Below are positions 1 through 64,000 of a DNA stretch of 64,000 nt, piece by piece (positions within the stretch are counted from its first letter, which is position 1; each line of letters starts with the position of its first letter). The stretch lies in the IMG/VR virus record IMGVR_UViG_3300049855_000348, positions 62,001 through 126,000 of that record; one strand, 5' to 3'. Under the pieces are notes generated by a model. The model saw only the letters and a program-made list of their open reading frames with translations, was not told the DNA's origin and searched no databases. Position numbers and translations under genes: made by a program.

Positions 1-2
1 AC

Positions 3-1040
3 AACGGTGGTCTGCGTACGCCGAACTCGGTCGGCTGCGCCATGACCAACGTCGCTCGTGGCGTGGGTGGCCGCGACGAGGAAGGCATCGAAGAGGCCAA
101 GTTCCTCGCTCCGCTGGTCTACCAAGCCCAGAGCCGTGCCGTCAAGGATATCGACTTCACCGCCCTGGCGCTGAAGCACCCCAAGGTCAGCAAGTGCGTT
201 GCGGTGTCCCGTCAGGACATCGTCGTCGACAGCTTTGAGGATCCTGCCGAGTGGACCTTCCCATTGGCCGCCACTCAGCCGTACACCATCAACATCAACG
301 TTCACCGTCTCGACCTGCGTACCTCGCAGAACTACACCGCCAACGTTCGCCCATCGAAAACCGTCTACACCGACATCAACGAGTTGGTGATCGAGTTGAA
401 TGCGCTGCTCGGCTGGTCGTACGATGAAGCCTCGTTGAGTTTCTATCCGACGGTACTCAACAAACAGTTCATCGGTCGCTTCGATGTCTCCATCCAGGGC
501 TACATCGAGTTCTGGGTCACCCCAGGCAGCTACCAAGCACGCCTGAGCATCAACACCGGTGGCAATGCCTTGCTGCCGCGCCTGTTCATCCCGGCTGGTG
601 ATTACGGTCGTGTCGATGCCAACTACGTCGACCTGCACATCCTCACCTACGCCGATGACGGCAACGTGGCAGTCCCCAATGTCGCCCTGGTCAACGATCT
701 GCGCACCTACTTCGACAAATACCGTGAGATCCAGACCGAGATCGTCATCCGTCGTGGCTTCATCCAGCGTGTCGACATCGACGGCAACGTCTACATCGAC
801 AAGACCGCAGATCCCATCCAGATCCGCAACAAGGTCGATCAAGCCATCAAGGATCTGTTCTCTGCCAGCAAGCGTGAACTGGGTGAGCCGTTCTACGTCT
901 CGAAGCTCTTCGAGGCCATCGAAGCTATCAGCGGTGTCGCCTACGTTGACGAGTTCAAGCCCGCACAGAATGTCTTCCCAGACTCCCGCACGCTTCTTCA
1001 ACTGGGCACGGTCAACGTCGTGTTCTATGAGGCCAAGTAA
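3..1040 (+). CDS. Baseplate wedge subunit (T4 gp6 / baseplate J-like), 5'-truncated by window
   Basis: Frame is open from position 3. 'GGRDEE..EEAK..AP..YQAQSRAV...DF' and the C-terminal 'LGEPFYVSKL..AIEAISGV.YV' are typical of J/gp6 wedge proteins. Confidence 0.85.
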   Translation, partial: NGGLRTPNSVGCAMTNVARGVGGRDEEGIEEAKFLAPLVYQAQSRAVKDIDFTALALKHPKVSKCVAVSRQDIVVDSFEDPAEWTFPLAATQPYTININVHRLDLRTSQNYTANVRPSKTVYTDINELVIELNALLGWSYDEASLSFYPTVLNKQFIGRFDVSIQGYIEFWVTPGSYQARLSINTGGNALLPRLFIPAGDYGRVDANYVDLHILTYADDGNVAVPNVALVNDLRTYFDKYREIQTEIVIRRGFIQRVDIDGNVYIDKTADPIQIRNKVDQAIKDLFSASKRELGEPFYVSKLFEAIEAISGVAYVDEFKPAQNVFPDSRTLLQLGTVNVVFYEAK

Positions 1041-4000
1041 TGTCTCTTCAGGCGAACATCAATGTCCCTGGCCTGATCACGCTGAACTACCCCTACCAAG
1101 GGCAGTCCATCACCAGCCACGTTCGCTTGGCCGGCAACGTCATCATCCCGGACAAGGACAGCCTGCCCGCTGGTACCGATTACCTGATGGAGCAGTTGTC
1201 TCCTGGTGATCAATTGTTGGTCCTGCCGAGCCACGCTCTCTACGGCAAGACCTACAACATCAAGGACATCACCTACTACATGGACGGTGTTGCGGTTCGT
1301 CAGGTGGACTACACCGAAGACGAGATCCGCACCTACCGTTTCAACGATGACTACCTCTCGGTGTTCTACGGTGATGAGATCTCTGAAGGCAATCACGTCT
1401 ACACCATCGTGGTGACGGCCTACTCATCGCAGAACCCTGGCATCATCATCTACGACAGCCTCGAATTGAATTTCGTCTACGATCTGGCCAGCAACAGCAT
1501 CAAGACGATGCTCGATGCCATCACGCCTCAGCCATTCCTTGGTGCTGATGATCACCAGACGATCATGTACGCTTTGGACTACGTCCTCACGAAGCGCACT
1601 GAAGGCTCGCTGAAGACTGACATCGACTTCCTCGGCAGTCTCTACGATCTCGACAAAATCCCCGACTACCTGATCCCGTTCCTCGCCAAGACCATCGGCT
1701 ACGACTACTTCGCTGGTCTCCTCGGCAACGGTGACAGCATTCGTGAAGAACTGCGTTTCCTGCCTGACTGGCAGAAGTCTGTCGGTACCAAGGAAAGCAT
1801 CCTGGTCCTACTGCGTGCCCTGGCCATCTCAGGTAACATCGTTCCGCTCTACCTTGATCTCCAGAACAAGACTTTGGTCACTGGTGCCAAGCAGCGGTAC
1901 TTGCAGACCGACAGCACCAGCTTCCCAGCACAGACCAAACAAGCTCGTTGGACCATTCCACTCGTCCAACAGAACTTCGTCACCACGTCGATCAATCACA
2001 AGATCACGGACGTGGATGGCAACGTGCTGGCCTCCTTCGTGTGGGACATCGTCCTCAATCAAGCCGTGTGGCAGACCTTCGCTGCGGGATGGATCAAGCG
2101 TCCCGACGGCACCAATGCTGATCTGACGGATGTCGAGAGCGTCTACGCCGACAACAACCGTGGCGGCATCACCATCAGCTTCACCAGTGCGCTCAAGATC
2201 GTCGCCACCACCAAGTTCGTCACGACCTACCAGTACGAAGTGGAGACCAAGCCTAGCCGCAACACTCGTCTGTCGGAATTCTTCGACCTCGTGCTCTCTT
2301 CGTTGGAGAAACCGAACGAGAGCAAGACGAAGGATTACCAGCATGCGATGGAGATCGTCAAACGATCGAAGCCGCTACGCACCAAGCTGCGCAACATCAC
2401 CTTCCCAGTGAAGATGGCCGATGCCTTCGTGAGCAACGCTGGCTCCGTTTCATCGACCAACACCTTCAGTAATCCCGATCGAATCAGTGACCAGAACATC
2501 AAGGTCACTGAGGTGAACATGCTGGGCATTCGTGACTCGGTTGGCCTCAGCCACAAGGGTCTGTTCGCCGATGGCTTCCTGTTCTCCTGGGAGATCGACT
2601 GCAACCTGTTCGAGAATCGCTTCGGCATCTACCATTCACTGGCTCTCGATCCTGCGCTCTTCGGGCCGAACTTCCGTGAGATCCTGGCCCGTGATACCTT
2701 GGTGCAGCGTGGTCACGCCATCATGGTGCTCGACGATGAATTACTCGAAGAGAACAAGAAAAGCCTCCTGCGTCGTGTTGATTTCCAGATGCGGAACTTC
2801 ACCACCGAGCCGGCCTGCACGCTGACCACCGACTACCTCGGTCACTACCACACGATCAAGAACAGCATCCCGACCACGCCGGCCTCGGTCACCTTCTCCG
2901 ATCTGCTGATCGAGCTTGACGTTCCCAGCATCAGCCCGGCAGGCTCGGTCACGCTGATCATCGAAGACCCGACCGCAGGCGCTAATCGCACTGGTCGGAC
3001 CTACACCTGGGATGGCGATTCAGGCTTGGTGCAGGGCATCCTCGAAACCGGTGTCACCGGTTCCTTCTCCTTCACCATCGACACCGCCAACCTCAAGACG
3101 ATCGAGGACTCCTACAGCGGTCTCGACTACACCATCACCCTGGTGCGTTGCCCGACCGCCGCAGACGTTGAGGACCTGTACCTCAGCCGTCCGAACCTCC
3201 GGAACATCCAGATCGACCTCAACAAGTGGTATGCGATCTACGACATCACCGGAGACTTCTACGCTGACCCGGTCCACCTGTCGGTCTTCTTCTCGGCGGT
3301 CTACCTCAACCACCAGGGCACCTGCTGCAACTGCGACCTGGACATCGTCACCACCAGCACGCCGGCCACCTTCAACCAGATCCTCGGCAAGACCTACCAG
3401 TTCGGCTACGAGTTCGACCTGGAGATCTATGCCATCTCGACTAACGAGATAGTAGGCGTCTACCACTGGAACAGCCGGCAGTGGATCCCCGTTCTGGTCG
3501 ATTCCGACTTCACCGTGACCCTTTCCCCGGTCAACGGAGGCGTCTGGACCGACGATCTCACCGTGGCTGGCACCATCACCTATGTTGGCGCTGCACCGGC
3601 TGGAATCGCCCAGGAATGGGGAATCCGGGCATGCCCTCGGAAGGTCGGCGACCGCCTCGGCATCGACCTGAACGCCCAGTACACCGACGACTTCGGCTTG
3701 GCCATGGTCCACGGCGGCATGCTGGGGGTCATTGACGAGAGTCAGAGCTTCCTCGACCTGAAGTGGGGCGACCTGATCCCGCACCAGCACGATCAGGGTG
3801 ACCAGCACTTGGCCGCCTTCGACGGGTACTACCTGCGGGGTGGTGTTCTCCTGCCGGCGTTCAGCTACCACGTCACCATGGCCGGCGCTGGGGTGTTCCA
3901 GTGGGACAGCAGCCCGGCGTGGGACAACGGCTTCGCCTGGGACTTCGCCACGCAGTTCCAGTGGGATGTCGACTTCTTCGATGCGATCCAGAAGGTGTGG

Positions 4001-4075
4001 GACGGCAGCAATCCGATTGCCACCGAGTTCTTCATCCACCACTTCCCGAAGCGTCAGGTGTACGAGTTCGCCTAA
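1040..4075 (+). CDS. Large baseplate wedge / tail protein (gp7 / P2 gpI-like N-terminal region)
   Basis: Overlaps the gp6-like stop (TAATG). Contains 'LYDLDKIPDYLIPFLAKTIGY...KSVGTKESI..LLR' (tail I-like) and C-terminal WD-rich repeats. Confidence 0.65.
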   Translation: MSLQANINVPGLITLNYPYQGQSITSHVRLAGNVIIPDKDSLPAGTDYLMEQLSPGDQLLVLPSHALYGKTYNIKDITYYMDGVAVRQVDYTEDEIRTYRFNDDYLSVFYGDEISEGNHVYTIVVTAYSSQNPGIIIYDSLELNFVYDLASNSIKTMLDAITPQPFLGADDHQTIMYALDYVLTKRTEGSLKTDIDFLGSLYDLDKIPDYLIPFLAKTIGYDYFAGLLGNGDSIREELRFLPDWQKSVGTKESILVLLRALAISGNIVPLYLDLQNKTLVTGAKQRYLQTDSTSFPAQTKQARWTIPLVQQNFVTTSINHKITDVDGNVLASFVWDIVLNQAVWQTFAAGWIKRPDGTNADLTDVESVYADNNRGGITISFTSALKIVATTKFVTTYQYEVETKPSRNTRLSEFFDLVLSSLEKPNESKTKDYQHAMEIVKRSKPLRTKLRNITFPVKMADAFVSNAGSVSSTNTFSNPDRISDQNIKVTEVNMLGIRDSVGLSHKGLFADGFLFSWEIDCNLFENRFGIYHSLALDPALFGPNFREILARDTLVQRGHAIMVLDDELLEENKKSLLRRVDFQMRNFTTEPACTLTTDYLGHYHTIKNSIPTTPASVTFSDLLIELDVPSISPAGSVTLIIEDPTAGANRTGRTYTWDGDSGLVQGILETGVTGSFSFTIDTANLKTIEDSYSGLDYTITLVRCPTAADVEDLYLSRPNLRNIQIDLNKWYAIYDITGDFYADPVHLSVFFSAVYLNHQGTCCNCDLDIVTTSTPATFNQILGKTYQFGYEFDLEIYAISTNEIVGVYHWNSRQWIPVLVDSDFTVTLSPVNGGVWTDDLTVAGTITYVGAAPAGIAQEWGIRACPRKVGDRLGIDLNAQYTDDFGLAMVHGGMLGVIDESQSFLDLKWGDLIPHQHDQGDQHLAAFDGYYLRGGVLLPAFSYHVTMAGAGVFQWDSSPAWDNGFAWDFATQFQWDVDFFDAIQKVWDGSNPIATEFFIHHFPKRQVYEFA

Positions 4076-4314
4076 CCGAGGCGACGTTCTTCCTTGTCGA
4101 GTTCGTCTTCAATCTTCGTGATCTCGGCTCGCGCATCATCGAAGCCGCATCGACACGTTGAGCCACCTTCACACAGATAGGTGTGACTCGTGAATTCCTC
4201 CAGCTTGTTGATGATGCTGCGCAATCGCCATTCACGACGAGCACCGTAACAGCATCCGGTGGTGGCGCTGGTGACCGTGATGGCCTCTCGTTGGCAGTAG
4301 ATGCAGATCTTCAT
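4072..4314 (-). CDS. Small Cys-containing hypothetical protein
   Basis: Start/stop overlap with the 4311 gene; last gene of a minus-strand run; CxxC motif. Confidence 0.6.
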   Translation of the reverse strand: MKICIYCQREAITVTSATTGCCYGARREWRLRSIINKLEEFTSHTYLCEGGSTCRCGFDDARAEITKIEDELDKEERRLG

Positions 4315-4742
4315 TCAACCACTTCCTGTTCGAGTTCCCACACGCTTGGATTACTGAGATCCACTCCGTTGAAAGACTTGAATTCCTGAATAGCATCGAA
4401 TGAAAAACGCATCCGCATGCGTCTGACGTGACCCGAAATCGGACACCGGGTGACTTCGATGTCGATTTCAATCTCTGGAATATCATCTGGTCCAAAGACC
4501 TTTTTCGGATCAACTGGATCACCTTTGATCAACTCCTTCGGCCATGGATCGAGACGCCATACCTTGCGGTAACGACGATCGGCCTTGCGACCGACGTTAT
4601 ACCAGTGCCGGCCACGCCTGGAATTCCAACCATGGCGTTTGACCATCACCTCGGCATAGGTGGCGATCTGCTTCAGCCGCAGGAGTTCATTGAGGATGAA
4701 CTTGGGGAGATTTGGATGTAGGTCGCTGAGGTTGAGTTTCAT
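4311..4742 (-). CDS. Hypothetical protein
   Basis: ATGA-type overlaps at both ends. Confidence 0.7.
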   Translation of the reverse strand: MKLNLSDLHPNLPKFILNELLRLKQIATYAEVMVKRHGWNSRRGRHWYNVGRKADRRYRKVWRLDPWPKELIKGDPVDPKKVFGPDDIPEIEIDIEVTRCPISGHVRRMRMRFSFDAIQEFKSFNGVDLSNPSVWELEQEVVE

Positions 4743-4909
4743 CGGTTGAATAACTTTCCGAGCCCTTCACGAATGATGGCGAAGGTCTCACGTGGGCAGG
4801 TCACCAGAGCCAGAATCATCATCAACAAAACGATGAACAAGAAACCGCACAGAAAGACGACGAAGGCCACTGGTTCGAGACGTTCAGCCAGCGTTTGATT
4901 TGTGGCCAT
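4739..4909 (-). CDS. Small single-pass membrane protein
   Basis: Hydrophobic stretch VAFVVFLCGFLFIVLLMMILALV; probable start MATNQ at 4909. Confidence 0.6.
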   Translation of the reverse strand: MATNQTLAERLEPVAFVVFLCGFLFIVLLMMILALVTCPRETFAIIREGLGKLFNR

Positions 4910-5366
4910 AATCGCTCCAGAAGGTACCAGGATCGAAGTTCTTGAACTGACCACCAGCAGACTTGTGTGCCCGCAGGATGCCAGCGAGTTTGCAACCCTT
5001 GTCGGTGAACTTCACCACCGGGTGGATGCCGGTGCCTTCCCAGATGCAGAGACCCATGGCGATCAGATCCTCGAAGCAACTCCAGTCGTCATGTTTCTCC
5101 AGTTTTGCACCGTGCTTCAGGAGGGTGGGGTAATGCGAGTTCGGGTACGCCCGGTTTGAACGGTTGGCCAAACCTGGGTGAACCCTGATATCGCAGCGCA
5201 TACGATCGATATCGATGACGCCACCGTTGTCGACGGCACGACACTCCAGGAAGGCGAAGGTCGCCCAGTGATCATGGCCCCAACGATCGACTGGCACGCT
5301 GGGATTTCCTGTCGCTTCGTCGGTAGGCTTGGCGACGGTCATGGAGAGCGGGCGCTGCTTGCTCAT
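4884..5366 (-). CDS. Hypothetical phage protein
   Basis: 160 aa ORF with phage-like codon usage, downstream of the repeated promoter. Confidence 0.75.
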   Translation of the reverse strand: MSKQRPLSMTVAKPTDEATGNPSVPVDRWGHDHWATFAFLECRAVDNGGVIDIDRMRCDIRVHPGLANRSNRAYPNSHYPTLLKHGAKLEKHDDWSCFEDLIAMGLCIWEGTGIHPVVKFTDKGCKLAGILRAHKSAGGQFKNFDPGTFWSDYGHKSNAG

Positions 5367-5414
5367 TCAAGAGTTCCAGATCAGGAGGTAGAGACGATAG
5401 AGGAAGGACTGCAT
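5367..5414 (-). CDS. Putative leaderless 15-aa micro-ORF (MQSFLYRLYLLIWNS)
   Basis: ATG lies 5 nt after the -10 of the promoter at 5420-5447; its TGA directly abuts the next ATG (TGAATG). Confidence 0.4.
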   Translation of the reverse strand: MQSFLYRLYLLIWNS

Positions 5415-5419
5415 GATTT

Positions 5420-5447
5420 CCTATAGCGACTGATTGATCTAAGTCAA
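5420..5447 (-). promoter_or_regulatory. Repeated sigma70-like promoter, copy 1
   Basis: TTGACT-TAGATCAATCAGTCGC-TATAGG. Confidence 0.75.
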
Positions 5448-5753
5448 CGATCCGGTTTCGTTACTGGTCAATCCGCTTTCGAGATGTCTGATGTTGATCG
5501 ACTCTCTCGACGTGTAGTCGACGCGAACGATCTCCATGCCAGCGGTCGCCTCCAATGGGAGTTGTGTCCTGATGAAGTTCAACAGTGCCTGCATCTGATC
5601 ATACTGGTCATAGCAGATTGGTGGGCTGCGCTTGCTGAGGATCTTCTTGGTGTAGCTTAGCGTCATCCGACCACCGTTCTTGCCGGAGAGCCGGCTGAAC
5701 ACTGAGCAGAGGTAGTCGTTCTTGCTGCCGACGATGCAGTAGCAGGTCATCAT
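5439..5753 (-). CDS. Hypothetical protein with C-terminal GLTxxExG tag
   Basis: ATGA overlap with the 5750 gene; ends ESGLTSNETGSLT. Confidence 0.7.
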   Translation of the reverse strand: MMTCYCIVGSKNDYLCSVFSRLSGKNGGRMTLSYTKKILSKRSPPICYDQYDQMQALLNFIRTQLPLEATAGMEIVRVDYTSRESINIRHLESGLTSNETGSLT

Positions 5754-5980
5754 AGAGTTCCCTTCTCTTCCTGCGTCAGACCAAGGCTCGCTTCGTATTT
5801 CGCCTGTGAGGTCTTGAGCATATCCCAATGGACCTCAGCTTCCTTGATCAGTCGCAGGCAAGTCTTGCAGGTGACCAGTGCTTTGTTGTCAGAAGCACGC
5901 ATGGCGTAAACGCCACAGTACGACTTGCCGGCGTTTGGTCGAGTTCCGTGAACGATGATAATTTTCTTCTGGTCATTCAT
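5750..5980 (-). CDS. Small zinc-finger-like protein with GLTxxExG tag
   Basis: H..CG..VTCKTC motif; ends SLGLTQEEKGTL. Confidence 0.75.
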   Translation of the reverse strand: MNDQKKIIIVHGTRPNAGKSYCGVYAMRASDNKALVTCKTCLRLIKEAEVHWDMLKTSQAKYEASLGLTQEEKGTL

Positions 5981-6192
5981 GCTGGCATTCCGGTCTCGGC
6001 TGAGGTCAATCCACCAGCTTCAATCTCGGCTTCGTAGTCTTCCTGCGAGACTTCACCACGGCACACCGGACAGGTGACCAGCGGCTGCATGGATGCGATC
6101 TTGATCCCCTTCGTGTTGGTCCGCAGACCGCAGGCGGTGGTGTCGTTCCTGAACAGGCCACGGTAGTGCGTGTGATCGAGTGATGGCTTCAC
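5977..6192 (-). CDS. Small zinc-finger-like protein with GLTxxExG tag
   Basis: H..ACG..VTCPVC motif; ends GGLTSAETGMPA. Confidence 0.75.
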   Translation of the reverse strand: MKPSLDHTHYRGLFRNDTTACGLRTNTKGIKIASMQPLVTCPVCRGEVSQEDYEAEIEAGGLTSAETGMPA

Positions 6193-6374
6193 GCTGGCAC
6201 CCCTTGCTCTGCCGTGGTGAGACCGGGCTTCTCTTCTTCACCGAGACGAGCCCAGGCCAAGCACGACGAGCACGTGATCATGCCGATCTCTTTCGTGGTA
6301 CGAACGTCCGGATCGGCGAGTTGTCTTCCACACCCAGTATGATCGGTGAAGATGACATGCCAGTGAATCATCAC
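6189..6374 (-). CDS. Small zinc-finger-like protein with GLTxxExG tag
   Basis: H..GCG..ITCSSC motif; ends PGLTTAEQGVPA. Confidence 0.75.
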   Translation of the reverse strand: MMIHWHVIFTDHTGCGRQLADPDVRTTKEIGMITCSSCLAWARLGEEEKPGLTTAEQGVPA

Positions 6375-6787
6375 GTCGGCCTCCCTTGCTCTTCAGCGGT
6401 GAGACCGGTCGGAGCTTCCTCGTCTGATTCCCTGACCACATTCCCTTCAGCATCGAGCCACACACAGCGGGTAGAAGCCTTGATAACAATCACTCGTTTT
6501 TCAGGCATCTCGAAACCCTGACCAATTCCTTGATTGGCTGGCGGTTTGACTGGTGGCATCGGGATACCACCACTAAGACCACTGGTGGCATCGGTTGTCG
6601 GCTGCACAGCAAAGGACTCTGGTTCCTCACCATCTCGCCAGTCGACATTGGTTCTGAACTTCCACTGCTTCTTCCGGCAGTTCATGCAGATACGAAGATC
6701 GTGATGATCACCCAGAGTGGTTTTCTTACCCACAAAGGGCATCGACCATTTGTGATAGCCTACCCGACATCCGAGTGTTGCGCTCAT
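6371..6787 (-). CDS. Hypothetical protein (C..GxHKW..CxxC N-terminus) with GLTxxExG tag
   Basis: Overlapping start and stop with neighbours; ends TGLTAEEQGRPT. Confidence 0.75.
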   Translation of the reverse strand: MSATLGCRVGYHKWSMPFVGKKTTLGDHHDLRICMNCRKKQWKFRTNVDWRDGEEPESFAVQPTTDATSGLSGGIPMPPVKPPANQGIGQGFEMPEKRVIVIKASTRCVWLDAEGNVVRESDEEAPTGLTAEEQGRPT

Positions 6788-7221
6788 TACGACAGATTCT
6801 CGTAGATCACGAACCGCTTGCCAAGGGCAGCCGCCTCTTCGGCACCGAGGCTGATGAAGAACCGGTATTTCTCGTCGGCGTAGAAATGCGCGTTCAGAGC
6901 ACGCTTCACCCGGTGGAAGTAACCGTCGGCGAGGACCTGCTCCTCAGCCGTGCGCCAGTGCGGCTTGACGCTCGGGACGACATCCTCGATGTCCATGCGG
7001 TTGATGCAGAACACCTTGTAGGGAGTCCGACCCGGCAGGCTGGTCATCTCGATACCAGGGAAGCTCTGGATCTGGATACCGCTGGCCTCGGAGCGCCGGA
7101 TGGCTTCTTCGATGTAGCGGTCCTGGAGTTCCCTGACCGTGTTCTCGTTGAGATCGGCCATCTCCTCCTTCGTGAAGACGGCTTCCCAGGCGTAGTAGAT
7201 CCCGTAAAAGGTCTGGCTCAT
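6787..7221 (-). CDS. Hypothetical protein
   Basis: Start MSQTFY at 7221 overlaps the stop of the upstream gene. Confidence 0.7.
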   Translation of the reverse strand: MSQTFYGIYYAWEAVFTKEEMADLNENTVRELQDRYIEEAIRRSEASGIQIQSFPGIEMTSLPGRTPYKVFCINRMDIEDVVPSVKPHWRTAEEQVLADGYFHRVKRALNAHFYADEKYRFFISLGAEEAAALGKRFVIYENLS

Positions 7222-7490
7222 AGCGGCTTCCCGTATTGGAGGGTGGTGAGGACTGAGGTTTTGATCTGTTCGGGAGTGTATTCGTGGTTGAAGCGGGCTT
7301 GGTAGGTGCCGGCCCGGGCGATCACAGGGTCGCCGTTGGCATCCTTCTTCCACTCGTGATCGACAGGCAAGTCGATCGTCGCGTAGTTGCGATGCAGTTC
7401 GAGGTGCAGCACCTTCACTCCCGGGAAGGTGTCCTTCTCGATCAGGGAGATGACTTCGGCGCGTTTGGAGGCGAGTTTGGCTTTGCTCAT
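7218..7490 (-). CDS. Hypothetical protein, leaderless
   Basis: ATG is 6 nt downstream of TATACT. Confidence 0.75.
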   Translation of the reverse strand: MSKAKLASKRAEVISLIEKDTFPGVKVLHLELHRNYATIDLPVDHEWKKDANGDPVIARAGTYQARFNHEYTPEQIKTSVLTTLQYGKPL

Positions 7491-7496
7491 GCCCAC

Positions 7497-7524
7497 AGTA
7501 TAGCGACCTTTCTGTCTAAGTCAA
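7497..7524 (-). promoter_or_regulatory. Repeated promoter, copy 2
   Basis: TTGACT-TAGACAGAAAGGTCGC-TATACT-GTGGGC-ATG. Confidence 0.85.
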
Positions 7525-7531
7525 CCCTGAA

Positions 7532-7744
7532 TCAGTAGCAGCCGTAGCCGAGCACCTGGACGTGCTGACCGACCAGATCTTCACAGTCAGCCGCGTCATC
7601 GGCCTCTTTCTGGTCGACCAGATGCAGGCATGGCCCGAAGTTGATCGTACGGGGCGAGCCACCACCGTTGAAGCCGTCGAGGATCATCACCTCCTGCTCA
7701 GGATCACAGAGTTCGAGGGCAGCGATGAGTTCTTTGATCTTCAT
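7532..7744 (-). CDS. Small hypothetical protein (MKIKELIAALE..DPEQEV type), leaderless
   Basis: Common phage small-protein N-terminus; ATG 6 nt after the -10. Confidence 0.75.
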   Translation of the reverse strand: MKIKELIAALELCDPEQEVMILDGFNGGGSPRTINFGPCLHLVDQKEADDAADCEDLVGQHVQVLGYGCY

Positions 7745-7750
7745 GTCCAC

Positions 7751-7778
7751 AGTATAGCGATCATTTGGTCTAAGTCAA
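7751..7778 (-). promoter_or_regulatory. Repeated promoter, copy 3
   Basis: TTGACT-TAGACCAAATGATCGC-TATACT-GTGGAC-ATG. Confidence 0.85.
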
Positions 7779-7892
7779 CCTCTACCTCAAAATGGTTTGG
7801 GTGTTGACAGCGCCAAAAGGGTCAATATGCTCCCGGCTCCAAGGGCTAAGACGGTTCCGTTTCACGGAGTAGTCGAGGCAAGCCCAGAGATC

Positions 7893-7921
7893 ACCCTCCA
7901 GCCACACCTGGAGGGTTTTTT
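7893..7921 (+). terminator. Intrinsic terminator
   Basis: CCCTCCAG-ccacac-CTGGAGGG followed by TTTTTT. Confidence 0.75.
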
Positions 7922-7934
7922 CGTTTATAAGTCC

Positions 7935-8537
7935 ATGAGCCCAGAATTAGTTGCAGAAGTGTTCACCCGCATCCATGACCAGAACCTCTGGGGCAGTCCT
8001 GAGAGCGTTTCTGGCGGTGGAAGTGCTCTGGAGGCCACCACCAAGATCCGCGCCGAGATCCCGGCCCTGATCGCCCAGCATGGCATCCTGAGCATGCTCG
8101 ACTTGCCCTGTGGAGACTTCAACTGGATGGGTGAGATGCTGAAGGTTCTGCCTGATCTGCGGTACACCGGTGGTGATGTGGTGGTTCCGCTCATCGAGAA
8201 GAACATCCGCAAGTACCCCACCATTCGCTTTGAGGTGTTGGATGTGATCTCGTCACCCCTGGCACAGCATGATCTGGTGTTCTGCCGTGACTGCTTGGTT
8301 CACCTGCCTGAGAAGCTGGTTCGCAAGGCCATCGAGAACATCAAGGAGAGCAACTGCCGCTTCCTCCTGGCGACCACGTTCCCCAAGGCCATCCCCCAGG
8401 ACATCGAAGTCGGACAGTGGCGTCCGCTCAACCTGATCCCCTTTCTGGGAGAGCCGATCCAGGTGATCAGTGAGTGCTTTGCTGACCTGGATGGCGTACC
8501 AACCGAGAAGCAACTCGGACTGTGGCGCTTCCGGTAA
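7935..8537 (+). CDS. Class I SAM-dependent methyltransferase
   Basis: WG..ES.SG.GS, MLDLPCGDFNW, Y.GGDVV and CRDCLVHL motifs. Confidence 0.85.
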   Translation: MSPELVAEVFTRIHDQNLWGSPESVSGGGSALEATTKIRAEIPALIAQHGILSMLDLPCGDFNWMGEMLKVLPDLRYTGGDVVVPLIEKNIRKYPTIRFEVLDVISSPLAQHDLVFCRDCLVHLPEKLVRKAIENIKESNCRFLLATTFPKAIPQDIEVGQWRPLNLIPFLGEPIQVISECFADLDGVPTEKQLGLWRFR

Positions 8538-9199
8538 TGCCTCCTCCACAACCACAACGACCGTTGTCCGACAAGGGTGACGTGGATGAGATCGGCGACC
8601 TGAAGGATCGCCGGACATGGCTGTCTGGCCTGCTGGTGCAGTTCGCCTACACCAACTTCCACCACGACCCACATCCGATCTGTGTGGTCCTGTACGCCGA
8701 CCGTCGGTACACCCATGCCATCAACGTCAGCTACCTGAGCGGTCAGCAGCGCCGGCAGTTCAAGGGTGGTCTGCGGATGTGGTACATGCTCGATCCTCGG
8801 CTGAAGTACCACTGGATGAAGATCTACAACAAGACGTGCTTGGTCGGCTATCGGACCTACTTCACCGGTCTGCTTCATCCGCTGACGGCTTGGCCCATTC
8901 AAGAGGTGAAGGACTCCATCCCGCAAGCCATGGGGCTGCTGGGCTCGATCAACGGCATCAAGCCGACGGACTGGGGCAAGTTCGCTGCTCGTGCCACCAA
9001 GGCGGCGACGGCTCGTGATCTGGCCATGAGCAACCGGCCTAGCGCCCGTCCTAATCAGCAGAGACCATCGAATCGTCCGAACGCAAGACCATTGGCGATT
9101 CGGGTTGGAGAAGCTATTCGACGGGCTGAACGTGGGATGAACCAGGGATCAATCCGACCGGGTCCTCTGCGACCACGTGGCCAGCGACCGGGGCAGTGA
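8537..9199 (+). CDS. Putative DNA end protector (T4 gp2-like)
   Basis: D..P.C.VL...AIN.SYL...R..F...YRTY pattern; basic C-terminal tail. Confidence 0.45.
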   Translation: MPPPQPQRPLSDKGDVDEIGDLKDRRTWLSGLLVQFAYTNFHHDPHPICVVLYADRRYTHAINVSYLSGQQRRQFKGGLRMWYMLDPRLKYHWMKIYNKTCLVGYRTYFTGLLHPLTAWPIQEVKDSIPQAMGLLGSINGIKPTDWGKFAARATKAATARDLAMSNRPSARPNQQRPSNRPNARPLAIRVGEAIRRAERGMNQGSIRPGPLRPRGQRPGQ

Positions 9200-9212
9200 T
9201 CGTGAATTTCGC

Positions 9213-9770
9213 TCACGGCTGATTCAAGGTATCGCCAGATAGACCAATGATCAGCCCACCAACAGAGATCATTGGTGTAACCATCGGAGAAATCTGCATG
9301 GTCATGTCGAGTTTTGCTTTGAATAAAACAGCACCTCTACCGGTTTTTGATTGACCGATTGAAATATGTGAAGCCAAGACGCTCTCCCCATCACACTCAG
9401 GGAAAGCGATGTCTAATGCATTCGTTATCGTTTTACCATCGAAAGCGAAACCACTACCACGTGGAACTGCGACACGATCGTAGTTCTTATAGCTCACTTC
9501 GTTGGTTGATTGATCGTCATTCGGTTCGCCATGATGCAGCGCAACATAGAATTTTTCTGACTCATCAACTGCCATCACCCTGTCGACTGGAAGACCACCA
9601 TCGCCGACCTGGACGGTATTTCCGAGATGCGGCAACACCTCAGGTGACGTTGGTTCGCGTTTGGTGATCTTGGGAAAGAGACCGGTCGCAGCGAGACCAT
9701 CCCAGTCCACACTGAACTTCATCAGTTCCTTCTGAGAGAGTCCGCCATCGCCGACAGGGATATCAGTCAT
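9213..9770 (-). CDS. Tail-fibre-associated structural-type domain with N-terminal VGDGGL tags
   Basis: FYVALH..P....TNEVSY..Y.RVA; paralog of 49074-49514; two VGDGGL copies. Confidence 0.7.
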   Translation of the reverse strand: MTDIPVGDGGLSQKELMKFSVDWDGLAATGLFPKITKREPTSPEVLPHLGNTVQVGDGGLPVDRVMAVDESEKFYVALHHGEPNDDQSTNEVSYKNYDRVAVPRGSGFAFDGKTITNALDIAFPECDGESVLASHISIGQSKTGRGAVLFKAKLDMTMQISPMVTPMISVGGLIIGLSGDTLNQP

Positions 9771-9957
9771 GAAGATCTTTCAGTGGAGTGAGCGTTGGCT
9801 TCAGGCCGATCTCTCTTGCCAGTTCTTCAGCCTCTTCTTCAGCCATTTCTTCAAGGATCTTCTGTCGCTCTCTAGCCTCAAGAGCCTCACGGAGCCGTTG
9901 GATACCAGGGCTCACCTTCTCCAAGCCACCATCATAGACCTGAATTGGATTGTTCAC
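9763..9957 (-). CDS. Small coiled-coil protein with IQVYDGGL motif
   Basis: Overlaps both neighbours in a minus-strand run. Confidence 0.7.
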   Translation of the reverse strand: MNNPIQVYDGGLEKVSPGIQRLREALEARERQKILEEMAEEEAEELAREIGLKPTLTPLKDLHD

Positions 9958-10324
9958 GTCTCTTCCCGAGGACGAAGGAGTTGAAGATGGATTCGAGGCA
10001 CCCCTCGTAGAGTAAGGTCGGCAGTGGATTACGAAACTGAATGTAGCTCATGGCATGGCCCATGCTCTCCAGCGTCTTGGTCAACTGGTCCATGTTCTGC
10101 ATCCCTTTGAGACGACGCTCGAAGTCGAGGATATTCGAGTGCTCAGCCCATTCGGGCTGCATGATACCCATGCGGAGGGCACGCTCATTGGTGTCGGCTT
10201 TGTAACCGCAGTTCTGACCGTTCTCGTCGAACAGGATCGCACCAACGTTGCAGCACTCATCGTGTCTGACTTGGTCGACGATCTTGAGGATCGAGTAGTT
10301 GCCGTATTTGGCCTTCTCATTCAT
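9932..10324 (-). CDS. DUF3037-like protein
   Basis: YSILK.V.....E..NVG.IL N-terminal signature. Confidence 0.6.
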   Translation of the reverse strand: MNEKAKYGNYSILKIVDQVRHDECCNVGAILFDENGQNCGYKADTNERALRMGIMQPEWAEHSNILDFERRLKGMQNMDQLTKTLESMGHAMSYIQFRNPLPTLLYEGCLESIFNSFVLGKRREQSNSGL

Positions 10325-10698
10325 GGGAGTCTCCTTACTGGTCCGCCGACTACGCCACTAGGTAGGCGCTTTTTGCTGGCTGCAAGGAGTTCATCTGCGT
10401 CGGTGTACTCGACAGCATTCCTCTCGCCTGGGTTTCCACCTCCGAGATCTCCATCACCGACATCAACTGAGATCGTCTGACCAACCTCGTCTACCTCAAC
10501 CTTCCTGTTGTTCCGATCGAGGATGATCTGGGCGATGGTGGAAGCCTTGATGGTGATCTGACCAACAGTGCCGTCCTTCATCTGAACTTTGATTTCGATC
10601 TCATCCTCCTCGGTGACATTGGCGTGGACGATTCTCCTCCCGACGTTGAGATCATCATCCGGAAAGTCCGAGAGGAGAGGATTGATTCCCTTTGCCAT
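10321..10698 (-). CDS. Hypothetical protein with ISVDVGDGDL motif
   Basis: ATGA overlap with the downstream gene. Confidence 0.7.
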   Translation of the reverse strand: MAKGINPLLSDFPDDDLNVGRRIVHANVTEEDEIEIKVQMKDGTVGQITIKASTIAQIILDRNNRKVEVDEVGQTISVDVGDGDLGGGNPGERNAVEYTDADELLAASKKRLPSGVVGGPVRRLP

Positions 10699-10702
10699 CT
10701 GA

Positions 10703-11179
10703 TCACCGCTTCGCAGCGATCAGCATGCACTTGTAGAGATTCCAGAACGCTGACCACGGACGTTTCTCGGTCAGTTCGTTGACCTCGATGAAGTGAATTA
10801 GTTCGATGACACTCCCCACGGTATCACAGGGAAAGTGCTCTAATTTCACCGTGTCGATGCCACCGTCGAGAACTTGAATGTTGTTCTCTTGGCTGTCGAC
10901 GTGTTTGAGGATGTCGTTGAGCAACGCTTTATGATCGATGCCTTCACTGTCGGTGAATTCACGCTTGCGGTTCTCTTCCTGAGCCGTCAGTAGAAGTTTG
11001 CGTAGGTCTTCATGTGAGACCACTCGTTCATGAATGGTATCACTACCGGCATCGATCTTCTCAACGTAGGTGAATTTCTTATCACCCTTCACGTAGATGA
11101 GATCGCCGACGATATGTCTGGACTGATCACCGGGTTCCTGGACCCGTATCCGCATCGGTTCTGTTTTTGTCTTGGCCAT
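10703..11179 (-). CDS. Hypothetical protein with IQVLDGGI motif
   Basis: TAATG overlap with the upstream gene. Confidence 0.75.
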   Translation of the reverse strand: MAKTKTEPMRIRVQEPGDQSRHIVGDLIYVKGDKKFTYVEKIDAGSDTIHERVVSHEDLRKLLLTAQEENRKREFTDSEGIDHKALLNDILKHVDSQENNIQVLDGGIDTVKLEHFPCDTVGSVIELIHFIEVNELTEKRPWSAFWNLYKCMLIAAKR

Positions 11180-12327
11180 TACTGGCTCCCTCCCGTGAGC
11201 TTCTTCGTCCCGAATGAGGTTGCCAGCGACTTAGCAACCTCGGCTTCCTTGCCGGTGCCGGCTGCGAGCAAGACACGGATGGCAGCCGTCTCAGCGAGTT
11301 GACTGCCTTCCTCCATGGCTTGCTCGACCACGAAGGTAGTGTTGTTCTTCCGACGCTCAGCGACCAACTGGAGGCTCTTGATCAGTTCCTCCATGGCCTT
11401 CTTGCCGATCGGCTTGCCGACGTTCTCACTCAGACTCTTGATGATGGCGGTAAGATCCTTGTCTTGCTCGCTGATCGAATCGTTGAGCCGCTGACGCATC
11501 CGATCCAGGATCGAGTCAGGGTTGAAGACACGTTCACGCAGGGCCACCGCGTTCTCGTCGATCATCCAGTAGTGATCCAGCGTGCAGGGGACCGATGAGC
11601 GACCAATGAGGAAGCTGGCGAACTGCTCAGGAGACAGAGCGATGCGGGCGATGGTCCGACCATCAGGGTTGTGGACCTCGATCGTCACATAGTGCTGGTG
11701 CTCGGACATGCTGCCGTTGAGATACCGCTGACCCGAGGTGATGGTCAGGGAGATCGTAGATCTGGAGCGTTCGAGATCTGACCAGTTGTTGTAGTCGTGC
11801 AGACCGTGCTGGGTGGACTGTTCGGCGTCGGTCCCCTCGTGCTTCTTGTGGCCATGCACATCAGCGCCCTTGCGAAGATTCTCAGCAGCGTCTTCGAGCT
11901 TCCGATGTGCCTGGATCAACTTGGCGAATGCCAGGATCTCTTCCTCAGAGATGGCCAGCATGCCCTTCGAGTTGCGGAAGCTGTAGTTCAGATTCAACTT
12001 CTCAGCCGCATTGATCCACGTACGGGCAGTGTGGTCAGAGACAGCGACGACACCCTGCTTCGGCAGGTAATTGATATCGTGGAGACCATCGGTCTTGAAT
12101 TGGACACGGTCGCAGTTGGCGTGCAGGTTGGAATCGACCGCCTCCGGTTTCACGTCAGTACGCTGTGCCTTGGCGACGACTGGACCTTCCAGGCCGATCT
12201 CATTTTCGATGTAGGAAACGGCGTCCAACAGTTCCTTCGGACCTTTGTACTCAACATTCCCAGCGAAGAGTGCCTTGGTGGACTTGGCCAGCGTCCGCAT
12301 GGCGATGATGAGCTTGTCGTTTTGCAT
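11179..12327 (-). CDS. Hypothetical protein, leaderless
   Basis: 382 aa; ATG 6 nt after promoter copy 4. Confidence 0.8.
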   Translation of the reverse strand: MQNDKLIIAMRTLAKSTKALFAGNVEYKGPKELLDAVSYIENEIGLEGPVVAKAQRTDVKPEAVDSNLHANCDRVQFKTDGLHDINYLPKQGVVAVSDHTARTWINAAEKLNLNYSFRNSKGMLAISEEEILAFAKLIQAHRKLEDAAENLRKGADVHGHKKHEGTDAEQSTQHGLHDYNNWSDLERSRSTISLTITSGQRYLNGSMSEHQHYVTIEVHNPDGRTIARIALSPEQFASFLIGRSSVPCTLDHYWMIDENAVALRERVFNPDSILDRMRQRLNDSISEQDKDLTAIIKSLSENVGKPIGKKAMEELIKSLQLVAERRKNNTTFVVEQAMEEGSQLAETAAIRVLLAAGTGKEAEVAKSLATSFGTKKLTGGSQ

Positions 12328-12333
12328 TGGATA

Positions 12334-12361
12334 CCCTTAGCGACCTTTTGGTCTAAGTCAA
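12334..12361 (-). promoter_or_regulatory. Repeated promoter, copy 4
   Basis: TTGACT-TAGACCAAAAGGTCGC-TAAGGG-TATCCA-ATG. Confidence 0.75.
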
Positions 12362-12362
12362 T

Positions 12363-12614
12363 TTATCTCTCTTGGACGACGATATCAACCGGCAGACTCC
12401 GATCGTTACGGAACGTCCGCTCGGTGGTCTTGAGGAGGATCACCAGACCCATCACGCCGAGGTCCTGGTTGTCGGGGTCGATCTGTTGAGTGGTATGCGG
12501 GATCTGATCACGTCCAACGAAGTAGGCGTGAGCGATCTCTGGAGCCTCGGCCAGAACTATCCCGATGATGTCACCGTGGTGATTCTTGGCGATGAAGATG
12601 AAGCGTTTGCGCAT
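12363..12614 (-). CDS. Hypothetical protein
   Basis: ORF in minus-strand run with an upstream AAGGA SD. Confidence 0.65.
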   Translation of the reverse strand: MRKRFIFIAKNHHGDIIGIVLAEAPEIAHAYFVGRDQIPHTTQQIDPDNQDLGVMGLVILLKTTERTFRNDRSLPVDIVVQER

Positions 12615-12784
12615 GCGAGTTCCTTGCGTTCTTGAAGCACGGTGTCAATGAAGGCACCGAGGCGCTTCACCGCTTTGAGATCAGTCTCACCAACACAGGA
12701 CAAGATTGGTCTGCCTGTACGGTCTCGAACGACCACTCGACAGTTGGAGACGGAGACCTTCAGGAAGAGATCGGGAATGGTCAT
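12557..12784 (-). CDS. Hypothetical protein
   Basis: ATGA overlap with the 12781 gene. Confidence 0.55.
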   Translation of the reverse strand: MTIPDLFLKVSVSNCRVVVRDRTGRPILSCVGETDLKAVKRLGAFIDTVLQERKELACANASSSSPRITTVTSSG

Positions 12785-13047
12785 GTTTTTTCGATTGAGA
12801 CAATCGAATCGGACTGCATCGCTATCGCTATGCTATCCTGAAAGTCAGCCAGAGCTAACCGCTCTTCCTCCGGCATCGGTTTACCTCGTTTCGCTTTTAC
12901 AACATGAAGTGGTTTGTGCTTCAATGAAGCACCGCCAGGGAAAGACTGGATAGCCGTCCAGATCGCCACCGATTGAGGAACCGGCAGGCCATCACCGACT
13001 TGAATCGATATGGTCAGATCCCGTGCCATCGTCCACACTGCTTGCAT
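12781..13047 (-). CDS. Hypothetical protein with ISIQVGDGL motif
   Basis: Start may be 13029; carries a tag variant. Confidence 0.6.
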   Translation of the reverse strand: MQAVWTMARDLTISIQVGDGLPVPQSVAIWTAIQSFPGGASLKHKPLHVVKAKRGKPMPEEERLALADFQDSIAIAMQSDSIVSIEKT

Positions 13048-13123
13048 CGTGGGGTGGGATAGTCTCGGCCAACATGACCATCCCAGTCATGCCAGCCGAT
13101 GAAGCAGAGAAATCCCTTCCAAG

Positions 13124-15049
13124 TCATGCGTACTGCTCCTGTGCGGCCTTCGCCGACTGCTTGCGGACCCAGCGATCGAAGATGCCGATCAGGTCGTTGA
13201 TGTTCTTGCAGGTCACCGTCTCGACGATGCCGGAGTGCTTCACCACCTCATCGAGCGACACCAGGAGGCACGCCTCGAAGCCGGCATCCTTGAGCATCTT
13301 CGAGAGCATGGGCACCTCGGTCTCGTACACCGCACCGTCGGTGAAGACGAAGGCTACCTTGCGGTTCGACTTGGCACGCAGGAGAGCCTTGACGCAACCA
13401 GTGCCGCAGGCGATCAGCGAGGTACCGCCATCCGAGTTGTGCTTGTTGCCGCGCACTGCCGAGACCTGCTCGTCGAGCGACTTGGTGATGGTGGCATCGG
13501 TGTTCCACACCACCTCAGCGTTCTCGCAGCTAGCAGCCTGGAGCGCAAAGAGAGCGTTGTGGGCGAAGCTGTTCAGCAAACCGTTGATGTTCGACGTGCT
13601 GCTGCTGAAGTCGGTAGCGACCACGCAGGCCACCGGCGCATCGGTGATCTCTTCGATCGAGTTCACGAAGGGCTTGCGGGCGAGCATGCCCTTGCGGTCA
13701 GCCGCCACCACGGTGGGCAGGTGCAGGCGACCGGTCTTCCGCAGACCGGCGACACGATCCATCACCAGCGTGCGCAGCTTGCGCATGCTCATCTTCACCC
13801 GGTTGGCGAAGTTCCGATCGACAGCGTCGGCAATCTTGGTGACGTTCACATCACCCTTCTCACTGCCGATGCCGCGAACGGTCGACAGATCGGTCTCCGG
13901 CATCTCGATTTCTTCGTTCTTGTCCGGGCCGTTCATCCCAGCCGAAGCCGAGTCGCCAGCGGCGTCTTCCTTGGCCTGAGCTTTCTTGGTGCGACCCACC
14001 TCGCCGACCTTGGCCTTGGCCTTCTCCAGGGCACCTTCCAGGTCTGCCGGCTGCTGAGCCTCCCCTTCCTGCTCGTTCTTCTTCTGGCCGCCAGAGCCAT
14101 TCTGAGAGGGTTTCGGCTCTTTGGGCTGCTGGGCACCGCCCTGGGGCTTGAAATCGTTCTGAGCGCCTTCCTGAGGCTCCTGATCGCCCTCCTCGCCACC
14201 CTCCCCCTCGCCATCCTCTTCCGGACGCTCTTTGGGGCGCTCGCCGGCACGACCAGCACCCGACTTGATGCGGATCTGGCTGTCGGCCTCCCCGTCTCCA
14301 CCACCCTCGCTGTCCTTCTGCTCACCCTTGGGAGCGGGCTGATCGTTGAGGATCTTGGTAGCCAGGGCAACGTTGGCTGACTTCTTGGCTTCCGGGAACA
14401 CGTCGAAGTAGGAGATGCACCACTTTTCCAGGGTGTCCTTGCTGACGGTCTTCAGACGGGTGATGCGCTGGGCTTCCTCGACCAGGGAGGCGAACTTATC
14501 CTTCCAGCCCGGCTGGTCTTCGTACTTCTTCTCGGCCACGTAGGCGTTGATCGAGTCGCTGGCAGCCAGACGGACCTCATCACCGCAGTGCGGGCGGAAG
14601 AAGAGCAACGCCCACAGGCTCGGATCGAAGTTCTCTTTCGACCAGGGGTCGCGGACGTTCTTGGCATCGGCAGCGTGCTCGTGGCCGGCTTCGTCATAGC
14701 GGTTGTTGGCGATGACGTTGATCGCCAGATTGGCCAGGACCGCCTCGTAGTGCGGACGGTTCAAGATGAACTGGCGTTCGATGCGGCAGTCGTCGATCAG
14801 GTTGGCGAGTTCACGCAGGTTGCCAGCCGGGTAGTTGGCCGGGTAGTTCAGGTGGCAGCACTCGTGGACCAGCACGGCGAAGCGGTCGTCTTCCTCCCAG
14901 TTGATCGCCGAGCCCATGATGACCTGACGGCCATTGGTGTGCGGGCCGTCGGACGGCAACCCAGCGATGACCTTGACCTGCTTGCCGGTGATGACCGTAG
15001 CGAAGGCAGAGGGCTTGGCGAAGTTGATGTTTGCTGATGCTTTGCTCAT
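13124..15049 (-). CDS. vWA-domain protein with N-terminal HExxH region (CobT-like MoxR partner), leaderless
   Basis: HECCH; long G/E/Q-rich linker; MIDAS residues DFSSS, GGT and FTDG. Confidence 0.85.
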   Translation of the reverse strand: MSKASANINFAKPSAFATVITGKQVKVIAGLPSDGPHTNGRQVIMGSAINWEEDDRFAVLVHECCHLNYPANYPAGNLRELANLIDDCRIERQFILNRPHYEAVLANLAINVIANNRYDEAGHEHAADAKNVRDPWSKENFDPSLWALLFFRPHCGDEVRLAASDSINAYVAEKKYEDQPGWKDKFASLVEEAQRITRLKTVSKDTLEKWCISYFDVFPEAKKSANVALATKILNDQPAPKGEQKDSEGGGDGEADSQIRIKSGAGRAGERPKERPEEDGEGEGGEEGDQEPQEGAQNDFKPQGGAQQPKEPKPSQNGSGGQKKNEQEGEAQQPADLEGALEKAKAKVGEVGRTKKAQAKEDAAGDSASAGMNGPDKNEEIEMPETDLSTVRGIGSEKGDVNVTKIADAVDRNFANRVKMSMRKLRTLVMDRVAGLRKTGRLHLPTVVAADRKGMLARKPFVNSIEEITDAPVACVVATDFSSSTSNINGLLNSFAHNALFALQAASCENAEVVWNTDATITKSLDEQVSAVRGNKHNSDGGTSLIACGTGCVKALLRAKSNRKVAFVFTDGAVYETEVPMLSKMLKDAGFEACLLVSLDEVVKHSGIVETVTCKNINDLIGIFDRWVRKQSAKAAQEQYA

Positions 15050-15055
15050 GCCCAG

Positions 15056-15083
15056 AGTATAGCGACAAAAAGGTCGCCGTCAA
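15056..15083 (-). promoter_or_regulatory. Repeated promoter, copy 5
   Basis: TTGACG-GCGACCTTTTTGTCGC-TATACT-CTGGGC-ATG. Confidence 0.85.
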
Positions 15084-15355
15084 CCTTCAGTTTGATTGCC
15101 TAATACTTTGACAAAGAGTTCCTTGACAAATTCATAAATCTCCTCTGGTGGAATCCCATCGGCACGCATCTGATCTAAGAGTGCATTTAGCTGGTCTGTG
15201 ATCGATAACCACTCGATTTTCTGTTTTTCACTAATTGTCCGTCCCTGCATTAGTTCTTCCAACACATGAAGAGAAACAGCATCACGACGGGAAAGCCTTT
15301 CATCAAGAGTCTCATCACCGTGATTAGTATCGTCCATGTTCATGATTAGCCCCAT
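15080..15355 (-). CDS. Hypothetical protein (AT-richer than neighbours)
   Basis: 91 aa; its stop codon lies inside the -35 box of promoter copy 5. Confidence 0.6.
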   Translation of the reverse strand: MGLIMNMDDTNHGDETLDERLSRRDAVSLHVLEELMQGRTISEKQKIEWLSITDQLNALLDQMRADGIPPEEIYEFVKELFVKVLGNQTEG

Positions 15356-16482
15356 TCCTGAGTGGGAGATTTGAACTGTGGCCGGAGGTTGTAACGCCCG
15401 AAGGCCGGCATGCGTACCTGCTTGACGATCTCCGCCACGGCATCCCGTTCCTTGATGGGATCGACATCGAAGTACAACTGGTCATGCAGGTCTCCACTGC
15501 CGAACAGATGAACACCGGCACAGGCCAGTCGAGACATCAGTTCCCACTTGCAAAGCTGAAGGGCGGTTTGAGCCCAGTGGTTCGGACGCTTGTACTCGGT
15601 ATCGCCAAGGTCGTAGTGGAAGCCGTTGAACTCCGCCAGCCGGCTGCTGATGCACTGTTCACGCCACTCGTTGACCAATGGGTAGACCTCCTGCAATCGA
15701 GCCAGGATGCGGTCGACGTTGCGGGCATCGCCACCGGCGTTGGCGTACAGGGTGGTGTGCAGAGCGCCGTAGATGTAGGCCAGGATGGTTTTCTTGGTGA
15801 GGTCACGATCCAGGCCATCGGCGACGAATAAGCCGTAGGCGTCTTCTGGTGGCTGGTAGCCGAGGTGCTGAAGGATCAGGTTGAACTCAGCAGCCGACCA
15901 GTCGAACTGAACCGTGAAGCGATCTGGGTGCGGCGGTCTGATCCTGGCACGCAGTGACCGTTCAACGTTGTGGTAGGGAGCCTTGGCACGGTAGCTGAGA
16001 GTGTTGCTGGCCCGGTAGGAGAACGTGCGGATCTTTCCATCCCAGTCCTGCATGGGGTGATGGTGCAGTTGCCAGAAGTACAGAGCGGTGTTGCGACAGA
16101 TGGCATCGGTGGTCGGGCTGACCTTGGGTACGATCTTGCAGGGTGCCTCTGCTGCCCAGGGAAAGACACCCGCTACCTGCTCAGGTTTGAAGATGCCCAG
16201 TTGGAAGACCAGGGCGAGGTAGGTGTCGATCGCCATGTAGATTGGAGCCGTGGCGATTAGTTGGGCAGCCAGACTCTGCACCTGTTCAACATTCAGTGAC
16301 CTGCCGTCACGAGTCTTCCCTAGATTAGCTGTGAAGAAATCGCGGCCCAAGTCGGCACCATCCAAGAAGCCTGCCAAAGTAGTAGCCTCAGGGGCCGTCT
16401 CGCGGACGGTGAACCCTTTGCGATCGGCTGGCACTCGTTCAGCGAGCGACATCCCCGACAATACGACAGACCTGACGGCCAT
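15346..16482 (-). CDS. Family A DNA polymerase-like protein (polymerase domain only)
   Basis: Motif A FDWSAAEF, motif B RDLTKKTILAYIYG, motif C LHDQLYF. Confidence 0.75.
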   Translation of the reverse strand: MAVRSVVLSGMSLAERVPADRKGFTVRETAPEATTLAGFLDGADLGRDFFTANLGKTRDGRSLNVEQVQSLAAQLIATAPIYMAIDTYLALVFQLGIFKPEQVAGVFPWAAEAPCKIVPKVSPTTDAICRNTALYFWQLHHHPMQDWDGKIRTFSYRASNTLSYRAKAPYHNVERSLRARIRPPHPDRFTVQFDWSAAEFNLILQHLGYQPPEDAYGLFVADGLDRDLTKKTILAYIYGALHTTLYANAGGDARNVDRILARLQEVYPLVNEWREQCISSRLAEFNGFHYDLGDTEYKRPNHWAQTALQLCKWELMSRLACAGVHLFGSGDLHDQLYFDVDPIKERDAVAEIVKQVRMPAFGRYNLRPQFKSPTQEWG

Positions 16483-16614
16483 TGCGAAGGCTTCCGGCTT
16501 ACCCCTGGAACATGCGAGACATTATGCTGAGCGTGATCGTCGGTGGCATGGGGTCATCTGTCCACTTCGAGTCAGGGCAGCATGCGAGCGTTTCGCTCGC
16601 CTTGTGGCCAACAC

Positions 16615-16908
16615 TTACGAGTGACGCTTGATGCGCTCTTCGAGCACGCGACGTTCGATGTTGTGCAGTGCCTCGGCGTGACGTGACTGTTCTTGGCTCT
16701 TCACGATCTGCAAGGCGAGCGGGACGATGCCGTGTTGCTTGGTCAGCAGACCAACGGTCAGCAGTTCCTTGTGGTACTGAGGCAAGCCTGAATCCTGAAT
16801 GAGCTTCGTGAACTCGTCACACGCCTTGGGATCATCGAGATTCAGGTTGCGGTACTTGGCGAAGATCTCCTGAAGTTGATCACCGAGGGAGCGAGACGGT
16901 TGAGGCAT
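16615..16908 (-). CDS. Hypothetical protein
   Basis: GGAG SD; downstream of a variant promoter copy. Confidence 0.7.
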   Translation of the reverse strand: MPQPSRSLGDQLQEIFAKYRNLNLDDPKACDEFTKLIQDSGLPQYHKELLTVGLLTKQHGIVPLALQIVKSQEQSRHAEALHNIERRVLEERIKRHS

Positions 16909-16932
16909 GGAAGACTCCAGATTGGGAAGGTC

Positions 16933-16960
16933 GTGTTAGCGACACTGCGGCTGATGTAAA
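16933..16960 (-). promoter_or_regulatory. Repeated promoter, copy 6 (variant)
   Basis: TTTACA-TCAGCCGCAGTGTCGC-TAACAC. Confidence 0.5.
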
Positions 16961-16967
16961 GGGCTGG

Positions 16968-17636
16968 CTACTGAGCGGGGTCGTAGTTCACATCGCCCTG
17001 CTTTTCTCTTTCTTCTTGCTTTTGTTTTTCCCTGATCTCTTTCGTCAACTTGCTCAGTTTTCGGAACGCCGGCCAGTTGAGGTAGATGACGTAAAGCAGC
17101 GGCAAGAAGGCGAACGAATCGTAAGGCTTTGGTAGCATTCCGCACACTGGGATCATGAAACAAAAGAAGCTAGATTTTATGAGAGTCAGCGTCATGCGTG
17201 TTGTTTCCACGCTATCGTTGTGAATCTTTCTCTTTTCTGCTTTCAACACGATCTCATTGTCTGCCAAGATCTGTTTCTTCAACAGATCCTCTGGCGTGTA
17301 GGTCGACTTGAATTTCTCAATTATTTTCGCCTCGTGGTCGTTCATCCACTCATTGAAGTTCTTTTGTGCGTGTATCGTCGGCAAGGAGTGCTCTGTTCCC
17401 ATCCTCATCGCATGAGCAATGTTTTCGATTCTGAAATAATCCAGACCAATACGGGTTTTGTCTTCTGCTGGTTTACTGAAGTCCTCGTCGGCGATCTCTT
17501 TCGCACGTTTGACGATCCACTCATGTGATCGAGTGATGCCACATAACTGATCATCGAAGGCTTCGGCTTCGGCCTTGGCGAAGAACGGATCGACCGGCAG
17601 CGTCGGATACTCAGCACCATCAGCAGCTTCATTCAT
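16968..17636 (-). CDS. Membrane protein with two C-terminal hydrophobic segments
   Basis: Probable start MNEAADG; hydrophobic segments near the C-terminus. Confidence 0.65.
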   Translation of the reverse strand: MNEAADGAEYPTLPVDPFFAKAEAEAFDDQLCGITRSHEWIVKRAKEIADEDFSKPAEDKTRIGLDYFRIENIAHAMRMGTEHSLPTIHAQKNFNEWMNDHEAKIIEKFKSTYTPEDLLKKQILADNEIVLKAEKRKIHNDSVETTRMTLTLIKSSFFCFMIPVCGMLPKPYDSFAFLPLLYVIYLNWPAFRKLSKLTKEIREKQKQEEREKQGDVNYDPAQ

Positions 17637-17750
17637 CGTCTCACCACCGGTCCTCAACATAGTACGTTTGTTACCAACGGAAGCGCCCAGGGTATTTCTA
17701 CCCTGGGCGGAGTGGCCACCGATGCCATTGAAGTCCTCAAACCAACCCAT

Positions 17751-18710
17751 TTAGAAAACCTGCTTGCCCAGATCCCCTCCGTTGCCCTGGCTGGCGAAGC
17801 GACCGGCGCGACCCTTCTTCACCGCCTCGGCCTGGGAATCGCTCACCGACAGCGGCTTGCCTTCAGCAGTCCAGATGTCGTTGAAGCACGAGCGCAGAGC
17901 GGTGATCTCGGCCTCATCATCCGAGAAGCGGGTCAGGAACATCGTCCGTGCCGTCTGGAAGGTGTGGACGGCCATGTTCTTGGCCAGATCCAGGAAGGCG
18001 CGGGTCGACACGTCCGAGTGGACGGCCTTGTTCTTCACCGCAGCACGCACCTTGCCGACGAACTGTTCCAGGGCCACCGCATCACGCGGATCGAGCTTGT
18101 CGACCGAGGAGTTGTTGCGCAGCACGGCGATGTCCAGTTCCTGGTGGTAGCCCAACTGGAGTTGGATGGCGAAGCGGTCGCGGAAGGCTTCGTTCATCAC
18201 CCGGACGCCCTCGTAGAAGGGGTTGCCGGCAGCGATCAGGCCGAACTTCTCGTGGGCCACGACGACTTCGGGCTCACCATCAGGACCCGGCTTCTCAGCC
18301 AGGACCAGTTCACGACGGTGGTCGAGCAAACCGTGGATGGCGAACGACACCTCGGGCTTGAGGCTGTTGATCTCGTCGAGCAGACAGACGTGACCGTTGC
18401 GGGCGGCACGGGTCAGGATGCCATCCATCCAGACGTAGCCGACACCGGAGGGGTTGGGGATCCACTGGCCGATCAGGGCTTCACTGGTCGCACCCGTGTG
18501 GCAGGGGATGTAGCAGTATTGCTGATTGAGGCGCAGAGCCACGTCAGCAGCCAGACTCGACTTGCCGGTGCCACGGGGTCCGAGGAGCAGACAGTTCTGC
18601 TTGTTGCGGATGGCGTCGCAGAGGATGTCCACGTCGGTCTTGTCGTGGTACTTGCGGGCGATGTAGGTCGAAACGGCGGGTGCCGGCTTGGTTGCTGTTT
18701 TCGTGGTCAT
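17751..18710 (-). CDS. MoxR/CbbQ/CobS-family AAA+ ATPase
   Basis: Walker A GPRGTGKS, Walker B LLDEIN, sensor AAGNP.YEG, MNEAFRDRF, STR. Confidence 0.92.
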   Translation of the reverse strand: MTTKTATKPAPAVSTYIARKYHDKTDVDILCDAIRNKQNCLLLGPRGTGKSSLAADVALRLNQQYCYIPCHTGATSEALIGQWIPNPSGVGYVWMDGILTRAARNGHVCLLDEINSLKPEVSFAIHGLLDHRRELVLAEKPGPDGEPEVVVAHEKFGLIAAGNPFYEGVRVMNEAFRDRFAIQLQLGYHQELDIAVLRNNSSVDKLDPRDAVALEQFVGKVRAAVKNKAVHSDVSTRAFLDLAKNMAVHTFQTARTMFLTRFSDDEAEITALRSCFNDIWTAEGKPLSVSDSQAEAVKKGRAGRFASQGNGGDLGKQVF

Positions 18711-18743
18711 GGTTGCTATGCTCCGTGCTTGGTTGATGCGCAG

Positions 18744-18771
18744 AGTATAGCGACCAATTGGTCTATGTCAA
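18744..18771 (-). promoter_or_regulatory. Repeated promoter, copy 7
   Basis: TTGACA-TAGACCAATTGGTCGC-TATACT, containing a perfect GACCAATTGGTC palindrome. Confidence 0.85.
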
Positions 18772-18774
18772 AAA

Positions 18775-19266
18775 CTATTTCCGGATACCCTGCTTGGCCA
18801 GCCAGCCGGTGAACAATGGGTGTATCTGACGCCTTACCAGCCAGATCCTGATCCGGTAAGAGACTCGAACCGGGATGGTCAGCAGGTAGGTGACCAGGGT
18901 TGCCGCAACGAACACGAAGATCCAGAAGATTCCAATGCAACAGCCGTTCTTTTCAGTCGGGCAGAGACGGGCCAATGATCGCTTGCAATGTACGGAGTGC
19001 TGATGCTGTTGATCCAGGAGGTCAAGGAACTGCCGGTGCAGGACGTTGGACGACTCCAGGTAGCGATACAGTTCACCCTCATCAACTCGGTACGGCGAGA
19101 TCAACACCAATCGTTCGATCTCACAGGCCATTGACGGGATATAATCTTCGATCACTCCGAGCATTGTCATGCGATGGTAGAAATCCATCCGACGCTTCTG
19201 GTTCCAGTTCTCTGGCCAGCCCGCTTCGAGACGGTGTTCCCCTTCGCAATACAAGCACGGCCTCAC
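18775..19266 (-). CDS. Hypothetical membrane protein
   Basis: GTGA overlap start; C-terminal hydrophobic segment. Confidence 0.6.
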   Translation of the reverse strand: MRPCLYCEGEHRLEAGWPENWNQKRRMDFYHRMTMLGVIEDYIPSMACEIERLVLISPYRVDEGELYRYLESSNVLHRQFLDLLDQQHQHSVHCKRSLARLCPTEKNGCCIGIFWIFVFVAATLVTYLLTIPVRVSYRIRIWLVRRQIHPLFTGWLAKQGIRK

Positions 19267-19535
19267 GCTGGTTTGACTTTCCGGGCCATGATGCCCATGG
19301 AGCACAGGAGGAGATCATTAGCTACGGCAACCACTCTTGGCTTCATCTTGCCGAAGATCTTCATGAACTTGTCGTCGTTGGGATTGTCACTCAGCGGGAC
19401 GATCACCATCGCCCTGACCATCGGGTTGATCTGCTGGGTATCGATCTTGACCTTGGTCTTGATCAGAGCGGTGCATCCGGCACGCTCTTTCTCGATCACC
19501 CAGATTGCGGTCAGATCAGCGGACTTTAGTTTCAC
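19263..19535 (-). CDS. Hypothetical protein
   Basis: ORF in an overlapping minus-strand run. Confidence 0.6.
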   Translation of the reverse strand: MKLKSADLTAIWVIEKERAGCTALIKTKVKIDTQQINPMVRAMVIVPLSDNPNDDKFMKIFGKMKPRVVAVANDLLLCSMGIMARKVKPA

Positions 19536-19716
19536 TCGGCCACCTTATTCGTCTGATGAGGGAGGTTGGATAGGAATACGAGCCGCGTTCGTTCTGGAGG
19601 TGAGCCGAAGCATAGTCTTCAGAGAGTGTGATTTTACCGGTGATCAGAGTACCATCGTGTAGCTCGATGGTACCCTTCCGGTCTACCACTTTTTCCCTGA
19701 TCTTGCGTGGCTCCAT
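19516..19716 (-). CDS. Small protein, possible Sm/SH3-like fold
   Basis: IELHDGTLITGKI resembles an Sm1-type motif. Confidence 0.4.
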   Translation of the reverse strand: MEPRKIREKVVDRKGTIELHDGTLITGKITLSEDYASAHLQNERGSYSYPTSLIRRIRWPSETKVR

Positions 19717-19744
19717 GAACGGCTGCATAAACCTAGATAAGCCA

Positions 19745-20356
19745 ATGGATCTGATCCGCCACACAAATCTCATCGCCGAAGAGCGAGATCCGTCAGCCAG
19801 CTTCCCGACGCCGGAGGAGATCCTGTCGGTCTTGAAGCTCTACCTGAACAAGAAGCAGAACCTGGGCGAACTCCACGACCTGCGGAACCGGCTGCTGGTA
19901 GCTGCCCGTCAACTGCTACGGAACACCATCAAGCTCAACGCCATCGTCGATCGCCCCGACTTCGATCTGCTCATGGCGAAGATGACCGGCCTGAAGAAGC
20001 TCCGTGGCTACTGGGCATCACGGCTGCTCAGTGTCCCTCTGCTGAAGTCAGCAGTCGACCAGTTGACCAAGGCGCAGAATGGTCCTCAGCTTGCCCTGGC
20101 CATTGCCCGTCTAACCGGTGTGGTCGAGAACGCCGAAGACACCATCCCAGCGCCAACCAAGACGTTCCTCGACTCCGGTGACGACACCTACAACTCGATC
20201 TACAAGTACCTGACCAAGATCGATGGCTGGAACGAGGCACGAGTCGATGAGTTCAACACCGCATTGCGGAACTTGCGTGATCGGTTAGTACAGCAAATGG
20301 CAGCGAAGATCACTGCTGCCAAGACACTGAAAGCGCCGAGGCCGGCAGGGTGGTAG
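19745..20356 (+). CDS. Hypothetical helical protein (late-type motif upstream)
   Basis: TAGATAA lies 4 nt before ATG 19745. Confidence 0.75.
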   Translation: MDLIRHTNLIAEERDPSASFPTPEEILSVLKLYLNKKQNLGELHDLRNRLLVAARQLLRNTIKLNAIVDRPDFDLLMAKMTGLKKLRGYWASRLLSVPLLKSAVDQLTKAQNGPQLALAIARLTGVVENAEDTIPAPTKTFLDSGDDTYNSIYKYLTKIDGWNEARVDEFNTALRNLRDRLVQQMAAKITAAKTLKAPRPAGW

Positions 20357-20534
20357 TTCGCAATGCAGAAGGGTGATGTTGCTCCGTCCACTTGGACCAT
20401 CGTGCGGCACGGAAAGTTTCGCTTCTACTGGTTCCCTGAGACCGGCTTCAACATCGTCCACAACTTCTGCTGGGAGTTCTCCTGGTTCTTTGTGGTCAAC
20501 GTCTGGCTGTTTGCACTCGAATGGGAATACGAAC

Positions 20535-21158
20535 CTAGCTCAGAATCTTGTTCAGACCCCGACGCAGCGAACGTGACTCCGGAAGGAAGCCATCATCTGG
20601 CGATGGATCAGGCACGTGAGCCTTCTGACCAATCCGCTGACGCATCAGTGTCCGATTCTGTTTGTCAGAGAGACCCGTAGGAATCCCCTTCACGGCTTTC
20701 ATGCCCTTCTTGACCAGGGCAGACACCTGGGATGAGTCTGGGATCTTTCCGGCCTTGAGATCCTTGTGGATGTCGCTCATACCTTCCATGAAACGCTGCT
20801 GGTAACCTGACAGGAGATCGCTGACCAGGATCTCACTGTGCGGGCCGACGCCGTTCTTCTTCATGAACGGCAGAACCTTCCTGAGGTGTGAGGCTGTGCT
20901 TCCAAAGGTCTGGATGGCGTACTTGCCTTGGTAGCCACGCACACGAACCCAGCCCTTGGCCATGGCAGCCTTGAGCAGCTTGCCGCGAACGCCTTCGGGA
21001 TCAACATCACCCGGGTTGTAGTCGGTGGTCAGGTTCTTCACTTCGGCTTCGGTGAATCCATACCGCTCAGGGTTGGCCTGGATGTCCATGCCATGCTCGG
21101 CGACGTGGTAGCCCTTGCCCGTGCTGCCATTGACCCACCAACCTTGAAAACCAGCCAT
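20535..21158 (-). CDS. Hypothetical protein, paralog of 21389-21892
   Basis: Shared G.W, H..D...NP.R.. and GW.R.R motifs. Confidence 0.75.
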   Translation of the reverse strand: MAGFQGWWVNGSTGKGYHVAEHGMDIQANPERYGFTEAEVKNLTTDYNPGDVDPEGVRGKLLKAAMAKGWVRVRGYQGKYAIQTFGSTASHLRKVLPFMKKNGVGPHSEILVSDLLSGYQQRFMEGMSDIHKDLKAGKIPDSSQVSALVKKGMKAVKGIPTGLSDKQNRTLMRQRIGQKAHVPDPSPDDGFLPESRSLRRGLNKILS

Positions 21159-21176
21159 GGTGACCCTCTGACGTAG

Positions 21177-21389
21177 TTAGCGAAAGGGTGCGATCTTGAT
21201 GGCTGGGCCGCCTAGTGTGTCCTGTTCTTTCTTGGCATCTTCGACGGCCTTCTTCTCACGCTTCTTGATGCACCTCTTGCGTCGACAGAACGGTCCAGGG
21301 CCGTCGTAACGAGGCGACGACATCATGCACTCACCGCAGGCTTTGCAGGAGAAGGTTCGACCATCTCGATCACAGATCCAGCCAGCCAT
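21177..21389 (-). CDS. Small Cys-rich basic protein
   Basis: CKAC and C..C pairs; TGATG overlap with the upstream gene. Confidence 0.55.
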   Translation of the reverse strand: MAGWICDRDGRTFSCKACGECMMSSPRYDGPGPFCRRKRCIKKREKKAVEDAKKEQDTLGGPAIKIAPFR

Positions 21390-21892
21390 CAGCGCCCCGG
21401 GTACTGAGGTTGATCGGGTCGTTCGTAGCGACGAATCCACCGATCGATCAGATCCTTCACCGGTGACTTGTGCAGTCCCTTGCCGAACTGGAATGCCCGT
21501 TCGGTCAGCGACACGCCCATGCCGAAGTCCGTGAAGGTGATCAGGGTGGTATTGCCGATCTCCTTGGACTTGATGTAGCGACGGAGGACCTTCAGAGCAT
21601 CTTCAGGATCTCCGGCGAACTCCCAGCCCAGGTGACCCTTCCACTGGCGAATGCGGATGTAGCCGGCGACGGCAGTGCGCTGGATGATCAGGGCTCTGAC
21701 ATCTTCGTTGTTGACGACAACATGACCTTGGCATGTGTGTGGCTTCTGGTCACCACGTAGAATGGCACGTTGCAGGTCGACAGCGGTCAGACGAAACCGC
21801 TGTGGGTTGCGACAGACATCCTGTGCATGATCGTCGATCAGTAGGTAGCGACGGTTGAGCCGGTCGTACCAGTATCCAGTTCCGAGAGGCAT
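21389..21892 (-). CDS. Hypothetical protein, paralog of 20535-21158
   Basis: GYWY..DH..D...NPQRF; GYIRIR. Confidence 0.75.
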   Translation of the reverse strand: MPLGTGYWYDRLNRRYLLIDDHAQDVCRNPQRFRLTAVDLQRAILRGDQKPHTCQGHVVVNNEDVRALIIQRTAVAGYIRIRQWKGHLGWEFAGDPEDALKVLRRYIKSKEIGNTTLITFTDFGMGVSLTERAFQFGKGLHKSPVKDLIDRWIRRYERPDQPQYPGR

Positions 21893-21898
21893 GTTGAA

Positions 21899-22810
21899 TT
21901 AGACCTTGGTGAATTGTGGGTGATTCTTCTTGAGGAAGTCAGCGATGAGATCGAAAGTCTTGGTCTCGAACTGAACTTCCAGTTTGGTTTTGCGGAAGAC
22001 GAAGCTGACACCAGGGAAATCTATAATGGTTCCGTAGGCGACTGAGGTGTCTGTGCCATCACAGCTTTGGATGGCCTTCCTCATGATCTCAGCCATTGGC
22101 TTGTGATCTTTGTGGACCGCACCGAGCAGGGTCAGAGTATCTTGGATGGTTTTCACCAGAAGACTTCCGCCATCGCGGCAGCCATTCTTCCAATCGATCT
22201 TGTTTGGGACCACCTTCCAGGAGTCTGCCACGTAGCAGCAAACGTATCCGTGAACTTCACCCTTTTTCTTGGTGAATGACTTCTCGATGAAGTTCTCGAA
22301 CTTCTCCTCGCTATTCATTCCAGACGATCCAATCCAACCGGAATGACCGAGTTGTTCGGCAATGATCTTTGCGAGTCGTTGTTTCGAGATGTCTTCACCA
22401 CGTCCGGCGAACTGACTGACCATGTGATTGTAGAACTTGATCAAGTTGAGCGACATCGGGTCCTTGAAATCCTGCTGTCTGGGCAGGATCTCGGTTGGGA
22501 TCGCACAAGCCAACTCGACCTGCACACCCTTGTTCAGAGCGGTCAATTCCTGGCCGAGTTTGGTGATCATCGCCTCACAGAAGACACTGGCGTTGGTGTG
22601 GTAGATCGACTGATCGTTATCTCCCTTCAGGCCGTAAATCTCAACGATTCCGCTGATCCGGTTCTTGCAGATTGCGAAGTTCCGATCGCTCTTGATCAAA
22701 GCATCGGTCATTTGCAGGTAGCTGTCCTGGAAGGTCTGCACCCATGCCGGGACATCGTCAGGTTCTTGGACGAATTGGTTCACAGTGATTCTCTCTTCGA
22801 GTTCGAGCAT
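21899..22810 (-). CDS. Hypothetical protein
   Basis: GGAGG SD before ATG 22810. Confidence 0.8.
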   Translation of the reverse strand: MLELEERITVNQFVQEPDDVPAWVQTFQDSYLQMTDALIKSDRNFAICKNRISGIVEIYGLKGDNDQSIYHTNASVFCEAMITKLGQELTALNKGVQVELACAIPTEILPRQQDFKDPMSLNLIKFYNHMVSQFAGRGEDISKQRLAKIIAEQLGHSGWIGSSGMNSEEKFENFIEKSFTKKKGEVHGYVCCYVADSWKVVPNKIDWKNGCRDGGSLLVKTIQDTLTLLGAVHKDHKPMAEIMRKAIQSCDGTDTSVAYGTIIDFPGVSFVFRKTKLEVQFETKTFDLIADFLKKNHPQFTKV

Positions 22811-22821
22811 GGTTCCTCCGA

Positions 22822-23088
22822 TTATGCGAGACGAAGAAGTGGACGATAGCTGTTGAGAGAAGGGGCCACACCACATGGTGTTGCCCGATACTCCTCGACC
22901 GCTTTCTTCCACACACGTTCGGCACGGTCAGCCGCACCAGATGCGCGAGCCAGGAGAACGAGGTTTGCTTCCCTGTTCTCTTCGTCCTCTACACACAGAC
23001 TACGAAGGTCACATTCGAGGGCGATAGCCTCGACCATTGCCTTGCGCAGCGGGTGATTGGGAAGAGTTGGATCAGACGGTTTGAACAT
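22822..23088 (-). CDS. Hypothetical protein, leaderless
   Basis: ATG is 6 nt after TATATT. Confidence 0.7.
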   Translation of the reverse strand: MFKPSDPTLPNHPLRKAMVEAIALECDLRSLCVEDEENREANLVLLARASGAADRAERVWKKAVEEYRATPCGVAPSLNSYRPLLRLA

Positions 23089-23094
23089 GCCAAC

Positions 23095-23122
23095 AATATA
23101 GCGACCATTTAGTCTAAGTCAA
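23095..23122 (-). promoter_or_regulatory. Repeated promoter, copy 8
   Basis: TTGACT-TAGACTAAATGGTCGC-TATATT-GTTGGC-ATG. Confidence 0.85.
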
Positions 23123-23158
23123 GAAGGATCCAGTAGCAGATCTGATCTCGATCGCAAT

Positions 23159-23449
23159 CGGTCAATGAGCCTTCTTTCCGAAGCACCACACCAACCAATC
23201 CTCATTCAGTCACGGTCGCTCGGTGGGGTGTGTCCACTCCGCTCTTATGACCTCCATCAGATTCGTACCCCACCACCCTTGCGAGGGATGGGTTTCCAGC
23301 AACGCGAAGCTGGTCTGCAAAGCGGCTCCTTACCAGAAAACCCCACGAGTGTCGGCGTTACCCGTTACACTGTGAGGTTTCCTGATGGTCTTTCGACCGT
23401 AGGGCGAACCGGTATTATTCGGTTTGCCTCCACCATCCATGATTGACCG
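23159..23449 (-). ncRNA. Unclassified ~290-nt structured RNA
   Basis: Ends pair (CGGTCAAT/ATTGACCG); 15-bp stem with G-U pairs specific to the minus strand; GGTC-GAAA-GACC hairpin; multi-way junction; no credible ORF. Confidence 0.65.
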
Positions 23450-23461
23450 CATGGCCGGTTG

Positions 23462-23837
23462 TGGTGGACGCGCCCGGAATCGAACCGGGGTCCAAGAGAT
23501 CTTCTTTCTGTGTGCTCTACCAAGAATATGAGGTGTTTCTGTCCTCCAACCTAGTTGGTCTTTTCTCGATGACCTACACTCGTCTGCGTTGTTCTTTCGT
23601 GCCTTACCCGCAGCGGGAAAGCCCTAGCGTCCGGCCTATGGTACCAGGGTGCGACCGGCGACGGCCCTGGGGTTGTTGGTGCAGCGTCTAGCTGCCTGAT
23701 TGCTCAGGCGGCGAGTGCGATGCGACCGTACTCGACGTGATCGTCGGGTATTTTTTTACGGGTTTTTTAGGTGGACTCCCGCACCACCTCTTGGCTCACC
23801 CTGATGTCTGTTCTCCTGTCGAGACCTGTTCGCGCCC
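23462..23837 (-). ncRNA. ssrA: tmRNA (one-piece), tag (A)DDHVEYGRIALAA
   Basis: Acceptor stem GGGCGCG/CGCGTCC with G3-U70 and encoded ACCA; T-arm CCCGG-TTCGATT-CCGGG; pk1 AGGTGG/CCACCT plus TGCGGG/CCCGTA; tag ORF at 23704-23745. Confidence 0.95.
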
Positions 23838-23852
23838 ACATGAACTGATTGT

Positions 23853-23890
23853 AAAAGAGACCACCGGGCGCTCGGTGCGTACCGGTGGTC
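23853..23890 (-). terminator. Terminator-like hairpin immediately upstream of tmRNA
   Basis: GACCACCGG...CCGGTGGTC followed by TCTTTT. Confidence 0.6.
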
Positions 23891-24195
23891 GGAATCTCGT
23901 TGGTTCGTCGTGCGTGTCAACCGATGGTTAGGTCAATGTCGCATGTCGTCCTTTCTTTTTGGTGCGCTGTCCGAGGTCGCGCCTACCTGTCGTCTCTCCG
24001 TTTTTTTTCTTACCGCCAGATCAGCTTGGGGGATTGGCCTTACGCTGTCGTCGCAGCACATAGTACGCATGTGTTGTGTGTGTATTCAATGCATTGGAAC
24101 CTCCTTCTTTGTTTTACGTAAGGCACCTTCTCAGTCGGTCAGGTTGGGGGTTGTCCTTACCCTGGGCTCCGTGAGTCGGCAGATCATCGTTGCGG
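23891..24195 (-). ncRNA. Structured leader / small RNA containing two minigenes
   Basis: Duplicated hairpin motif CAG(G/C)GTAAGG..CCCCCAA(C/G)CTG; SD-ATG-CAT-TGA at 24086-24094; SD-ATG-CGA-CAT-TGA at 23933-23944. Confidence 0.5.
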
Positions 24196-24200
24196 CGATA

Positions 24201-24228
24201 TTTATAGCGACCATTTGGTCTATGTCAA
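24201..24228 (-). promoter_or_regulatory. Repeated promoter, copy 9 (drives the ncRNA cluster)
   Basis: TTGACA-TAGACCAAATGGTCGC-TATAAA. Confidence 0.85.
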
Positions 24229-25988
24229 ACAATTTGTGGAACGCCGGCTTCTGCGAGTCGTGATTTTCCGATCGTCCTGACCTTGATGCCCAGTGTACCG
24301 AGAAACGGCATCAGGTGACGGTAGTTGCGCACGATCTTCGGGAAGTTCTGGTCGATCTCTGAAACCTTGGTCTCTTTGTAGAATCGTGGCTGCTGTGGTG
24401 AGTAGTCATGACCACAACCAGCGAGCAGGATGTCCTTGGCTCCAGCCCACACAGCGACCTGAATGGCCACCCAGACGATCGAGTAACCATGGAAGATGCC
24501 ACGGGTGAGGTCGGAGCAGAAACCCTCATGGCCGATGGTCTTGATGTACGAAGCATCGCAGTTGCCAGGAAGGAATGGACGAACCACCGAGTTGTAGATC
24601 TTCAGACCACACGCCTTGATGGCGATCTCTTTCTTCTCTGGAACATCGAGGAAACGCTTGTCGCCGATGCAATACACATCGAACGGGATACCGAGTTTCA
24701 TCGCAGCGTTGGTGCCGATGTTCTTGGCGTTTGGGTAGAGTCCAACCGCTTCAAGTGCTGTTGGTCCATTTCCCCAGATCACCACCTGCTGATCTTTCCA
24801 TTGCCCGAACAGTTCAAGCACGGCGGGCTGGATCTTCTCCGGCACGAGGTACGGAGAGGCGAGACGCTGGAAACCTCCCCACTGACGGAAATAGGTTTTC
24901 TCTTTCACTGGTGGAGTGATGGGACTCTGACCGGTGGTGACTTGCTCATAAACATCGGTGAAGTGTCTGACCAGTCGATTGGGATTCCAGTTGTTCTCCA
25001 TCCACGAACGACCGTCAATTTTCAACTTCTCCACCAGATCTGGATTGGCGGCGAGATTGCGCAGTGTGGCTTCGAGTTCGTGCTGCTGCGTGTTCACCCA
25101 TGGCAGGGTGGTGTCGTATCCAACGATCTGACGGATGGCATCCTTCGTCTGATCATCAATCCAGCCGATGGTGACCAGACCCTGGCTGAGAGCTTCCAAC
25201 GAACAGAGATGGTAGCCACCAGTGACGCACTCGTCGATGCAGACATCGTGCTGTTGTTTGATGGGCATCAACTCTTCCCAACGCTTGTCGGTGATGAGTG
25301 TGTACTCGATGAGCCCTTCGGCCTGCAATTTCTTCAGGACAGCGTTGACGGTGGAATAGCCCTTGCCGCAGCAGGTGTTGGTGTAGATGGCGTAGGACTT
25401 CAGATCGCTTGGTGTGTAGATGACCTTCAGTTTGCTGTGCTTCGCCAGCATCGGCATCAGGCGTGTGTCGTAGATGTCGATCATGTTCGGAACTGGCGTG
25501 CTCTTGGGATAGAAGCGAACATGCTTCTGAGCGATGACCAGCGTGCGAATGTCATCACGATTCACCACATCACGCTTATAAGCCTTCTGGAGGAGTGATG
25601 GTTCGGTGTGGTACTGGAGGACTTTGTATTTCTCCCGCAGCAAGTGCTTGAACGGAGCCATCTCAGGCGATTCGTGATCCACCCAGTTGTGAAAGTGAAT
25701 CACATCAGCCTTGCTGATGAGGTGCTTCACTTCGTGGACTTGATGCAGGAAGACATCGTGCTGAAACTTCCGACCGTTGGTGGTGTCACTGGCGGTGACC
25801 GTCCGGCAGGTGTGTGACGTGTACTTGTTGATGGCGTCATGGATGCGCCAGATCGCCCCGGCACAGTTGGTCCGAGAGATCTGAAGGATCAGTTTTCCTT
25901 CCGCCTTGTTGATTGCCGGGGCGGCGTTCTGCAACTCGGGAAAGGATGAGTTATCCATCGGGATCAGTTCGACTGGGTAGTTGGTCAT
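24225..25988 (-). CDS. Two-domain glycosyltransferase (GT-B-like plus DUF115/MAF-like domain)
   Basis: KGY and GYHLCSLEALSQG (GT-B); C-terminal IWGNGP..IGTN..AIQVAVWAGAKDILLAGC. Confidence 0.75.
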   Translation of the reverse strand: MTNYPVELIPMDNSSFPELQNAAPAINKAEGKLILQISRTNCAGAIWRIHDAINKYTSHTCRTVTASDTTNGRKFQHDVFLHQVHEVKHLISKADVIHFHNWVDHESPEMAPFKHLLREKYKVLQYHTEPSLLQKAYKRDVVNRDDIRTLVIAQKHVRFYPKSTPVPNMIDIYDTRLMPMLAKHSKLKVIYTPSDLKSYAIYTNTCCGKGYSTVNAVLKKLQAEGLIEYTLITDKRWEELMPIKQQHDVCIDECVTGGYHLCSLEALSQGLVTIGWIDDQTKDAIRQIVGYDTTLPWVNTQQHELEATLRNLAANPDLVEKLKIDGRSWMENNWNPNRLVRHFTDVYEQVTTGQSPITPPVKEKTYFRQWGGFQRLASPYLVPEKIQPAVLELFGQWKDQQVVIWGNGPTALEAVGLYPNAKNIGTNAAMKLGIPFDVYCIGDKRFLDVPEKKEIAIKACGLKIYNSVVRPFLPGNCDASYIKTIGHEGFCSDLTRGIFHGYSIVWVAIQVAVWAGAKDILLAGCGHDYSPQQPRFYKETKVSEIDQNFPKIVRNYRHLMPFLGTLGIKVRTIGKSRLAEAGVPQIV

Positions 25989-26018
25989 GGATGAGTGCTG
26001 GTCTTCTACTTATGAGCG

Positions 26019-26690
26019 ATGACCACACTCCGATCCGCCAAAGAACTCTGGTCCGACGCCCAGCCCGCCCGGCCTTGTTTGATCATGGGGAACTCCCCCA
26101 GCCTGGATCTCTACAAGGACGAGACCTACGACCAGTTCTTCACCATCGGCTGCAATTCCCGCCTGCACACCCGGTACACTCCCGATCTGACCATGATGAT
26201 CGACCGGAACATACCAACACCCGATCCTGAGGCTGATCTGGTCTCACAGATCCCCCATTGGCAACAGAGTCATCCAGGGACGGTCTACAAGTTCCAACTC
26301 GGCCTGCGACTCCAGTTCCACCCCGATCTGAGTTCTGACAAGATCGACTATTCGATCACCAGTCCGTACATGGCCATCTGCCTCGCCTATCTTATGGGAT
26401 GGCGCAGCTTCACTCTCATCGGGATCGACCTGGGCATGGTCGACGGGAAGAACTACCATGACGACAAGGAGAAAGCTCCCATCGTCACCCGTCCTGGCTT
26501 CGTGCTCGGACCCGATGGCAAGGAGATCCCCGACCCCCTCAACACTCGGCGTCGCTTCCTCGCTGCGTGCTACAATCACCTCAGCTACCTCATCAACAAG
26601 ATGAGCACGTACCACAACTGCCGTTTCTTCTCGCTCTCGCCCTACTCGCAGTTGCTTCAAAACGGTAACGTCAAGAAAGTCACGCTGTGA
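26019..26690 (+). CDS. DUF115/MAF-like (sialyltransferase-like) putative glycosyltransferase
   Basis: CLIMGNSPSL, TIGCN, AICLAYLMG..FTLIGIDL. Confidence 0.7.
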   Translation: MTTLRSAKELWSDAQPARPCLIMGNSPSLDLYKDETYDQFFTIGCNSRLHTRYTPDLTMMIDRNIPTPDPEADLVSQIPHWQQSHPGTVYKFQLGLRLQFHPDLSSDKIDYSITSPYMAICLAYLMGWRSFTLIGIDLGMVDGKNYHDDKEKAPIVTRPGFVLGPDGKEIPDPLNTRRRFLAACYNHLSYLINKMSTYHNCRFFSLSPYSQLLQNGNVKKVTL

Positions 26691-27544
26691 ACGACGCCGA
26701 CAAGTTGAAAGACGAGTACCACTCGAAGCTCGCAGACAACCAGACCTACTGGTTGAAGATCCGCTTCACGCCCGGCATGGAGATGCTGGCCAAAGAGCTT
26801 GCCACCGGTCGCCGGATCTATGAGCAGGATTTCGTCGATCCGAATACCTCACCAAGAACGGTCATCATCTCACCGGATGGCAGTGAACTCAGCCCAAGTA
26901 TTTCGCCGAGTCCGCCACCTCCATCACCGGCATCCTCACCATCACCAATACCAGCCTCGCCACATCCGGTCATCACTCGTCGTCGCAGCCAACGCTGGAT
27001 GATCGATGCTACCGGCAGCTTTCCCACGCTTTTCATCGAAGAATCGAAGGTGAGCTTCTATTCGACGCTCGCTGAACTGAAGCAGGGTATTTCCGATCGT
27101 TCCGACACCGGTCGCAACAAGGTGGTGATCAACATCGCCAACGTCATCTCGGTCGAGAAGATCATCACCCGTCGCAGCTACTCGCAGAGCATCGTCTACC
27201 CCGATGTCGAAGCAGGCATCAATGGTCAGGAACCGAAGATCGTTGAAGAACCACTGACGATCGACTCACCGCAAGAGATCCCAGCGATCACCGACATCAA
27301 CCAAGAGATGATGTTCAAGATCCTGGCCCATGGTGGTCAGGCTCCGTACCGCTATTCGATGATCAACGCGCCCACCGACCTCTACGTCACCGAGGACGGC
27401 TGGGTTCGTGGCTTCATCGAAGAGGACCAGTGGCCGACCTCCGACTTCCGTGAGTTCGTGGTTCTCATCCTGGTCGAAGACTCCTCCATCCCAGTCCAGA
27501 CTGCCGGCCTGGAGTTCCGCTACCGGCTCTACCCACGCTCATGA
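26687..27544 (+). CDS. Protein with Ser/Pro-rich linker and C-terminal Ig-like domain
   Basis: A.GG.APY.YS..AP..L.V..DG pattern; SPSISPSPPPPSPASSPSP linker. Confidence 0.65.
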   Translation: MNDADKLKDEYHSKLADNQTYWLKIRFTPGMEMLAKELATGRRIYEQDFVDPNTSPRTVIISPDGSELSPSISPSPPPPSPASSPSPIPASPHPVITRRRSQRWMIDATGSFPTLFIEESKVSFYSTLAELKQGISDRSDTGRNKVVINIANVISVEKIITRRSYSQSIVYPDVEAGINGQEPKIVEEPLTIDSPQEIPAITDINQEMMFKILAHGGQAPYRYSMINAPTDLYVTEDGWVRGFIEEDQWPTSDFREFVVLILVEDSSIPVQTAGLEFRYRLYPRS

Positions 27545-28119
27545 TGCACCAACCCACCAAGGTTTCCAAGCAGACCATCGGCTCGGTCCTGGAGGACATC
27601 AAACGCCAGCAGAAGCGGCTGGAGGATGCCTTCAACTGGACCAGCACGGTGGCCAAGGCCATCCAGACTGCCGGTCGCCGGGTGGTGTTCACCAACGTTG
27701 GACCGATCGAGCCAACCACCCGGGAGGTCGGGATCGCCTTTTCCCTGGTCGTAAACGGGGTCATGCAGGACGTTCTAGTCGTCACCCTGGTCGTTACCCC
27801 TTCCAAGGACGATCTTGCCTCCATGAGGCGGGAAACCGCCCTGGCGATGGAGGGAATTCGCCTGGAGACCATGCTGGCGTGGCAGGAGCAGGGGGTGCGG
27901 GTGTTCGAGACGTGGTTCGTCAAGGAACAGACCCTGTGGCAGGGCTCGCCGGAGAAGACCCAGGTCTATCTTACTAAGGTCATAGCAGATTGGCTGGCCT
28001 ACTGGTTCGAGACGCCACCTTCGCCGATCTTCCGGGCACCCGAACTCCGCATCCGGTCGATCAGCCCGAAGGCACCGCTCGCCACACCGCTTCCTGTTGC
28101 TTCACCGATGGGCGGTTAG
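27541..28119 (+). CDS. Hypothetical protein
   Basis: ATGA overlap with the upstream gene. Confidence 0.7.
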   Translation: MMHQPTKVSKQTIGSVLEDIKRQQKRLEDAFNWTSTVAKAIQTAGRRVVFTNVGPIEPTTREVGIAFSLVVNGVMQDVLVVTLVVTPSKDDLASMRRETALAMEGIRLETMLAWQEQGVRVFETWFVKEQTLWQGSPEKTQVYLTKVIADWLAYWFETPPSPIFRAPELRIRSISPKAPLATPLPVASPMGG

Positions 28120-29413
28120 TCGCTCCGTAGGTGTACGGGATCTTCTTCATGCCCGGCCATGGCTGGAGGTTGCTCAAGAAGCGTTTGAACTCGTAGGTGT
28201 CGCCACCGTAGGTGAGCACCGATCCGAAGGGCATGAAGTGGACCGAGTAGTATTCGCCGGTGGCGTGATCATTGATCTCGCTGTCGACCAACGTCATCAG
28301 ATTGCGATGCGGACGATTGACCGTCAGCGAGATACCCAGGGCTTGCTCACCCTCTGAGGTGATGGCACTGGGATGCAGGCCGAAGTTCGTGCCGTACTCC
28401 GTCGGCGTTCCCTCGACTCGTGACAGACGCTGATTGTAGGTCAGGCCAGCGGGCAGGATCAGGTCATCAGGATCGAAGCTCGGGTAAACGCTGTCGCACT
28501 GTTCTTGGTTGTCACAGACGTTCGAGCATTCGAGCGAGCACAGGTAAGGAACACCCACCACGCCGTGCGGCATCTTCACCACGGCACCCGGTGGGTATCC
28601 ATCCTGCACGACGATATTGCGCACGAACACCTGACCAGATGCATCTTTGATGGCGATCGACAGTGCGGTCGGCTGGCTGGCAGTGACCGACAAGGTCATG
28701 TAATAGCCGCCGATTCCATCGGCATAGACGGTAACCGTCGCCACTCCACCGACATCGCTGCCTGAGGGATTGTACGAGTCGATGCCCTGCTCGGCATCAT
28801 AGGCGATCACTGCACCAACGTTGCCAATGATCGGCAGGTTGACGATGCAGTTCTCGTTGAGCATTGGGATGATGTCGAAGTCACAGTCGAACTGCAACGG
28901 CACCAGATGCTTCATCAACAAATTCTGATCGACGTGGCGAAGGTCCTGCCAGTAACGAGAGATGAACACCAGGAAGCCGGTGCTCATGTCATCCGTGGTG
29001 GCCGAAGCGAGGTCGATTGGACGCGGGAAGTTCGCTGGCGGCTCATCGAGGAAGAGCAGACGACCAGAAGGATCACGAATCCCTTCCGACAGACGAGCCC
29101 GGCAGATGTTGCGATCTGGCTCAGCATGGAAGCCGAAGGTGATGCCAGCCGACTCCTGGTTGACCTGGGCAGCCATATCGGTGGTCAGCCGCTTGCAGAG
29201 TGCGCTGGTGAAGATCGCCTTCGAGAAGGTGGGTGTCTCCAGGTTCAGGCCAGACTTCCGACCCGCTGAAGGGATGTGAATGATCTGTGGCTGGATGGCA
29301 GCGCAGTTCTCTGGCGAGTCATAGTTTGCACCGTCCACCGTGGCAGCCAGATAGGGCGTCCTGAGGAAGCCTCCGCCAATCGAGAACAGGTGAACTTTTT
29401 CGTCAAACTGCAT
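28061..29413 (-). CDS. Putative virion protein with putative Ig domain
   Basis: GVVGVPY...LPAGLTYN...EGTPT. Confidence 0.65.
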   Translation of the reverse strand: MQFDEKVHLFSIGGGFLRTPYLAATVDGANYDSPENCAAIQPQIIHIPSAGRKSGLNLETPTFSKAIFTSALCKRLTTDMAAQVNQESAGITFGFHAEPDRNICRARLSEGIRDPSGRLLFLDEPPANFPRPIDLASATTDDMSTGFLVFISRYWQDLRHVDQNLLMKHLVPLQFDCDFDIIPMLNENCIVNLPIIGNVGAVIAYDAEQGIDSYNPSGSDVGGVATVTVYADGIGGYYMTLSVTASQPTALSIAIKDASGQVFVRNIVVQDGYPPGAVVKMPHGVVGVPYLCSLECSNVCDNQEQCDSVYPSFDPDDLILPAGLTYNQRLSRVEGTPTEYGTNFGLHPSAITSEGEQALGISLTVNRPHRNLMTLVDSEINDHATGEYYSVHFMPFGSVLTYGGDTYEFKRFLSNLQPWPGMKKIPYTYGATNRPSVKQQEAVWRAVPSG

Positions 29414-29447
29414 GACCTAGTTAGCCTGTTTTCCCTGTAGTTAGATC

Positions 29448-30209
29448 ATGCCACAAACACTCGCTACGCTGCGGTATCTCTCCTTCGAGGTCGGTTCCAA
29501 GTGCAATCTCGCTGACGATCACCCGACCTGCCCGATCAACCACATGAACCGGGTCTACGAGAAGACCATCCAGCCGGCTGACGTGTTGGCCTTCGTCCGC
29601 TCGGCTGTCGACCACGGCTTCCGTGGGTTCGTCGCCTTCCACTACTACAACGAGCCGATGCTCAAGATCATCGACGTGTTGACCATCATGGACCTCATCG
29701 ACGAGGCCAAGCTGCCGGTGCAGTACCTGCTGTGGTCGAACGGTCTGCTGATCCCGAGGAGCCCGGACAAGCAACAGTTCCTCAAACGCTTTCACGACAT
29801 CATCATCTCGCAGTATTTCGCCAAGGACGTTCCCTTCTTCGTCGAACTCCAGAAACGCTTCCCCCACATCCGCATCATTCCCAACGCTCAGTTGGACGAC
29901 CGTGCCGCTGTGGTCGAGAAGCCGGCCACCTCCTACACCGACTTCGGTCAGTGCATGCGCCAGAAGATCGAGATGATCATTCGCAACGATGGTGAGATCC
30001 ACCACTGCTGCATCGACTACGGTAACGAGATCAAGGCCGGCAACGTCCTGCGTGACGACCATGCTGCCGTCATTGCTCGCTGGCAGAAGAACCGCGACAT
30101 CGTCGGTGCCGGCGACATGAACCAAGAAGGGTTCAACGCTCTCCCCTCCGTCTGCAAAGCCTGCGTCGTCAAGACGCCTCACTCCGTGATCATGCCCAAG
30201 AGGACCTGA
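29448..30209 (+). CDS. Radical SAM / SPASM-domain-like protein with atypical Cys motif
   Basis: SFEVGSKCNLADDHPTCP, YNEP, SNG; SPASM-like C..IRNDG.IH.CC.D...GN..W..C..C. Confidence 0.75.
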   Translation: MPQTLATLRYLSFEVGSKCNLADDHPTCPINHMNRVYEKTIQPADVLAFVRSAVDHGFRGFVAFHYYNEPMLKIIDVLTIMDLIDEAKLPVQYLLWSNGLLIPRSPDKQQFLKRFHDIIISQYFAKDVPFFVELQKRFPHIRIIPNAQLDDRAAVVEKPATSYTDFGQCMRQKIEMIIRNDGEIHHCCIDYGNEIKAGNVLRDDHAAVIARWQKNRDIVGAGDMNQEGFNALPSVCKACVVKTPHSVIMPKRT

Positions 30210-30901
30210 TGCGTCTCGACTCCGTTCTGTACGTCAACCTTCCTGAATCGATCTATCGCCGTGATTGCGTTGAATCAGAGATCCACAAAGTTGGTCTCTT
30301 CGACATCGCACACCATCACGAAGGCATCCGACCGGAAGCTAGTCTCCCGTTGCCACGTGGTTTCTCTCCCGAGCTTCTAGGCAGCCTCTATGGTGATCAG
30401 CAGGCACGTGGTGCTCTGGGTTGTGCGTTGGCTCACTACAACGCCTACAAGCGCATCCAATACAACGGCTGGCAGAACACGCTGATCCTCGAAGATGATG
30501 CAGTGATCGACGTGGCTCATTTCAAGACCCTGCTCGACAACGCACCAGCCGATGCCGACATCATCTACCTCAATCGTTCACAGTGGCCGGTGGCGGTCAT
30601 CGACGACACTCAGAACAGTGATTTCTTCGAGCGTGTGAAGGGACAACTCTGCACCGTCGGCTACATCGTCAGGCAGTCAGCGATCGAACGACTCATCGAA
30701 CGTTGTGATCCGTTCGCTCCGCGTCCGAATCCCGTTCATATCAGTGTCATCGACGTGGTACTGGCCAATGAGATGACCGACCTGAAGATCTTCCGTCCAT
30801 TGCATGGAGCGGTCGATCAGGATCTCACCAAGTTCGGCTCCATCATCGCTGGGGTGCCGGCTGTGGAGTATCAGAAGAAGAAGGAACTGGGATCGGTGTA
30901 G
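30209..30901 (+). CDS. Glycosyltransferase family 25
   Basis: YVNL....RR, GALGCALAH, LILEDDA, GYIV. Confidence 0.9.
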   Translation: MRLDSVLYVNLPESIYRRDCVESEIHKVGLFDIAHHHEGIRPEASLPLPRGFSPELLGSLYGDQQARGALGCALAHYNAYKRIQYNGWQNTLILEDDAVIDVAHFKTLLDNAPADADIIYLNRSQWPVAVIDDTQNSDFFERVKGQLCTVGYIVRQSAIERLIERCDPFAPRPNPVHISVIDVVLANEMTDLKIFRPLHGAVDQDLTKFGSIIAGVPAVEYQKKKELGSV

Positions 30902-30946
30902 TCTACTGGTCTTTGAAGCCCGGCAGGAACTGCACACCCACCGTCG

Positions 30947-31186
30947 CTAGTGAGAGGTTTCCCATTCGAGCGGAGTACCGATTTCCACACGGCAGTGCTG
31001 AATGGCTGGGAAGCGTGCGGTCTTCCTGTAGGCAGCCTTGAGAGATCTCGCACAGCGGATGCGACGGAATCGACCGTTGGGTAGACTGACGATGGTGTCA
31101 CCATCGTCGGTCTTGCGAGTCTTCAACTCACCTTTGATCGGACACATCTCGGCGAGATGTTCGAGGATTGCGTTGATTGGTGTCAT
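30947..31186 (-). CDS. Hypothetical protein
   Basis: Follows the lipoprotein gene in the same operon. Confidence 0.6.
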   Translation of the reverse strand: MTPINAILEHLAEMCPIKGELKTRKTDDGDTIVSLPNGRFRRIRCARSLKAAYRKTARFPAIQHCRVEIGTPLEWETSH

Positions 31187-31188
31187 GA

Positions 31189-31611
31189 TCAGTCCTTATT
31201 GAAGGTGATGTCGGTGGTCGACAGACGCCAGTAGTCGAGAGCGTTGTAGGGAACATTGATGCGCTGGGTGGTGTAGACGCTATCCGGCTTCAATGCCACC
31301 ACAGCATCCTTCACGCACCAGCCACGACCGGTCAGGATGAAGTTCAGATTGATGACTCTGTTGGTGGTGTTGCGGAAGGTCACAACCACATCAGATCGTC
31401 CACCACGATCGTACTCACGATTGTCGAAGCACCACGGAGAGCCATCGCTCTGAAACCGGGTCTGCGTGATCTCGAAGTGGCCGACCGGCTCGTCCTGGTT
31501 GCGGTTCTGCACCACCTGATGGGCTGTGGTGGTGACCATGCGACCGTTCTGGCCGCATCCGATGGTGAACAGGCAGGCGAGCAGGAGGACGAAGTGAAAG
31601 ATGTTCTTCAT
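31189..31611 (-). CDS. Putative lipoprotein, leaderless
   Basis: Signal peptide MKNIFHFVLLLACLFTIGC with lipobox. Confidence 0.75.
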   Translation of the reverse strand: MKNIFHFVLLLACLFTIGCGQNGRMVTTTAHQVVQNRNQDEPVGHFEITQTRFQSDGSPWCFDNREYDRGGRSDVVVTFRNTTNRVINLNFILTGRGWCVKDAVVALKPDSVYTTQRINVPYNALDYWRLSTTDITFNKD

Positions 31612-31617
31612 GCCCGA

Positions 31618-31645
31618 AGTATAGCGATCAATTTGTCTAAGTCAA
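31618..31645 (-). promoter_or_regulatory. Repeated promoter, copy 10
   Basis: TTGACT-TAGACAAATTGATCGC-TATACT-TCGGGC-ATG. Confidence 0.85.
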
Positions 31646-31648
31646 CAC

Positions 31649-31957
31649 CTACTTGATGAAGAGCAACACTCCGATCACAGTGGCTGCCATCGTCATCGCC
31701 AGAATCACCACCGAGGCCAGGACATCAGTCCGGTGGATGCTGCGAGCCTTCTGGACGGCTTCTTCCACGGCTGAGAAGGGTACCGTCACGAACAAGTGAC
31801 CATCGTGCAATTCAGGCCGGCAACTGGTGGCCATGGAGGTCAGCAGGGGTTGGATCTGGGAGGGAGCCTTGGCGAGGTGACTGACCAGTTCTTGGTTGGC
31901 ATCAGCGACGGCGGTCATGGACTTCCCCAAGGGGTGGTAGGGTGGTATTGGGATCAT
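31649..31957 (-). CDS. Hypothetical protein with C-terminal TM segment
   Basis: VLASVVILAMTMAATVIGVLLFI. Confidence 0.6.
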   Translation of the reverse strand: MIPIPPYHPLGKSMTAVADANQELVSHLAKAPSQIQPLLTSMATSCRPELHDGHLFVTVPFSAVEEAVQKARSIHRTDVLASVVILAMTMAATVIGVLLFIK

Positions 31958-32628
31958 CTCACAGCCAACGGCAGGGCACCGGGCACACGAGGGTAGCCAA
32001 TGCGCCTCCAGGCTTCGTTCAGCAGCGTGGTGTGGTCGTGGTGCCCACAGTCGACCAAAGTGTCCAGGTACGCCTCGCAGAGGGCGTAGCAGGCACCGGC
32101 AGTGTTGGCATCGTCCAGGGCGGAGTGGGCTCTGGGGTTCTCGATGCCGAAGAAGCTGGCGATCTCTTTCAGGTTGGACTTCCTGACCGGGCTCTTGATG
32201 CGACGCTTCAGATTCCAGAAGTTATACATCAGGTCTTCAGGGTGGTAACTGACCTGGGCTTTGAGACCAAACTGGCTGGTCCAGTAGTTCAACAGGGGGA
32301 AGTCGAAGTTGACGATGTTCTGCCCCACCAGGATGGCCCGGTCACTGCCACCACCGGCGACCTTGAAGACCCAGTCGCAGAACTTGGCCCACCCTTCCAA
32401 CTGGGAGACTGCTTCACGGTCCCAGACGGCTTGGTCGTAGTGGTTGTAGACCCCCATGGTGTTCGGGGCGATGCGGTGTGGATGTTCGATCCTGAGCTTG
32501 ACGTGAAAATTCTCCGTCGTCGGCACCAGCGTGTCGTGACGTAACATGACACCTGCGATCTCGATTGCCTCGTTGTGGCGAGGATCGAGACCGGTGGTCT
32601 CAGTGTCGAAGGAGATGAGCACGCTCAT
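31954..32628 (-). CDS. DEDDh 3'-5' exonuclease (DnaQ-like)
   Basis: FDTETTGL, GQNIVNFD, AHSALDDA. Confidence 0.92.
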   Translation of the reverse strand: MSVLISFDTETTGLDPRHNEAIEIAGVMLRHDTLVPTTENFHVKLRIEHPHRIAPNTMGVYNHYDQAVWDREAVSQLEGWAKFCDWVFKVAGGGSDRAILVGQNIVNFDFPLLNYWTSQFGLKAQVSYHPEDLMYNFWNLKRRIKSPVRKSNLKEIASFFGIENPRAHSALDDANTAGACYALCEAYLDTLVDCGHHDHTTLLNEAWRRIGYPRVPGALPLAVR

Positions 32629-33080
32629 CCGGGACGGATACCCTGCGTCAGTTGCTTGCGGATGATGTTCTGGGCGATGGCTCCCAGGACATTTTCATGC
32701 CAGTGCTTCTCGAAGCGTTCGGCTTCAACACGGAGGAGAGCCGGTGCCTTGGTGTAGGCTTCCTCGACCGTCACCGCTGGCACCGGGACGAAGATCGCCT
32801 GCTTGTGTTCCTTCGGCTTCTCACCGGGTGCTGGGCGGTAGTTCTTGTCGAACGGGATCGGCACCGTGACGACGGCATGCGCCACCCAACGTGGGAAGTC
32901 GGGAGGGAAGGCACCGGAGATGAGGATGTTTTCCTCAATCCGCAAGCCTTCCTGGTTGTAGTAGTTCTCGCGCTTGAAGATGAAGATCGGTGCTGCCTCG
33001 AACTTCTTCAGTGCGTCGGCGATGACCCCTTCCGGGAGCAGCGGAGCATCGGCGGGCGGGGCTTGATTGGTTTCGTTCAC
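32625..33080 (-). CDS. Hypothetical protein
   Basis: Overlapping starts and stops with neighbours. Confidence 0.7.
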   Translation of the reverse strand: MNETNQAPPADAPLLPEGVIADALKKFEAAPIFIFKRENYYNQEGLRIEENILISGAFPPDFPRWVAHAVVTVPIPFDKNYRPAPGEKPKEHKQAIFVPVPAVTVEEAYTKAPALLRVEAERFEKHWHENVLGAIAQNIIRKQLTQGIRPG

Positions 33081-33949
33081 TGCTGAGTTCCTTCTTCGTC
33101 TTCTTCAGCCGGTGGTTCTTCACCGGTGAGGTCCTTCTGAACCAGACGAGCTACATCGGGGTGGAGGTTACGACCTGAGTTGGTCTTGTCGACACGTTCG
33201 ATCAGTCGTGCATCGGCTTCGGCTTCTTCCATCGCCATGGCAAGGCCGGCGATCACCTTTTGGATCTGATTGCCAAAGAGGGCACGGTAATCGGCCATCC
33301 GCACACGGTGCATGGTCGCATCGTAGAAATCGAGAGCGTTGGTCAGTTCCTGCCAGAGCTTGCGATCGGTGCCAGACCAGAACCAAGACTCAGGATCGTT
33401 GACGAACGTGTAGACCAGTTCACTGCTCTTCGACAAGCCAACCAGACTGATCGTGCGCTGGGCGGTGTCGATACGAAAGACTTCACGACCGTCGAAGAAC
33501 AGGAGGCGTTCGTCCGAGTTGGCGACCGTGAATTGTCGGTCGATCTTGAAAGCCATCGCTTTGATAGCGTCGATGAGGACCACCACCTCATGCCGGGTGA
33601 TCAGGTTGGCGGTTGCCGCTTCGTGACTGCTGATGGCGTACTGGGATTGGATGACCCTTTCCAGACGCTCCCAGATCTTCACTTCGATGTTCAGACTGAA
33701 GATCTTGCGAGGTGGGCAGACGTATGCCCGCTCGACATTCCCATCACGCTTGCGGCTGATGGTCCGGTTGGTCAGGTCGATGCGAAAAACCTCGACCCCA
33801 GCCGACGAGAGGGTGGCCACCACGTCTTCCCCACTGCTCATGGAGACCGTGAAGGCCGACTGCTCAACACCATCAGCGATGGCTTGGATCTGGTCAGGTG
33901 AGAGCAGGTTGACCACTCGTTTGACCGGTTCTGGTTTTCTTGCTCGCAT
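33077..33949 (-). CDS. Hypothetical protein with an internal duplicated domain
   Basis: G.EVFRID...RTIS occurs twice. Confidence 0.75.
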   Translation of the reverse strand: MRARKPEPVKRVVNLLSPDQIQAIADGVEQSAFTVSMSSGEDVVATLSSAGVEVFRIDLTNRTISRKRDGNVERAYVCPPRKIFSLNIEVKIWERLERVIQSQYAISSHEAATANLITRHEVVVLIDAIKAMAFKIDRQFTVANSDERLLFFDGREVFRIDTAQRTISLVGLSKSSELVYTFVNDPESWFWSGTDRKLWQELTNALDFYDATMHRVRMADYRALFGNQIQKVIAGLAMAMEEAEADARLIERVDKTNSGRNLHPDVARLVQKDLTGEEPPAEEDEEGTQQ

Positions 33950-33956
33950 GGACTAG

Positions 33957-34163
33957 CTAACCCTTGTCGCCCTGTTTGGCGTCCTTCTCTTTGATCTCGG
34001 CGATCTCGGCGGTGGTTGGCTGTTCGATGTCCTTGATCAGGTAGTCATGGAGCATGCGAATGCCCCGTCGAACCTGATCCGACTTTCCGAGCCTGAACTT
34101 CTTGCTGATCTCCAGCAATTTTTCGTTGTCCTCATCCGTGATGAGGAAGCTGATCTTCGGCAT
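33957..34163 (-). CDS. Ribbon-helix-helix DNA-binding protein
   Basis: KISFLITDEDNEKLLEISKKFRLGKSDQVRRGI; GGAGG SD. Confidence 0.7.
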   Translation of the reverse strand: MPKISFLITDEDNEKLLEISKKFRLGKSDQVRRGIRMLHDYLIKDIEQPTTAEIAEIKEKDAKQGDKG

Positions 34164-34624
34164 CAGGTGCCTCCCTTCTTCACGGGGCAGAGGCAGTCCA
34201 GGTACTCCGGGTGGAGTGCCAGGATGCTGATCGCCCACGAGATGTTCCTGGGGCTGAAGGCGATCACCATGGTAGTGCCGTCTGGATAGAAGAACGTCGG
34301 AACCTCGAAGTCATCCAGGCTTTCGTCGAACAGCATGGTGTTGATGACTGCGACCACATGCGGTGCCAGATTGATCTGCTTGGAGACCAGCGGCAGATAG
34401 AAGTCGCTGAACTTACCATTGATCGACTTCTGACGCACCGTTGGAAGCTGCGTGATGAAATAACCGAAGGTGGTTGATTCCTTGGCGTTTTCTTCTTCCC
34501 GCTCGTCGAACCTTTCGCCCAGGGAGTCCGGGAAGTAGAAGTTCACTCCGAACACATCGGAGAGGTAATGCTCCAATGCCTTTCGGGCATCTGCCACGGG
34601 GTCTTTGACTGTTTTCATGCTCAT
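34163..34624 (-). CDS. Hypothetical protein
   Basis: TGATG overlap with the downstream gene. Confidence 0.7.
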   Translation of the reverse strand: MSMKTVKDPVADARKALEHYLSDVFGVNFYFPDSLGERFDEREEENAKESTTFGYFITQLPTVRQKSINGKFSDFYLPLVSKQINLAPHVVAVINTMLFDESLDDFEVPTFFYPDGTTMVIAFSPRNISWAISILALHPEYLDCLCPVKKGGT

Positions 34625-34660
34625 GCTGTGCTTCCTGGATCTAGGGGGTGCCGACCGGTT

Positions 34661-35776
34661 TCAAACCTTGGGAACCGGCAGGGCCGCAGCCTGCTGGAGG
34701 ATCCACTTCACCGCACCACCCGACACGTTCTTGCCGGCGATGATGTCTTCGATCACCTTGCTCCAGCCGTAGTTGCCGGTGGCCTGGAGACGCTTGGCGA
34801 GCGCCAGGACCTCGTCGCTGGCCTTGCCGACAGTCGTGGTGTCCTGCGGGGGCGGGACGCGGCTGGCGAGGCTGTGGACGACCACCGGCTTGGGAGCAGC
34901 GGGTGCCGGCTGGGGCGTGGCAGCAGCCAGAGCAGCGGCTTCCGCCTTCTTGCGTGCCTCTTCCTCGGCGGCGAACCGCTGCTGGAGGAGGTTGATCACC
35001 TCGTTGATCGGCACACCGGCAGTGCGGTGATCCGAGCACCACTTCAGGAACTTGGGGATACGGCGAGCCTGCTGATCGTTCTTCACCACGTGGCGGTAGT
35101 AGCCTTCGCGCACACGGTAGCTGCGATCGAAGACACCGCTTTCGCAGTCAGCCAGCCACTTCTCATCGACACCGTTGGCCGAATCGAGGCGGCGGACAGT
35201 CTCCTGCCACAGGCGGCGGTAGGGGTTGCTGCCCGAGGCCAGGAGATCGCGGTGCTCGTAGAGACCAGGGAAGTCACGCTTGAAGTCGTTGACCTTCTCC
35301 ATCGTGCGGCGGAACTTCTCGGAGCGGGTGCGTTCAGCCTTCACCGCTTCGATCATGGCTTCCGCAGCCGGCAAGCCGAGGTTGCGCACGATCTCACCGA
35401 AGCAGTCCGTACCCGACCAGCCGAGGTAGGCACCCTTCAGCGTGCGGTAGAACACGCACCAGTTGTGATGAGCATTGCAGAGGCTGCACTGAGCCGCCCG
35501 CTTGCCGTTCACCGTGGGGGAGACCGCCAGAGCGTACTCGAACTCACCGAGTTCGGCGACGGTGTTCACCAGGGTGTTGCGCTTGTCGAAACGATCACGC
35601 TTGTCGGTGATGATCGAGTTGTCCTTGAGGACCGTCACTTTGCGCCACGTCAGCGGCTGACCGTAGGTTTCGACATTGCCGAGACCCGGTACCTCCGTGA
35701 GGACCACACCGCGCTCAACCTGTCGGAGGTTGCTGCCGGTGGTGGGGGAGAAGGGGATGTTGGAATTGAAGGCCAT
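34661..35776 (-). CDS. Hypothetical protein with CSLC..H zinc motif
   Basis: AGGAG SD; strongly biased codon usage; follows promoter copy 11. Confidence 0.8.
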   Translation of the reverse strand: MAFNSNIPFSPTTGSNLRQVERGVVLTEVPGLGNVETYGQPLTWRKVTVLKDNSIITDKRDRFDKRNTLVNTVAELGEFEYALAVSPTVNGKRAAQCSLCNAHHNWCVFYRTLKGAYLGWSGTDCFGEIVRNLGLPAAEAMIEAVKAERTRSEKFRRTMEKVNDFKRDFPGLYEHRDLLASGSNPYRRLWQETVRRLDSANGVDEKWLADCESGVFDRSYRVREGYYRHVVKNDQQARRIPKFLKWCSDHRTAGVPINEVINLLQQRFAAEEEARKKAEAAALAAATPQPAPAAPKPVVVHSLASRVPPPQDTTTVGKASDEVLALAKRLQATGNYGWSKVIEDIIAGKNVSGGAVKWILQQAAALPVPKV

Positions 35777-35806
35777 GGTGAATACTCCTGCTTTGCTTGT
35801 GCGTGG

Positions 35807-35834
35807 AGTATAGCGACACTTTGGCTGATGTCAA
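35807..35834 (-). promoter_or_regulatory. Repeated promoter, copy 11
   Basis: TTGACA-TCAGCCAAAGTGTCGC-TATACT. Confidence 0.8.
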
Positions 35835-35850
35835 CACTTAGCTCAAACGT

Positions 35851-36075
35851 CTAGCCCGGACCCCTCGGTGGATTCCTGGATCCGGTGGAGCCCTTTTCCC
35901 TGGCTTCCTTCATCCGCTTCGCCCGTTCGGTCATCAGATTGATCCAGTTCTTACGCTGGATGTTGGTCATGTTCATGACCTCCCAGCGTGCCAGACCACC
36001 GTCAGCCGTCATTGTGAAGACCTGATTGTCCAGGGCTTTACGAGTGTCCCAGTTCTCGGTTGGGCTCAGATTAGG
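35851..36075 (-). CDS. +1-frame extension of the gp26-like gene (gp51 / tail chaperone GT-like)
   Basis: 75-codon open +1 frame starting at CCC-TAA; encodes VF.M..GG..WEVMNM..QRKNW. Confidence 0.6.
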   Translation of the reverse strand, partial: PNLSPTENWDTRKALDNQVFTMTADGGLARWEVMNMTNIQRKNWINLMTERAKRMKEAREKGSTGSRNPPRGPG

Positions 36076-36901
36076 GACGAAAAAACGACTCCGTGATGGC
36101 GATGTTCACATCTTCCATCGAACCAGTCTCGGCGTTCTCGACTTCGATACGCACCTTCGGACCCGGGTTCTTGTCCATCAGTTCGGCACGGATGGCATGG
36201 GCCGTCTTGGCAATCATGCGATCGACAGCTTTGCGGACAGTGTCCGGGTTGCTGTCACCGTTGATGCTGACGATCTGACGACGCAGGGCCGAGGTGGGCG
36301 AGGAGTCGGGAGCCTTGGGGTTCTTCTTCTTCTCGTTCATCCGTTCGATCACGGCGTCTTGTTCATCCTTGCCGCGACTGAAGCGCAGTTCGTAGGTCAC
36401 GCCATCGTACTGGAATGGCCAGGGTTCCTGGAAGCCCTCGGGCAGCTTGTTGATCGTGAGCTTGCTCACGTCGGTCTTGATCTCCTGCTCGGTGCCGTCA
36501 CGCATGCGGGCACGGAAGCTGTACTCGGGGCCATAGCTGATGGCACGCAGGTAGAACAGCAGGTGCAGGCGATCTCCACTGAGGAGATCCATGGTGTTGA
36601 TGCCCTTGGTCATGATGCAGCGACTCAGCAGCATATCGATGGCGATACCCTGCTTGTGGAAACGCTCAGTGACCAGGATCTCTTCCTCCTTGGTTGTCAT
36701 CGGACGCACCAGCACGTAGCCGGCACGGGCGGGTGACTTCGCATCGTAGAGGGAGCCACCGCTGGGCAGGTCGACACGCTCTCCGGTGAACTCGGTATCC
36801 TGGCCAGTGGTGCCGATGCTGGCCTGGGCAAAGACGGCGTCGTTGGAGATCACCTTCTTGGGTGCGATCGGAGCTTTGGAGGGATCGTTTTCGGTGGGCA
36901 T
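36071..36901 (-). CDS. T4 gp26-like baseplate hub / tail assembly chaperone
   Basis: LPSGG.LY, VRPMTTKEEEIL, LL.GDR..LLFYLRAISYG..Y; ends FFRP. Confidence 0.85.
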   Translation of the reverse strand: MPTENDPSKAPIAPKKVISNDAVFAQASIGTTGQDTEFTGERVDLPSGGSLYDAKSPARAGYVLVRPMTTKEEEILVTERFHKQGIAIDMLLSRCIMTKGINTMDLLSGDRLHLLFYLRAISYGPEYSFRARMRDGTEQEIKTDVSKLTINKLPEGFQEPWPFQYDGVTYELRFSRGKDEQDAVIERMNEKKKNPKAPDSSPTSALRRQIVSINGDSNPDTVRKAVDRMIAKTAHAIRAELMDKNPGPKVRIEVENAETGSMEDVNIAITESFFRP

Positions 36902-36940
36902 GGTGGCTTCCTGCGACTACCTACCTGCCCACCTCCAGTT

Positions 36941-39900
36941 TCAGGACTCAGTTTGTTTGGTCAGGTGGTTGCCCACATAGGCGTCGTCGTAAATGTCGTC
37001 GATGCTATGGGCATACGGCTTGAGCAGGGCTTCCAATTCCGTCCGAGGGGCACGGAAGTGCAGTTCGATCTGGAGGTAGTTGAAGACGATGCTTTCCTTG
37101 GCGACCTTCTCCAGGCTGTCACGATACCCCAGCAGACCCTCGAACCCGAACCAGCCCTTGATGCCGGTCATGACGAGTTCATCGTCCTTGTCCCCGTAGG
37201 TCGGCCATGGGCTGGAGCCTGACGGGTTGGGTGATGCCCCATCCTTCCAAGGCGATGGAGAGCCAGCGGCGGCGAAGTTCGGCACCGGATCCTGAACCGA
37301 GGTGATCGAGTTCCATTCCTCGTTGAGGACGGAACGCAGCCACTCCAGGTAGGACAGCTTGCGGGGAACGTACTTGTTGCACACCGGATCCCACACACGG
37401 TCGTTGTAGTCGTAGGTGGCAGCCTGCCCGGGATTCATGAAGTCCCACAGAATCAGACCGTCGGCGAAGCCAACCGTCTGGATGTCGATCAATTCCTGAA
37501 GGTAGGCGTTGTCATACCAGTCAGCGATCAGACTGCGGCTGCGGTCGATGTCTGGCTCGATGGTGATCGGATCTTCCACCGACGCACGAACGGCACCGAA
37601 CTTCTCAGTGATGGGGATTGGGAACGGCTGGTAAGGGCTCTTGTAAGTTTCATTCCACGAGGTCCACAGACCGAGGTCGGTCGTGTTCTCCTGCCAGAAA
37701 TTCATGATGCCGTCTTTGTCGTAGTCCAGGTTCTCGCCGAACAGGCTGTACTGGAGTTCGTTGAAGTTGACGGCTTCACCAGCGAAGATGCTTGAGCGGT
37801 CAAGCGCCGGCATGCGGTACTGGAAGATCTTGAAGGAGTAGAACGACACCGGTGCAGCGGTGTTGGTCGTGCGTGGGTTGCTGGTGCCGATGAGGAGATC
37901 GTCACCGTTGGAAGCAGCATTCTCGTCGATCGACGCCGAGCCTTGGATCACCGTGATGCTGTTGATGCCGACTTCGAGATCACCCTGAGCCATGGCGATG
38001 TTGATGTGACACCAACGATCGTAGCGGATCTTTCCACCAACGAACAGCGGGTGACGGACGCGCATGTTGCCATCATCGATCAACGTATCCCAGGTGAACG
38101 GACTCCACAGCGGTGTCGGTCCATACAGGAAGCTGTCACTGGGCCAGAGGATTGGCAGATCGCCCCAGTCCTGCGGTGCAATCGGCCAGTACACCGGATA
38201 GGTGTCGGGCTGAGCATTCGCTGGTGAGATGGGCGGCGAGGCTGGGGTGAAGATGTTGGCCGGGAACGGATGTGGATCGAGTGGCGACGGGTACGGCGAA
38301 ACCGTCGGCGAGAACAGCCAGCGTGGGCTGTACTGTCCCGGGCTCGGAGCGTAGACACCATAGAACTGATCGATGGTGTAGAGCAGTGGATTGATCGGGA
38401 TCGGAGCGAAGACGAAACCTTCAGCCGTGCCAGCGGGATCGACACGATCAACAGGCATGATCTGGGCATAGGCTTGTTGAGCATGCCACATCAGGTATTG
38501 GCTGGCGATGATGGTGCCGTGGCCAGCGACGTAAGGGTCATCAGGCGACACGAGCAGGTACTTGCCACCACCGATGTCGAACGGCACACCGATCGACACC
38601 ACGCCGTCATTGCCCTGCCATTCGAGCGGCTGCAAGCCAGTCTCTTTGAAGGCAGTGTGGTAGGTGTCGTAGATGTTCGGGTTCGCCCAGTCAGTGCGCG
38701 GCGGGAAGATGCTGGTGCCGACTGAAGGATGGATCAGTGAGTTCCGGAAGGTGGTGCTGTTGAAGACACCTGAGTTGGCCAGTGAGAAGCGCAGCAGCTT
38801 TTCACGATCGACCGAGGCGATGTAGCCGGGCAGGTATGAGCCAGTCTTCTGGAAAAGAGTGAGCGCACCACGGGTGCCGAGCACGTCGTTGGCCGTCTCG
38901 TCATCCGAGTTGATCTTGAACCACGTGTCGATCGTCGTGCCGGCACGGCGGATGTTGTAGGCATCACGATGCTCAGCTTGGACGATGGTGTTCTTGCCAT
39001 CGAAGCGGAAGGAATGAGCCGCACGTTCACGAACGCCGAACTCCGAATCCACCTGGAAGCACTTCTCCAGGTCGACATGACGAAGCTCAGGGCGGGTATC
39101 GTAGGGCTGGGTCGACAGGTTGACCGTGTTCAGGATCTTGACGCTGTGACCGTAGACATCCTGGTAGAGGTTGAAGTGGTCGAACAGGGCAGTCTCAGCC
39201 GTGATGACGACGTAGATCTCGTGGGCCGGGTAGCCCTCACCCTTGACCATCATCTGGTCGACCAGATCGAACGACAGGTTGATGTGTCTCCATCCGTCAC
39301 TCTCACGGACATTCGTGGCGACGACCGTCTCGTAGTTCTCACGCCAGTGCTGGATGCTCGTCACCCGGTTGGTGACCTGATCCATGGCCCAGCCCTTGGG
39401 GCGGAGGCGGTTGTTGCGGACGACCTCGATCTTGGCATCCCCGGAGGTCGTCTTTACCCACAGCGAGAGGCCGTAGGAGCCGTTTGGAAGCACGATCCGG
39501 CGACAGAGGTACCCATCAGTCACCTCGACCGACTTCGTGCCGTAAACGGGCGTCTTGTCCCTCAGGAAGGCATAGGGCGGCAGGTCAGCCGGGATGTCGG
39601 TCGACGAGGCAGTGGTGGCAGTACCGCACCAGCCATCTTCGTCGATGGTGCCAGCCTCGAATGACGAGGTGAAGCGCCAGTCGCCATTGGCATCAAGCAG
39701 GTTGAACACGTCCTGGGTCACGTCCAGGGCGGTGAGGGGGTCGACCTCGGTCACCCGGTAGGAGTCGTAGTCCCCCTGGCTGATGATGTCCCGGTTGAAC
39801 GGAATGTGCAGCGAGCGGTTGGTGGTGGTGTCCAGGTAACGGCTCACACGACCATGCTGGGCAGCGTTGACGCTGGGCGGCTCAGCATCGACCGCAGGGC

Positions 39901-40690
39901 GAAGCACGTCGATGTACTGACCATACACGTACGAGAACGCAGCGCAGTCGGCCACCTGTTCATCGATCTTGCGGCCAAGGTATTCGTCGTAATTCGCCCG
40001 GATCAGATCCTCGTATGGTCCCCACACCTCAGGGTTGAGGATGGACATGCTGGGATCCATCCACATGGCGGCGAGGGTGACCATGTCGGTCTTCTCGCCA
40101 TCAGGACGGTAGAGATCCTGTTCCAGACCGATCAGACGAGCATCCCAACGACGATCACTCCACTTGATCGAGATCGAGTGGAGGTACTTCAGTTCTGTGC
40201 AGCGGAACGACAGGTAGTCGATGACCGAAGTTGCATCAGCCATCATGATCGGCGTACGAACACGCCACGTGACATCGCCTGGGCGACGCACGTTGTATCG
40301 CTGAGCTTTTTCCTGCTTCTCAGTGGTGGTGCCAGTGGAGGTGAAAACCACTCCATCGAGATCGGTACGCCCACCCATGTTGGTCAGATTGTAGAGCGGC
40401 TGCACCACGCCTGCGGAGTCAGGCAGGCCGGTGAATAACAGGTTACCAGTCAGGCGGGTGAACTGGCGATCATCGCAGCCGACGCCGGGCTTGGTGGTCT
40501 GCTGTTCGCAGACGGTGATGCGACGCAAACGATGAACGTTGCGACGAGGATCTTCGGCCTGATCATCAGTCAGCAGGAAGCGATCTTCGGGGAATTGACG
40601 AAGACTCAGCGCGATGGCTGAAAGGATGGGAATCCGGTAAAGCCGCAACGCTCTTTCGAGATCATTCGTTAGAGCTTTGGCGATGCCCAT
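36941..40690 (-). CDS. Large virion protein with LamG/ConA-like and carbohydrate-binding-like domains
   Basis: Start MGIAKA after GAGG SD; F.FDG, TIDTWFK, W.HI and LLIG..N patterns; Pro/Ser-rich insert. Confidence 0.7.
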   Translation of the reverse strand: MGIAKALTNDLERALRLYRIPILSAIALSLRQFPEDRFLLTDDQAEDPRRNVHRLRRITVCEQQTTKPGVGCDDRQFTRLTGNLLFTGLPDSAGVVQPLYNLTNMGGRTDLDGVVFTSTGTTTEKQEKAQRYNVRRPGDVTWRVRTPIMMADATSVIDYLSFRCTELKYLHSISIKWSDRRWDARLIGLEQDLYRPDGEKTDMVTLAAMWMDPSMSILNPEVWGPYEDLIRANYDEYLGRKIDEQVADCAAFSYVYGQYIDVLRPAVDAEPPSVNAAQHGRVSRYLDTTTNRSLHIPFNRDIISQGDYDSYRVTEVDPLTALDVTQDVFNLLDANGDWRFTSSFEAGTIDEDGWCGTATTASSTDIPADLPPYAFLRDKTPVYGTKSVEVTDGYLCRRIVLPNGSYGLSLWVKTTSGDAKIEVVRNNRLRPKGWAMDQVTNRVTSIQHWRENYETVVATNVRESDGWRHINLSFDLVDQMMVKGEGYPAHEIYVVITAETALFDHFNLYQDVYGHSVKILNTVNLSTQPYDTRPELRHVDLEKCFQVDSEFGVRERAAHSFRFDGKNTIVQAEHRDAYNIRRAGTTIDTWFKINSDDETANDVLGTRGALTLFQKTGSYLPGYIASVDREKLLRFSLANSGVFNSTTFRNSLIHPSVGTSIFPPRTDWANPNIYDTYHTAFKETGLQPLEWQGNDGVVSIGVPFDIGGGKYLLVSPDDPYVAGHGTIIASQYLMWHAQQAYAQIMPVDRVDPAGTAEGFVFAPIPINPLLYTIDQFYGVYAPSPGQYSPRWLFSPTVSPYPSPLDPHPFPANIFTPASPPISPANAQPDTYPVYWPIAPQDWGDLPILWPSDSFLYGPTPLWSPFTWDTLIDDGNMRVRHPLFVGGKIRYDRWCHINIAMAQGDLEVGINSITVIQGSASIDENAASNGDDLLIGTSNPRTTNTAAPVSFYSFKIFQYRMPALDRSSIFAGEAVNFNELQYSLFGENLDYDKDGIMNFWQENTTDLGLWTSWNETYKSPYQPFPIPITEKFGAVRASVEDPITIEPDIDRSRSLIADWYDNAYLQELIDIQTVGFADGLILWDFMNPGQAATYDYNDRVWDPVCNKYVPRKLSYLEWLRSVLNEEWNSITSVQDPVPNFAAAGSPSPWKDGASPNPSGSSPWPTYGDKDDELVMTGIKGWFGFEGLLGYRDSLEKVAKESIVFNYLQIELHFRAPRTELEALLKPYAHSIDDIYDDAYVGNHLTKQTES

Positions 40691-40710
40691 GTAGTCCTCT
40701 TTGAAAACGA

Positions 40711-40746
40711 AAAAACCCGCTGGCCTATCTAGCCAGCGGGTCTTCG
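40711..40746 (-). terminator. Intrinsic terminator after the tail tube gene
   Basis: ACCCGCTGGC-TAGATAG-GCCAGCGGGT followed by T-tract. Confidence 0.85.
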
Positions 40747-40760
40747 TTTGAAGCCAATGA

Positions 40761-41441
40761 TCAGTTGGTGATGGCTTCTTTGCGGCGGATGCGGAAGGCA
40801 CGGTCGTAGCGGAAGCTGACCGAGATCTCCTGCACATCGCTCGAACCGTAGTCGAGGTCGCCGTACTCGATCTTCTGCGGGAAGATGCCCTGGATGAGCC
40901 ATGTCTGGGTGATGCCCTGGCCAGCGTTCTCAGCGGCGAAGTCGACATCACCATCTTCGTTGTAGGACTCCAGCAGCATCGGCTCCAGCATGTGGAGGTA
41001 GGCCAGACCCTTGCAGTTGGCAGCCGAACCGAAGGCATCACCCTTGTTGGGCTGGTACATCAGTTCGCGCCAGCCTTCCATGACATCCGAGGTGGACGGC
41101 ATGCTGGTGTCGAGACCCTGGGAAGCATCAGCACCACCAGCCGAGCGCATCTGGATCGAGTCGTAGAACGACACCTGAAGAGGCTCGTACTTCGGCTTGC
41201 CCGGCAGGTAGATCGAGCCGTTCAGGCGCTTGACCTCGGTGTCCTCGAAACTGATGTTCGGGCGGGCAGCCTTCGAGCAGTTCAGGCGCAGCGAAGCCGC
41301 TGGGTTGTTCATCGCAGCAGCGAGGCCAGCCGGGAGAGTGAACTCCAGGATCCAGCGGTTCTTGCGCATGTACTCCATGTGCGGAGTAACCAGATTCTGA
41401 TCGGCTGCGGCCCAACCGAAGGTCTTGGTATCATCTGGCAT
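40761..41441 (-). CDS. Tail tube protein (T4 gp19-like)
   Basis: NRW..F, RPNISF, YLPGKP.Y..L.V.FYD, W.I.GIFP....GDLDY.SSD..EI.V.FRYDRA. Confidence 0.9.
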   Translation of the reverse strand: MPDDTKTFGWAAADQNLVTPHMEYMRKNRWILEFTLPAGLAAAMNNPAASLRLNCSKAARPNISFEDTEVKRLNGSIYLPGKPKYEPLQVSFYDSIQMRSAGGADASQGLDTSMPSTSDVMEGWRELMYQPNKGDAFGSAANCKGLAYLHMLEPMLLESYNEDGDVDFAAENAGQGITQTWLIQGIFPQKIEYGDLDYGSSDVQEISVSFRYDRAFRIRRKEAITN

Positions 41442-41486
41442 TGGAAGGTCCTCGTGTTTATCTAGTAGGTGGGCCGGTTTGCTGGA

Positions 41487-44024
41487 TCAGACAACGCCGA
41501 CGGCGGCGAGGGCTTCGGTGAAGTTCGCACCCTGAGCGGTGATGACGAAGCTCAGGATGATCTTCTCGGCTGCCTTGGTCGGTTCGACCACGATGTAGCC
41601 GTAGACCTCGTTGTTGTCACGAGCGGCACTGCTCGTGGTCTGAGCGTCAATCTTCACCAGGAAGTTGTTCAAGCCACGCTTGTTCTTCACTTCCTGGTAG
41701 ATCGGGGTCAGGATCTTCACCAAGCTGGCCCAGAGGACAGCGTCGTTCGGATCGAAGAGTTCCGGACGAACGGCGGCGACCGAGGTGCGCTTGATGTAGT
41801 TCAACATGCGACGCACGTTGACACGATCGAGAGCCGAAGCGGCACGCTGGAGAGTGCGCTGACCGAAGATGACCACGCCATCCTTGGGGAAGTTCACGAT
41901 CGGGTTGACGGCGTTGCCGTTCGAGTACATGAAGTCGCGGTCACCCTGGTTGTTCACTGCATTGCCCTGGATGCCCAGAGCACGCACGAGGCGACCACGC
42001 TTGAAGCCAGCCGGAGCGAACCACACCTCACCGACGTTATCGGAGTAGGCGATCTGTTCGAGGACGCAGACGCTGGGCGGAACCCAGATCGTGCCACCGT
42101 TGAACAGGTCCTGGACCGGGAGCCAGCCGTAGTACAGAGCACCGAAGCTGGAGTTGAAGGCAGCGGAGTTGCCGAAGCCACGACCGTTGTGCCAGTCAAC
42201 CACATCCTGCGGAGACAGACCCTTGGTGACATCGCTGCCCGAGGGCGGATCGACGATGTAGATCAGATCGCCGGCACCTTCACAGATCGACAGACCAGCA
42301 CGGACGACAGCAGCCTGATCGAAACCAGGAGCAGCCAGAATGCTGTTGTCGTAGGTCTCGCGGTTGGCGTAGCCGTAGAGGCCGGAGTTGTCAGCAGGGT
42401 TGCCGATGACTGCATCGACGAGGTCGTTGTAGTCTTCCGGGATGCCGCTCTCACCACCGGTGAAGGCAGCGTCCTGCGAGGTGTAGAACTCGTAGGCGTT
42501 CCAGGTCAGGAAGGACTTGGCTGCGACATCGCTGATCACGTCGATACCACCCAACGCCGTTGTCAGCGAGGTCGAATCGCTGAGCAGGGTGATGTCTGCG
42601 GCAGCGAGCGGCGAGATGCCGCTGAAGCCTTCGAGTGCATCGATGAAGCTGCCGCTGACACCAGACGGCTGGATGCGCAGGTTGACAGCCTTCTCGCCGA
42701 GTTCGTTCGTCTCACGGTACTCGACGGTCATGAGACCCGAGTCATCGTGGCCGAAGTACATCTTGGCGCTGTTGGCGTACTCACCAGGGCTCGAAGCCTT
42801 GAAGTGCAGCTTGAGCGAGTTGGTGTAGTCGAGGCGCTTGGTACGGGTGCTCGACAGATTGATGGTGCCGATGCTTTCGTCGACCGGGTTGACGATCTCA
42901 CCCTGCGGCAGGTTGGTACCACCGTTGACCAGGGTGACAGTGCCGGCGTCGATGAGACCAGAACCGTCGCTGCCCGCACCGTTCGCAGCGGTGACGATCA
43001 GACGGGCCGTGGTGTTGGCAGCCAGAGCGGACAACACTTCAGCAGCCGTGGTGACGGTCTCGTTGATGTTGACCGTGACTTCACGACCAGAAACGCTGAC
43101 TGGTGGCAGACCGGTGAAGGTGTTGCCGACATCGACGAAGGTGACCGAGATGCCATTGCCGGCGATGCCGGGCTTCTTGGCCGTCAACTGAAGCTGGCTG
43201 TACGGCGTTCCACCATCGTAGGCGTTGGTGGCGTAGCCGGGCTCGTTCGGGCTGACCGACGAGGTGTCGTCAACGAGCTTGAACTCCAGGTTGAGAGCGA
43301 CGAGATCAGCGAGGTTCGCCGTCTTGATGGCGATGAACTTCTGCACGCCGTTCACATTGTCTTCGACCAGGATGTTCTCAGCACGCAGCGGAGCGTCGAC
43401 CATCAAGCGGTTGAAGCGGTTGGTGAACTGATCGTAGTTCTCGAAGGTCTTCGTGGCGGAAGCCATCGGCACGAGCACCTGCACGAACGCACCGGAGCCA
43501 GTGATGGCAGCGTTGAGTTCGTCGAGAGTGGTGATCGGAGCGAAGGCGGCGGTGAAGATGTTCGAGGCACCGAAGCGGCGGACCAGGGCATCGAAGGCAT
43601 CCGAGCCCAGGAACGAACCACTGCGCTTGAACACCTGGATGGCGAAGGCGAGTTGGCCACCATTGATGGTGATGCCGGAATCGTCCTTGGCGAGATACAG
43701 GACCTGCGAGTTGACGACGATGGGCGAGTCAGCACTGGCGAAGGCTTCCGTGCCGTCAGTGACGCGGGTGTACCAGACCTGCGAGGTCTTGGACAGCGCA
43801 TTCATCACGGCGTGCATGCCGAAGCGTGCTTTACTGGTGCCGATCGCCGGTGGCTTGCCGAAGATGTTCGCAGCATTGGACTGCGAGGTCAGCAGCGTGG
43901 GTACGCCGACCGGTCCCTTACTGGCCACGCCAACCAAGGCGAGGACGGTGCTGGCGATACGGGCAGCGTAAGCCGACACATCGACTTCATTGGCGTAGGC
44001 ACCAGGGCTGAGATAGGTCGTCAT
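41487..44024 (-). CDS. Tail sheath protein (T4 gp18-like)
   Basis: YLSPG.Y..E.D, KGP.G.P, WFAPAG.KRG, NPIV.F, GQRTLQ..SALDRVNVRR, F.PND. Confidence 0.96.
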   Translation of the reverse strand: MTTYLSPGAYANEVDVSAYAARIASTVLALVGVASKGPVGVPTLLTSQSNAANIFGKPPAIGTSKARFGMHAVMNALSKTSQVWYTRVTDGTEAFASADSPIVVNSQVLYLAKDDSGITINGGQLAFAIQVFKRSGSFLGSDAFDALVRRFGASNIFTAAFAPITTLDELNAAITGSGAFVQVLVPMASATKTFENYDQFTNRFNRLMVDAPLRAENILVEDNVNGVQKFIAIKTANLADLVALNLEFKLVDDTSSVSPNEPGYATNAYDGGTPYSQLQLTAKKPGIAGNGISVTFVDVGNTFTGLPPVSVSGREVTVNINETVTTAAEVLSALAANTTARLIVTAANGAGSDGSGLIDAGTVTLVNGGTNLPQGEIVNPVDESIGTINLSSTRTKRLDYTNSLKLHFKASSPGEYANSAKMYFGHDDSGLMTVEYRETNELGEKAVNLRIQPSGVSGSFIDALEGFSGISPLAAADITLLSDSTSLTTALGGIDVISDVAAKSFLTWNAYEFYTSQDAAFTGGESGIPEDYNDLVDAVIGNPADNSGLYGYANRETYDNSILAAPGFDQAAVVRAGLSICEGAGDLIYIVDPPSGSDVTKGLSPQDVVDWHNGRGFGNSAAFNSSFGALYYGWLPVQDLFNGGTIWVPPSVCVLEQIAYSDNVGEVWFAPAGFKRGRLVRALGIQGNAVNNQGDRDFMYSNGNAVNPIVNFPKDGVVIFGQRTLQRAASALDRVNVRRMLNYIKRTSVAAVRPELFDPNDAVLWASLVKILTPIYQEVKNKRGLNNFLVKIDAQTTSSAARDNNEVYGYIVVEPTKAAEKIILSFVITAQGANFTEALAAVGVV

Positions 44025-44090
44025 TTGGTACTCCGGTGAAGGTCTGCGTTTATCTACGGTTGGACGTAAACGACTGCTAGTCGCTCAAAG

Positions 44091-46310
44091 TCACATGCTC
44101 ACGACGGTACGTTCGGTTTCCGTAGCTTCCCCTGGGGAACCAACCACTCGAATCCGCTGGATGTAGCGTCGGAATGTGGGAACAAATTGGAAAGGAAGGC
44201 CAAGATAGGCTTCCAACTGAACTACCAGGGAACCCTTGACCGTACGTTCGGCATCGCCGTTTTCGACGTTGTGACTGTAGGAACGCAGCCAGAGAGGGAA
44301 GATTTCCTGGGGAACCGGCTGTGCGCCGACGAAATCAAGGGGATAGGCCATCTTCAGGTAGGAGAGGCCACCGTGGTGGTGGAAACGCTGAAGGATGGTA
44401 CCGATGGAGTAACGAAGGTCCTCCTCGAACTCGGCATAGACCTCGACAGCATAGGTCAGCTTCCAAGGAGAAGGCTTCGAGAAACGTGCGGCCCGGCGAG
44501 CCTGTTCCCGAGGTCCATCGTACAGCACACCAACGTAGGATTCTGGTGGGTGGTAGCGGTCACCGTTGTATTCCACCTGCTGAAGACGCAGCGTCACTAC
44601 CGGCTGTTTGGCACGCTCGTTACGCGCATCATCACCCTTCAGAGCTTTGATGGCGCGGATCGCCTTCTCACCACCGGCATACTCGACGCGGAATTCCAGG
44701 GAATGGCTATCATCGCGGGGTGTTTTGATCGTCCGGAACCAGTCAACAAAGGCTTTCTCATACGACAAGAAAGCCGGGATGAAGGGAATCACCTTCTCGT
44801 ATTGTTGAATGGCTGCCATAGCTTCTTCGTCCTCTTCTATGTAGACAGCCTCGGCGATCACAACAGGCGCAGAAATCTTGATCGAAGGGAAACTTACGCT
44901 GGTTGAGGCTGTGCCGGTTGCCGTGCCGGTTGGTGGTGTGACGGTGATGGTGCCGATGTCGCCGTTGCCATGAACGGTGACCAACACGTCGACCGTCGGA
45001 GCGTCCAAGACGACGGTTGCCAGAGATCCGGAGGTATTGGCCGAACCGGTTCCCTGTGCATCAATTGCAACAATTTGAACGGTACCGATGAGTGATGTCG
45101 CCGATGCCCCAGCCGTGGTGTCGGCTGTGGGTGCGGTGACGTTCACCGTGCTCAGGTTGCCAGAGGCGTTTGCAGAGCCTGTGGCGGACGATGTCGGTGC
45201 CGAGGTGGTGATGGTACCAATCGAGACCGAAACGGTCACGCCGGCACTGACAGTGGCCGTTGGGGCGATGACGACGACTGCCGGCAGCGAGGCGGTTCCT
45301 GTACCGTTGCCGGTGCCGGTCACCGTCGGTGAGGTAACCGTTACGGTGCTCAGGTTTCCAGAAGCAACGACGCTGACACTGCCCTGTGCCGTCGGAGCCG
45401 ACACGTTGACGGTGTTGAGGTTGCCGTTTACCGAAGCGGCACCAGTCGCCGATGCCGTCGGAGCGGTGACGGTGACCGTCGATAGCGAAGCAGAGGCAGT
45501 CGCTTTTCCGGTCGCCGATGCCGTCGGTGCGGTGACAGTGACCGTACCAATATCACCCGATGCACTGCCGGTTCCAGTTGTCGACGCCGATGCCGTCGGA
45601 GCGGTGACGGTGACCGTACCGATCGAGGTGTCAGTGTTTGCTGCACCAGTGGCTGAGGCAGTTGGCGTCGAAACGGTGACCGTGCTGATCGAGGCACTGA
45701 CATTCGCAGTGCCCGTCGCCGAAGCGGTCGGAGCCGAGACGGTGACGGTGTTGATTGAGGCATCGACAGCAGCAGCACCCGTCGCCGAAGCGGTTGGCGC
45801 GGTGACAGTGATGGTACCAATCGAAACGTCGACAGCAGTAGATCCAGCAGCCGAGGCGGTCGGGGTCGAGAGAGTGACGGTGCCAATCGAGGCATCAACG
45901 TTTGCGGTACCGGTCGCCGAAGCTGTTGGAGCCGTGACAGTGACGGTACTGATTGAGACATCAGCGATAGCAGATCCAGCAGCCGAAGCTGTTGGTGCGG
46001 TGACGGTGACCGTGCTGATCGAGGTATTGACATTCGCAGCACCGGTCGCCGAGGCTGTTGGAGCCGAGACGGTGACCGTGCTGATCGAAGTATCGACGTT
46101 CGCTGCACCGGTTGCTGAAGCGGTTGGTGCGGTGACGGTGACCGTACCAATCGAAGTATTGACAGCGGCAGATCCAGTCGCCGAAACAGTTGGTGCAGAA
46201 ACTACTACGGTACCGATATTACCAGATGCAACAGCGTCGGTACTGCCACTTCCGAAGAAGTTGCTGGCGAAGTGGTCGCTACCGAAGTGATTCCCATTCA
46301 GATAGCCCAT
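44091..46310 (-). CDS. Thr/Ala/Ser/Val repeat protein fused to a gp15-like tail-terminator domain
   Basis: About 20 x 22-aa repeats (SIGTVTVTAPTASATGAA..); C-terminal P..W.L.Y...VYA...DL.....IL.RF. Confidence 0.65.
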   Translation of the reverse strand: MGYLNGNHFGSDHFASNFFGSGSTDAVASGNIGTVVVSAPTVSATGSAAVNTSIGTVTVTAPTASATGAANVDTSISTVTVSAPTASATGAANVNTSISTVTVTAPTASAAGSAIADVSISTVTVTAPTASATGTANVDASIGTVTLSTPTASAAGSTAVDVSIGTITVTAPTASATGAAAVDASINTVTVSAPTASATGTANVSASISTVTVSTPTASATGAANTDTSIGTVTVTAPTASASTTGTGSASGDIGTVTVTAPTASATGKATASASLSTVTVTAPTASATGAASVNGNLNTVNVSAPTAQGSVSVVASGNLSTVTVTSPTVTGTGNGTGTASLPAVVVIAPTATVSAGVTVSVSIGTITTSAPTSSATGSANASGNLSTVNVTAPTADTTAGASATSLIGTVQIVAIDAQGTGSANTSGSLATVVLDAPTVDVLVTVHGNGDIGTITVTPPTGTATGTASTSVSFPSIKISAPVVIAEAVYIEEDEEAMAAIQQYEKVIPFIPAFLSYEKAFVDWFRTIKTPRDDSHSLEFRVEYAGGEKAIRAIKALKGDDARNERAKQPVVTLRLQQVEYNGDRYHPPESYVGVLYDGPREQARRAARFSKPSPWKLTYAVEVYAEFEEDLRYSIGTILQRFHHHGGLSYLKMAYPLDFVGAQPVPQEIFPLWLRSYSHNVENGDAERTVKGSLVVQLEAYLGLPFQFVPTFRRYIQRIRVVGSPGEATETERTVVSM

Positions 46311-46318
46311 GGACTACC

Positions 46319-47056
46319 TTATGGGGTAAGCGTTACGACTGACCTGTTACCATCGACATCAGCCGTGGTAGCAACACGGTTTGCTGTGTCAGGCATGTTG
46401 CGGAATACAGTCGAGCCAGGACCTCCAGAGGCTTTGCCACACAGAACCGCAGCCATCAGGCGCAGAGTCTGTTTGACGGTGTAGCTGGCTTCAACGCCGT
46501 TGGCGAGATCCAACAAGGAATTGGCAATCGCATCGCGTTCGGTGCTGTCAAGCGTTGCGGTGATCTTTCCACCAGAGAGAGAGGCGGGGAGACGGGCACC
46601 TAGTGCAACCATCAACTCACCAAAGCTGCCAACAGCTTGGAGACCCGAGGTCTGTGCATTCCAAACGGCAACAGCAAGATTTTCTGGGCTGAGTGTCGTG
46701 AATGGAGTGATCGCACAACCGAGGATACCACGCATGAACGGTGTGATGGAAACCACCGAACTCATGCTCATAGAGCACGAACGAGTAGCTGGAGTGCCGA
46801 GTGTGATCGTCTGGACACTGTCCGTCCGCATCACGTACGACATCGAAACTACGCCGGGCTTCTCAGCCCAGATCCACGCCTGTCCTGGTGCATAGCCGAT
46901 CGGCACTGAGGAGTATTGGCTCCACTGTGGATTGATGAATTTATTACGTGACGCACCGGCACCATTCCAGTTCGCACGATCACCAGACAACGTCGATCCA
47001 CCAAGAGACCGGCCAGGGCTCTTGAGCAAAACCGAATAGTTGCCTAGCAGCGGCAT
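46319..47056 (-). CDS. Putative virion structural protein
   Basis: C-terminal T..Q.LRL.AAVL.GK.SG...R..AT.D.DGNR, common in fibre-associated clusters. Confidence 0.65.
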   Translation of the reverse strand: MPLLGNYSVLLKSPGRSLGGSTLSGDRANWNGAGASRNKFINPQWSQYSSVPIGYAPGQAWIWAEKPGVVSMSYVMRTDSVQTITLGTPATRSCSMSMSSVVSITPFMRGILGCAITPFTTLSPENLAVAVWNAQTSGLQAVGSFGELMVALGARLPASLSGGKITATLDSTERDAIANSLLDLANGVEASYTVKQTLRLMAAVLCGKASGGPGSTVFRNMPDTANRVATTADVDGNRSVVTLTP

Positions 47057-47059
47057 GTA

Positions 47060-48214
47060 TTAGCCCCAGCCGAAATCGAGGTGACCGTAGAAGGCGCTGT
47101 TGGTCGGGGTGTTGGCACCGTGGTAAAGCAGCCAGTGCAAGCACGCGCCATCGTACACGCGAGGCAGTGACGGCACCTGATGCATCAGGTCACGCTCAGC
47201 AGCCACACCGATGGTGGTCATCGGCAACGTGAGCAACGGCTTGGCGAGCACAGTCGAGAATTCACCCGACACATACGAGACCGACAAGTTGATCTGATCG
47301 ATCTTCTGGATGCCCGAATCGCCAGCGGCGAGTGGCATGAACGGCCCGTATTTGCCGGCACCGGTACCCGAGTAGAGAATCAGACCGTTTGGAGCAGCCG
47401 TCTTGCCGATCGGCAACGTACCGGGAGTCAGGTTGCCGGTGTTGTTCTGTTCATCGGTGTAGGTGATGCGCAAGTTCGGTGTGGCAGCGCCGAGCGGGGT
47501 GGCGTTGTTGGCAACCATGAATGCCTGCACACCACGACCCGAGGTGTAGCGAGGCAGGACCGAACTAACGGTGTGGGTACCGGTACCAGCGTCGGTGATG
47601 TTGACGGCGGTGCCGGCGACGGCGTTGGCATAGCTGGTGGCGAGCTTGAACGTCAGGTCCGACTGCTTGATGACGAAGTAGTCGGTAGCGAGCGATAAAC
47701 CAGCCGGCAGCGTGGTGGTCGTGGTCAACTGGACACGAGTCAGATTCTCGATGTTGATGTTGGTATGAGTGCAAACATCGGTTGGAGCATCAGCCGTGAA
47801 CGTGCTGAGCGCCGTGAGCGGATTGCTGGTCGCCTGATCACCCGTGGTGGTGGTTGAGGTCACGCGGTAAAAGCCGAGCAGGTCGACGAGCATCAGAACA
47901 GCCGGCATCGTTGTTGCGGCAGCACTGAAACCTGAAGCGTTGAGGATGTGCTTGTAATCCGGCGAGACGTTACCGCCGTGACGAATACCAGCAGCGCCCG
48001 CAACGGCATCGCTCAATTGCTGGAAGGCGAGGTTGGTACCAGCGTTGAGAACGGTATCTGCGGTGGGGTTACCACTGCCACGGCTCAGGCTGTTCCATTC
48101 ACCGGCAACACCTGCCGTGGTTGGCAGCATGTTTTTGTTCCAGTCAGTACGCAAGAATTTGCCGTTGACTGTGATCTCATTGATGAAGTCGTCGAGAGAG
48201 GAGAATCCAGGCAT
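47060..48214 (-). CDS. Putative virion structural protein (paralog of 48218-49072)
   Basis: PRYT.G.GVQ; GPF.PL..GD.G; insert LPAGLS..TDYFV..FKLA. Confidence 0.7.
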   Translation of the reverse strand: MPGFSSLDDFINEITVNGKFLRTDWNKNMLPTTAGVAGEWNSLSRGSGNPTADTVLNAGTNLAFQQLSDAVAGAAGIRHGGNVSPDYKHILNASGFSAAATTMPAVLMLVDLLGFYRVTSTTTTGDQATSNPLTALSTFTADAPTDVCTHTNINIENLTRVQLTTTTTLPAGLSLATDYFVIKQSDLTFKLATSYANAVAGTAVNITDAGTGTHTVSSVLPRYTSGRGVQAFMVANNATPLGAATPNLRITYTDEQNNTGNLTPGTLPIGKTAAPNGLILYSGTGAGKYGPFMPLAAGDSGIQKIDQINLSVSYVSGEFSTVLAKPLLTLPMTTIGVAAERDLMHQVPSLPRVYDGACLHWLLYHGANTPTNSAFYGHLDFGWG

Positions 48215-48217
48215 GGG

Positions 48218-49072
48218 TTAGTTCCAGGTAGTGGAAAGGACACCGTGTAGCGAGACACCAGACAGCGATCCGTTCGGCAGGCAAAGGAGATTGAGATAGG
48301 CGTTGTCGTCAATCTCAGGAAGGAGCGAGCGATCAGTCACATATGATACTTCAACCGGAGCGTCCACGCCGCGCAAAATGAAGGAGGTGAGTGGTTTCAC
48401 GAGGACCAAAGTGAACAAACCGACATCCGAACCAAGCATAGTCACCGATTGGATCGAACGAACGCCGGTGTCACCGTCCTGCAATGGCAGAAATGGTCCA
48501 GCGCAACCATTGGTTGCTGTCGCTGTTGTTGCAATAGCACCGGTGAAAGTAGCAGTATTGAAAGTAACAGCAGGGGTTACTCTTCCAGCAACTCCATCTT
48601 GATTGGTATAGGTGACTGTGAACGACTGACCGCCCGTCTGCGCACCCACGAGAACCGGCAGGATCTGTACGCCTTTCCCGTCGGTGAAACGTGGGATCGG
48701 CACAGTATTATCCATCGTCTGTGGGTCTGTAGTTCCCTGATCAACGAATGGATAATACAGAAGATAATCGCACAAGATCAACGAGAGCGGCAAACCAGTG
48801 CCACTGCTCGATAGGATCATACTCTGCAATAATTTTTTCTTCGCTGGTGTTACCGGTGATCCGTGAAATAGACCTTCATTACCATTCAGAACTGCTGCCA
48901 CCAAAGGCGTGTTGGCGTAATAGTTCGGAATCGGATTGCCCGGTGCCATGCTGAGATCGTACCAAATGCCAGCAACCGTAACGACCGCAGGAGTCTTACG
49001 GAACGAAAACTCCCTAAGTTTTCCGTCCAGAGTTGCATCAACAATGGATTTGAAGTTAGGGAATCCTGCCAC
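48218..49072 (-). CDS. Putative virion structural protein (paralog of 47060-48214)
   Basis: PRFTDGKGVQ; GPFLPLQDGDTGV. Confidence 0.7.
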   Translation of the reverse strand: MAGFPNFKSIVDATLDGKLREFSFRKTPAVVTVAGIWYDLSMAPGNPIPNYYANTPLVAAVLNGNEGLFHGSPVTPAKKKLLQSMILSSSGTGLPLSLILCDYLLYYPFVDQGTTDPQTMDNTVPIPRFTDGKGVQILPVLVGAQTGGQSFTVTYTNQDGVAGRVTPAVTFNTATFTGAIATTATATNGCAGPFLPLQDGDTGVRSIQSVTMLGSDVGLFTLVLVKPLTSFILRGVDAPVEVSYVTDRSLLPEIDDNAYLNLLCLPNGSLSGVSLHGVLSTTWN

Positions 49073-49073
49073 G

Positions 49074-49514
49074 TTAGTCTACCTGGATGGTGAACGTTCC
49101 AGCAGCGATAACGGGCTGAATCGGGGGGACGATCGGAAGGGTGGTCGACAGAGGACCGGACCACAGGATCACACCAGCGCCGGAACTGGCGAGTCCGATG
49201 GATCCGTAGGTCGCAGAGGCACTACCAGCGGTGCATTGACCGAAGGTGATGGCAGCAACGTTCGAGATGGTATCGCCTGAACGAGAGAAACCAGAACCGG
49301 TGCGAGGAATGGCGACACGGGCGTAGCCGGTGTAGGAGACTTCGTTGGTTGACTGGGTGCCTGCTTCACCCGGATCCGCACTGTGCAGTGCGACGTAGAA
49401 GTTGCCTGGAGTTGCTGAGTTCTGAAGACCTGCTGCGTCGCCGACATCGGCCCAGTCGATGTTCAGAAACAGCAGATCGAGAAAGGCTGCTTCCGCAGCA
49501 TTGGACATACTCAT
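49074..49514 (-). CDS. Tail-fibre-associated structural protein
   Basis: FYVALHSADPGE.G....EVSYTGYARVA. Confidence 0.75.
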   Translation of the reverse strand: MSMSNAAEAAFLDLLFLNIDWADVGDAAGLQNSATPGNFYVALHSADPGEAGTQSTNEVSYTGYARVAIPRTGSGFSRSGDTISNVAAITFGQCTAGSASATYGSIGLASSGAGVILWSGPLSTTLPIVPPIQPVIAAGTFTIQVD

Positions 49515-49531
49515 GGCAGTTGGTCCTCAGC

Positions 49532-49951
49532 TTAGTTCTGGAAGCGGAATGGGGTCAGGAAGTTGACGGCGAAGTCACCGAGCGTCGAGACGATATCCGA
49601 GCCGAAGTCGACGTAGGCTACCAGTTCGTCGGCTGATGCCACACCACCACGGCGCTTGTAGATCACGCCGGCACGGGCGGTAATCGTCGCAGCCGGCCAT
49701 GTGGTGCTGGCGAAGGTGATGTCTTCACGATCGTTGGCGGTGTCCTTGGTGACCGTTGCAGCCGTGGCCTTACCACCCGAGGTGTAGCCGGTACCGGTTA
49801 CCTCGTTGGTCACGTCAGACCGCTTCATATGCGTGTCTTTGTTCGGGGTGTAGGCGCTGGTCACCAGCATCAGATAGAACGTGTCCGCATCACAATCGAT
49901 GACACCTCTGACGATATCATCAATGGCTGAGTTGTAGATGAGTGAAGCCAT
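49532..49951 (-). CDS. Conserved phage structural protein
   Basis: Start MASLIYN after GAGG SD; NEV.GTGYT.GG; W...TITAR. Confidence 0.75.
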   Translation of the reverse strand: MASLIYNSAIDDIVRGVIDCDADTFYLMLVTSAYTPNKDTHMKRSDVTNEVTGTGYTSGGKATAATVTKDTANDREDITFASTTWPAATITARAGVIYKRRGGVASADELVAYVDFGSDIVSTLGDFAVNFLTPFRFQN

Positions 49952-50048
49952 AATGTCCTCGTAAGGGTGAACGAGTGCGAAGGTGGATGATCTAGTTACC
50001 CCTATCAATCGACCAATCTGACGGGGCTTTCTTTGGCTACATAGACTT

Positions 50049-50252
50049 ATGCGATACAAAGCGACCCGTGATGTCCCTCTCGGCGGCGGCCACATCGTGG
50101 CTGAGGGGCAGACCGTAGAGCTATCAGCCGGAACCCACATCCCCGGTCTGGAACCCGTCTTGGAGCGGGTACCGAGCGCCAATGCCCTGGAACACCAGAG
50201 CGGTGAGCGCAATCTGGATGCCCCAGGGCGCGGGAAGGTCCTCAAAGGATGA
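50049..50252 (+). CDS. Small hypothetical protein
   Basis: TACATAG motif before the ATG; first gene of the neck operon. Confidence 0.6.
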   Translation: MRYKATRDVPLGGGHIVAEGQTVELSAGTHIPGLEPVLERVPSANALEHQSGERNLDAPGRGKVLKG

Positions 50253-50491
50253 TCTTCGCCCGTTGCAAGCCCAACAAGGCCGGGATCCTGATCCTGGCTG
50301 ACAAACTCCACCGGGTGAAGCCCGGGTGGACTGGGCTTGTGCCACGGGACCTCTATCTGGCCAACTCCTCCTTCCTGGAGCCAGCCGAGGATCGGGCTCA
50401 GGAGGTGCCGAAGGAGGCCGACCCCTTTCGTCGAGGCAGTTGTTTCCATTTTCATGGCCAAGCTGGGTCCTGGTCCGCTCGTGCTGCTTGA
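50249..50491 (+). CDS. Small hypothetical protein
   Basis: ATGA overlap with the upstream gene. Confidence 0.5.
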   Translation: MIFARCKPNKAGILILADKLHRVKPGWTGLVPRDLYLANSSFLEPAEDRAQEVPKEADPFRRGSCFHFHGQAGSWSARAA

Positions 50492-50519
50492 AGACACCGA
50501 CCCTATTCTGGACTGAACC

Positions 50520-51308
50520 ATGACCACCGCGACTGAGACCAATTGCTCGACTTCATCCTGCTCACCAGAGCCGGTGATGAACACGTGCCTGACGCTCAGC
50601 ATCAAGCGGTACATCCTGACCGAGCTTGGCTACCCCAACGTCGAAGTCGAACTCTGCGATGAACACCTTGAGAATGCCATCAAGGACACCATCAGCGACT
50701 TCCTGCGTTTCAATGCCCTCAACCTGACCAAGTATTGGAAGATCACCCTTCAGAACGGTGTCAGCACCTACGATCTGCCATCAGACTTCCGTGTCCTGCG
50801 TGAGGTGGTGACCTTCAAGCTCAGCCAGTTCGATGTGATCTTCGGTGCCGACCTGATCATCAATCCGATCTATCTGCGCAATACCCGTGATGCCTATCAG
50901 GATATCCTGACCTTCTGGCTCAGTGAAGCCGCCTTCGAGACCCAGAAGCGCACCTACGGCCTCAACACGTCCTGGGACATCATCGAAGGCAACAAGAAGA
51001 TCTGCCTGCGTCCATGCCCGTCCTCTGATCGTGTGGCCATCCTCAAAGGCAGCTACCAGCCAGAACCCGGCACGGTTACCGAGCAGACGCTGGGCACCAA
51101 GGATGAACTCTTCCGTCGCATGGCTTTGGCTCGTGCCATGTCCATCCTTGGTCGTATTCGTGGCAAGCGTACCTCCGGCATCAACACCTCCCAAGGTGTG
51201 GTCATGCTCGACGGCCCTGAGCTTCGTGCTGAGGGAGAGAAGATGCTGACCGAAGCTCGGGAAGAACTCAAGAACACCGGTCGTCCTCTTGGCTTCTACG
51301 CGGGGTGA
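50520..51308 (+). CDS. Neck protein (T4 gp13-like)
   Basis: YIL..LGYP.VEVEL.DE....AI; ALA.A..ILGRIRGK; LDG.EL..EG. Confidence 0.85.
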   Translation: MTTATETNCSTSSCSPEPVMNTCLTLSIKRYILTELGYPNVEVELCDEHLENAIKDTISDFLRFNALNLTKYWKITLQNGVSTYDLPSDFRVLREVVTFKLSQFDVIFGADLIINPIYLRNTRDAYQDILTFWLSEAAFETQKRTYGLNTSWDIIEGNKKICLRPCPSSDRVAILKGSYQPEPGTVTEQTLGTKDELFRRMALARAMSILGRIRGKRTSGINTSQGVVMLDGPELRAEGEKMLTEAREELKNTGRPLGFYAG

Positions 51309-51311
51309 ATC

Positions 51312-51545
51312 ATGGATCTCTATAAAGCACTCGTCGAAGCTAGCATGGGCGTGGGAGGCTCCGGTACGGATACCGGTTCAGCCGACGCCGGCACTGGCAT
51401 CCCCGTGAAGAAGCCAGTGCCAGCAAAGAAGATGAAGAAGAACATCGGCGATCGTCTGAAGCTCGGATCACCGGCCAATGCCGGCATGATCGGCACCAAC
51501 ATCGCCATGCCTGGACGCTCTGCCTTTGCCAAGGGTATCGAGTAA
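51312..51545 (+). CDS. Small hypothetical protein
   Basis: Lies between the neck genes; TAATG overlap. Confidence 0.65.
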   Translation: MDLYKALVEASMGVGGSGTDTGSADAGTGIPVKKPVPAKKMKKNIGDRLKLGSPANAGMIGTNIAMPGRSAFAKGIE

Positions 51546-52204
51546 TGGGCAACGACTCCCGCAACAACTTCGAGCCTCCATGCTACATGGACGTTGGCTC
51601 AAAGCTCTTTCCGGAAGCACCGGAAGGACAGGGACTCGATTTGACTGATCCCAACACCCGGGATCAGTCATTGACGAAGCATGTCATTCGTGAAGGGCAG
51701 AAACAGGGCTTCAAGCCGATCTCAATCTGGCTCTTCTCCCATCGTGATGCGATGGGTAATCAACCCGGTGTCGGACCAGTTGGTGCTGCTGGACCCGTTC
51801 GTGACGTGGATGACTTCTACGGCGATGGTGGTGGCGGCAAGATGCGCAACGACAAGTCGGATGCCGCTGGCTCCAACTTCTACAACGAGATGCCGACCAA
51901 GGTCTACTCAGGACCTTTCGAGATTCGTGCTGAGTATATTCCAGTGCAGGCCGAAGCTGTGTTGCTCGATTTCGGCTACGACAAAACCTACAACGATGTC
52001 TTCAATTTCCTGATTGAAGATGCTGTCAAAATTCTCGGTCGAGTTCCCTACAACGGCGATCTGATCCGTCGCTTCGACGGCAAGATCCTGGAGATCGTCA
52101 AGAGCATCGAGATCCAGGCAGAGACATGGCAGTGGATGTACCAGCAGTGCTCGGCCATCAACACCGGCAAGGATGATCGTACGTTCTTCCGGAGTCAGAG
52201 TTGA
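51545..52204 (+). CDS. Neck / head closure protein (T4 gp14-like)
   Basis: FYNE..KVY..P....; L.DFG; P..GDLI; position after the gp13-like gene. Confidence 0.6.
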   Translation: MGNDSRNNFEPPCYMDVGSKLFPEAPEGQGLDLTDPNTRDQSLTKHVIREGQKQGFKPISIWLFSHRDAMGNQPGVGPVGAAGPVRDVDDFYGDGGGGKMRNDKSDAAGSNFYNEMPTKVYSGPFEIRAEYIPVQAEAVLLDFGYDKTYNDVFNFLIEDAVKILGRVPYNGDLIRRFDGKILEIVKSIEIQAETWQWMYQQCSAINTGKDDRTFFRSQS

Positions 52205-52542
52205 AGAACCGCTTCAGTTCAGTCGGTGAGTGGGCACCAAACTTTCACCTACGTGTGAAAGAGTGCGTGAACGACGAGATGATGGAGAAATTCATCAAGC
52301 GGTACATCGAGCGTCTTCAGGAAGATCTCAACCGCATTGCTCAGAACCGAATCGCCGAAGAAGACCTCTCTGAAAATCTCACCTTCGAGGTTGCTCGTTC
52401 AGGTCCGAAAGAGATCGCCATTCGTCCGTCGAACCCAGTGCTGTTCTACAAGCTGGAGTTCGGTGAGTTCAATGCCGATGGTACCCTGAAGACCCCACCA
52501 CACTCGATCATGAAAGAGTGGAAGGCCATCATCAGGGTCTGA
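52201..52542 (+). CDS. Hypothetical, possibly head-tail joining protein
   Basis: LEFG....PP motif; TTG start. Confidence 0.55.
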   Translation: MKNRFSSVGEWAPNFHLRVKECVNDEMMEKFIKRYIERLQEDLNRIAQNRIAEEDLSENLTFEVARSGPKEIAIRPSNPVLFYKLEFGEFNADGTLKTPPHSIMKEWKAIIRV

Positions 52543-52547
52543 ACATG

Positions 52548-52582
52548 AAAGAGCCCTGCCAGGATCACCAGCAGGGCTCTTT
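52548..52582. terminator. Bidirectional terminator between convergent genes
   Basis: AAAGAGCCCTGC...GCAGGGCTCTTT. Confidence 0.8.
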
Positions 52583-52602
52583 GCAGACGATCTGAAGCAG
52601 AA

Positions 52603-52956
52603 TTACTCAGTGACGAGGGTCTTGTCGCCATTGACTCCCAGCGACTTGCGTTCCTCATCACTGAGGCCATCTACTGCCATGGCATTGATGATTGCTCGAC
52701 GTACCCAGGCTTCGGTGATGCTGTGGACAGCATCGTTGACCGCCTGAGCGATGATGTAGACCACCGCTACCAGGATGATGCCGTTGATGGTCAGGGCGAT
52801 GTTCTCGCGGCCAAACCAGATCAGGCAGGCGACGATGGCCAGCATGGACAGCAGCTTCTTGCTGAGCCAACCGGACTTCTTGGGGAGAAGGGAAGAGAAA
52901 CCGGCACCGACCTTGAGGCCGGCGATCTTCTCTTGGAGCTTGGCGATGTCCGACAT
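52603..52956 (-). CDS. Two-TM membrane protein (holin-like)
   Basis: AAAGGA SD; WLSKKLL followed by two hydrophobic segments; YIIAQA..D. Confidence 0.55.
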   Translation of the reverse strand: MSDIAKLQEKIAGLKVGAGFSSLLPKKSGWLSKKLLSMLAIVACLIWFGRENIALTINGIILVAVVYIIAQAVNDAVHSITEAWVRRAIINAMAVDGLSDEERKSLGVNGDKTLVTE

Positions 52957-52966
52957 GACGTTCCTT

Positions 52967-53581
52967 TCAGTAACGTGTTGACAGAGAGATATAAGGAGAC
53001 CAACCAGAACCAGACCGATAATCGGAGAAATAGCCCAGACCGATCCCGAGCCGTTGCCAGAAGGGGGAGACAGTTTGGGAGGGGGCGTAGAAGGAGACTC
53101 CAAGTCCAGCCTGATGAGGGGAAATGAGTAGGTCGGGGGAGATGACACCGTAAGCGTATCGAACGGGCGAATATCTGAGTCCCACGTCAACTCCCACCTC
53201 ACTGTCGGTGGTTCCTCCATGGGTTCTGTCCTCGGCAACTCGAAGTCCAGTCCAAGCACCAAGGTCTGTCCGGTAGTCGCTAAAGTAACGTTTTGCAGTG
53301 TACTTGACGGTCCATCCGTCTTTGGCGTCACGCTGGGTTCGCTCCTGGTAGAGCAGCCCGCCATCGTACACAGAAGTAGACCAAGCAGCACCAGTTGGCG
53401 AGAAGACCTCAAGCACCCCATCAGGCTTGTCATCAGCATTGCGTGACCCCACATAGTCGTTGGCGGTGACCGGGATTGCGACTTGTGTCCCTTTATCGGG
53501 GGCACGACCACCGGACCCAAAATAGACCATGGCGGCGAAAACGCCGAGCACGACAAGGATGAGACCAGGGTGGTTTTCCAC
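52967..53581 (-). CDS. Membrane-anchored protein with beta-rich C-terminus
   Basis: N-terminal TM; alternating aromatic strands ending SLSTRY. Confidence 0.65.
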   Translation of the reverse strand: MENHPGLILVVLGVFAAMVYFGSGGRAPDKGTQVAIPVTANDYVGSRNADDKPDGVLEVFSPTGAAWSTSVYDGGLLYQERTQRDAKDGWTVKYTAKRYFSDYRTDLGAWTGLRVAEDRTHGGTTDSEVGVDVGLRYSPVRYAYGVISPDLLISPHQAGLGVSFYAPSQTVSPFWQRLGIGLGYFSDYRSGSGWSPYISLSTRY

Positions 53582-53603
53582 CCTAGTATGTATCAGGCCA
53601 GCC

Positions 53604-53957
53604 CTACGCCCATTCCTTGTCGAGGTTGATCTTCAAGCGGCGAAGAGCAGCGCAGGCATCACGTTTGGCTGTCAGGCGGCTGTCACGCTGCTTGGCTCCG
53701 CTGATCGGTACGATGTTACCATCGACCATCAGCACACCGAGGTAACATAGAACTTCACCATACTCATCACTTCTCATCTGTTGGATGAAGTCGGCTTCGA
53801 CCACCGGGCGCTTCTTGGCACGAGCGAGAGCACGAACGATGCGCTTGGCTGCCGGTTTCTTTCCTTCTTTCTTCAAGATGTCGACGAGGGTGAGTAGAGC
53901 GGTAGAGACGAATGCGTAGTCCTCTCCCGTGAAGGTGATGCGGACAGGCTGTTTCAT
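53604..53957 (-). CDS. Hypothetical protein
   Basis: ATGA overlap with the upstream gene. Confidence 0.7.
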   Translation of the reverse strand: MKQPVRITFTGEDYAFVSTALLTLVDILKKEGKKPAAKRIVRALARAKKRPVVEADFIQQMRSDEYGEVLCYLGVLMVDGNIVPISGAKQRDSRLTAKRDACAALRRLKINLDKEWA

Positions 53958-54871
53958 GATTTCGCTTTCGAGTAGAGCTTGGTCTTGCGGTCAACCGAGA
54001 TGAGTTTCTTGCGCTTGAGTGAGGCGAGACGCTTGGTGATCTGTTCACAGTAGCCATGATGTTCATCAGCAACCACGTCACCGTTGTGATAGTGGAGATC
54101 ATAGATCAGGTTGCAGATCTCACAAAAGCTAAGGAACACACCGGCCTTTTGGGTGAAGAGATTCAAGATCCGCTTGTCGACATCATCGGTACGCAGCAGA
54201 GCCTTGGGTGGGATGTAAGTCACCACCTTCGAGAGATCTGGCACCGGCACATCGAACAGTTGGCAGACCTGCTGGAAAATGTTTGGATCGGTAAAAACCA
54301 TCCAGCCGTTGTCGAGTTCGACACCGCCGATGAAGGATCGACGTTCTTGGTTCTTCCAGAAGCTGGTCGGGTCGAAGAGGGAATCCCACAGGCAGATGCC
54401 ACGCTTCAGACTGACCGGGCTTGGATCGCCGTATTCACCCTGGATCTTGGTGCCGTTGAGCAGGGAGTCGATCGTCTCTTCGATCTTCGGCAGATGGTTC
54501 ACGCAGCCGAGAACGTAGACCGTGGTTTTCGTCTTGGTCTTACTACGGGTAAGCCAGCCATTTGGCCGATCACGCTCAGCGAGTGGACCGGTGACTTCGA
54601 TCGCCTTGGCCACCAGGAGTTCAGCGACACGGAAGTGACGGATAGCGTTGAAGGCACCAGCGACGGCACCAAACTCGTACTCGGCTGCCCCCATGTAATC
54701 GAAACTGAAGAACTGACAGAGCAGTTTCTGAGCTTCGTTCGAGAGACCAGATCCACCACCACCGAAGTCGAAGGGACCGATCTTACCACCCCAATGCTTG
54801 CTGGGTGGGTTCAGCGATTGGATCAGGTAGGTGCTGCGATACTTGTCGGGGTCGGGGATCAGTTCTCTCAC
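53954..54871 (-). CDS. Hypothetical protein (FDYMGAAEYEFGA motif)
   Basis: DYMG.AE.EFG motif recalled from large-phage hypothetical proteins; possible C-terminal winged helix. Confidence 0.75.
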   Translation of the reverse strand: MRELIPDPDKYRSTYLIQSLNPPSKHWGGKIGPFDFGGGGSGLSNEAQKLLCQFFSFDYMGAAEYEFGAVAGAFNAIRHFRVAELLVAKAIEVTGPLAERDRPNGWLTRSKTKTKTTVYVLGCVNHLPKIEETIDSLLNGTKIQGEYGDPSPVSLKRGICLWDSLFDPTSFWKNQERRSFIGGVELDNGWMVFTDPNIFQQVCQLFDVPVPDLSKVVTYIPPKALLRTDDVDKRILNLFTQKAGVFLSFCEICNLIYDLHYHNGDVVADEHHGYCEQITKRLASLKRKKLISVDRKTKLYSKAKS

Positions 54872-55020
54872 TTCTTGGCCTTTCTCTTCTTTTTCTTCTT
54901 CACCTTGATGACTGGTCCGATCCAGAATCCAATGGTCTTGTTGCGATGTTCGATGGCAAGTTTCCTGGTCGGCTCATGACCGACGATGGAACCACCTCGC
55001 AGCTTGGTTGCCCAGGTCAC
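54868..55020 (-). CDS. Small Lys-rich protein (50 aa)
   Basis: GTGA overlaps at both ends fill the gap exactly; ends VKKKKKRKAKK. Confidence 0.55.
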   Translation of the reverse strand: MTWATKLRGGSIVGHEPTRKLAIEHRNKTIGFWIGPVIKVKKKKKRKAKK

Positions 55021-55607
55021 AGTAAGACCTCTTTGAGTGCCTTCATCACCCTGGCCAACTTCTCCTGGTTGAGTGAACGAAGTTCCAGCTTGAACTCCGG
55101 AGCTTCAAGGGTGCCCTCACCTCGATTGAGATCGGGGCAGAACTCTTTCAGTGCTTCAAGATCTTTCTCGTAGTTCGAGATCACACCATCAACTACTTTA
55201 CGATACTGCTTTGAAATCTCAGTGTTCTTCTTGATTCGACGTGCCCGTTCAGCTTCTTCCTTGACCACTTCGATCACCTTGTCGAAGTCGAGGCTCTTTT
55301 TGACCTCACTGACCCGTGGCGTCTTGGCATAGTAGCCGGTCGAAGACTTGATATCGAGAACGTAGCGAATGTAACTGGTTTTGTAATTGCTGTCACGTCC
55401 TTCGATTGATTTGAAGGTCAAATTCACTTCCGTGTCGTCATCGAAGAGAACATTGATGATGGAAAGCCAGCCATAGACGGCTTCATTGCGCTTATTACTG
55501 GTTACTCCTTTGACCGTTCCGGCGACTCCACTCCGCAACCGTTTGATGAGTTCTTCGTGAGCTTCGTTGGAACGCTTGAGGGTGGCGAGTGAGGTTGCGT
55601 CTTGCAT
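55017..55607 (-). CDS. Hypothetical protein, leaderless
   Basis: ATG is 6 nt after TATACT. Confidence 0.8.
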   Translation of the reverse strand: MQDATSLATLKRSNEAHEELIKRLRSGVAGTVKGVTSNKRNEAVYGWLSIINVLFDDDTEVNLTFKSIEGRDSNYKTSYIRYVLDIKSSTGYYAKTPRVSEVKKSLDFDKVIEVVKEEAERARRIKKNTEISKQYRKVVDGVISNYEKDLEALKEFCPDLNRGEGTLEAPEFKLELRSLNQEKLARVMKALKEVLL

Positions 55608-55613
55608 GCCCAG

Positions 55614-55641
55614 AGTATAGCGACCAAAAGGTCTATGTCAA
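55614..55641 (-). promoter_or_regulatory. Repeated promoter, copy 12
   Basis: TTGACA-TAGACCTTTTGGTCGC-TATACT-CTGGGC-ATG. Confidence 0.85.
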
Positions 55642-56183
55642 CCTGAAAGGAGACCCTTCACGTGTCCAACAACAGACTCCACCTTCGATGGCCTGAAGAG
55701 GCCATCTGCCTCATTAGCATTCCACGGCAAAGGGAAGAGTAACGACAGACCACCGTGTTGTTTGAACTTACGGCAGTTGAGCGGATGATCATCGATCAGG
55801 ATGTCACCCGGACGGGCAAGGTACTCCTTTTTACAAGTGAAGATCCAGTCCTCGAACTCCAGACCGAAGCGATCATGGAGCCACAAGAGCTTACCCTTGC
55901 AGGCATCGGATGACCAGCTTGGGTTGGTCAGGATGGTAACATTGTCGATCTCCTTCAATCCGTTGTAGAGGTCCATCGCCCACGGGTAGGGCTTGAGATT
56001 CCTCCACCATGCTGACCCACCACAGTTGATCAGATCCCACATCTGTTGATGAGTCATGCCGAGGCACTTCCAGATGTCCCACTGATCAAGGTCATCATGG
56101 GTGACACCGATCGTGCTGGGAAGTAAATCGAGGAACCCCTGGTTGAAGTTCACCAGGGGGCCGTCCATGTCGAGGTAGATCAT
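55638..56183 (-). CDS. HAD-family 5'(3')-deoxyribonucleotidase (NT5C-like)
   Basis: IYLDMDG.L..F, GK..WL, LIDD..N. Confidence 0.88.
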   Translation of the reverse strand: MIYLDMDGPLVNFNQGFLDLLPSTIGVTHDDLDQWDIWKCLGMTHQQMWDLINCGGSAWWRNLKPYPWAMDLYNGLKEIDNVTILTNPSWSSDACKGKLLWLHDRFGLEFEDWIFTCKKEYLARPGDILIDDHPLNCRKFKQHGGLSLLFPLPWNANEADGLFRPSKVESVVGHVKGLLSG

Positions 56184-56362
56184 GCCTTGGAGAGCTTGAC
56201 CACGATGCGACCGAGGCGCTTGTGCCCGGCCTTGGTGAAGTGCTTCTCCCACCACTTGCCGACATCCTTGGCGGTCCAGGTGGAGAAGTTCTTGGCGATC
56301 TCAGCTTCAGCCTGTGCGGCTGCTTCGTCCATCTGGCTGGTTGGTCCACCGTCTTCGGTCAT
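56180..56362 (-). CDS. Small hypothetical protein
   Basis: ATGA overlaps at both ends. Confidence 0.65.
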   Translation of the reverse strand: MTEDGGPTSQMDEAAAQAEAEIAKNFSTWTAKDVGKWWEKHFTKAGHKRLGRIVVKLSKA

Positions 56363-57039
56363 GATTCTTCCTTGGTTGAGAGGATCTTCTCGGCCTGTTC
56401 CCAGGCAGCGAGACGGCGGGCTTCGTACTCGGGGGTCTTTCCACCCGAGTCCTTCATGTTCTTGGTATCGACGAGTTCCTGGAGTGCCTTGATGGCAGCA
56501 TCACCCTTGCTCAGCGGCTTGGGATCGCCGACACCGAAGTATTTCTCGATCTCATAGATGATCGAGCCGTACTGATTGTTGACGTTGGCGTCTGGGCTCA
56601 TCAGAACGCCGATGATCTCCCAGAGCTTCTGATCAGCCGTTGGGAGAGGTGCGACAGCGGCAGCGAGTTCTTTCTCCTCCATCTCCTTGCGGATGTCGTC
56701 TGGCTGATGCTCCTCAGGGACCAAGGAGAAACCGACGAAGCGTACCAGTGGATTCTTCCCATCGGCACTCTTCTCGGTCGGAGATGCGAAGAATTGAATG
56801 CTGATCCGTGGAAGACCAGCAGCGGTCAGGATGCCATTGATGACACCCATGGGTCCGAGCGAGAAGTAGGGAGCAACCTCCTCCTTACGCACGATGATGT
56901 CTGGATGGTCGAGCAGTGCTTCGTTGGTTGGCACACGCATAGCCATCAGACAGTGCAGGGCACCGGCGTCGGCTTGTTGGGCGGAGTTCAAGCAATTCAG
57001 GATGGCTTGAATTTGAAGAGTCTTTGCAGGTGAGAGCAT
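56359..57039 (-). CDS. Hypothetical protein
   Basis: ORF in minus-strand run. Confidence 0.75.
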   Translation of the reverse strand: MLSPAKTLQIQAILNCLNSAQQADAGALHCLMAMRVPTNEALLDHPDIIVRKEEVAPYFSLGPMGVINGILTAAGLPRISIQFFASPTEKSADGKNPLVRFVGFSLVPEEHQPDDIRKEMEEKELAAAVAPLPTADQKLWEIIGVLMSPDANVNNQYGSIIYEIEKYFGVGDPKPLSKGDAAIKALQELVDTKNMKDSGGKTPEYEARRLAAWEQAEKILSTKEES

Positions 57040-57047
57040 GGAATCTT

Positions 57048-57560
57048 TCAGGCGTCAGGAGTGGAGTCGATGGCGGCGAAGTATTCTGCACGGGGGATGA
57101 CATCAGCACCCGGCATCTGTCGCATTGGTGTCATGAACGGAAGTTCGACGAAGTAATTCTCGCCGATCTTCTTGAAACCGCAGTCAGTCATGTAGTGCTG
57201 ACCGCAGTTGTAGAAGAATGGATTGCAGCCGAGTTTCACGGCGAGATCGGTACCAGACGGAATGTGGATGTCCCACATCGCCTTGGCGATCTCCTTACCG
57301 GCCTTGGCCTTCTTGTTCGGACGGTAATAGAACGGCATTTTGGCGATGGGACGCCAGAGCTTCTGGTCTGGTTCGGCTTTGAACTTCAGACCTTCGACCT
57401 TGGTACCGTACATGACGTGCTTATCCATCTCGGCACCGTAGCGTACGGCGATCTCATTGATCTTGGCATAGCCGGCGCGGACCTCAGCATGCCAGTCCTT
57501 GATGATGGTGTGGGCTTCGCCAGAGACCACCTTGTAGTAGCGCATGTCGGGAAAATTCAT
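57048..57560 (-). CDS. Hypothetical protein
   Basis: ATGA overlap start. Confidence 0.75.
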   Translation of the reverse strand: MNFPDMRYYKVVSGEAHTIIKDWHAEVRAGYAKINEIAVRYGAEMDKHVMYGTKVEGLKFKAEPDQKLWRPIAKMPFYYRPNKKAKAGKEIAKAMWDIHIPSGTDLAVKLGCNPFFYNCGQHYMTDCGFKKIGENYFVELPFMTPMRQMPGADVIPRAEYFAAIDSTPDA

Positions 57561-58123
57561 TCGTCGTCCTTTGGCCAATCTGCTGGAGTGGTGATGATTA
57601 CCCGTTTCTTACCGTGACGCCAACAGATGGGTTTCTTGTAGGCTTCGATCGCTTTGTTGAGTTCATCCAGCTTGTCAGCGATCACTGACGGAAGTTCACC
57701 ATCTTCCGGCAACTCATCTTGCCAGAATTCACTGGTCACCTCACTGAGGTATTCAGGTTCGGTGATGACAAGCATGACTTCGTCAGGAGCAAGATCATTG
57801 TCTCGGCAGAACTCGTAGAATTCTTCGAGTTCGCTGAAGTATTGATCCCCGTCGTGAACGGCGAGCATACACTCACCATCCCACTCGACGATCGGCATCT
57901 TCAGCCACTCTTCCCGCTGACGCTTGGCGTAGCAGGGTGAGCAGTAGCTGTTCTTGGGGATGATGTTTCCGCACTCACACTTTTTGTGTGTACTGCCGAT
58001 GTAGCGAGCCATGTGCTCGTCATCGCCAAGGAAGTGACCGGTGGAGGCCACCCAACCGGTGACAGTCTTATACTCAGCCGCCTTCGGCGAGTCGTAGAGA
58101 ATTTGTTCTTCTTCAGATCCCAT
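57557..58123 (-). CDS. Conserved phage hypothetical protein with zinc ribbon
   Basis: A.Y..VTGWV...G..E..ARY.G.TH..C.CG. Confidence 0.75.
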   Translation of the reverse strand: MGSEEEQILYDSPKAAEYKTVTGWVASTGHFLGDDEHMARYIGSTHKKCECGNIIPKNSYCSPCYAKRQREEWLKMPIVEWDGECMLAVHDGDQYFSELEEFYEFCRDNDLAPDEVMLVITEPEYLSEVTSEFWQDELPEDGELPSVIADKLDELNKAIEAYKKPICWRHGKKRVIITTPADWPKDDE

Positions 58124-58418
58124 CGAGTGTTCCTTTGCATACAGCACGGAGACGAACGCCGGCATCTTTCCACGAACACATCTCATCGGTCCACTGACCA
58201 AGCGAGATCAGCGTGGCAATGGTCTTCGACAGCGGATGCTTCGGACAGACCTTGATGTGCTCCTTCAGAACTTCAGCCATGGTTGGTGGCGTGTTGTCCT
58301 TCGGACCATAGCGGTGACCGCAGTAGACGCAGTTGATGAACATCCCCGACTGGAGATCAGAGATCCACAGCTTGAGCTTTTCATTCTCGGCGAGGAGTTC
58401 GTCAAGCTGGCTGGACAT
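58113..58418 (-). CDS. Small zinc-binding protein
   Basis: CVYCGH..L.EHI..CPKHP. Confidence 0.7.
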   Translation of the reverse strand: MSSQLDELLAENEKLKLWISDLQSGMFINCVYCGHRYGPKDNTPPTMAEVLKEHIKVCPKHPLSKTIATLISLGQWTDEMCSWKDAGVRLRAVCKGTLDGI

Positions 58419-58950
58419 CGGTTGATTCCTTCACTGGGTTCTGGGCGTGTAAGACCTCAAAGTTGGCGAAGCAACCGGTGATACCACACTTGCCGCTGTT
58501 CGGCTTGATGTGACCAGCAGAGGCGCTGTTGATCGTGTAGACCTGAAGATCGAGGTTGACGACGATGATTTCTCCATCGTTGAGCATCTTGCTGGCGAAG
58601 CGTTGGCCGGCTTCAAAGGTGACGATGTCGCCGACCTTGAAGCGTGGTGTAATGGGGTTTTCCTTCGCCCACGACTTGATCACTTCCTGGTGAGCGTGGT
58701 AGAGGTGTGAGCCCCAGCCGTCGAGAATTTCCACCAGATCAGAGTCTGGCATGAACGATTCATCCTCGAAGTATCTGGCGAGTTGATAGCCGTCATCCTG
58801 TCCGTAGGCGTTCTTCAACACCTTCTTCGCAGCGTTGCGGGTATCCTCGTCATCTTCGGTATGACCGACCCACTTCTTGATGGATGGCCAGATTTTCTCG
58901 AAGGCGATGTCGACGACAGCATCGTCGGTGCGTTCTGGGCGAGGGATCAT
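58402..58950 (-). CDS. Hypothetical protein
   Basis: DGYQLAR; F.VGD.V. Confidence 0.75.
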   Translation of the reverse strand: MIPRPERTDDAVVDIAFEKIWPSIKKWVGHTEDDEDTRNAAKKVLKNAYGQDDGYQLARYFEDESFMPDSDLVEILDGWGSHLYHAHQEVIKSWAKENPITPRFKVGDIVTFEAGQRFASKMLNDGEIIVVNLDLQVYTINSASAGHIKPNSGKCGITGCFANFEVLHAQNPVKESTDVQPA

Positions 58951-59486
58951 TTCTTGTTCCTGAGTTCAATGATGAGATCGAGCAGTGTGTTCAGTTCAGG
59001 CGAACTATGATTACCACGTTCACCGTTTCGGATCGCTTTCCAGAGGACATCGAAGAGACCGTGGCAGGCGGAGTCATGCCCCTGCCAGAATTGCGGGTCG
59101 AATTCACCGGTGAGGAAGTCTTCATCGACGTTGAGGTACGCCTCGAAAATTGGTAGCAGACGAAGATGGTTGAAGCTGAATTGAAGTTCGGCCTCTTTCC
59201 ATTCGAGTTTTCCACCCGGTGAGCACTCTGCATACCGCTCAAACACCTTGCCCACCTCGTCACGCAGGGCCATCCACCGGGTGATCTTGTCACTCCTGTC
59301 GAGGTGTGCCGGCGCACCAACGTTGTCTTCTCCGTCGATGGCGTTGGTGGTGGCAGCCTCAAGCTCATCCATCAGTCGATTGGCCACTGCCCCTGGCGGC
59401 ATTTGGTCAGGGCCGATGGTCCCACGTGGGTAGGCTTCACGGACGGCTTTGGCAGCCCGGATCAGGCGGACGAACTTCTCATCCAT
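58947..59486 (-). CDS. Hypothetical protein
   Basis: Overlaps neighbours in a minus-strand run. Confidence 0.7.
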   Translation of the reverse strand: MDEKFVRLIRAAKAVREAYPRGTIGPDQMPPGAVANRLMDELEAATTNAIDGEDNVGAPAHLDRSDKITRWMALRDEVGKVFERYAECSPGGKLEWKEAELQFSFNHLRLLPIFEAYLNVDEDFLTGEFDPQFWQGHDSACHGLFDVLWKAIRNGERGNHSSPELNTLLDLIIELRNKK

Positions 59487-60780
59487 GGTGCTTCAGGACC
59501 TCTTTGGCGTCGTTCGACAGGCTGGTCAGGATGTTGACCATCTCAAAGGGTCCGGCCTTCTGGGCAGCCACAACCGAGTCGATGATCAGGGAGGCCACCG
59601 CCACCAGGGCGACCTTGTCCTCCTGGAGCTTCCTCACCACCTCGGAATCGACCTGCTTGGCCTTCAATTCGTCGACCTGGAGGAGTAAAGCCTCCACCTT
59701 GGCCAGGGATTCAGCCTGGGATTGGCGCAGGCTGTCGTTTTCCTGCCTCGTAGCGGCCAGATCGGCTTTGAGGGGTCCGGTATCCTCAATTCCGGTCAAT
59801 GTGGCCTTGGCGAGGCTCTGGCGGGCAAGGCGGGCACGGTCCAGGACCGACCCAGCCGTCCGCATGGCAGCTTCGGCAGCCTGCATCACCCCGTCGAGGG
59901 TCTTCAGGTTGGCGCTGTGGACCGTGTCGACCTGGGTCTGGGCGAGTTCCTGGGAGGTTCGTGGGCGGTTCTTCTCGGCCTTCCGGGCTTCGATCTCGGC
60001 TTCCTTGGCCTCACGCTCGGCACGCTTCTGTTCCTTTTCGGCCTGTTCGGTATCCCGGAGCAGGTCGAGTTGGTCTTTGACCTCCTCGTAGATCTCCAGG
60101 CTGGTGGGGTAGGACGGGTCGGCGGTCTTCAGGGCGGTCCATTCACGCTCGGCGTGTTCTGATCCCATGATATCAGCCAGCACCTTTCGAGGCGAGTCGA
60201 ACTTGCTCAGCAGGGTCAGCAACTGGCCGACGGTTTTGCAGTTCGTCGTGTTCTTCCTGGTGTTGGCCACCATCGAGTTGTGGATGAGATCGCCCACGAA
60301 GCCTTCCGCATTCCGGCTGCTGGCCTGGATGATCAGGTCGTCGCGGATCTCCTTCTCGGATCGTGTGAAAAAAGTGCTGGGAACGTTCGAGGCGACCATC
60401 GCATGCATGATCGCATTCGCTGCGGTAGCGAATGACCGGACCATCCGTCGGACATCGGCTGCCAGTCTCATCGGGGCACGCCAGTCACCAGAGGTCTTCG
60501 CTGCGTTGATGGTCAGCTTGTTGACGACCTTGTGTCTCCACATCCACGAATGCGTGGTGTCGCCAGCGTACTCGTAGTTGTTCTGCTCTGCCCACTTGCC
60601 CCAGTCGTCCTTCGTCCATGCACGTGCCTGACCGGGTGTTGGACATTCATCGGGAGTGGGGATTCCCATCCATCTGCACAACGGCGTCACGTCTTCACTG
60701 TGGGTCTTGCTGAACGCCTCTTGCAGGGCGACCAGATAGGCCGGCTTTGAGATAGTTTCCATGGTGGCTCCTTTGTTCAT
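59479..60780 (-). CDS. Coiled-coil protein, possible HicA-like N-terminal segment
   Basis: Long heptad-rich C-terminus; 'H.W.W.H....AKTSGDWRA' near the N-terminus. Confidence 0.7.
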   Translation of the reverse strand: MNKGATMETISKPAYLVALQEAFSKTHSEDVTPLCRWMGIPTPDECPTPGQARAWTKDDWGKWAEQNNYEYAGDTTHSWMWRHKVVNKLTINAAKTSGDWRAPMRLAADVRRMVRSFATAANAIMHAMVASNVPSTFFTRSEKEIRDDLIIQASSRNAEGFVGDLIHNSMVANTRKNTTNCKTVGQLLTLLSKFDSPRKVLADIMGSEHAEREWTALKTADPSYPTSLEIYEEVKDQLDLLRDTEQAEKEQKRAEREAKEAEIEARKAEKNRPRTSQELAQTQVDTVHSANLKTLDGVMQAAEAAMRTAGSVLDRARLARQSLAKATLTGIEDTGPLKADLAATRQENDSLRQSQAESLAKVEALLLQVDELKAKQVDSEVVRKLQEDKVALVAVASLIIDSVVAAQKAGPFEMVNILTSLSNDAKEVLKHHG

Positions 60781-61064
60781 TGTGGCTTTCCTAACTTGGT
60801 GATTTGTTGACGACTCTTCTTCAGCTTCTTGCTCAGGCGTTTGATCCGTTCCTGCATGAGCAGATTATCGAGACGGCGATAGTCCGGCACAAACAGATCC
60901 AATTGCAGGCAGATGAACTTCACCATCAGGTGATTGTCATTCTCTTGAGCATCCTTCTGAAGCTCTCTGATCTTCTTGGACAACTCACGATGAAGCCGGA
61001 TATCGAGACACCAGTTCCTGACTGCTTTGCGGAAGAAATATCGACGAATCCAGTCTTCTAACAT
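60777..61064 (-). CDS. Hypothetical protein
   Basis: Follows promoter copy 13. Confidence 0.65.
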   Translation of the reverse strand: MLEDWIRRYFFRKAVRNWCLDIRLHRELSKKIRELQKDAQENDNHLMVKFICLQLDLFVPDYRRLDNLLMQERIKRLSKKLKKSRQQITKLGKPQ

Positions 61065-61085
61065 TGTGATCCCTTTAGGCGTTTG

Positions 61086-61113
61086 AAAGTAGCGACTGAA
61101 TTATCGCTGTCAA
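61086..61113 (-). promoter_or_regulatory. Repeated promoter, copy 13
   Basis: TTGACA-GCGATAATTCAGTCGC-TACTTT. Confidence 0.7.
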
Positions 61114-61583
61114 TGCCAAGGATCAGGGTACTGCATCGGCGGCACTGGCAATGCCGCATCTGGCATCCAATGCTTCAATATCACGATGGCAGTAGCCACA
61201 CTCTTCGTGACGAAATCAACTTCCCGGGTAGTTTCAGTTTTGTAGAGCCACCACCGCTTGCCGGCTGTCTGCGGTCGGAAGCCCTTCTGCTGCATCATGG
61301 TCTTCGATGATTGCAGACCCAGATACGTGGATTCCCGGAGGATGGCATCCTGTTGTGCCTTGTGCCATTCCTGCACGAACTTGTCCAACTCCTCCAGGAA
61401 CTTCCGGGCACCATTCTTCGGATCGTCGCCGGTCACCACGGTACGCTGACCATTGGAGCGTAGCCAGTCGACCAGACGCCATTCCAACACATCCTGTTTC
61501 CAGGACAACACGAGGTGCCCGGTGGGTTCCTTCTGGCAGCCTTGGCCGTGAAAGCGGAAGCGGACCAGCGGGAGATCGGGCAT
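61110..61583 (-). CDS. Hypothetical protein
   Basis: 157 aa; stop codon lies inside the -35 box of copy 13. Confidence 0.7.
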   Translation of the reverse strand: MPDLPLVRFRFHGQGCQKEPTGHLVLSWKQDVLEWRLVDWLRSNGQRTVVTGDDPKNGARKFLEELDKFVQEWHKAQQDAILRESTYLGLQSSKTMMQQKGFRPQTAGKRWWLYKTETTREVDFVTKSVATAIVILKHWMPDAALPVPPMQYPDPWH

Positions 61584-61588
61584 GGGAC

Positions 61589-62167
61589 TCAGGGGTTGTT
61601 GAACAGCCTCACTTGGATACCGAAGTCAGGCCGTTCGGCGATGGTGGCAGCATCATCGTCATACCACTCGCCCTTGCCGAAGACTTCAGCCAGGACATCG
61701 CGGTTCAAACGTAATGAGTACCACAGCAGGATGGGCGCTTTCGGTTTAGCGACACGTTTGACTATGTCAAGCAAACGACGCTGGTCCTCTTCGACGAGAT
61801 GTTCGAGGACGTTGATCGAGGCGACCACGTCGAAGGAGGCGGTCTGAAGGTCGTCAGAGACGTTGGTATAGAACAGATTGGGCTGTGGGACCGCACACTC
61901 CTTGCGGGCCAATTCAACGCACTCGATCACCGGGTCGTAGCCGACCACGGTTCTGAAGTAGCCGGCCAGCGGACGGGCGATGCGACCGGTACCACAGCCG
62001 TACTCCAGGAGTGTCATCGATGGGCTGATAGAGGCACCGGCGTGAAGCCTGCGGATGCACTCCATGGCGACAATCGCCCCATGCGTGGCATAGGCGATGT
62101 CGTCGTTTTGGTACTTGTTTGCGATCGTCTTCCGAGGCGAGCGCCAGTGGTCTTGAGTGAACGGCAT
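61589..62167 (-). CDS. Class I SAM-dependent methyltransferase
   Basis: LLEYGCGTGRIA, VVGYD, FDVV...VLEHL. Confidence 0.9.
   Translation of the reverse strand: MPFTQDHWRSPRKTIANKYQNDDIAYATHGAIVAMECIRRLHAGASISPSMTLLEYGCGTGRIARPLAGYFRTVVGYDPVIECVELARKECAVPQPNLFYTNVSDDLQTASFDVVASINVLEHLVEEDQRRLLDIVKRVAKPKAPILLWYSLRLNRDVLAEVFGKGEWYDDDAATIAERPDFGIQVRLFNNP
61743..61770 (-). promoter_or_regulatory. Repeated promoter, copy 14 (intragenic)
   Basis: TTGACA-TAGTCAAACGTGTCGC-TAAACC inside the methyltransferase CDS. Confidence 0.6.
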
Positions 62168-62177
62168 GGTCTATGAA

Positions 62178-63998
62178 CTAGGCGGCGACTGCTTTCACGA
62201 CAGCGAAGTTGATGACGGGGGCATCGGAGGCAGTGCCTGCGATTGATGCGAACGTGATTCTGAACGATCCAGCCGCGACAGCCGACACACAGGCGATGTA
62301 AGTGTTGGTGCCAGACTTGACCGAGACAACAATCGTGTCAGTTGCTGCAACGGCTGAGTTGGTAACCGTGAAAGAAACCCAAGCATTCAGGGTCGGAGCA
62401 ACGGTGAACAGAGTGATTGCACCAGCAACGGTGTTGAGGGTAACGCCGGTGGTTCGGCTGGTGATCTGGGTAACCGCACCACCAGCACCGGTCGAGTAAC
62501 CGATACCGGCAGTGGCGTTGTTCGAGAGGACCGCACCGTTGAACTGCGAACGACCAGCCTGCACCCAGAGAGCGTAGGAGTTGGTCAGGGTTGCATTGGT
62601 ACCAGCGACAGGAGCACCAGTGATCGCAAAGGTGGCTGCGCTGGTGATGGTCGATGTACCAACGAAGGCGTAGGTTGGAGCAGCTACTACGAAGGCACGC
62701 TGAGTCGTGATGGCACCAGTCGCCCACTGCACCGTGCGATCCAACGAGAAATTTACATCATGGATTTCAGTTGAAGCAGTAAGAGAGGTATGAGCGCCAC
62801 CAAGAATAATGAATGCTTGCTGTGGCGACCCTGTTCCAGCCGGTTGTGTAATCCTGATGCTTCCATCAAACTGCGAACGACCAGCCTGCACCCAGAGAGC
62901 GTAGGAGTTGGTCAGGGTTGCATTGGTACCAGCGGCAGGAGCATTGTCGATGGCGAAGGTAGCTGCGGTAGTGATCGTTGAAGCACCGACAAATCCATAG
63001 GTCGGAGCCATGATCAGAACGCAACGTTGCGTTGTTAGAGCACCAGTGTTGAATTGTTGTGTTGCTGAAAAATTGAAAAGGACAGAGTTGTATTCCGTTG
63101 AAGCTAGAGCCCCTGTATGCGCCCCACCAATAAGTCTAAGCATTGGGGTTCCACCACCAGCGGCAGTACCTGCACTTTGTGTAATCGACCAGCCGCCAGC
63201 CCCCTGACCTGCACCACCTTGATTATGAATAGTTCCAACAATAGCACAGTTGAAGGTCCAGGCTCCAGATGTTTGAGAAGTTAGTGTTCCGCCTTTTCCA
63301 CCAACACCGTTTCCAGCGATAAGCGCATCGGTGTTGACAGTGAGTGTTCCGCCGGTGGTAACAGGACCATCAAGCTGAGTTTTTCCACTCTGCACCCAGA
63401 GAGCGTAGGGGTTGGTGATCGTTACATTGGTGCCAGCCGCAGCAGGACCTTCAATAGCAAAGGTCGCAGCCGTGGTGATAATCTGACCGGCACCAGAGCA
63501 AGCATAGGTCGGAGCCGAGATGAGCACCGCACGCTGTGTGGTCGGTGTCGTCGTCGCAAACTGAACAGTGCGGGCAAGGTTGAACCAAGCGTCGAGCAGT
63601 TCGGTCGATGCTGGAGTGAGGGTGTGGGCAGCACCGTCAAACCGAATGGCCAGCATGTTTGCCGCAGTGCCAGAAGCGATTGCTGCCGGATTTATGAAGA
63701 TCGTATCAAGATAGACCCTGCCGGCTATACCAACACCACCAGAGATGACAACAGCACCAGAGGTCTTGTTGGTGGAAGCGGTCGTGTTGGAGAACGTGTT
63801 GATACCAGAGAGGGTCTGCGTCATTCCTCTCGTGACGAAAGTATCGTTGCCGGTCACTACTGGCAGGGTGAAGGTTCTTGAAGAAGTCTGTGCTCCGGTG
63901 TCAAACGTGGTGAGCGTATTACCAGTGTGATTGTCGACCTGGAAGTTTAGTTGCTTACCAGGAGCAACGTTGCCAGCGATGACGAAGTTGGAGTCCGA
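62178..63998 (-). CDS. Tail fibre / spike-like repeat protein, 5'-truncated by window
   Basis: Frame is open to the window edge; three ~109-aa repeats (H..L.ASTE..QF.T...TQR..APTY..AAGTN.T.TN.YALWVQ.G); T/A/G-rich. Confidence 0.75.
   Translation of the reverse strand, partial: SDSNFVIAGNVAPGKQLNFQVDNHTGNTLTTFDTGAQTSSRTFTLPVVTGNDTFVTRGMTQTLSGINTFSNTTASTNKTSGAVVISGGVGIAGRVYLDTIFINPAAIASGTAANMLAIRFDGAAHTLTPASTELLDAWFNLARTVQFATTTPTTQRAVLISAPTYACSGAGQIITTAATFAIEGPAAAGTNVTITNPYALWVQSGKTQLDGPVTTGGTLTVNTDALIAGNGVGGKGGTLTSQTSGAWTFNCAIVGTIHNQGGAGQGAGGWSITQSAGTAAGGGTPMLRLIGGAHTGALASTEYNSVLFNFSATQQFNTGALTTQRCVLIMAPTYGFVGASTITTAATFAIDNAPAAGTNATLTNSYALWVQAGRSQFDGSIRITQPAGTGSPQQAFIILGGAHTSLTASTEIHDVNFSLDRTVQWATGAITTQRAFVVAAPTYAFVGTSTITSAATFAITGAPVAGTNATLTNSYALWVQAGRSQFNGAVLSNNATAGIGYSTGAGGAVTQITSRTTGVTLNTVAGAITLFTVAPTLNAWVSFTVTNSAVAATDTIVVSVKSGTNTYIACVSAVAAGSFRITFASIAGTASDAPVINFAVVKAVAA
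62542..62934. repeat. 66-bp exact direct repeat (62542-62607 and 62869-62934)
   Basis: Identical sequences 327 bp apart within the fibre repeats. Confidence 0.85.
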
Positions 63999-64000
63999 TA

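What the first reader, a model, noticed from the sequence alone, without database searches (positions are those of the whole stretch)
5420..61770. Fourteen-copy promoter with palindromic spacer and leaderless starts
Seen in sequence: minus-strand consensus TTGAC(A/T)-TAGACC-N4-GGTCGC-TA(T)ACT, with a fixed 16-nt spacer, at 5420, 7497, 7751, 12334, 15056, 16933, 18744, 23095, 24201, 31618, 35807, 55614, 61086 and 61743. In seven copies the ATG is exactly 6 nt after the -10, which implies leaderless mRNA. Spacer conservation, including a GACC-N4-GGTC dyad, exceeds what sigma70 needs and suggests an operator or activator site. The RHH protein at 33957-34163 is one candidate binder. In four copies (15080, 24225, 55638, 61110) the TGA inside TTGAC is also the upstream gene's stop codon. 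Conserved GCTA with a variable last -10 base recalls alphaproteobacterial promoters, a weak host hint only.
Basis: partly seen in the sequence, partly recalled or inferred. Interest (0 to 1): 0.6.

Follow-up and report, generated by a model that had tools for sequence, protein, structure and literature searches.

The report
Phage-wide leaderless promoter with embedded dyad
An uncultured 220-kb freshwater phage drives its non-structural genes from about 37 near-identical host-type promoters, most of them placed so that the mRNA should start at the ATG itself; all carry a small two-fold symmetric element between the -35 and -10 boxes that related phages have kept, which points to one factor controlling the whole set.

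Summary
Thirteen of the 14 listed sites are real family members; 16933 is degenerate. A fifteenth copy lies on the plus strand at 7804-7833. The complete 220,489-bp phage genome holds 37 strong copies, against 0 in shuffles. Consensus: TTGAC(T/A)-(TAGACC|GCGACC)-AAAW-GGTCGC-TATACT-nTGGGC-ATG, with a fixed 16-nt spacer.

All copies point the same way as the genes after them, and none lies in the structural block. In 22 of 37 an ATG sits at the 7th nt after the -10 and opens the gene. These 5' ends are unusually unstructured.

The spacer core GAC-N6-GTC next to GCTA is kept at matching sites in five related metagenomic lineages (GC 47-68%), even where the -35 drifts to TTGCAT. More distant relatives have plain sigma70-like promoters, mostly with leaders and Shine-Dalgarno sites.

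The genome has no sigma70-consensus promoter without the element, and no copies of the dyad away from promoters.

Best reading: these are host-sigma promoters of early or pre-replicative genes that make leaderless mRNAs, with an embedded operator for a dimeric regulator. The binder is unidentified. The ORF at 33957-34163 has only lead-level ribbon-helix-helix (RHH) support. No transcription start site (TSS) data exist.

Verdict: new variant of a known kind.

The parts
5418..5447 (-). Promoter copy, TTGACT-16-TATAGG. The ATG at +6 opens only 15 codons. The 160-aa gene 4884-5366 starts 53 nt after the -10, so this copy is leadered.
7495..7524 (-). Promoter copy. ATG (7490-7488) at the 7th nt after the -10 opens a 90-aa ORF. 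Predicted leaderless.
7749..7778 (-). Promoter copy. ATG (7744-7742) at +7 opens a 70-aa ORF. Predicted leaderless.
7804..7833 (+). It is followed by a structured 88-nt leader or small RNA that ends in a terminator hairpin (7838-7925).
12332..12361 (-). Promoter copy with -10 TAAGGG. ATG (12327) at +7 opens a 382-aa ORF. Predicted leaderless.
15054..15083 (-). Promoter copy with left arm GCGACC. ATG (15049) at +7 opens a 641-aa ORF. Predicted leaderless. Orthologous promoters are present in L012, L014 and L017.
16931..16960 (-). Doubtful or degenerate copy (TTTACA...GTCGC-TAACAC), 7.7 bits. A 24-nt leader precedes a 97-aa ORF.
18742..18771 (-). Promoter copy, the best-scoring one. A at +1 (ATC), then a 33-nt leader to the AAA_5 MoxR-like ATPase gene 17751-18710. 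Leadered.
23093..23122 (-). Promoter copy. ATG (23088) at +7 opens an 88-aa ORF. Predicted leaderless.
24199..24228 (-). Promoter copy. No ORF of 45 aa or more starts within 80 nt after the -10. The tmRNA gene (23462-23837) starts about 357 nt downstream. The TGA inside TTGAC is the stop codon of the 587-aa ORF 24225-25988.
31616..31645 (-). Promoter copy. ATG (31611) at +7 opens a 140-aa ORF. Predicted leaderless. An orthologous leaderless copy is present in L020.
35805..35834 (-). Promoter copy. A 30-nt leader with AGGAG precedes the 371-aa ORF 34661-35776. This operon also holds the RHH-like ORF. An orthologous leadered copy is present in L020.
55612..55641 (-). Promoter copy with centre TTTT. 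ATG (55607) at +7 opens a 196-aa ORF. Predicted leaderless. The TGA inside TTGAC is the stop codon of ORF 55638-56255.
61084..61113 (-). Weaker copy (24-26 bits, -10 TACTTT). A 21-nt leader precedes a 95-aa ORF. The TGA inside TTGAC is the stop codon of ORF 61110-61583.
61741..61770 (-). Weaker copy (28 bits, -10 TAAACC) inside ORF 61589-62167, with no adjacent start codon. Function uncertain.
33957..34163 (-). 68-aa ORF, a lead-level ribbon-helix-helix candidate and the third gene of the operon behind promoter 35805-35834. Its DNA target is untested.

Best explanation
The window is part of a complete, uncultured 220-kb myovirus from freshwater sediment. It has a T4-type capsid, portal, sheath and baseplate genes, a DnaE-type polymerase, 33 tRNAs and a tmRNA.

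The repeat is this phage's single class of host-primary-sigma (sigma70-type) promoters. There are about 37 copies. Each has TTGAC at -34..-30, a fixed 16-nt spacer, a GCTA-led -10 (TATACT) and C(-1)A(+1) placed 7 nt after the -10. They head operons of ORFan, replication, repair and nucleotide genes, and probably the tmRNA, but not the structural genes. That makes them most likely early or pre-replicative promoters.

In 22 copies the +1 A is the A of the ATG. These transcripts should be leaderless and translated by 5'-AUG recognition, without a Shine-Dalgarno site.

Inside the spacer sits a two-fold symmetric element. Its core is GAC-N6-GTC, it reaches AGCGACC-N4-GGTCGCT in some copies, and its centre is A/T-rich in either orientation. 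It is centred near -20.5. I infer that it is the operator of a dimeric DNA-binding factor that acts on the whole class at once. The most likely role is a phage-made repressor that blocks RNA polymerase between the -35 and -10 boxes and shuts early transcription off.

What is shown: the motif, its copy number and orientation, the ATG geometry, the low 5' structure, the conservation across relatives, and the absence of plain sigma70 promoters and of stand-alone dyads.

What is inferred: the transcription start site, dependence on the host sigma factor, the timing, the operator function and the identity of the binder.
For: Motif statistics
- 37 copies of at least 25 bits, against 0 in shuffles.
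- Every TTGAC-N15-GCTA in the genome (37) belongs to the family; 0.7 are expected by chance.
- Only 2 TTGAC-N17-19-TAnnnT sites lie outside the family, against 8 expected.

Genomic placement
- All copies point the same way as the genes after them, and none lies in the 124-161 kb structural block.

Leaderless geometry
- ATG at +7 in 22 of 37 copies. Leadered copies keep C(-1)A(+1) at the same place.
- The first 45 nt of the 22 predicted leaderless mRNAs fold at -3.7 kcal/mol. Other gene starts fold at -6.5 (p=2e-5) and internal ATG windows at -10.0 (p=2e-12). This matches the start-codon accessibility determinant reported in PMC8459731.
- About 45% of all called genes carry a Shine-Dalgarno-like motif 9-14 nt upstream of the start.

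Conservation in relatives
- L014, L012/L020, L023, L018 and L017 (ATPase 56-76% identical; GC 0.47-0.68) carry the element at matching sites. Across 21 sites from four of these lineages (L023 not counted), GAC is kept in 19-20, GTC in 18-20 and GCTA in 19-21, while the -35 drifts to TTGCAT.
- Five of the six dyad-bearing lineages form a supported group in the ATPase tree.
- The ortholog of the 641-aa gene is leaderless in the dyad lineages L012, L014 and L017 and also in dyad-less L013, and has a leader plus Shine-Dalgarno site in L015, L016 and L019.

Dyad properties
- The centre is AAAA or TTTT, so it does not depend on orientation.
- The arms do not covary at -23/-18, so it is not a hairpin.
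- L018 has arms CTAC/GTAG, including one perfect AGCTAC-N6-GTAGCT.

No phage sigma factor or known transcription factor
- No Sigma70_r2 match in six frames.
- No HTH, RHH or sigma family at E<=1e-3 among 218 proteins of 300 aa or fewer.
Against: - There is no transcription start site or expression data. The only RNA run held a single 211-nt contig away from any promoter.
- No binder is identified. The RHH-like ORF and a sigma-region-4-like ORF are both below family thresholds.
- The commonest left arm is TAGACC, not the symmetric GCGACC, so the consensus site is an imperfect dyad. The right arm overlaps positions (-14 G, GCTA) that RNA polymerase itself may read.
- Dyad-less relatives also show some similarity between their spacers (L013, L019). 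Part of the within-genome uniformity could therefore come from homogenisation of promoter copies.
- Sites in relatives were mostly found with the window's own matrix, which biases them toward similarity.
- The host is unknown.
Confidence: 0.6

Rival explanations
1. The spacer is read by RNA polymerase itself. The host primary sigma or core enzyme prefers G-14 C-13 (GCTA) and further spacer contacts. The phage has converged on one optimal strong promoter, and the apparent dyad is a by-product.
For: - GCTA matches the Caulobacter sigma73 -10 consensus GCtANAWC (PMC13004042).
- GCTA also occurs in dyad-less relative L013.
- The right arm overlaps the extended -10 region.
- The left-arm consensus TAGACC is not symmetric with GGTCGC.
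- No dyad occurs outside promoters.
Against: - GAC-N6-GTC is lineage-specific, while GCTA is more widespread.
- The centre accepts AAAA or TTTT.
- L018 shows the same substitution in both arms (CTAC/GTAG).
- The GAC arm stays fixed where the -35 hexamer itself drifts.
- From my own knowledge, no known sigma70 contact explains G-26 A-25 C-24 or G-17 T-16 C-15.
Confidence: 0.22
2. These are middle-type promoters that need a phage-made activator or sigma-remodelling factor bound at -28..-13. The candidate would be the sigma-region-4-like ORF at genome 175267-175635, or an ORFan. They would not be early promoters subject to a repressor.
For: - The element lies where T4 MotA boxes lie (own knowledge).
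- A sigma-r4-like HTH lead exists: PF04545 at 12.8 bits and Atlas score 0.90.
- In L012/L020 the -35 is weak (TTGCAT) while the element is intact.
Against: - The genome has no other sigma70-like promoter class that could express such an activator first.
- -35 TTGAC is invariant in all 37 copies.
- No MotA or AsiA family hits.
- The 16-nt spacer rules out a MerR-type mechanism.
Confidence: 0.12
3. The uniformity is historical. The promoter, together with its first codons, spread and is homogenised by recombination between copies, like the mobile promoter cassettes of T4-type phages. The spacer sequence would then have no function of its own.
For: - Conservation extends from about -43 to +8, and several N-termini resemble each other (MSN.., MSK..).
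- In strain-level relatives the assemblies break at the copies. One copy carries the other arm variant, TTGACAGC instead of TTGACTTAGAC.
- Other lineages have their own spacer similarities.
Against: - The same core persists in lineages whose ATPase is only 56-76% identical and whose GC differs by 20 points.
- Non-core spacer positions (-23, -19, -18) vary freely within the genome.
- Flanks beyond -43 carry no information.
Confidence: 0.06

Closest known systems
Bacterial primary-sigma promoters: E. coli sigma70 TTGACA-17-TATAAT; Caulobacter sigma73 TTGaCg / GCtANAWC (PMC13004042)
   Same: Both have -35 TTGAC, -10 TAnnnT with T-12 and A-11 invariant, a spacer within 16-18 nt and a pyrimidine-purine start 7 nt after the -10. 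The GC before TA matches the Caulobacter consensus.
   Different: The spacer is fixed at 16 nt and carries about 10 further conserved positions that form a dyad. The copies are near-identical across a whole genome.
Leaderless gene expression with the -10 adjacent to the ORF: Deinococcus-Thermus (PMC12340547), Thermus phage phiYS40 (Sevostyanova et al. 2007, cited there; its details are from my own knowledge), Caulobacter (PMC4117421, PMC8459731), lambda cI from PRM
   Same: A -10 element sits at a fixed short distance before the ATG. The start codon is AUG, there is no Shine-Dalgarno site and the 5' end is unstructured.
   Different: Here a full -35/-10 promoter with a conserved spacer is used, in a T4-like jumbo phage. 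phiKZ showed no leaderless transcript (PMC8244752) and the 5' UTRs of AR9 are 26-491 nt (PMC5312081).
P22 Arc repressor at Pant: a ribbon-helix-helix protein whose operator lies between -35 and -10 (own knowledge)
   Same: A small symmetric operator sits inside a promoter spacer, and a small phage RHH protein is the proposed binder.
   Different: Arc controls one promoter pair in the immunity region of a temperate phage. Here about 37 promoters would be controlled, and binding is untested.
Multi-copy repressor sites spread over phage genomes: mycobacteriophage L5 stoperators and phiC31 conserved inverted repeats (own knowledge)
   Same: Tens of copies of one short protein-binding site are distributed genome-wide in one orientation relative to transcription.
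   Different: Those sites serve lysogeny repressors of temperate phages, and many lie outside promoters. Here the element occurs only inside promoters of an apparently lytic jumbo phage.
T4 early promoters and promoter-early stem-loop (PeSL) cassettes of T4-type phages (own knowledge)
   Same: It is a T4-type phage with many extended-consensus early promoters heading small ORFan genes.
   Different: There is no stem-loop: the arms do not covary and the stem would be only 4 bp. The consensus is different, and most copies are leaderless.

Membership tests
sigma70-type (primary sigma) promoter | A -35 hexamer resembling TTGACA | tested here: met
   TTGAC is invariant in 37 of 37 copies. The independent scan gives 10-11 matches of 12.
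sigma70-type (primary sigma) promoter | A -10 TAnnnT with a 16-18 nt spacer | tested here: met
   T-12 and A-11 in 37 of 37 copies, T-7 in 31 of 37, spacer 16 nt in all.
sigma70-type (primary sigma) promoter | Transcription starts about 7 nt after the -10 and depends on host holoenzyme | not testable with these tools
   The only RNA run gave one contig away from any promoter. The host is unknown.
leaderless mRNA gene | The start codon is at the predicted 5' end and is AUG | tested here: met
   ATG at the 7th nt after the -10 in 22 of 37 copies, all ATG. The 5' end is predicted, not mapped.
leaderless mRNA gene | No Shine-Dalgarno site and an accessible 5' end | tested here: met
   The upstream bases are the promoter itself. 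MFE is -3.7 against -6.5 and -10.0 kcal/mol for the controls.
operator of a dimeric DNA-binding regulator | Two-fold symmetric half-sites one helical turn apart, conserved in relatives | tested here: met
   GAC-N6-GTC with up to 7+7 bp arms. It is kept in five related lineages.
operator of a dimeric DNA-binding regulator | A cognate binding protein | tested here: inconclusive
   No Pfam DNA-binding family at E<=1e-3 in 218 small proteins. There are two sub-threshold leads.
ribbon-helix-helix family (ORF 33957-34163) | A match to an RHH family model above its curated cut-off | tested here: not met
   RHH_3 scores 15.8 bits against a cut-off of 21.6. RHH_1 gives no match.
ribbon-helix-helix family (ORF 33957-34163) | A strand-helix-helix fold that dimerises | tested here: inconclusive
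   The AF2 monomer has pLDDT 61, helices at 10-22 and 29-47, and an unstructured N-terminus. Foldseek found nothing. The Atlas look-alikes are all RHH (score 0.92, TM about 0.6), which is lead level.
T4 MotA-dependent middle promoter | A MotA box replaces the -35, and MotA and AsiA genes are present | tested here: not met
   -35 TTGAC is invariant. The Pfam sweep shows no MotA or AsiA families.
MerR-type spacer-binding activation | An over-long 19-20 bp spacer | tested here: not met
   The spacer is 16 nt in all copies.
PeSL-type promoter plus stem-loop cassette | A stable stem-loop attached to the promoter | tested here: not met
   The arms show no compensatory variation at -23/-18, and the common stem would be 4 bp.

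The most novel reading that the evidence does not exclude
One small operator built into every early promoter lets a single phage protein, possibly the RHH-like ORF that one of these promoters itself expresses, switch off the whole pre-replicative programme of a jumbo phage. The leaderless design, together with the phage's own tmRNA, release-factor-like protein and 33 tRNAs, would be part of a strategy that favours phage mRNAs by shifting the host toward 70S or leaderless initiation.
Probability: 0.2. Interest if true: 0.75.

Novelty: new variant of a known kind. Interest (0 to 1): 0.55.

Why it matters
If the geometry holds, this clade of uncultured freshwater jumbo phages expresses most of its early genes from leaderless mRNAs. 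The two giant phages with mapped 5' ends do not do this: phiKZ showed no leaderless transcript, and the 5' UTRs of AR9 are 26-491 nt.

The arrangement gives a compact, portable module of promoter plus start codon in about 45 bp. It also offers a clear case for asking what a conserved promoter spacer is for.

Because every sigma70-type promoter in the genome carries the same dyad, a single gel-shift or footprint experiment could uncover a genome-wide early switch. The promoter's GCTA and leaderless signature could also narrow the search for the unknown host.

Tried and rejected
Searches that found nothing
- Megablast and blastn of two window stretches against the phage collection: no match.
- tblastn with the tail sheath: only distant hits, 41% identity or less.
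- IMG/VR scans with the sheath, with the exact 19-base motif, and with an ATPase alignment: no close relative.
- Genome-contig scan with the L014 ATPase: nothing.
- Metagenome scan with the RHH alignment: nothing.
- Metagenome scan with the ATPase alignment: only three useful short loci.
- Whole-record searches of the relatives' contigs were not possible, and relatives cannot be drawn for a virus record.

Read and contig mapping
- The RNA run held one 211-nt contig at 12885-12999 and beyond, which gives no information on the transcription start site (TSS). DNA contigs of strain-level relatives break at the promoter copies.

The RHH-like ORF
- Pfam at E<=0.01: nothing.
- PDB sequence profile: nothing meaningful.
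- Foldseek against the PDB on a pLDDT-61 monomer model: no match.
- Homodimer prediction: no verdict, so it counts neither for nor against.

Ideas considered and rejected
- A DNA or RNA hairpin in the spacer: rejected, because the arms do not covary.
- Stand-alone operators elsewhere in the genome: none beyond chance.
- A phage sigma factor: no Sigma70_r2 match, and only a 12.8-bit r4-like match.
- HTH_3 and RHH_1 in six frames: none.
- Host inference from the tmRNA: it is the ordinary one-piece type (RF00023), which does not support the alphaproteobacterial hint and does not name a host.
- Rfam on the plus-strand leader: only sub-threshold terminator-like hits.

Limits of my own methods
- The gene calls come from a home-made codon-usage caller. 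It missed at least two genes.

Full report
**What the window is**

The window is bases 62001-126000 of a single 220,489-bp record with GC 0.56. IMG/VR classes the record as a complete virus with direct terminal repeats. The same sequence is present in full in a freshwater sediment metagenome.

Gene content:
- T4-type major capsid protein (Gp23 family), portal, large terminase, tail sheath and baseplate proteins.
- A DnaE-type DNA polymerase III alpha, a DnaB-like helicase, and RecA-like and SbcCD-like proteins.
- 33 tRNA genes and a full-length tmRNA.

No deposited phage is close to it. It is therefore an uncultured jumbo myovirus, and its host is unknown.

**Check of the observation**

The motif is real. 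A pattern search with up to three mismatches gives 11 sites in the window and none in 100 shuffles. A 30-nt weight matrix trained on the copies gives 37 sites of at least 25 bits in the whole genome and none in shuffled genomes.

Of the 14 listed sites:
- Eleven score 33-47 bits.
- 61086 and 61743 are weaker, at 24-28 bits, and have poor -10 boxes.
- 16933 scores 7.7 bits and should not be counted.

An independent sigma70 consensus scan ranks family members as its six best hits between 5001 and 25000, all with a 16-nt spacer.

The consensus over 37 copies is:
(a..tag.tG) TTGAC(T/A) (T/G)(A/C)GAC c AAA n g GTCGC TATAcT n t g g g C ATG

TTGAC, C-15, G-14, C-13, T-12 and A-11 are invariant. G-26, A-25, C-24, G-17 and T-16 are nearly so.

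The seven copies with ATG exactly 6 nt after the -10 are confirmed. The four cases where the TGA inside TTGAC is the stop of the upstream ORF fit the ORF coordinates.

**Where the copies lie**

Every strong copy points the same way as the genes after it. They head units of one to about ten genes on both strands. None lies in the 124-161 kb block that holds the capsid, portal, terminase and a 3,989-aa protein. None stands directly in front of the sheath and baseplate genes either.

The genes behind them are mostly ORFans. Those with a recognisable function are:
- an AAA_5 MoxR-like ATPase;
- an SbcCD-like nuclease;
- an HD-domain hydrolase;
- a unit that contains a helicase.

One copy sits about 357 nt upstream of the tmRNA, with no long ORF starting within 80 nt of the -10. 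This distribution suits early or pre-replicative promoters. The timing is an inference.

**Leaderless geometry**

In 22 of 37 copies an ATG starts at the 7th nt after the -10 hexamer and opens the downstream ORF of 57 to 1,163 codons. From base composition, about 0.5 such cases would be expected.

The remaining copies:
- One has ATG at the 8th nt, one at the 10th, and one has GTG at the 7th.
- Eight have leaders of 21-53 nt, several followed by a purine-rich Shine-Dalgarno-like stretch before the ATG.
- The remaining four are a tandem upstream copy, the copy upstream of the tmRNA, and two uncertain ones.

The leadered copies keep C at -1 and A at +1 at the same distance (for example CTGCGC-ATC and CCACGC-ACA). 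This supports that position as the start point.

The first 45 nt of the 22 predicted leaderless mRNAs fold much less stably than controls. Their mean MFE is -3.7 kcal/mol. Other gene starts average -6.5 (p=2e-5) and internal ATG windows -10.0 (p=2e-12). [quoted passage not shown] About 45% of all called genes carry a Shine-Dalgarno-like motif 9-14 nt upstream of the start. The phage therefore mixes the two modes.

**Relatives**

Homologs of the ATPase gave a graded series of metagenomic contigs. The sequence around the ATPase gene was fetched for most of them.

| Lineage | ATPase identity | GC | Promoter type |
|---|---|---|---|
| L014 | 76% | 0.55 | dyad family |
| L012/L020 | 75% | 0.63-0.64 | dyad family, -35 drifted to TTGCAT |
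| L023 | 67% | 0.47 | dyad family (right arm TTCGC) |
| L018 | 62% | 0.57 | dyad family, arms CTAC/GTAG |
| L017 | 56% | 0.68 | dyad family |
| L013/L021 | 57% | 0.53-0.54 | no dyad; TTGACA-spacer-GCTA kept |
| L025 | 54% | 0.63 | no dyad |
| L019/L024 | 53% | 0.56-0.57 | no dyad |
| L015 | 53% | 0.59 | no dyad; own repeat |
| L016 | 50% | 0.48 | no dyad |

The five dyad lineages carry the element at matching places, for example upstream of the ATPase and of the ortholog of the 641-aa gene. Across 21 sites from four of these lineages (L023 not counted):
- GAC (-26..-24) is kept in 19-20 sites.
- GTC (-17..-15) is kept in 18-20.
- GC-TA is kept in 19-21.
- The C of TTGAC is kept in only 12.

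In L012/L020 the -35 has become TTGCAT while TAGAC...GTCGCTA is intact. L018 has arms CTAC/GTAG, including one perfect AGCTAC-N6-GTAGCT.

The more distant relatives have TTGACA-16/17-TAnnnT promoters with other spacers, mostly with leaders and Shine-Dalgarno sites.

The ortholog of the 641-aa gene is leaderless in L012, L014, L017 and L013, and has a leader plus Shine-Dalgarno site in L015, L016 and L019. The orthologs of promoters 31616 (leaderless) and 35805 (leadered) keep their state in L020.

In the ATPase tree, five dyad-bearing lineages form a supported group (91/93). L017 is unresolved at the base, so a single origin is not excluded.

One caveat: most sites in relatives were found with the window's own matrix, which favours similar sites. 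The sites at matching gene positions are free of that bias.

**What the spacer element is**

Several observations bear on this.
- Every TTGAC-N15-GCTA in the genome is a family member (37 found, 0.7 expected).
- Only two TTGAC-N17-19-TAnnnT sites lie outside the family (8 expected).
- GAC-N6-GTCGC is not enriched outside promoters (15 found, 17.5 expected).

The element is therefore part of the phage's only sigma70-like promoter class and does not occur on its own.

The arms do not covary at -23/-18, and the common stem would be only 4 bp, so a hairpin is unlikely. The four central bases are A/T-rich in either orientation: AAAA, AAAT or TTTT. The arm core lies one helical turn apart (9 bp centre to centre), centred near -20.5. 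These are the usual marks of a site for a dimeric protein.

GCTA is shared with dyad-less L013 and matches the Caulobacter sigma73 -10 consensus GCtANAWC (PMC13004042). It is better explained by RNA polymerase preference. GAC...GTC is specific to the lineage.

I conclude, as an inference, that a dimeric factor binds between the -35 and -10 boxes. Because such a position normally blocks the polymerase, it most likely acts as a class-wide repressor.

Points against this reading:
- The commonest left arm (TAGACC) is not the symmetric one.
- The right arm overlaps positions that the polymerase may read.
- Dyad-less relatives also show some similarity between their spacers.

**Candidate binders**

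A Pfam sweep of 218 predicted proteins of 300 aa or fewer found no HTH, RHH or sigma family at E<=1e-3. Six-frame searches found no Sigma70_r2, HTH_3 or RHH_1.

- It gets the only RHH_3 match in the genome, but at 15.8 bits against a cut-off of 21.6.
- Atlas look-alikes by features (0.92) and by structure (TM about 0.6) are all ribbon-helix-helix families, which is lead level.
- The AF2 monomer model is poor (pLDDT 61), with helices at 10-22 and 29-47. Foldseek found nothing.
- It has seven close homologs and a 47%-identical syntenic ortholog in L020 with the N-terminal MPKI(S/T)F(L/I)I conserved.
- It is the third gene of the operon behind promoter copy 35805-35834. That position would suit delayed self-shut-off.

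A second lead is a sigma-region-4-like ORF at genome 175267-175635 (PF04545 12.8 bits; Atlas 0.90).

Neither ORF is shown to bind DNA.

**Comparison with known systems**

The promoter works like a primary-sigma promoter and passes the sequence tests for one.

The -10-next-to-ATG arrangement is known from Deinococcus-Thermus (PMC12340547), from Caulobacter (PMC4117421) and, from my own knowledge, from Thermus phage phiYS40 and lambda PRM. Among giant phages with mapped 5' ends, phiKZ showed no leaderless transcript (PMC8244752) and AR9 has 26-491-nt UTRs (PMC5312081).

An operator inside the spacer bound by a small phage RHH protein is known from P22 Arc at Pant. Genome-wide repressor sites are known from L5 and phiC31. 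These three comparisons rest on my own knowledge.

The combination is new as a variant, not as a kind: one promoter class, about 37 copies, mostly leaderless, each carrying the same dyad, conserved across a phage clade.

**Limits**

- There are no transcription start site data.
- The host is unknown.
- Gene calls come from a home-made caller that missed at least two genes.
- The operator function and its binder are inferred.
- The homodimer prediction gave no verdict and is not used.

Noticed in passing
window 23462-23837 (-): A full-length one-piece tmRNA gene (Rfam RF00023, 97 bits; tag DDHVEYGRIALAA) is encoded by the phage. It lies about 357 nt downstream of promoter copy 24199-24228.
   Followed up: partly
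genome 18491-23006 (+) and 39879-40769 (-), outside the window (L001-L003): There are 33 tRNA genes in two arrays. The small proteins also include an RF-1/PCRF (release-factor-like) protein and a RelA_SpoT-domain hit. Together with the tmRNA this is a sizeable translation toolkit.
   Followed up: no
window 7804-7925 (+); L012:18570-18745 (-): The plus-strand family-type promoter is followed by an 88-nt strongly structured RNA (MFE -37.6 kcal/mol, z -5.2) that ends in a terminator hairpin, with an ATG about 15 nt later. The arrangement is kept in relative L012 with compensatory changes in the stem. It could be a small RNA or an attenuator leader. There is no Rfam match.
   Followed up: partly
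genome-wide; in the window at about 19734 (+), 40731 (-), 41464 (-) and 44056 (-): A second motif, (G/C)CTAGATA(A/G)G(C)C, lies directly before start codons. All 11 matches to TAGATA[AG][AG]C lie within 33 nt upstream of a same-strand gene start. These include the tail sheath and other structural genes, and the ATG or GTG often follows only 4-5 nt after TAGATA. TAGATA-type boxes also precede orthologous genes in distant relatives. It may be a late or -35-less promoter class, or a stop-start junction signal.
   Followed up: partly
genome 175267-175635 (-) = L008:7267-7635: A 122-aa ORF that my gene caller missed has a C-terminal sigma70-region-4-like helix-turn-helix (PF04545 12.8 bits, Atlas 0.90). 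It lies between a 257-aa gene and the DnaB-like helicase.
   Followed up: partly
genome 44164-44757 (-) = L003:12164-12757: An HD_4-domain (SpoT-like hydrolase) gene lies behind promoter copy 44765-44794, with its ATG at the 10th nt after the -10. My gene caller missed it because it overlaps a plus-strand call.
   Followed up: yes
L015:9900-10000 and L015:14090-14180: Distant relative L015 has its own repeated upstream element, TTATAGACTCCGACATTTTTTGTTGA, in place of the dyad promoter before two orthologous genes.
   Followed up: no
window 7480-7525, 7747-7782, 12338-12361 (read laying): Contigs of strain-level relatives (90-97% identical, two freshwater metagenomes) end at the promoter copies. 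At copy 7495-7524 one relative carries the TTGACAGC arm variant instead of TTGACTTAGAC. This could be repeat-driven assembly breaks or exchange between copies.
   Followed up: no
contig of P0138 (ENA ERZ1426834, no DNA held): A related phage contig encodes a 566-aa protein with a Cas12f1-like_TNB (TnpB/Cas12f-like) domain next to the conserved Nlig-Ia gene.
   Followed up: no

Follow-up and report, generated by a model that had tools for sequence, protein, structure and literature searches.

Organisation of the array

The DNA analysed here (the window) is a 64,000-nucleotide stretch of IMGVR_UViG_3300049855_000348, a 220,489-bp viral contig in which window position w corresponds to contig position 62,000 + w. 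The run that holds the contig is labelled a freshwater sediment metagenome, and the phage has a T4-type tail sheath and baseplate protein. Five consecutive small genes (P1–P5) lie on its minus strand, with stop and start codons that overlap at all four junctions as GTGA, ATGA or TGATG, and each encodes a protein that ends in GLTxxExG followed by 2–3 further residues (3, 3, 3, 2 and 3 for P1 to P5 respectively). The genes, tags and flanking features are listed in Table 1.

Table 1. Features of the tagged array and its flanks (window coordinates)
Feature	Position	Strand	Length	Description
Promoter heading the unit	7497..7524	minus	28 nt	Sigma70-like, TTGACT-16-TATACT; the ATG lies 6 nt after the −10 box, so the mRNA is probably leaderless
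First gene	7218..7496	minus	92 aa	Untagged; a homolog stands directly before P1 in L005
Second gene	6787..7221	minus	144 aa	Untagged; variable slot, filled by an unrelated-looking protein in L007 and L053 and empty in L005
P1	6371..6787	minus	138 aa	N-terminal CHCC zinc-ribbon-like motif, Pro/Gly-rich linker, small conserved C-terminal domain; tag GLTAEEQG-RPT
P1 tag codons	6383..6406	minus	24 nt	GLTAEEQG
P2	6189..6374	minus	61 aa	HCCC zinc-ribbon family; tag GLTTAEQG-VPA
P2 tag codons	6201..6224	minus	24 nt
P3	5977..6192	minus	71 aa	HCCC zinc-ribbon family; tag GLTSAETG-MPA
P3 tag codons	5989..6012	minus	24 nt
P4	5750..5980	minus	76 aa	HCCC zinc-ribbon family with a longer helical linker; tag GLTQEEKG-TL
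P4 tag codons	5759..5782	minus	24 nt
P5	5439..5753	minus	104 aa	Counted from the ATG that overlaps the P4 stop; alpha/beta protein without a conserved zinc site; tag GLTSNETG-SLT
P5 tag codons	5451..5474	minus	24 nt	No overlapping downstream gene follows
Next promoter	5420..5447	minus	28 nt	Same family, TTGACT-16-TATAGG; −35 box formed by the last codons of P5 (Leu-Thr-stop), as also seen in L005, L007 and L053

The initial annotation, made from the sequence alone, had described five tandem genes with a shared ending, variable tag codons and at least two protein bodies unrelated to the other three; the shared ending and the codon variation are confirmed, and the unrelatedness of two bodies to the other three is supported. 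A six-frame scan of the window with the strict motif, and with the relaxed form G[LIVM][TS]..[ED].G, finds only these five occurrences, and the same is true of about 40 kb more of the same genome, giving about 100 kb in total. From the six-frame residue composition, 0.11 strict hits are expected per window and a hit has about an 11% chance of lying within four codons of a stop. In an all-against-all comparison of the C-terminal 14-mers of about 88 predicted proteins, only these five cluster.

Conservation in related phages

An exhaustive profile search with the three zinc-ribbon members of the array (P2–P4) found three foreign proteins that carry both the domain and the tail, and a profile of P5 found one more relative. 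Their metagenomic contigs show the same syntenic array, flanked by homologs of the 221-aa, 160-aa and 1011-aa proteins of the window: L005 (10.7 kb) has 4 tagged genes, L007 (4.1 kb) has 5 and L053 (11.7 kb) has 6, whilst L006 is a 972-bp fragment. The 221-aa protein is 93–95% identical across phages, while its neighbours are 40–66% identical.

A small group of uncultured freshwater giant phages puts this same eight-residue ending on four to six neighbouring small proteins of at least three unrelated types. Together with the window, L005, L007 and L053 give 20 tags from four phages, in which G1, L2, E6 and G8 are invariant and T3 is Thr in 19 and Ser in one. Position 5 is A, E, D, Q or N, and position 7 is Q, K, T or R. 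Nineteen of the 20 tags end 2–3 residues before the stop; the exception, the P4-like gene of L005, carries 15 extra residues after the tag, so that closeness to the C-terminus is either not strictly needed or this copy is decaying. The tag is retained in every ortholog of the three related phages, with the five key residues conserved apart from the one T-to-S change, although the bodies of the orthologs are only 39–54% identical and the number of tagged genes varies from 4 to 6.

The level at which selection acts

Within the 24 tag nucleotides, the first and second positions of the five conserved codons are invariant, apart from the first base of Leu (C or T) and the single Ser codon. Third positions vary freely, with all four Gly codons, CTC, CTG, CTT and TTG for Leu, and GAG:GAA at 10:10. 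The junctions have no consensus RNA structure, and folding energies are no better than those of shuffled sequence (mean z-score −0.25). Free positions are no more alike between different tags of one genome (0.44 identical) than between genomes (0.44), and are slightly more alike between orthologs (0.52), so the copies are kept separately by purifying selection on the peptide rather than homogenised by gene conversion. DNA identity between copies is also too low for recombination, and recombination microhomology was rejected.

A point missed by the initial annotation is that in P1–P4 the GAR-NNN-GGR codons of the tag lie 5–12 nt before the next, overlapping start and look like its Shine-Dalgarno region. 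Other overlapping junctions in the window also end rich in G, K and E, but lack the motif. This overlap explains part of the composition but not the motif, because P5 keeps it in full in all four phages with no overlapping downstream gene (a 26–72-nt gap separates it from the next gene), and the GLT part has no Shine-Dalgarno role.

Proteins that carry the tag

P2, P3, P4 and their orthologs form one family with invariant H...C-G...T-C-x-x-C in a roughly 45-residue, HCCC zinc-ribbon-like domain, and 22 further database proteins match the family profile at E<=1e-3. The more distant members are single or tandem copies of this domain in phage-like or plasmid-like arrays of small genes, and they lack the tag. 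P1 and P5 are not members of this family, and profile–profile comparison of the zinc-ribbon, P1 and P5 families aligns only the 10–16-residue tail.

Searches of Pfam and PHROGs with the five proteins and their neighbours gave nothing significant, and a PDB sequence profile of the tail gave only chance hits. Foldseek comparison of the P3 and P5 models with the PDB, of the P3 model with the AFDB clusters and of the P5 model with the viral library gave no significant match, and ESM Atlas look-ups returned only unnamed phage or cyanobacterial clusters.

AlphaFold models place the tag outside the fold. In P3 the body has a pLDDT of 76–88 and the tail of about 50, with a one-turn helix at residues 64–67 directly after Thr63, so that Thr is the N-cap and Glu sits at N3. 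In P5 residues 1–92 are folded (pLDDT 80–91) and residues 94–104 are below 50, and the ESM Atlas structural matches likewise stop at residues 92–93.

Promoter context

A conserved sigma70-like promoter recurs at least ten times on the minus strand of the window, in the form TTGACwTAGACC-N4-GGTCGCTATACT, with a GACC-N4-GGTC palindrome in the spacer. Most copies have an ATG 5–6 nt after the −10 box, so that their mRNAs are probably leaderless. One copy heads the transcription unit that contains the array, and no further promoter of the family lies between it and P5. The same family is shared with replication-type genes, preceding an RNase T-like exonuclease block and an AAA_5 ATPase gene, but is absent from the 36–50 kb sheath and baseplate block, and no T4-type late promoter lies in front of the array. 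Early or middle expression is inferred, from promoter type only.

A putative recognition tag

The initial annotation inferred a shared address tag on interchangeable cargo, such as a docking, packaging, cleavage, conjugation or degradation signal, and this interpretation is partly supported. Its core withstood the conditions that had been set in advance for its rejection: the motif is massively enriched over background, it is retained in orthologs, and the five proteins are not simple duplicates, since only three are paralogs. What the tag does is not shown by the evidence presented here.

The best explanation is that GLTxxExG is a lineage-specific short linear recognition tag at the end of a flexible tail, read by one common trans-acting partner on a changeable set of co-transcribed small proteins (probability about 0.75). 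The analysis establishes that selection acts on the peptide, that the tag is modular across three body types, that it lies outside the folded domains of the models, and that the genes are co-directional and overlap without an intervening promoter of the family; the function of the tag, the timing of expression and the mode of binding are, by contrast, inferred. In this view the tag would form a Gly-flanked single helical turn with Thr as N-cap and Glu at N3 (a capping box), with Leu acting as the hydrophobic anchor, and would dock non-destructively into a pocket of the shared partner, tethering several early or middle effector-like proteins (mostly zinc ribbons) to the same hub in the infected cell. 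This docking or tethering version is tentative (about 0.4), as nothing distinguishes it from degradation, loading or processing.

The partner could be a host hub or a conserved phage protein, but none was found. The only complex prediction, which combined the 221-aa and 160-aa conserved neighbours with P3, returned no answer (score 0.01) and is evidence neither way. The adjacent methyltransferase (7797–8537) was considered as a tag-modifying enzyme, but is absent from that position in L005 and L007; the 86–94-aa and 182–184-aa genes that follow P5 in the relatives were considered as receptors, but are lacking in the window.

Alternative explanations

A degradation tag is possible but unlikely. 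In this reading the conserved part would bind an adaptor or protease (host ClpXP, Lon, FtsH or Tsp-type, or a phage protease), so that the early proteins are removed together later in infection. The tag is predicted to be disordered and exposed close to the free carboxylate, and the likely early promoter class fits proteins whose activity needs limiting. Its two-part look, a conserved internal block followed by 2–3 variable and often small or non-polar residues, resembles ssrA, which has an SspB-binding part and a ClpX-binding end. However, the terminal residues (PT, PA, TL, LT, QV, TP, PS, SL, AS and PG) are not LAA-like and do not match known ClpX C-motifs, the tag is encoded in the gene rather than added by tmRNA, and no protease or adaptor was recognised among the roughly 40 window proteins scanned.

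A virion-loading signal is about as unlikely. The tag would bind the scaffold, the capsid interior or another virion part, so that the small proteins are packaged and co-injected, as a C-terminal counterpart of the T4 internal-protein capsid targeting sequence (CTS). In support of this, the phage has T4-type tail components, the array varies in copy number and lies beside structural genes, and many equivalent binding sites would explain several cargos carrying one tag. Against it, the promoter family that drives the array is absent from the structural block, and the probable early or middle class argues mildly against a packaging signal.

Processing or conjugation is more doubtful still. A peptidase would trim the residues after the invariant Gly, or cut after the invariant Glu, and the new C-terminus would be ligated or otherwise used, as with the precursors of ubiquitin-like modifiers. 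The invariant Gly is followed by a short variable extension in 19 of 20 copies, on a tail that appears flexible and accessible in the models. However, the modelled bodies, a zinc ribbon (P3) and an alpha/beta protein (P5), are not beta-grasp folds and gave no beta-grasp matches, and in P1–P4 the position of the Gly codon is also explained by its use as a Shine-Dalgarno region. No E1, E2, JAB or protease domain was found among the about 40 window proteins scanned against Pfam, which cover less than half of the genome.

A motif without function of its own, left over from tandem duplication and kept by Shine-Dalgarno sites, a promoter −35 box or recombination microhomology, is largely refuted by the codon, RNA and P5 evidence above and by the lack of detectable relationship of P1 and P5 to the zinc ribbons, although three of the five proteins are paralogs.

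A more speculative and unlikely possibility, which would be of considerable interest if true, is that the tag is the address label of a previously undescribed phage cargo system. Exchangeable effectors, for example anti-defence zinc ribbons, would be fitted with GLTxxExG so that one receptor could either load them into the virion for co-injection or trim the tag at the invariant Gly and conjugate the protein; in either case any protein given the tag would be routed the same way.

Comparison with known systems

The initial annotation named the T4 CTS and encapsulin cargo-loading peptides as analogies, and both fit in logic but fail on position or sequence. The T-even internal proteins are a diverse set of fast-evolving, defence-countering small proteins from clustered, polymorphic genes that share only a targeting sequence (PMC3012670), and the present array is likewise a polymorphic locus of a T4-type myovirus, in which three body families share only the tag. 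However, the CTS is N-terminal and is removed by the prohead protease at (L/I)-x-E, whereas the tag is C-terminal, differs in sequence, has the spacing L-T-x-x-E and sits behind a probable early or middle promoter.

Encapsulin cargo-loading peptides are also short C-terminal peptides on a flexible linker, Gly-rich with a Leu anchor, and are found on unrelated cargo proteins read by one shell protein. Their GSL-type consensus differs from GLTxxExG, no neighbouring gene gave a shell or HK97 hit, and the context here is a lytic phage. Hub-binding C-terminal tails, such as the SSB C-terminal tip and the T4 gp45-clamp-binding tails of gp43, gp33 and gp55, allow several unrelated proteins to bind one hub through the same extreme C-terminal peptide, but those tails are aromatic or hydrophobic, or acidic plus hydrophobic, whereas GLTxxExG has a single Leu and matches no known consensus. 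Double-glycine leaders, the LPXTG sortase signal, lasso-peptide leaders, 2A peptides and Pup were rejected on position or spacing.

Literature searches found no description of the motif, in agreement with the initial annotation, which knew of no such phage system; a shared terminal address peptide is a known kind of device, of which this motif would be a form. Such peptides on unrelated cargo are rare, and where understood have been very useful: the T4 CTS and encapsulin loading peptides are both used to load foreign proteins. The comparative signal is unusually clean here, and the tag is short and transferable and its cargos small. Identification of its reader would give function to a block of ‘ORFan’ early genes, could uncover a host hub or a phage-encoded receptor, and could possibly provide a new handle for protein targeting in phage engineering.

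Occurrence in other sequence collections

The phage has no close relative among 50,697 deposited phage genomes, where a near-identity DNA search and a protein search with the 1011-aa neighbour found nothing. IMG/VR scans with the 160-aa neighbour, P1, a tail alignment, the 1011-aa protein and the 221-aa protein returned only the source contig, and the 221-aa protein found no relative in the JGI metagenome contigs or the GTDB genomes. An exact degenerate DNA pattern for GLTEAEQGT gave 0 hits in IMG/VR. The pattern for GLT[ED]AE[QK]GT gave 32 hits in JGI metagenomes, all single, none tandem and in line with chance expectation; the one C-terminal hit lies in a bacterial contig next to a PBP gene.

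Two freshwater metagenome runs hold roughly 90%-identical fragments. A sediment metatranscriptome run, although only a weak hint of transcription, holds two short contigs identical to 5634–5853 and 6147–6297.

Conserved promoter family and a gene behind it

A highly conserved promoter family of ~28 nt, TTGACwTAGACC-N4-GGTCGCTATACT, recurs on the minus strand of the window, and its spacer contains a palindrome (GACC-N4-GGTC) that could be an operator. In most copies an ATG lies 5–6 nt after the −10 box, so those mRNAs are probably leaderless. In IMG/VR the strict pattern occurs only in this contig, although related versions stand after P5, the last of the tagged genes, in the related metagenomic phage contigs L005, L007 and L053. 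One of the conserved promoters precedes a gene for a MoxR/CobS-like AAA_5 ATPase.

Genes surrounding the array

The promoter copy that overlaps the end of P5 is followed, 5 nt after its −10 box, by a 15-codon ORF that stops in TGAATG at the start of the 160-aa gene. In L005, L007 and L053 this position holds two full genes (86–94 aa and 182–184 aa), which the window phage seems to have lost, leaving this stub. Two contigs from a sediment metatranscriptome run are 100% identical to stretches that span the P4/P5 and P2/P3 junctions, although DNA carry-over cannot be excluded. In L005, the P4-like protein has 15 extra residues between the tag and its stop, which again overlaps the P5-like start; it is the only one of 20 tags that is not next to the C-terminus.

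A class I SAM-dependent methyltransferase (phrog_3382, E 2.5e-45) faces the array region divergently and is absent from the corresponding position in L005 and L007. A protein of 220–221 aa with a basic Arg/Pro-rich C-terminus is 93–95% identical across the window, L005 and L007, while its neighbours are 40–66% identical, and the L053 copy looks equally similar by eye. It has no Pfam or PHROG match and was tested as a possible tag receptor, for which the complex prediction gave no answer.

Coordinates of the promoter copies, genes and metatranscriptome matches
Feature	Sequence	Position	Strand
Promoter family (first base of the −35 box)	window	55641, 35834, 31645, 24206, 23122, 18771, 15083, 7778, 7524 and 5447	−
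AAA_5 ATPase gene	window	17751-18710	−
220–221-aa protein	window	8537-9199	+
220–221-aa protein	L005	2518-3189	
220–221-aa protein	L007	161-823	
220–221-aa protein	L053	5586-6248	
Methyltransferase	window	7797-8537	+
15-codon ORF	window	5367-5414	−
P4-like gene with extended C-terminus	L005	4352-4624	+
Metatranscriptome match, P4/P5 junction	window	5634-5853	
Metatranscriptome match, P2/P3 junction	window	6147-6297	

The HCCC zinc-ribbon family

The HCCC zinc-ribbon domain forms an unnamed family (profile-search proteins P0009-P0028; loci L049-L052), none of whose members has a Pfam entry. Its members carry one or more copies of the domain per protein (two in those read, and up to four matched stretches in the longer hits) and sit in phage-like or plasmid-like arrays of small genes next to RadC, HD, SNF2 or ParA-like genes.

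What the first reader, a model, noticed from the sequence alone, without database searches (positions are those of the whole stretch)
9213..13047. Second shared peptide tag, IQVxDGGL, in five unrelated neighbouring proteins
Seen in sequence: IPVGDGGL and VQVGDGGL (two copies in 9213-9770), IQVYDGGL (9763-9957), VDVGDGDL (10321-10698), IQVLDGGI (10703-11179) and IQVGDGL (12781-13047). Codons vary and the host proteins share nothing else. Inference: a short linear docking motif (beta-strand plus Asp-Gly turn) that recruits diverse proteins to one hub. The array lies directly downstream of the vWA gene, and vWA MIDAS sites are known to engage substrate acidic residues, so the AAA+/vWA pair is a candidate reader. 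With the GLTxxExG array, this points to a phage system of clustered, tag-addressed proteins.
Basis: partly seen in the sequence, partly recalled or inferred. Interest (0 to 1): 0.8.

Follow-up and report, generated by a model that had tools for sequence, protein, structure and literature searches.

The report
Shared peptide tag in phage proteins
A short peptide, [IV]-Q-V-x-[D/E]-G, recurs far more often than chance in otherwise unrelated small proteins encoded just after a vWA gene in a group of uncultured giant phages, and it behaves like a portable address tag whose reader is still unknown.

Summary
All six copies are at the stated coordinates. Codons vary, and the five host proteins share nothing else.

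The core [IV]QVx[D/E]G is kept in the same place, directly downstream of a CobT-like vWA gene, in six further related contigs (vWA 56-91% identical). It is about 40 times denser there than in the rest of those loci. No such array was found elsewhere in IMG/VR.

It sits at the N-terminus of small, fast-changing proteins and in a linker of two conserved families. AlphaFold2 places it in low-confidence, unburied segments. Cargo is exchanged at the motif between relatives.

One carrier (9213-9770) has a GP4 gp80 / Bas63 whisker fold.

Best reading: a portable beta-strand plus acidic-turn docking tag for one shared partner.

The vWA/AAA+ reader idea rests only on conserved synteny and an intact MIDAS. 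It is a candidate, not a finding.

Rivals: a rope-like strand for the whisker fold, a T4-CTS-like targeting or cleavage signal, self-association, or a recombination scar.

The parts
9738..9761 (-). Motif copy 1 of protein A (IPVGDGGL, residues 4-11)
   Evidence: AF2 pLDDT is about 60 for residues 1-10, coil.
9591..9614 (-). Motif copy 2 of protein A (VQVGDGGL, residues 53-60), at the junction with the whisker-like domain
   Evidence: It overlaps the pLDDT <50 stretch 29-54 (block means 47 for residues 51-60, 66 for 61-70). A similar phi-G-D-x(1-3)-G-phi element sits at the same place in 34 of 125 Gp80-family representatives.
9213..9770 (-). Protein A (185 aa): disordered N-terminus with two tags, then a GP4 gp80 / whisker-fold domain (residues about 67-178)
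   Evidence: Pfam PF23140, 3e-14, 53.9 bits against a cut-off of 27. PDB 8jou_a, E=2.4e-4. 704 family representatives. AF2 domain pLDDT >90. Foldseek top hits are 8jou_a, 9mt4 whiskers and 9c39_K.
9922..9945 (-). Motif copy in protein B (IQVYDGGL, residues 5-12)
9763..9957 (-). Protein B (64 aa): tag plus a charged helix; member of a small paralogous family in relatives
   Evidence: similar to L027 4611-4997 (C-terminal part), 4990-5220 and 5363-5713, and to L028 3937-4149.
9932..10324 (-). Protein C (130 aa, DUF3037), no tag
   Evidence: Pfam PF11236, 4.7e-5. Orthologue in L027.
10444..10467 (-). Motif copy in protein D (VDVGDGDL, residues 78-85)
   Evidence: Kept in orthologues: IDVGDGDL, IQVGDGLG, IQVGEGDG, VQVGEGF, IQVGDGDL.
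10321..10698 (-). Protein D (125 aa), conserved family with an internal tag in its C-terminal tail
10856..10879 (-). Motif copy in protein E (IQVLDGGI, residues 101-108)
   Evidence: Q102, V103 and G106 are invariant in six orthologues. Residues 101-107 lie in the pLDDT <50 linker 93-107.
10703..11179 (-). Protein E (158 aa), conserved family with the tag in the linker before a helical C-terminal domain
11179..12327 (-). Protein F (382 aa), untagged array member used as the anchor to find relatives
   Evidence: phrog_6452, 3e-12.
12363..12784 (-). Proteins G (12363-12614) and H (12557-12784), untagged and conserved in relatives
12985..13005 (-). Motif copy in protein I (IQVGDGL, residues 15-21)
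12781..13047 (-). Protein I (88 aa), tag near the N-terminus
   Evidence: similar to L027 656-898 over 27 residues that include the tag.
13124..15049 (-). [quoted passage not shown] It lies directly upstream of the array.
   Evidence: Pfam VWA is weak (E 0.0035-0.024). CobT / CobT_C look-alikes in the Atlas, TM 0.6-0.7. 19 homologues. Invariant H62, E63, H66, E91.
17751..18710 (-). MoxR/CobS-class AAA+ ATPase of the same conserved module
   Evidence: PF07728 AAA_5, 3.2e-29; phrog_249, 2e-38.
8522..9199 (+). Convergent conserved gene (225 aa) that closes the array where the contig reaches that far (L027, L074, L075, L076)
   Evidence: tblastn, 62-84% identity in L074-L076; 94% to L027.

Best explanation
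The motif is a portable peptide tag. It is a short beta-strand ([IV]-Q-V) running into an acidic turn ([D/E]-G), lying in flexible segments. A changing set of small accessory proteins of this jumbo-phage lineage displays it to one common partner, most likely by strand addition plus contact with the acidic residue.

Shown:
- The peptide is under selection.
- It is confined to one gene array.
- It is conserved across seven related contigs.
- It is attached to unrelated cargoes.
- It sits at module boundaries.

Inferred:
- It is a docking tag.
- New cargoes are joined to it by recombination within the tag-coding DNA.
- The partner. My first choice, at roughly 0.3, is the CobT-like vWA protein, which lies upstream on the same strand with no predicted terminator between. 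Its MIDAS would take the D/E side chain, and it would work with the CobS-like AAA+ ATPase of the same module, as CbbO/CbbQ do with Rubisco.
For: Enrichment:
- 7 observed against 0.3 expected; 6 against 0.014 in the array proteins.
- Core pattern: 30 hits in 23.9 kb of arrays against 4 in 131 kb of the rest of the same loci. There are no hits in the other 60 kb of the window.

Peptide-level constraint: synonymous variation.

Conservation:
- E and D orthologues keep the core while the flanks diverge.
- The core is present downstream of the vWA gene in L027, L028, L074, L075, L076 and L078.
- D and E interchange, so an acidic residue is what is kept.

Tag-like placement:
- 15 of the 30 array copies counted lie within about 15 residues of the start of a small, lineage-specific protein, on the called gene starts.
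- The cargoes include a coiled coil, G/Y-rich tails, a whisker fold and a Cys-rich protein.

Exposure: low pLDDT and coil in proteins A and E.

Module exchange at the tag: the window's A1 module is followed by a whisker domain. The L027 A1 module is followed by a B-type tail, 78% identical to window protein B over 23 residues.

Partner candidate:
- The array follows the vWA gene after 76 bases on the same strand in the window (at most ~300 in the relatives), with no terminator-like site between them in the window.
- MIDAS residues DxSxS, T and D are kept in all homologues read.
- vWA MIDAS sites bind a carboxylate of the client in MoxR/vWA pairs (PMC4660213).
Against:
- The seven contigs are relatives, so the conserved synteny with the vWA gene may be plain inheritance.
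- The AF2 model of protein E is poor (mean pLDDT 62, six sequences), so 'exposed' is weakly based there.
- An apparent genome-wide D-to-E switch (L074, L075), which would have argued for a common reader, broke down in L078. There the E-family copy has Glu and the other two copies have Asp.
- Only 64 kb of the 220 kb contig could be read, so copies elsewhere in the genome are not excluded.
Confidence: 0.45

Rival explanations
1. Rope-like strand for the whisker / fibre-I fold. The tag would be the linear strand that completes the incomplete beta-sandwich of GP4-gp80 / Bas63-whisker type domains, so tagged proteins (or protein A itself, head to tail) are strung onto whisker dimers on the virion.
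For: - Protein A carries two tags in a disordered N-terminus directly in front of a confident gp80/whisker domain.
- That fold is known to bind a linear 'rope' by strand complementation (PMC12609058; PMC13730344).
- The gene next to GP4 gp80 has about ten repeats such as PIMLDGAALG, QVVMDGRGVP and RIDLTGSGLL, which resemble the tag.
- Lacusarx has the same gene order: gp80-like, then a repeat protein, then a collar-like protein.
Against: - The whisker domain was not found in the parts of the other six contigs that were read, all of which keep the tag. In L027 the corresponding protein carries a B-type tail instead.
- A profile of the tag finds no chain in the PDB.
- GP4 gp79 could not be confirmed as the rope, because it is absent from the PDB sequences.
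- The two tags in A are 49 residues apart, against about 15 in rope repeats.
- AF2 did not dock the tags onto the domain.
Confidence: 0.12
2. Targeting-and-processing signal, like the T4 capsid targeting sequence. The tag would direct proteins to an assembly (for example the prohead) and be cut after the acidic residue (V-x-D/E|G resembles the T4 gp21 site L/I-x-E|). Either a prohead protease or the HExxH domain of the neighbouring CobT-like protein would do the cutting.
For: - Mostly N-terminal position on hypervariable clustered proteins, as with T4 internal proteins (PMC9026906).
- Invariant V two residues before an invariant acidic residue followed by Gly.
- Invariant HExxH...E in the neighbouring protein, with peptidase-named look-alikes in the Atlas.
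Against: - No evidence that any of these proteins is in the head.
- Internal copies in D and E would split conserved proteins.
- No Pfam, NCBIfam or PDB support for a peptidase domain.
- In T4, Asp at the cleavage position blocks processing.
- No copy of the motif was seen in any other gene of the window; no capsid, portal or protease gene was identified there.
Confidence: 0.15
3. Self-association. The tag would be a beta-hairpin zipper through which the tagged proteins (conserved D and E plus variable partners) assemble with each other rather than with a separate reader.
For: - The strand / Asp-Gly turn / hydrophobic pattern is typical of hairpins.
- D and E are conserved core carriers, while the N-tagged proteins vary.
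Against: No prediction or data on oligomers. The residues after the turn are not conserved across lineages.
Confidence: 0.1
4. No function of its own. The motif would be a scar of repeated 5'-end duplication or recombination, or a DNA/RNA signal that happens to be translated.
For: - Module exchange occurs at the motif.
- There is a mild excess of the rare codons ATT and CAA in the window copies.
Against: - Synonymous sites vary freely, and the distance from start codons ranges from 1 to 127 codons.
- The motif is kept in orthologues at 27-63% identity, where it supplies 3 of 12 invariant columns.
- No Rfam match and no promoter or terminator pattern at the copies.
Confidence: 0.08

Closest known systems
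T4 capsid targeting sequence (CTS) of internal proteins IPI/IPII/IPIII and Alt
   Same: A peptide of about 10 residues shared by otherwise unrelated, clustered, fast-evolving phage proteins. It is portable to new cargo (PMC9026906).
   Different: Different sequence. The T4 CTS is strictly N-terminal, is cut after Glu by gp21, and targets the scaffold core. Here the tag is also internal in two conserved families, Asp predominates, and neither head location nor cleavage is shown.
MoxR-class AAA+ / vWA pairs that bind a client carboxylate through MIDAS (CbbQ/CbbO-Rubisco, Rea1-Rsa4/Ytm1, NorQ/NorD)
   Same: An AAA_5 ATPase and a vWA protein with complete MIDAS residues in one conserved module. 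The candidate clients present an invariant acidic residue in a flexible segment (PMC4660213).
   Different: Known pairs serve one defined client through a surface residue of a folded protein. Here there would be many clients sharing a linear tag. The ATPase and vWA genes are four genes apart. Nothing is tested.
Rope-whisker assemblies (GP4 fibre I gp80, Bas63 whisker on the collar rope domain, A1002 gp40/gp41 on gp39)
   Same: A linear strand completes an incomplete beta-sandwich. Protein A has this fold, and its tags resemble the repeats of the GP4 gp80 neighbour.
   Different: Ropes carry 4-22 closely spaced strands in one protein of a structural module. Here there are one or two strands per protein, in a non-structural-looking array, and the fold is absent from the relatives' arrays.
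Leader or targeting peptides on variable cargo (encapsulin cargo-loading peptides; RiPP precursor arrays such as prochlorosins). This comparison is from my own knowledge.
   Same: One conserved short recognition peptide, with many divergent cargoes encoded side by side.
   Different: No encapsulin shell or modifying enzyme was seen. The cargoes are 50-190 residue proteins, not short cores.

Membership tests
Short linear motif (functional peptide tag) | Occurs more often than chance, in unrelated proteins | tested here: met
Short linear motif (functional peptide tag) | Conserved in orthologues while the flanks diverge | tested here: met
Short linear motif (functional peptide tag) | Lies in a disordered or exposed segment | tested here: met
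   AF2: protein A residues 1-66 have pLDDT 38-66; protein E residues 93-107 are below 50. The E model is of low quality.
Short linear motif (functional peptide tag) | Binds a defined partner | not testable with these tools
   No multimer prediction and no experiments.
GP4 gp80 / whisker (PF23140) fold, for protein A only | Sequence match above the curated cut-off | tested here: met
   53.9 bits against 27; 704 representatives.
GP4 gp80 / whisker (PF23140) fold, for protein A only | Same fold as the solved members | tested here: met
   Foldseek: 8jou_a probability 1.00, TM 0.67; 9mt4 and 9c39 next.
GP4 gp80 / whisker (PF23140) fold, for protein A only | N-terminal helix used for dimerisation | tested here: not met
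   It is replaced by a disordered tagged extension.
GP4 gp80 / whisker (PF23140) fold, for protein A only | A rope partner encoded nearby | tested here: inconclusive
   No multi-repeat rope gene in the array. The tags themselves are the only strand-like candidates.
T4-type capsid targeting sequence | Strictly N-terminal propeptide | tested here: not met
   Internal copies occur in the conserved families D and E and in protein A.
T4-type capsid targeting sequence | Cleaved by the prohead protease; cargo found in the head | not testable with these tools
   Needs proteomics.
MoxR AAA+ / vWA client system | AAA_5 ATPase and a vWA protein with complete MIDAS residues in one module | tested here: met
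   AAA_5 3.2e-29. The vWA match is weak by Pfam, but DxSxS / T / D are present and conserved, and CobT_C / VWA are structural look-alikes.
MoxR AAA+ / vWA client system | Client engages MIDAS through an acidic side chain | not testable with these tools
   Only the invariant D/E of the tag is seen.

The most novel reading that the evidence does not exclude
The phage 'CobS/CobT-like' pair is not a cobalamin gene set. It is a tag-reading machine. The vWA MIDAS docks the D/E-G of the tag. The AAA+ ATPase then remodels a rotating repertoire of tagged accessory proteins, or the invariant HExxH domain of the same protein cuts them. New cargo is plugged in by recombination at the tag. A second, C-terminal tag (GLTxxExG) on a neighbouring array in the same genomes would make this a two-address system.
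Probability: 0.2. Interest if true: 0.85.

Novelty: new variant of a known kind. Interest (0 to 1): 0.62.

Why it matters
Shared address peptides on variable phage proteins are known from very few systems; the T4 capsid targeting sequence is the classic case. Here a new one is defined purely from sequence. It has a clear core, a bounded gene array and seven natural variants of the array.

It gives a concrete handle on two open matters. The first is what the widespread phage CobS/CobT-like AAA+/vWA modules actually do. The second is how jumbo phages attach new accessory proteins to an existing pathway.

It is also directly testable: an eight-residue tag, one invariant acidic residue, and a short list of candidate readers.

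Tried and rejected
- DNA-level signal (promoter, ribosome-binding site, RNA): rejected. Codons vary, the distance to start codons ranges from 1 to 127 codons, and there is no Rfam or promoter/terminator signal.
- Hidden internal start codons that would make every copy N-terminal: not consistent.
- Double-glycine leader, ubiquitin-like GG end, RTX repeat or TonB/TolB box: considered from memory and dropped. The second Gly and the spacing are not conserved.
- Motif arrays elsewhere: two degenerate-DNA scans of IMG/VR gave 24 and 37 single hits at chance level, and none of those loci had a cluster.
- Close relatives through protein F or the vWA protein: IMG/VR, JGI metagenomes and GTDB genomes returned only the source contig.
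- Word-index search with protein A: found only itself.
- Tag profile against PDB sequences: no hit.
- GP4 gp79 against the PDB: no hit, so its identity as the rope stays inferred.
- Peptidase assignment of the CobT-like N-domain: no Pfam, NCBIfam or PDB support.
- Concerted D-to-E switch as evidence of co-evolution with a reader: abandoned after L078 showed mixed states.
- ESM Atlas search for protein E: nothing above noise.

Full report
**Source and setting.** The window is part of IMGVR_UViG_3300049855_000348, a 220 kb viral contig from a freshwater-sediment metagenome. It has no near relative among 50,697 deposited phage genomes. Baseplate and tail-fibre genes lie in the window.

The finding lies in a minus-strand block with this gene order:
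- AAA+ ATPase, 17751-18710 (AAA_5, 3.2e-29)
- four small or unknown genes
- a 641-residue vWA protein, 13124-15049
- nine tightly packed genes, which I call I, H, G, F, E, D, C, B and A (13047 down to 9213)
- a convergent gene, 8522-9199

**The observation.** Six of these are in the array, on the coding strand and in frame. Residue shuffles expect 0.3 per window, and 0.014 in the nine array proteins. A pattern-free test (best ungapped 8-mer score between different array proteins) also stands out: 7 pairs against a mean of 0.8, one of them being the overlapping ORFs G/H.

Third codon positions vary freely, so the constraint is on the peptide. BLASTP of the array proteins against each other finds nothing beyond the motif.

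**Relatives.** Protein F and the vWA protein led to further contigs in public assemblies:
- L027 (F 71%, vWA fragment 91% identical)
- L028
- L074 (vWA 73-75%)
- L078 (70%)
- L075 (62-63%)
- L079 (60%)
- L076 (56-57%)

In every one with enough sequence, the stretch just downstream of the vWA gene carries the motif:
- L027 has at least nine copies (ten with the variant VQVGDDGL), mostly as M-N-E-P-[IV]-Q-V-[GY]-D-G at the very start of small proteins.
- L074 has CIQVHEGDG[VI] twice, in front of Gly/Tyr-rich tails.
- L075 has IQVIEGDGV.
- L076 has MEEIDSIQVGDGH.
- L078 has MKRRAIQVGDGGL.

The two conserved families keep the motif internally. In family E the copies read IQVLDGGI, VQVLDGGI, VQVLDGDA, VQVLEGDV, IQVFEGDA, IQVMDGQA and VQVLEGDV, and Q, V and G of the motif are three of only twelve invariant columns at 27-63% identity. 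In family D they read VDVGDGDL, IDVGDGDL, IQVGDGLG, IQVGEGDG, VQVGEGF and IQVGDGDL, with a degenerate VQCGDNDL in L079.

The lasting core is therefore [IV]-Q-V-x-[D/E]-G. This core occurs 30 times in 23.9 kb of arrays, against 4 times in the other 131 kb of the same loci and never in the other 60 kb of the window. Two degenerate-DNA scans of IMG/VR found only chance-level single hits and no other array. The feature is specific to this lineage.

**Anatomy of the tag.** In an AlphaFold2 model built on 110 sequences, protein A has a confident domain (residues about 70-178, pLDDT above 90). Its N-terminal 66 residues are low-confidence (pLDDT 38-66), with no strand or helix predicted over residues 1-60 apart from one short helix at 13-15, and that stretch holds both copies. 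In protein E the copy sits in a linker with pLDDT below 50, between a beta-rich N-terminal part and a helical C-terminal part. That model is weak (mean 62, six sequences).

The sequence pattern is alternating hydrophobic residues, then Asp/Glu-Gly, often followed by Pro or a charged stretch. It reads as a strand running into a turn.

Between relatives, cargo changes at the tag. The first 52 residues of window protein A match L027 4611-4997 (47% identity over residues 4-60). After the second tag, the window has the folded domain, whereas L027 has a tail 78% identical to window protein B.

**The one recognisable cargo.** The domain of protein A belongs to PF23140 (GP4 fibre I gp80; 53.9 bits against a cut-off of 27). 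It matches PDB 8jou_a and has 704 representatives in a library of 1.84 billion proteins. Its model superposes best on GP4 fibre I, the Bas63 whiskers and the Sf14 neck.

According to the Bas63 and A1002 structure papers, this fold is an incomplete sandwich that is completed by a strand of a linear 'rope'. The gene next to GP4 gp80 has about ten repeats that look like the tag: PIMLDGAALG, QVVMDGRGVP and RIDLTGSGLL. Lacusarx has the same gene order. I could not confirm that protein as the rope, and a tag profile finds nothing in the PDB.

About a quarter of gp80-family members (34 of 125) carry phi-G-D-x(1-3)-G-phi, commonly [IV]-G-D-A-[TG]-G-L, just before their first strand. That is the position of the second tag in protein A. 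I read this as the likely short homology at which a gp80-like gene was joined behind a pre-existing tag.

The whisker domain was not found in the sequenced parts of the relatives' arrays, so it cannot be the general reader unless it is encoded elsewhere in those genomes.

**The vWA idea.** The array starts 76 bases after the vWA gene, on the same strand, with no terminator-like site between them. A promoter-like site lies just upstream of the vWA start. The MIDAS residues are present and conserved: DxSxS (ATDFSSS), T (GGT) and D (FTDG). In MoxR/vWA pairs the MIDAS takes a carboxylate of the client (PMC4660213).

The tag offers an invariant acidic residue for which Asp and Glu interchange. It is not evidence for it, because all seven contigs are kin. 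An apparent genome-wide switch from D to E (L074, L075) dissolved when L078 showed both states.

**Verdict.**
- The tag is real, selected and portable. I put its being a functional peptide tag for a shared partner at about 0.75.
- The full best explanation, including docking by strand addition and an acidic contact, I put at 0.45.
- Among partners, the CobT-like vWA protein is my first choice (about 0.3).
- The rivals are a whisker-rope strand (0.12), a CTS-like targeting or cleavage signal (0.15), self-association (0.10) and a functionless scar or DNA signal (0.08).

Noticed in passing
window 5439-6787 (minus strand); L027 6903-8577: The other tag, GLTxxExG, sits at the extreme C-terminus of five consecutive small CxxC (zinc-ribbon-like) proteins in the window. 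It is kept in six such proteins in L027: GLTPDEQGKPG, GLTEAERGTPA, GLTAAEQGAS, GLTEDERGTPT, GLTEDEKGTL and GLTTQETGSLT. These proteins look like tandem paralogues, and the last codons overlap the next gene's start region.
   Followed up: partly
window 14777-14866 (minus strand; residues 62-91 of the vWA protein): H62-E63-x-x-H66 and E91 are invariant in 16 homologues. This is a zincin-like HExxH...E signature in the CobT-like N-domain. Atlas look-alikes include clusters named peptidase M48 and DUF2201_N, but Pfam, NCBIfam and the PDB give nothing.
   Followed up: partly
L074 13886-14191: A ClpS-like gene (PF02617, 2.4e-7) sits inside the array of one relative, right after the D orthologue. The window has a DUF3037 gene at that position (9932-10324).
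   Followed up: no
L074 12130-12803; L075 12246-12509: The tagged proteins of these relatives consist of the tag, then NHRWD, then long Gly/Tyr/Asp/His low-complexity tails (GYGYG, GDGHG).
   Followed up: no
L070 2206-3183 (Ralstonia phage GP4, gene next to gp80); L071 2404-4035 (Lacusarx): Both neighbours of gp80-like genes are built of 10 or more short repeats of the form G-x-G-x-x-phi-x-phi-[D/S/T]-G-x-G. They are likely the 'rope' proteins of chain-like fibres. The GP4 protein is not among the PDB chain sequences.
   Followed up: partly
window 9932-9957 and 9763-9770: The tag-coding start of B overlaps the end of C by 26 bases, and the start of A overlaps the end of B by 8 bases. The array genes are packed with overlaps throughout.
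   Followed up: no
L079 5694-6275; contig of P0166 (no DNA held): A relative carries an Acb2/Tad1-hairpin family gene (anti-defence sponge family) about 4 kb from its vWA gene. Another has a Cas12f1-like/TnpB gene just past its array.
   Followed up: no
window 15056-15083 (minus strand): The best sigma-70-like match of the region (10 of 12) lies just upstream of the vWA start. Terminator-like sites are fewer than in shuffles (1 against 5.9).
   Followed up: no
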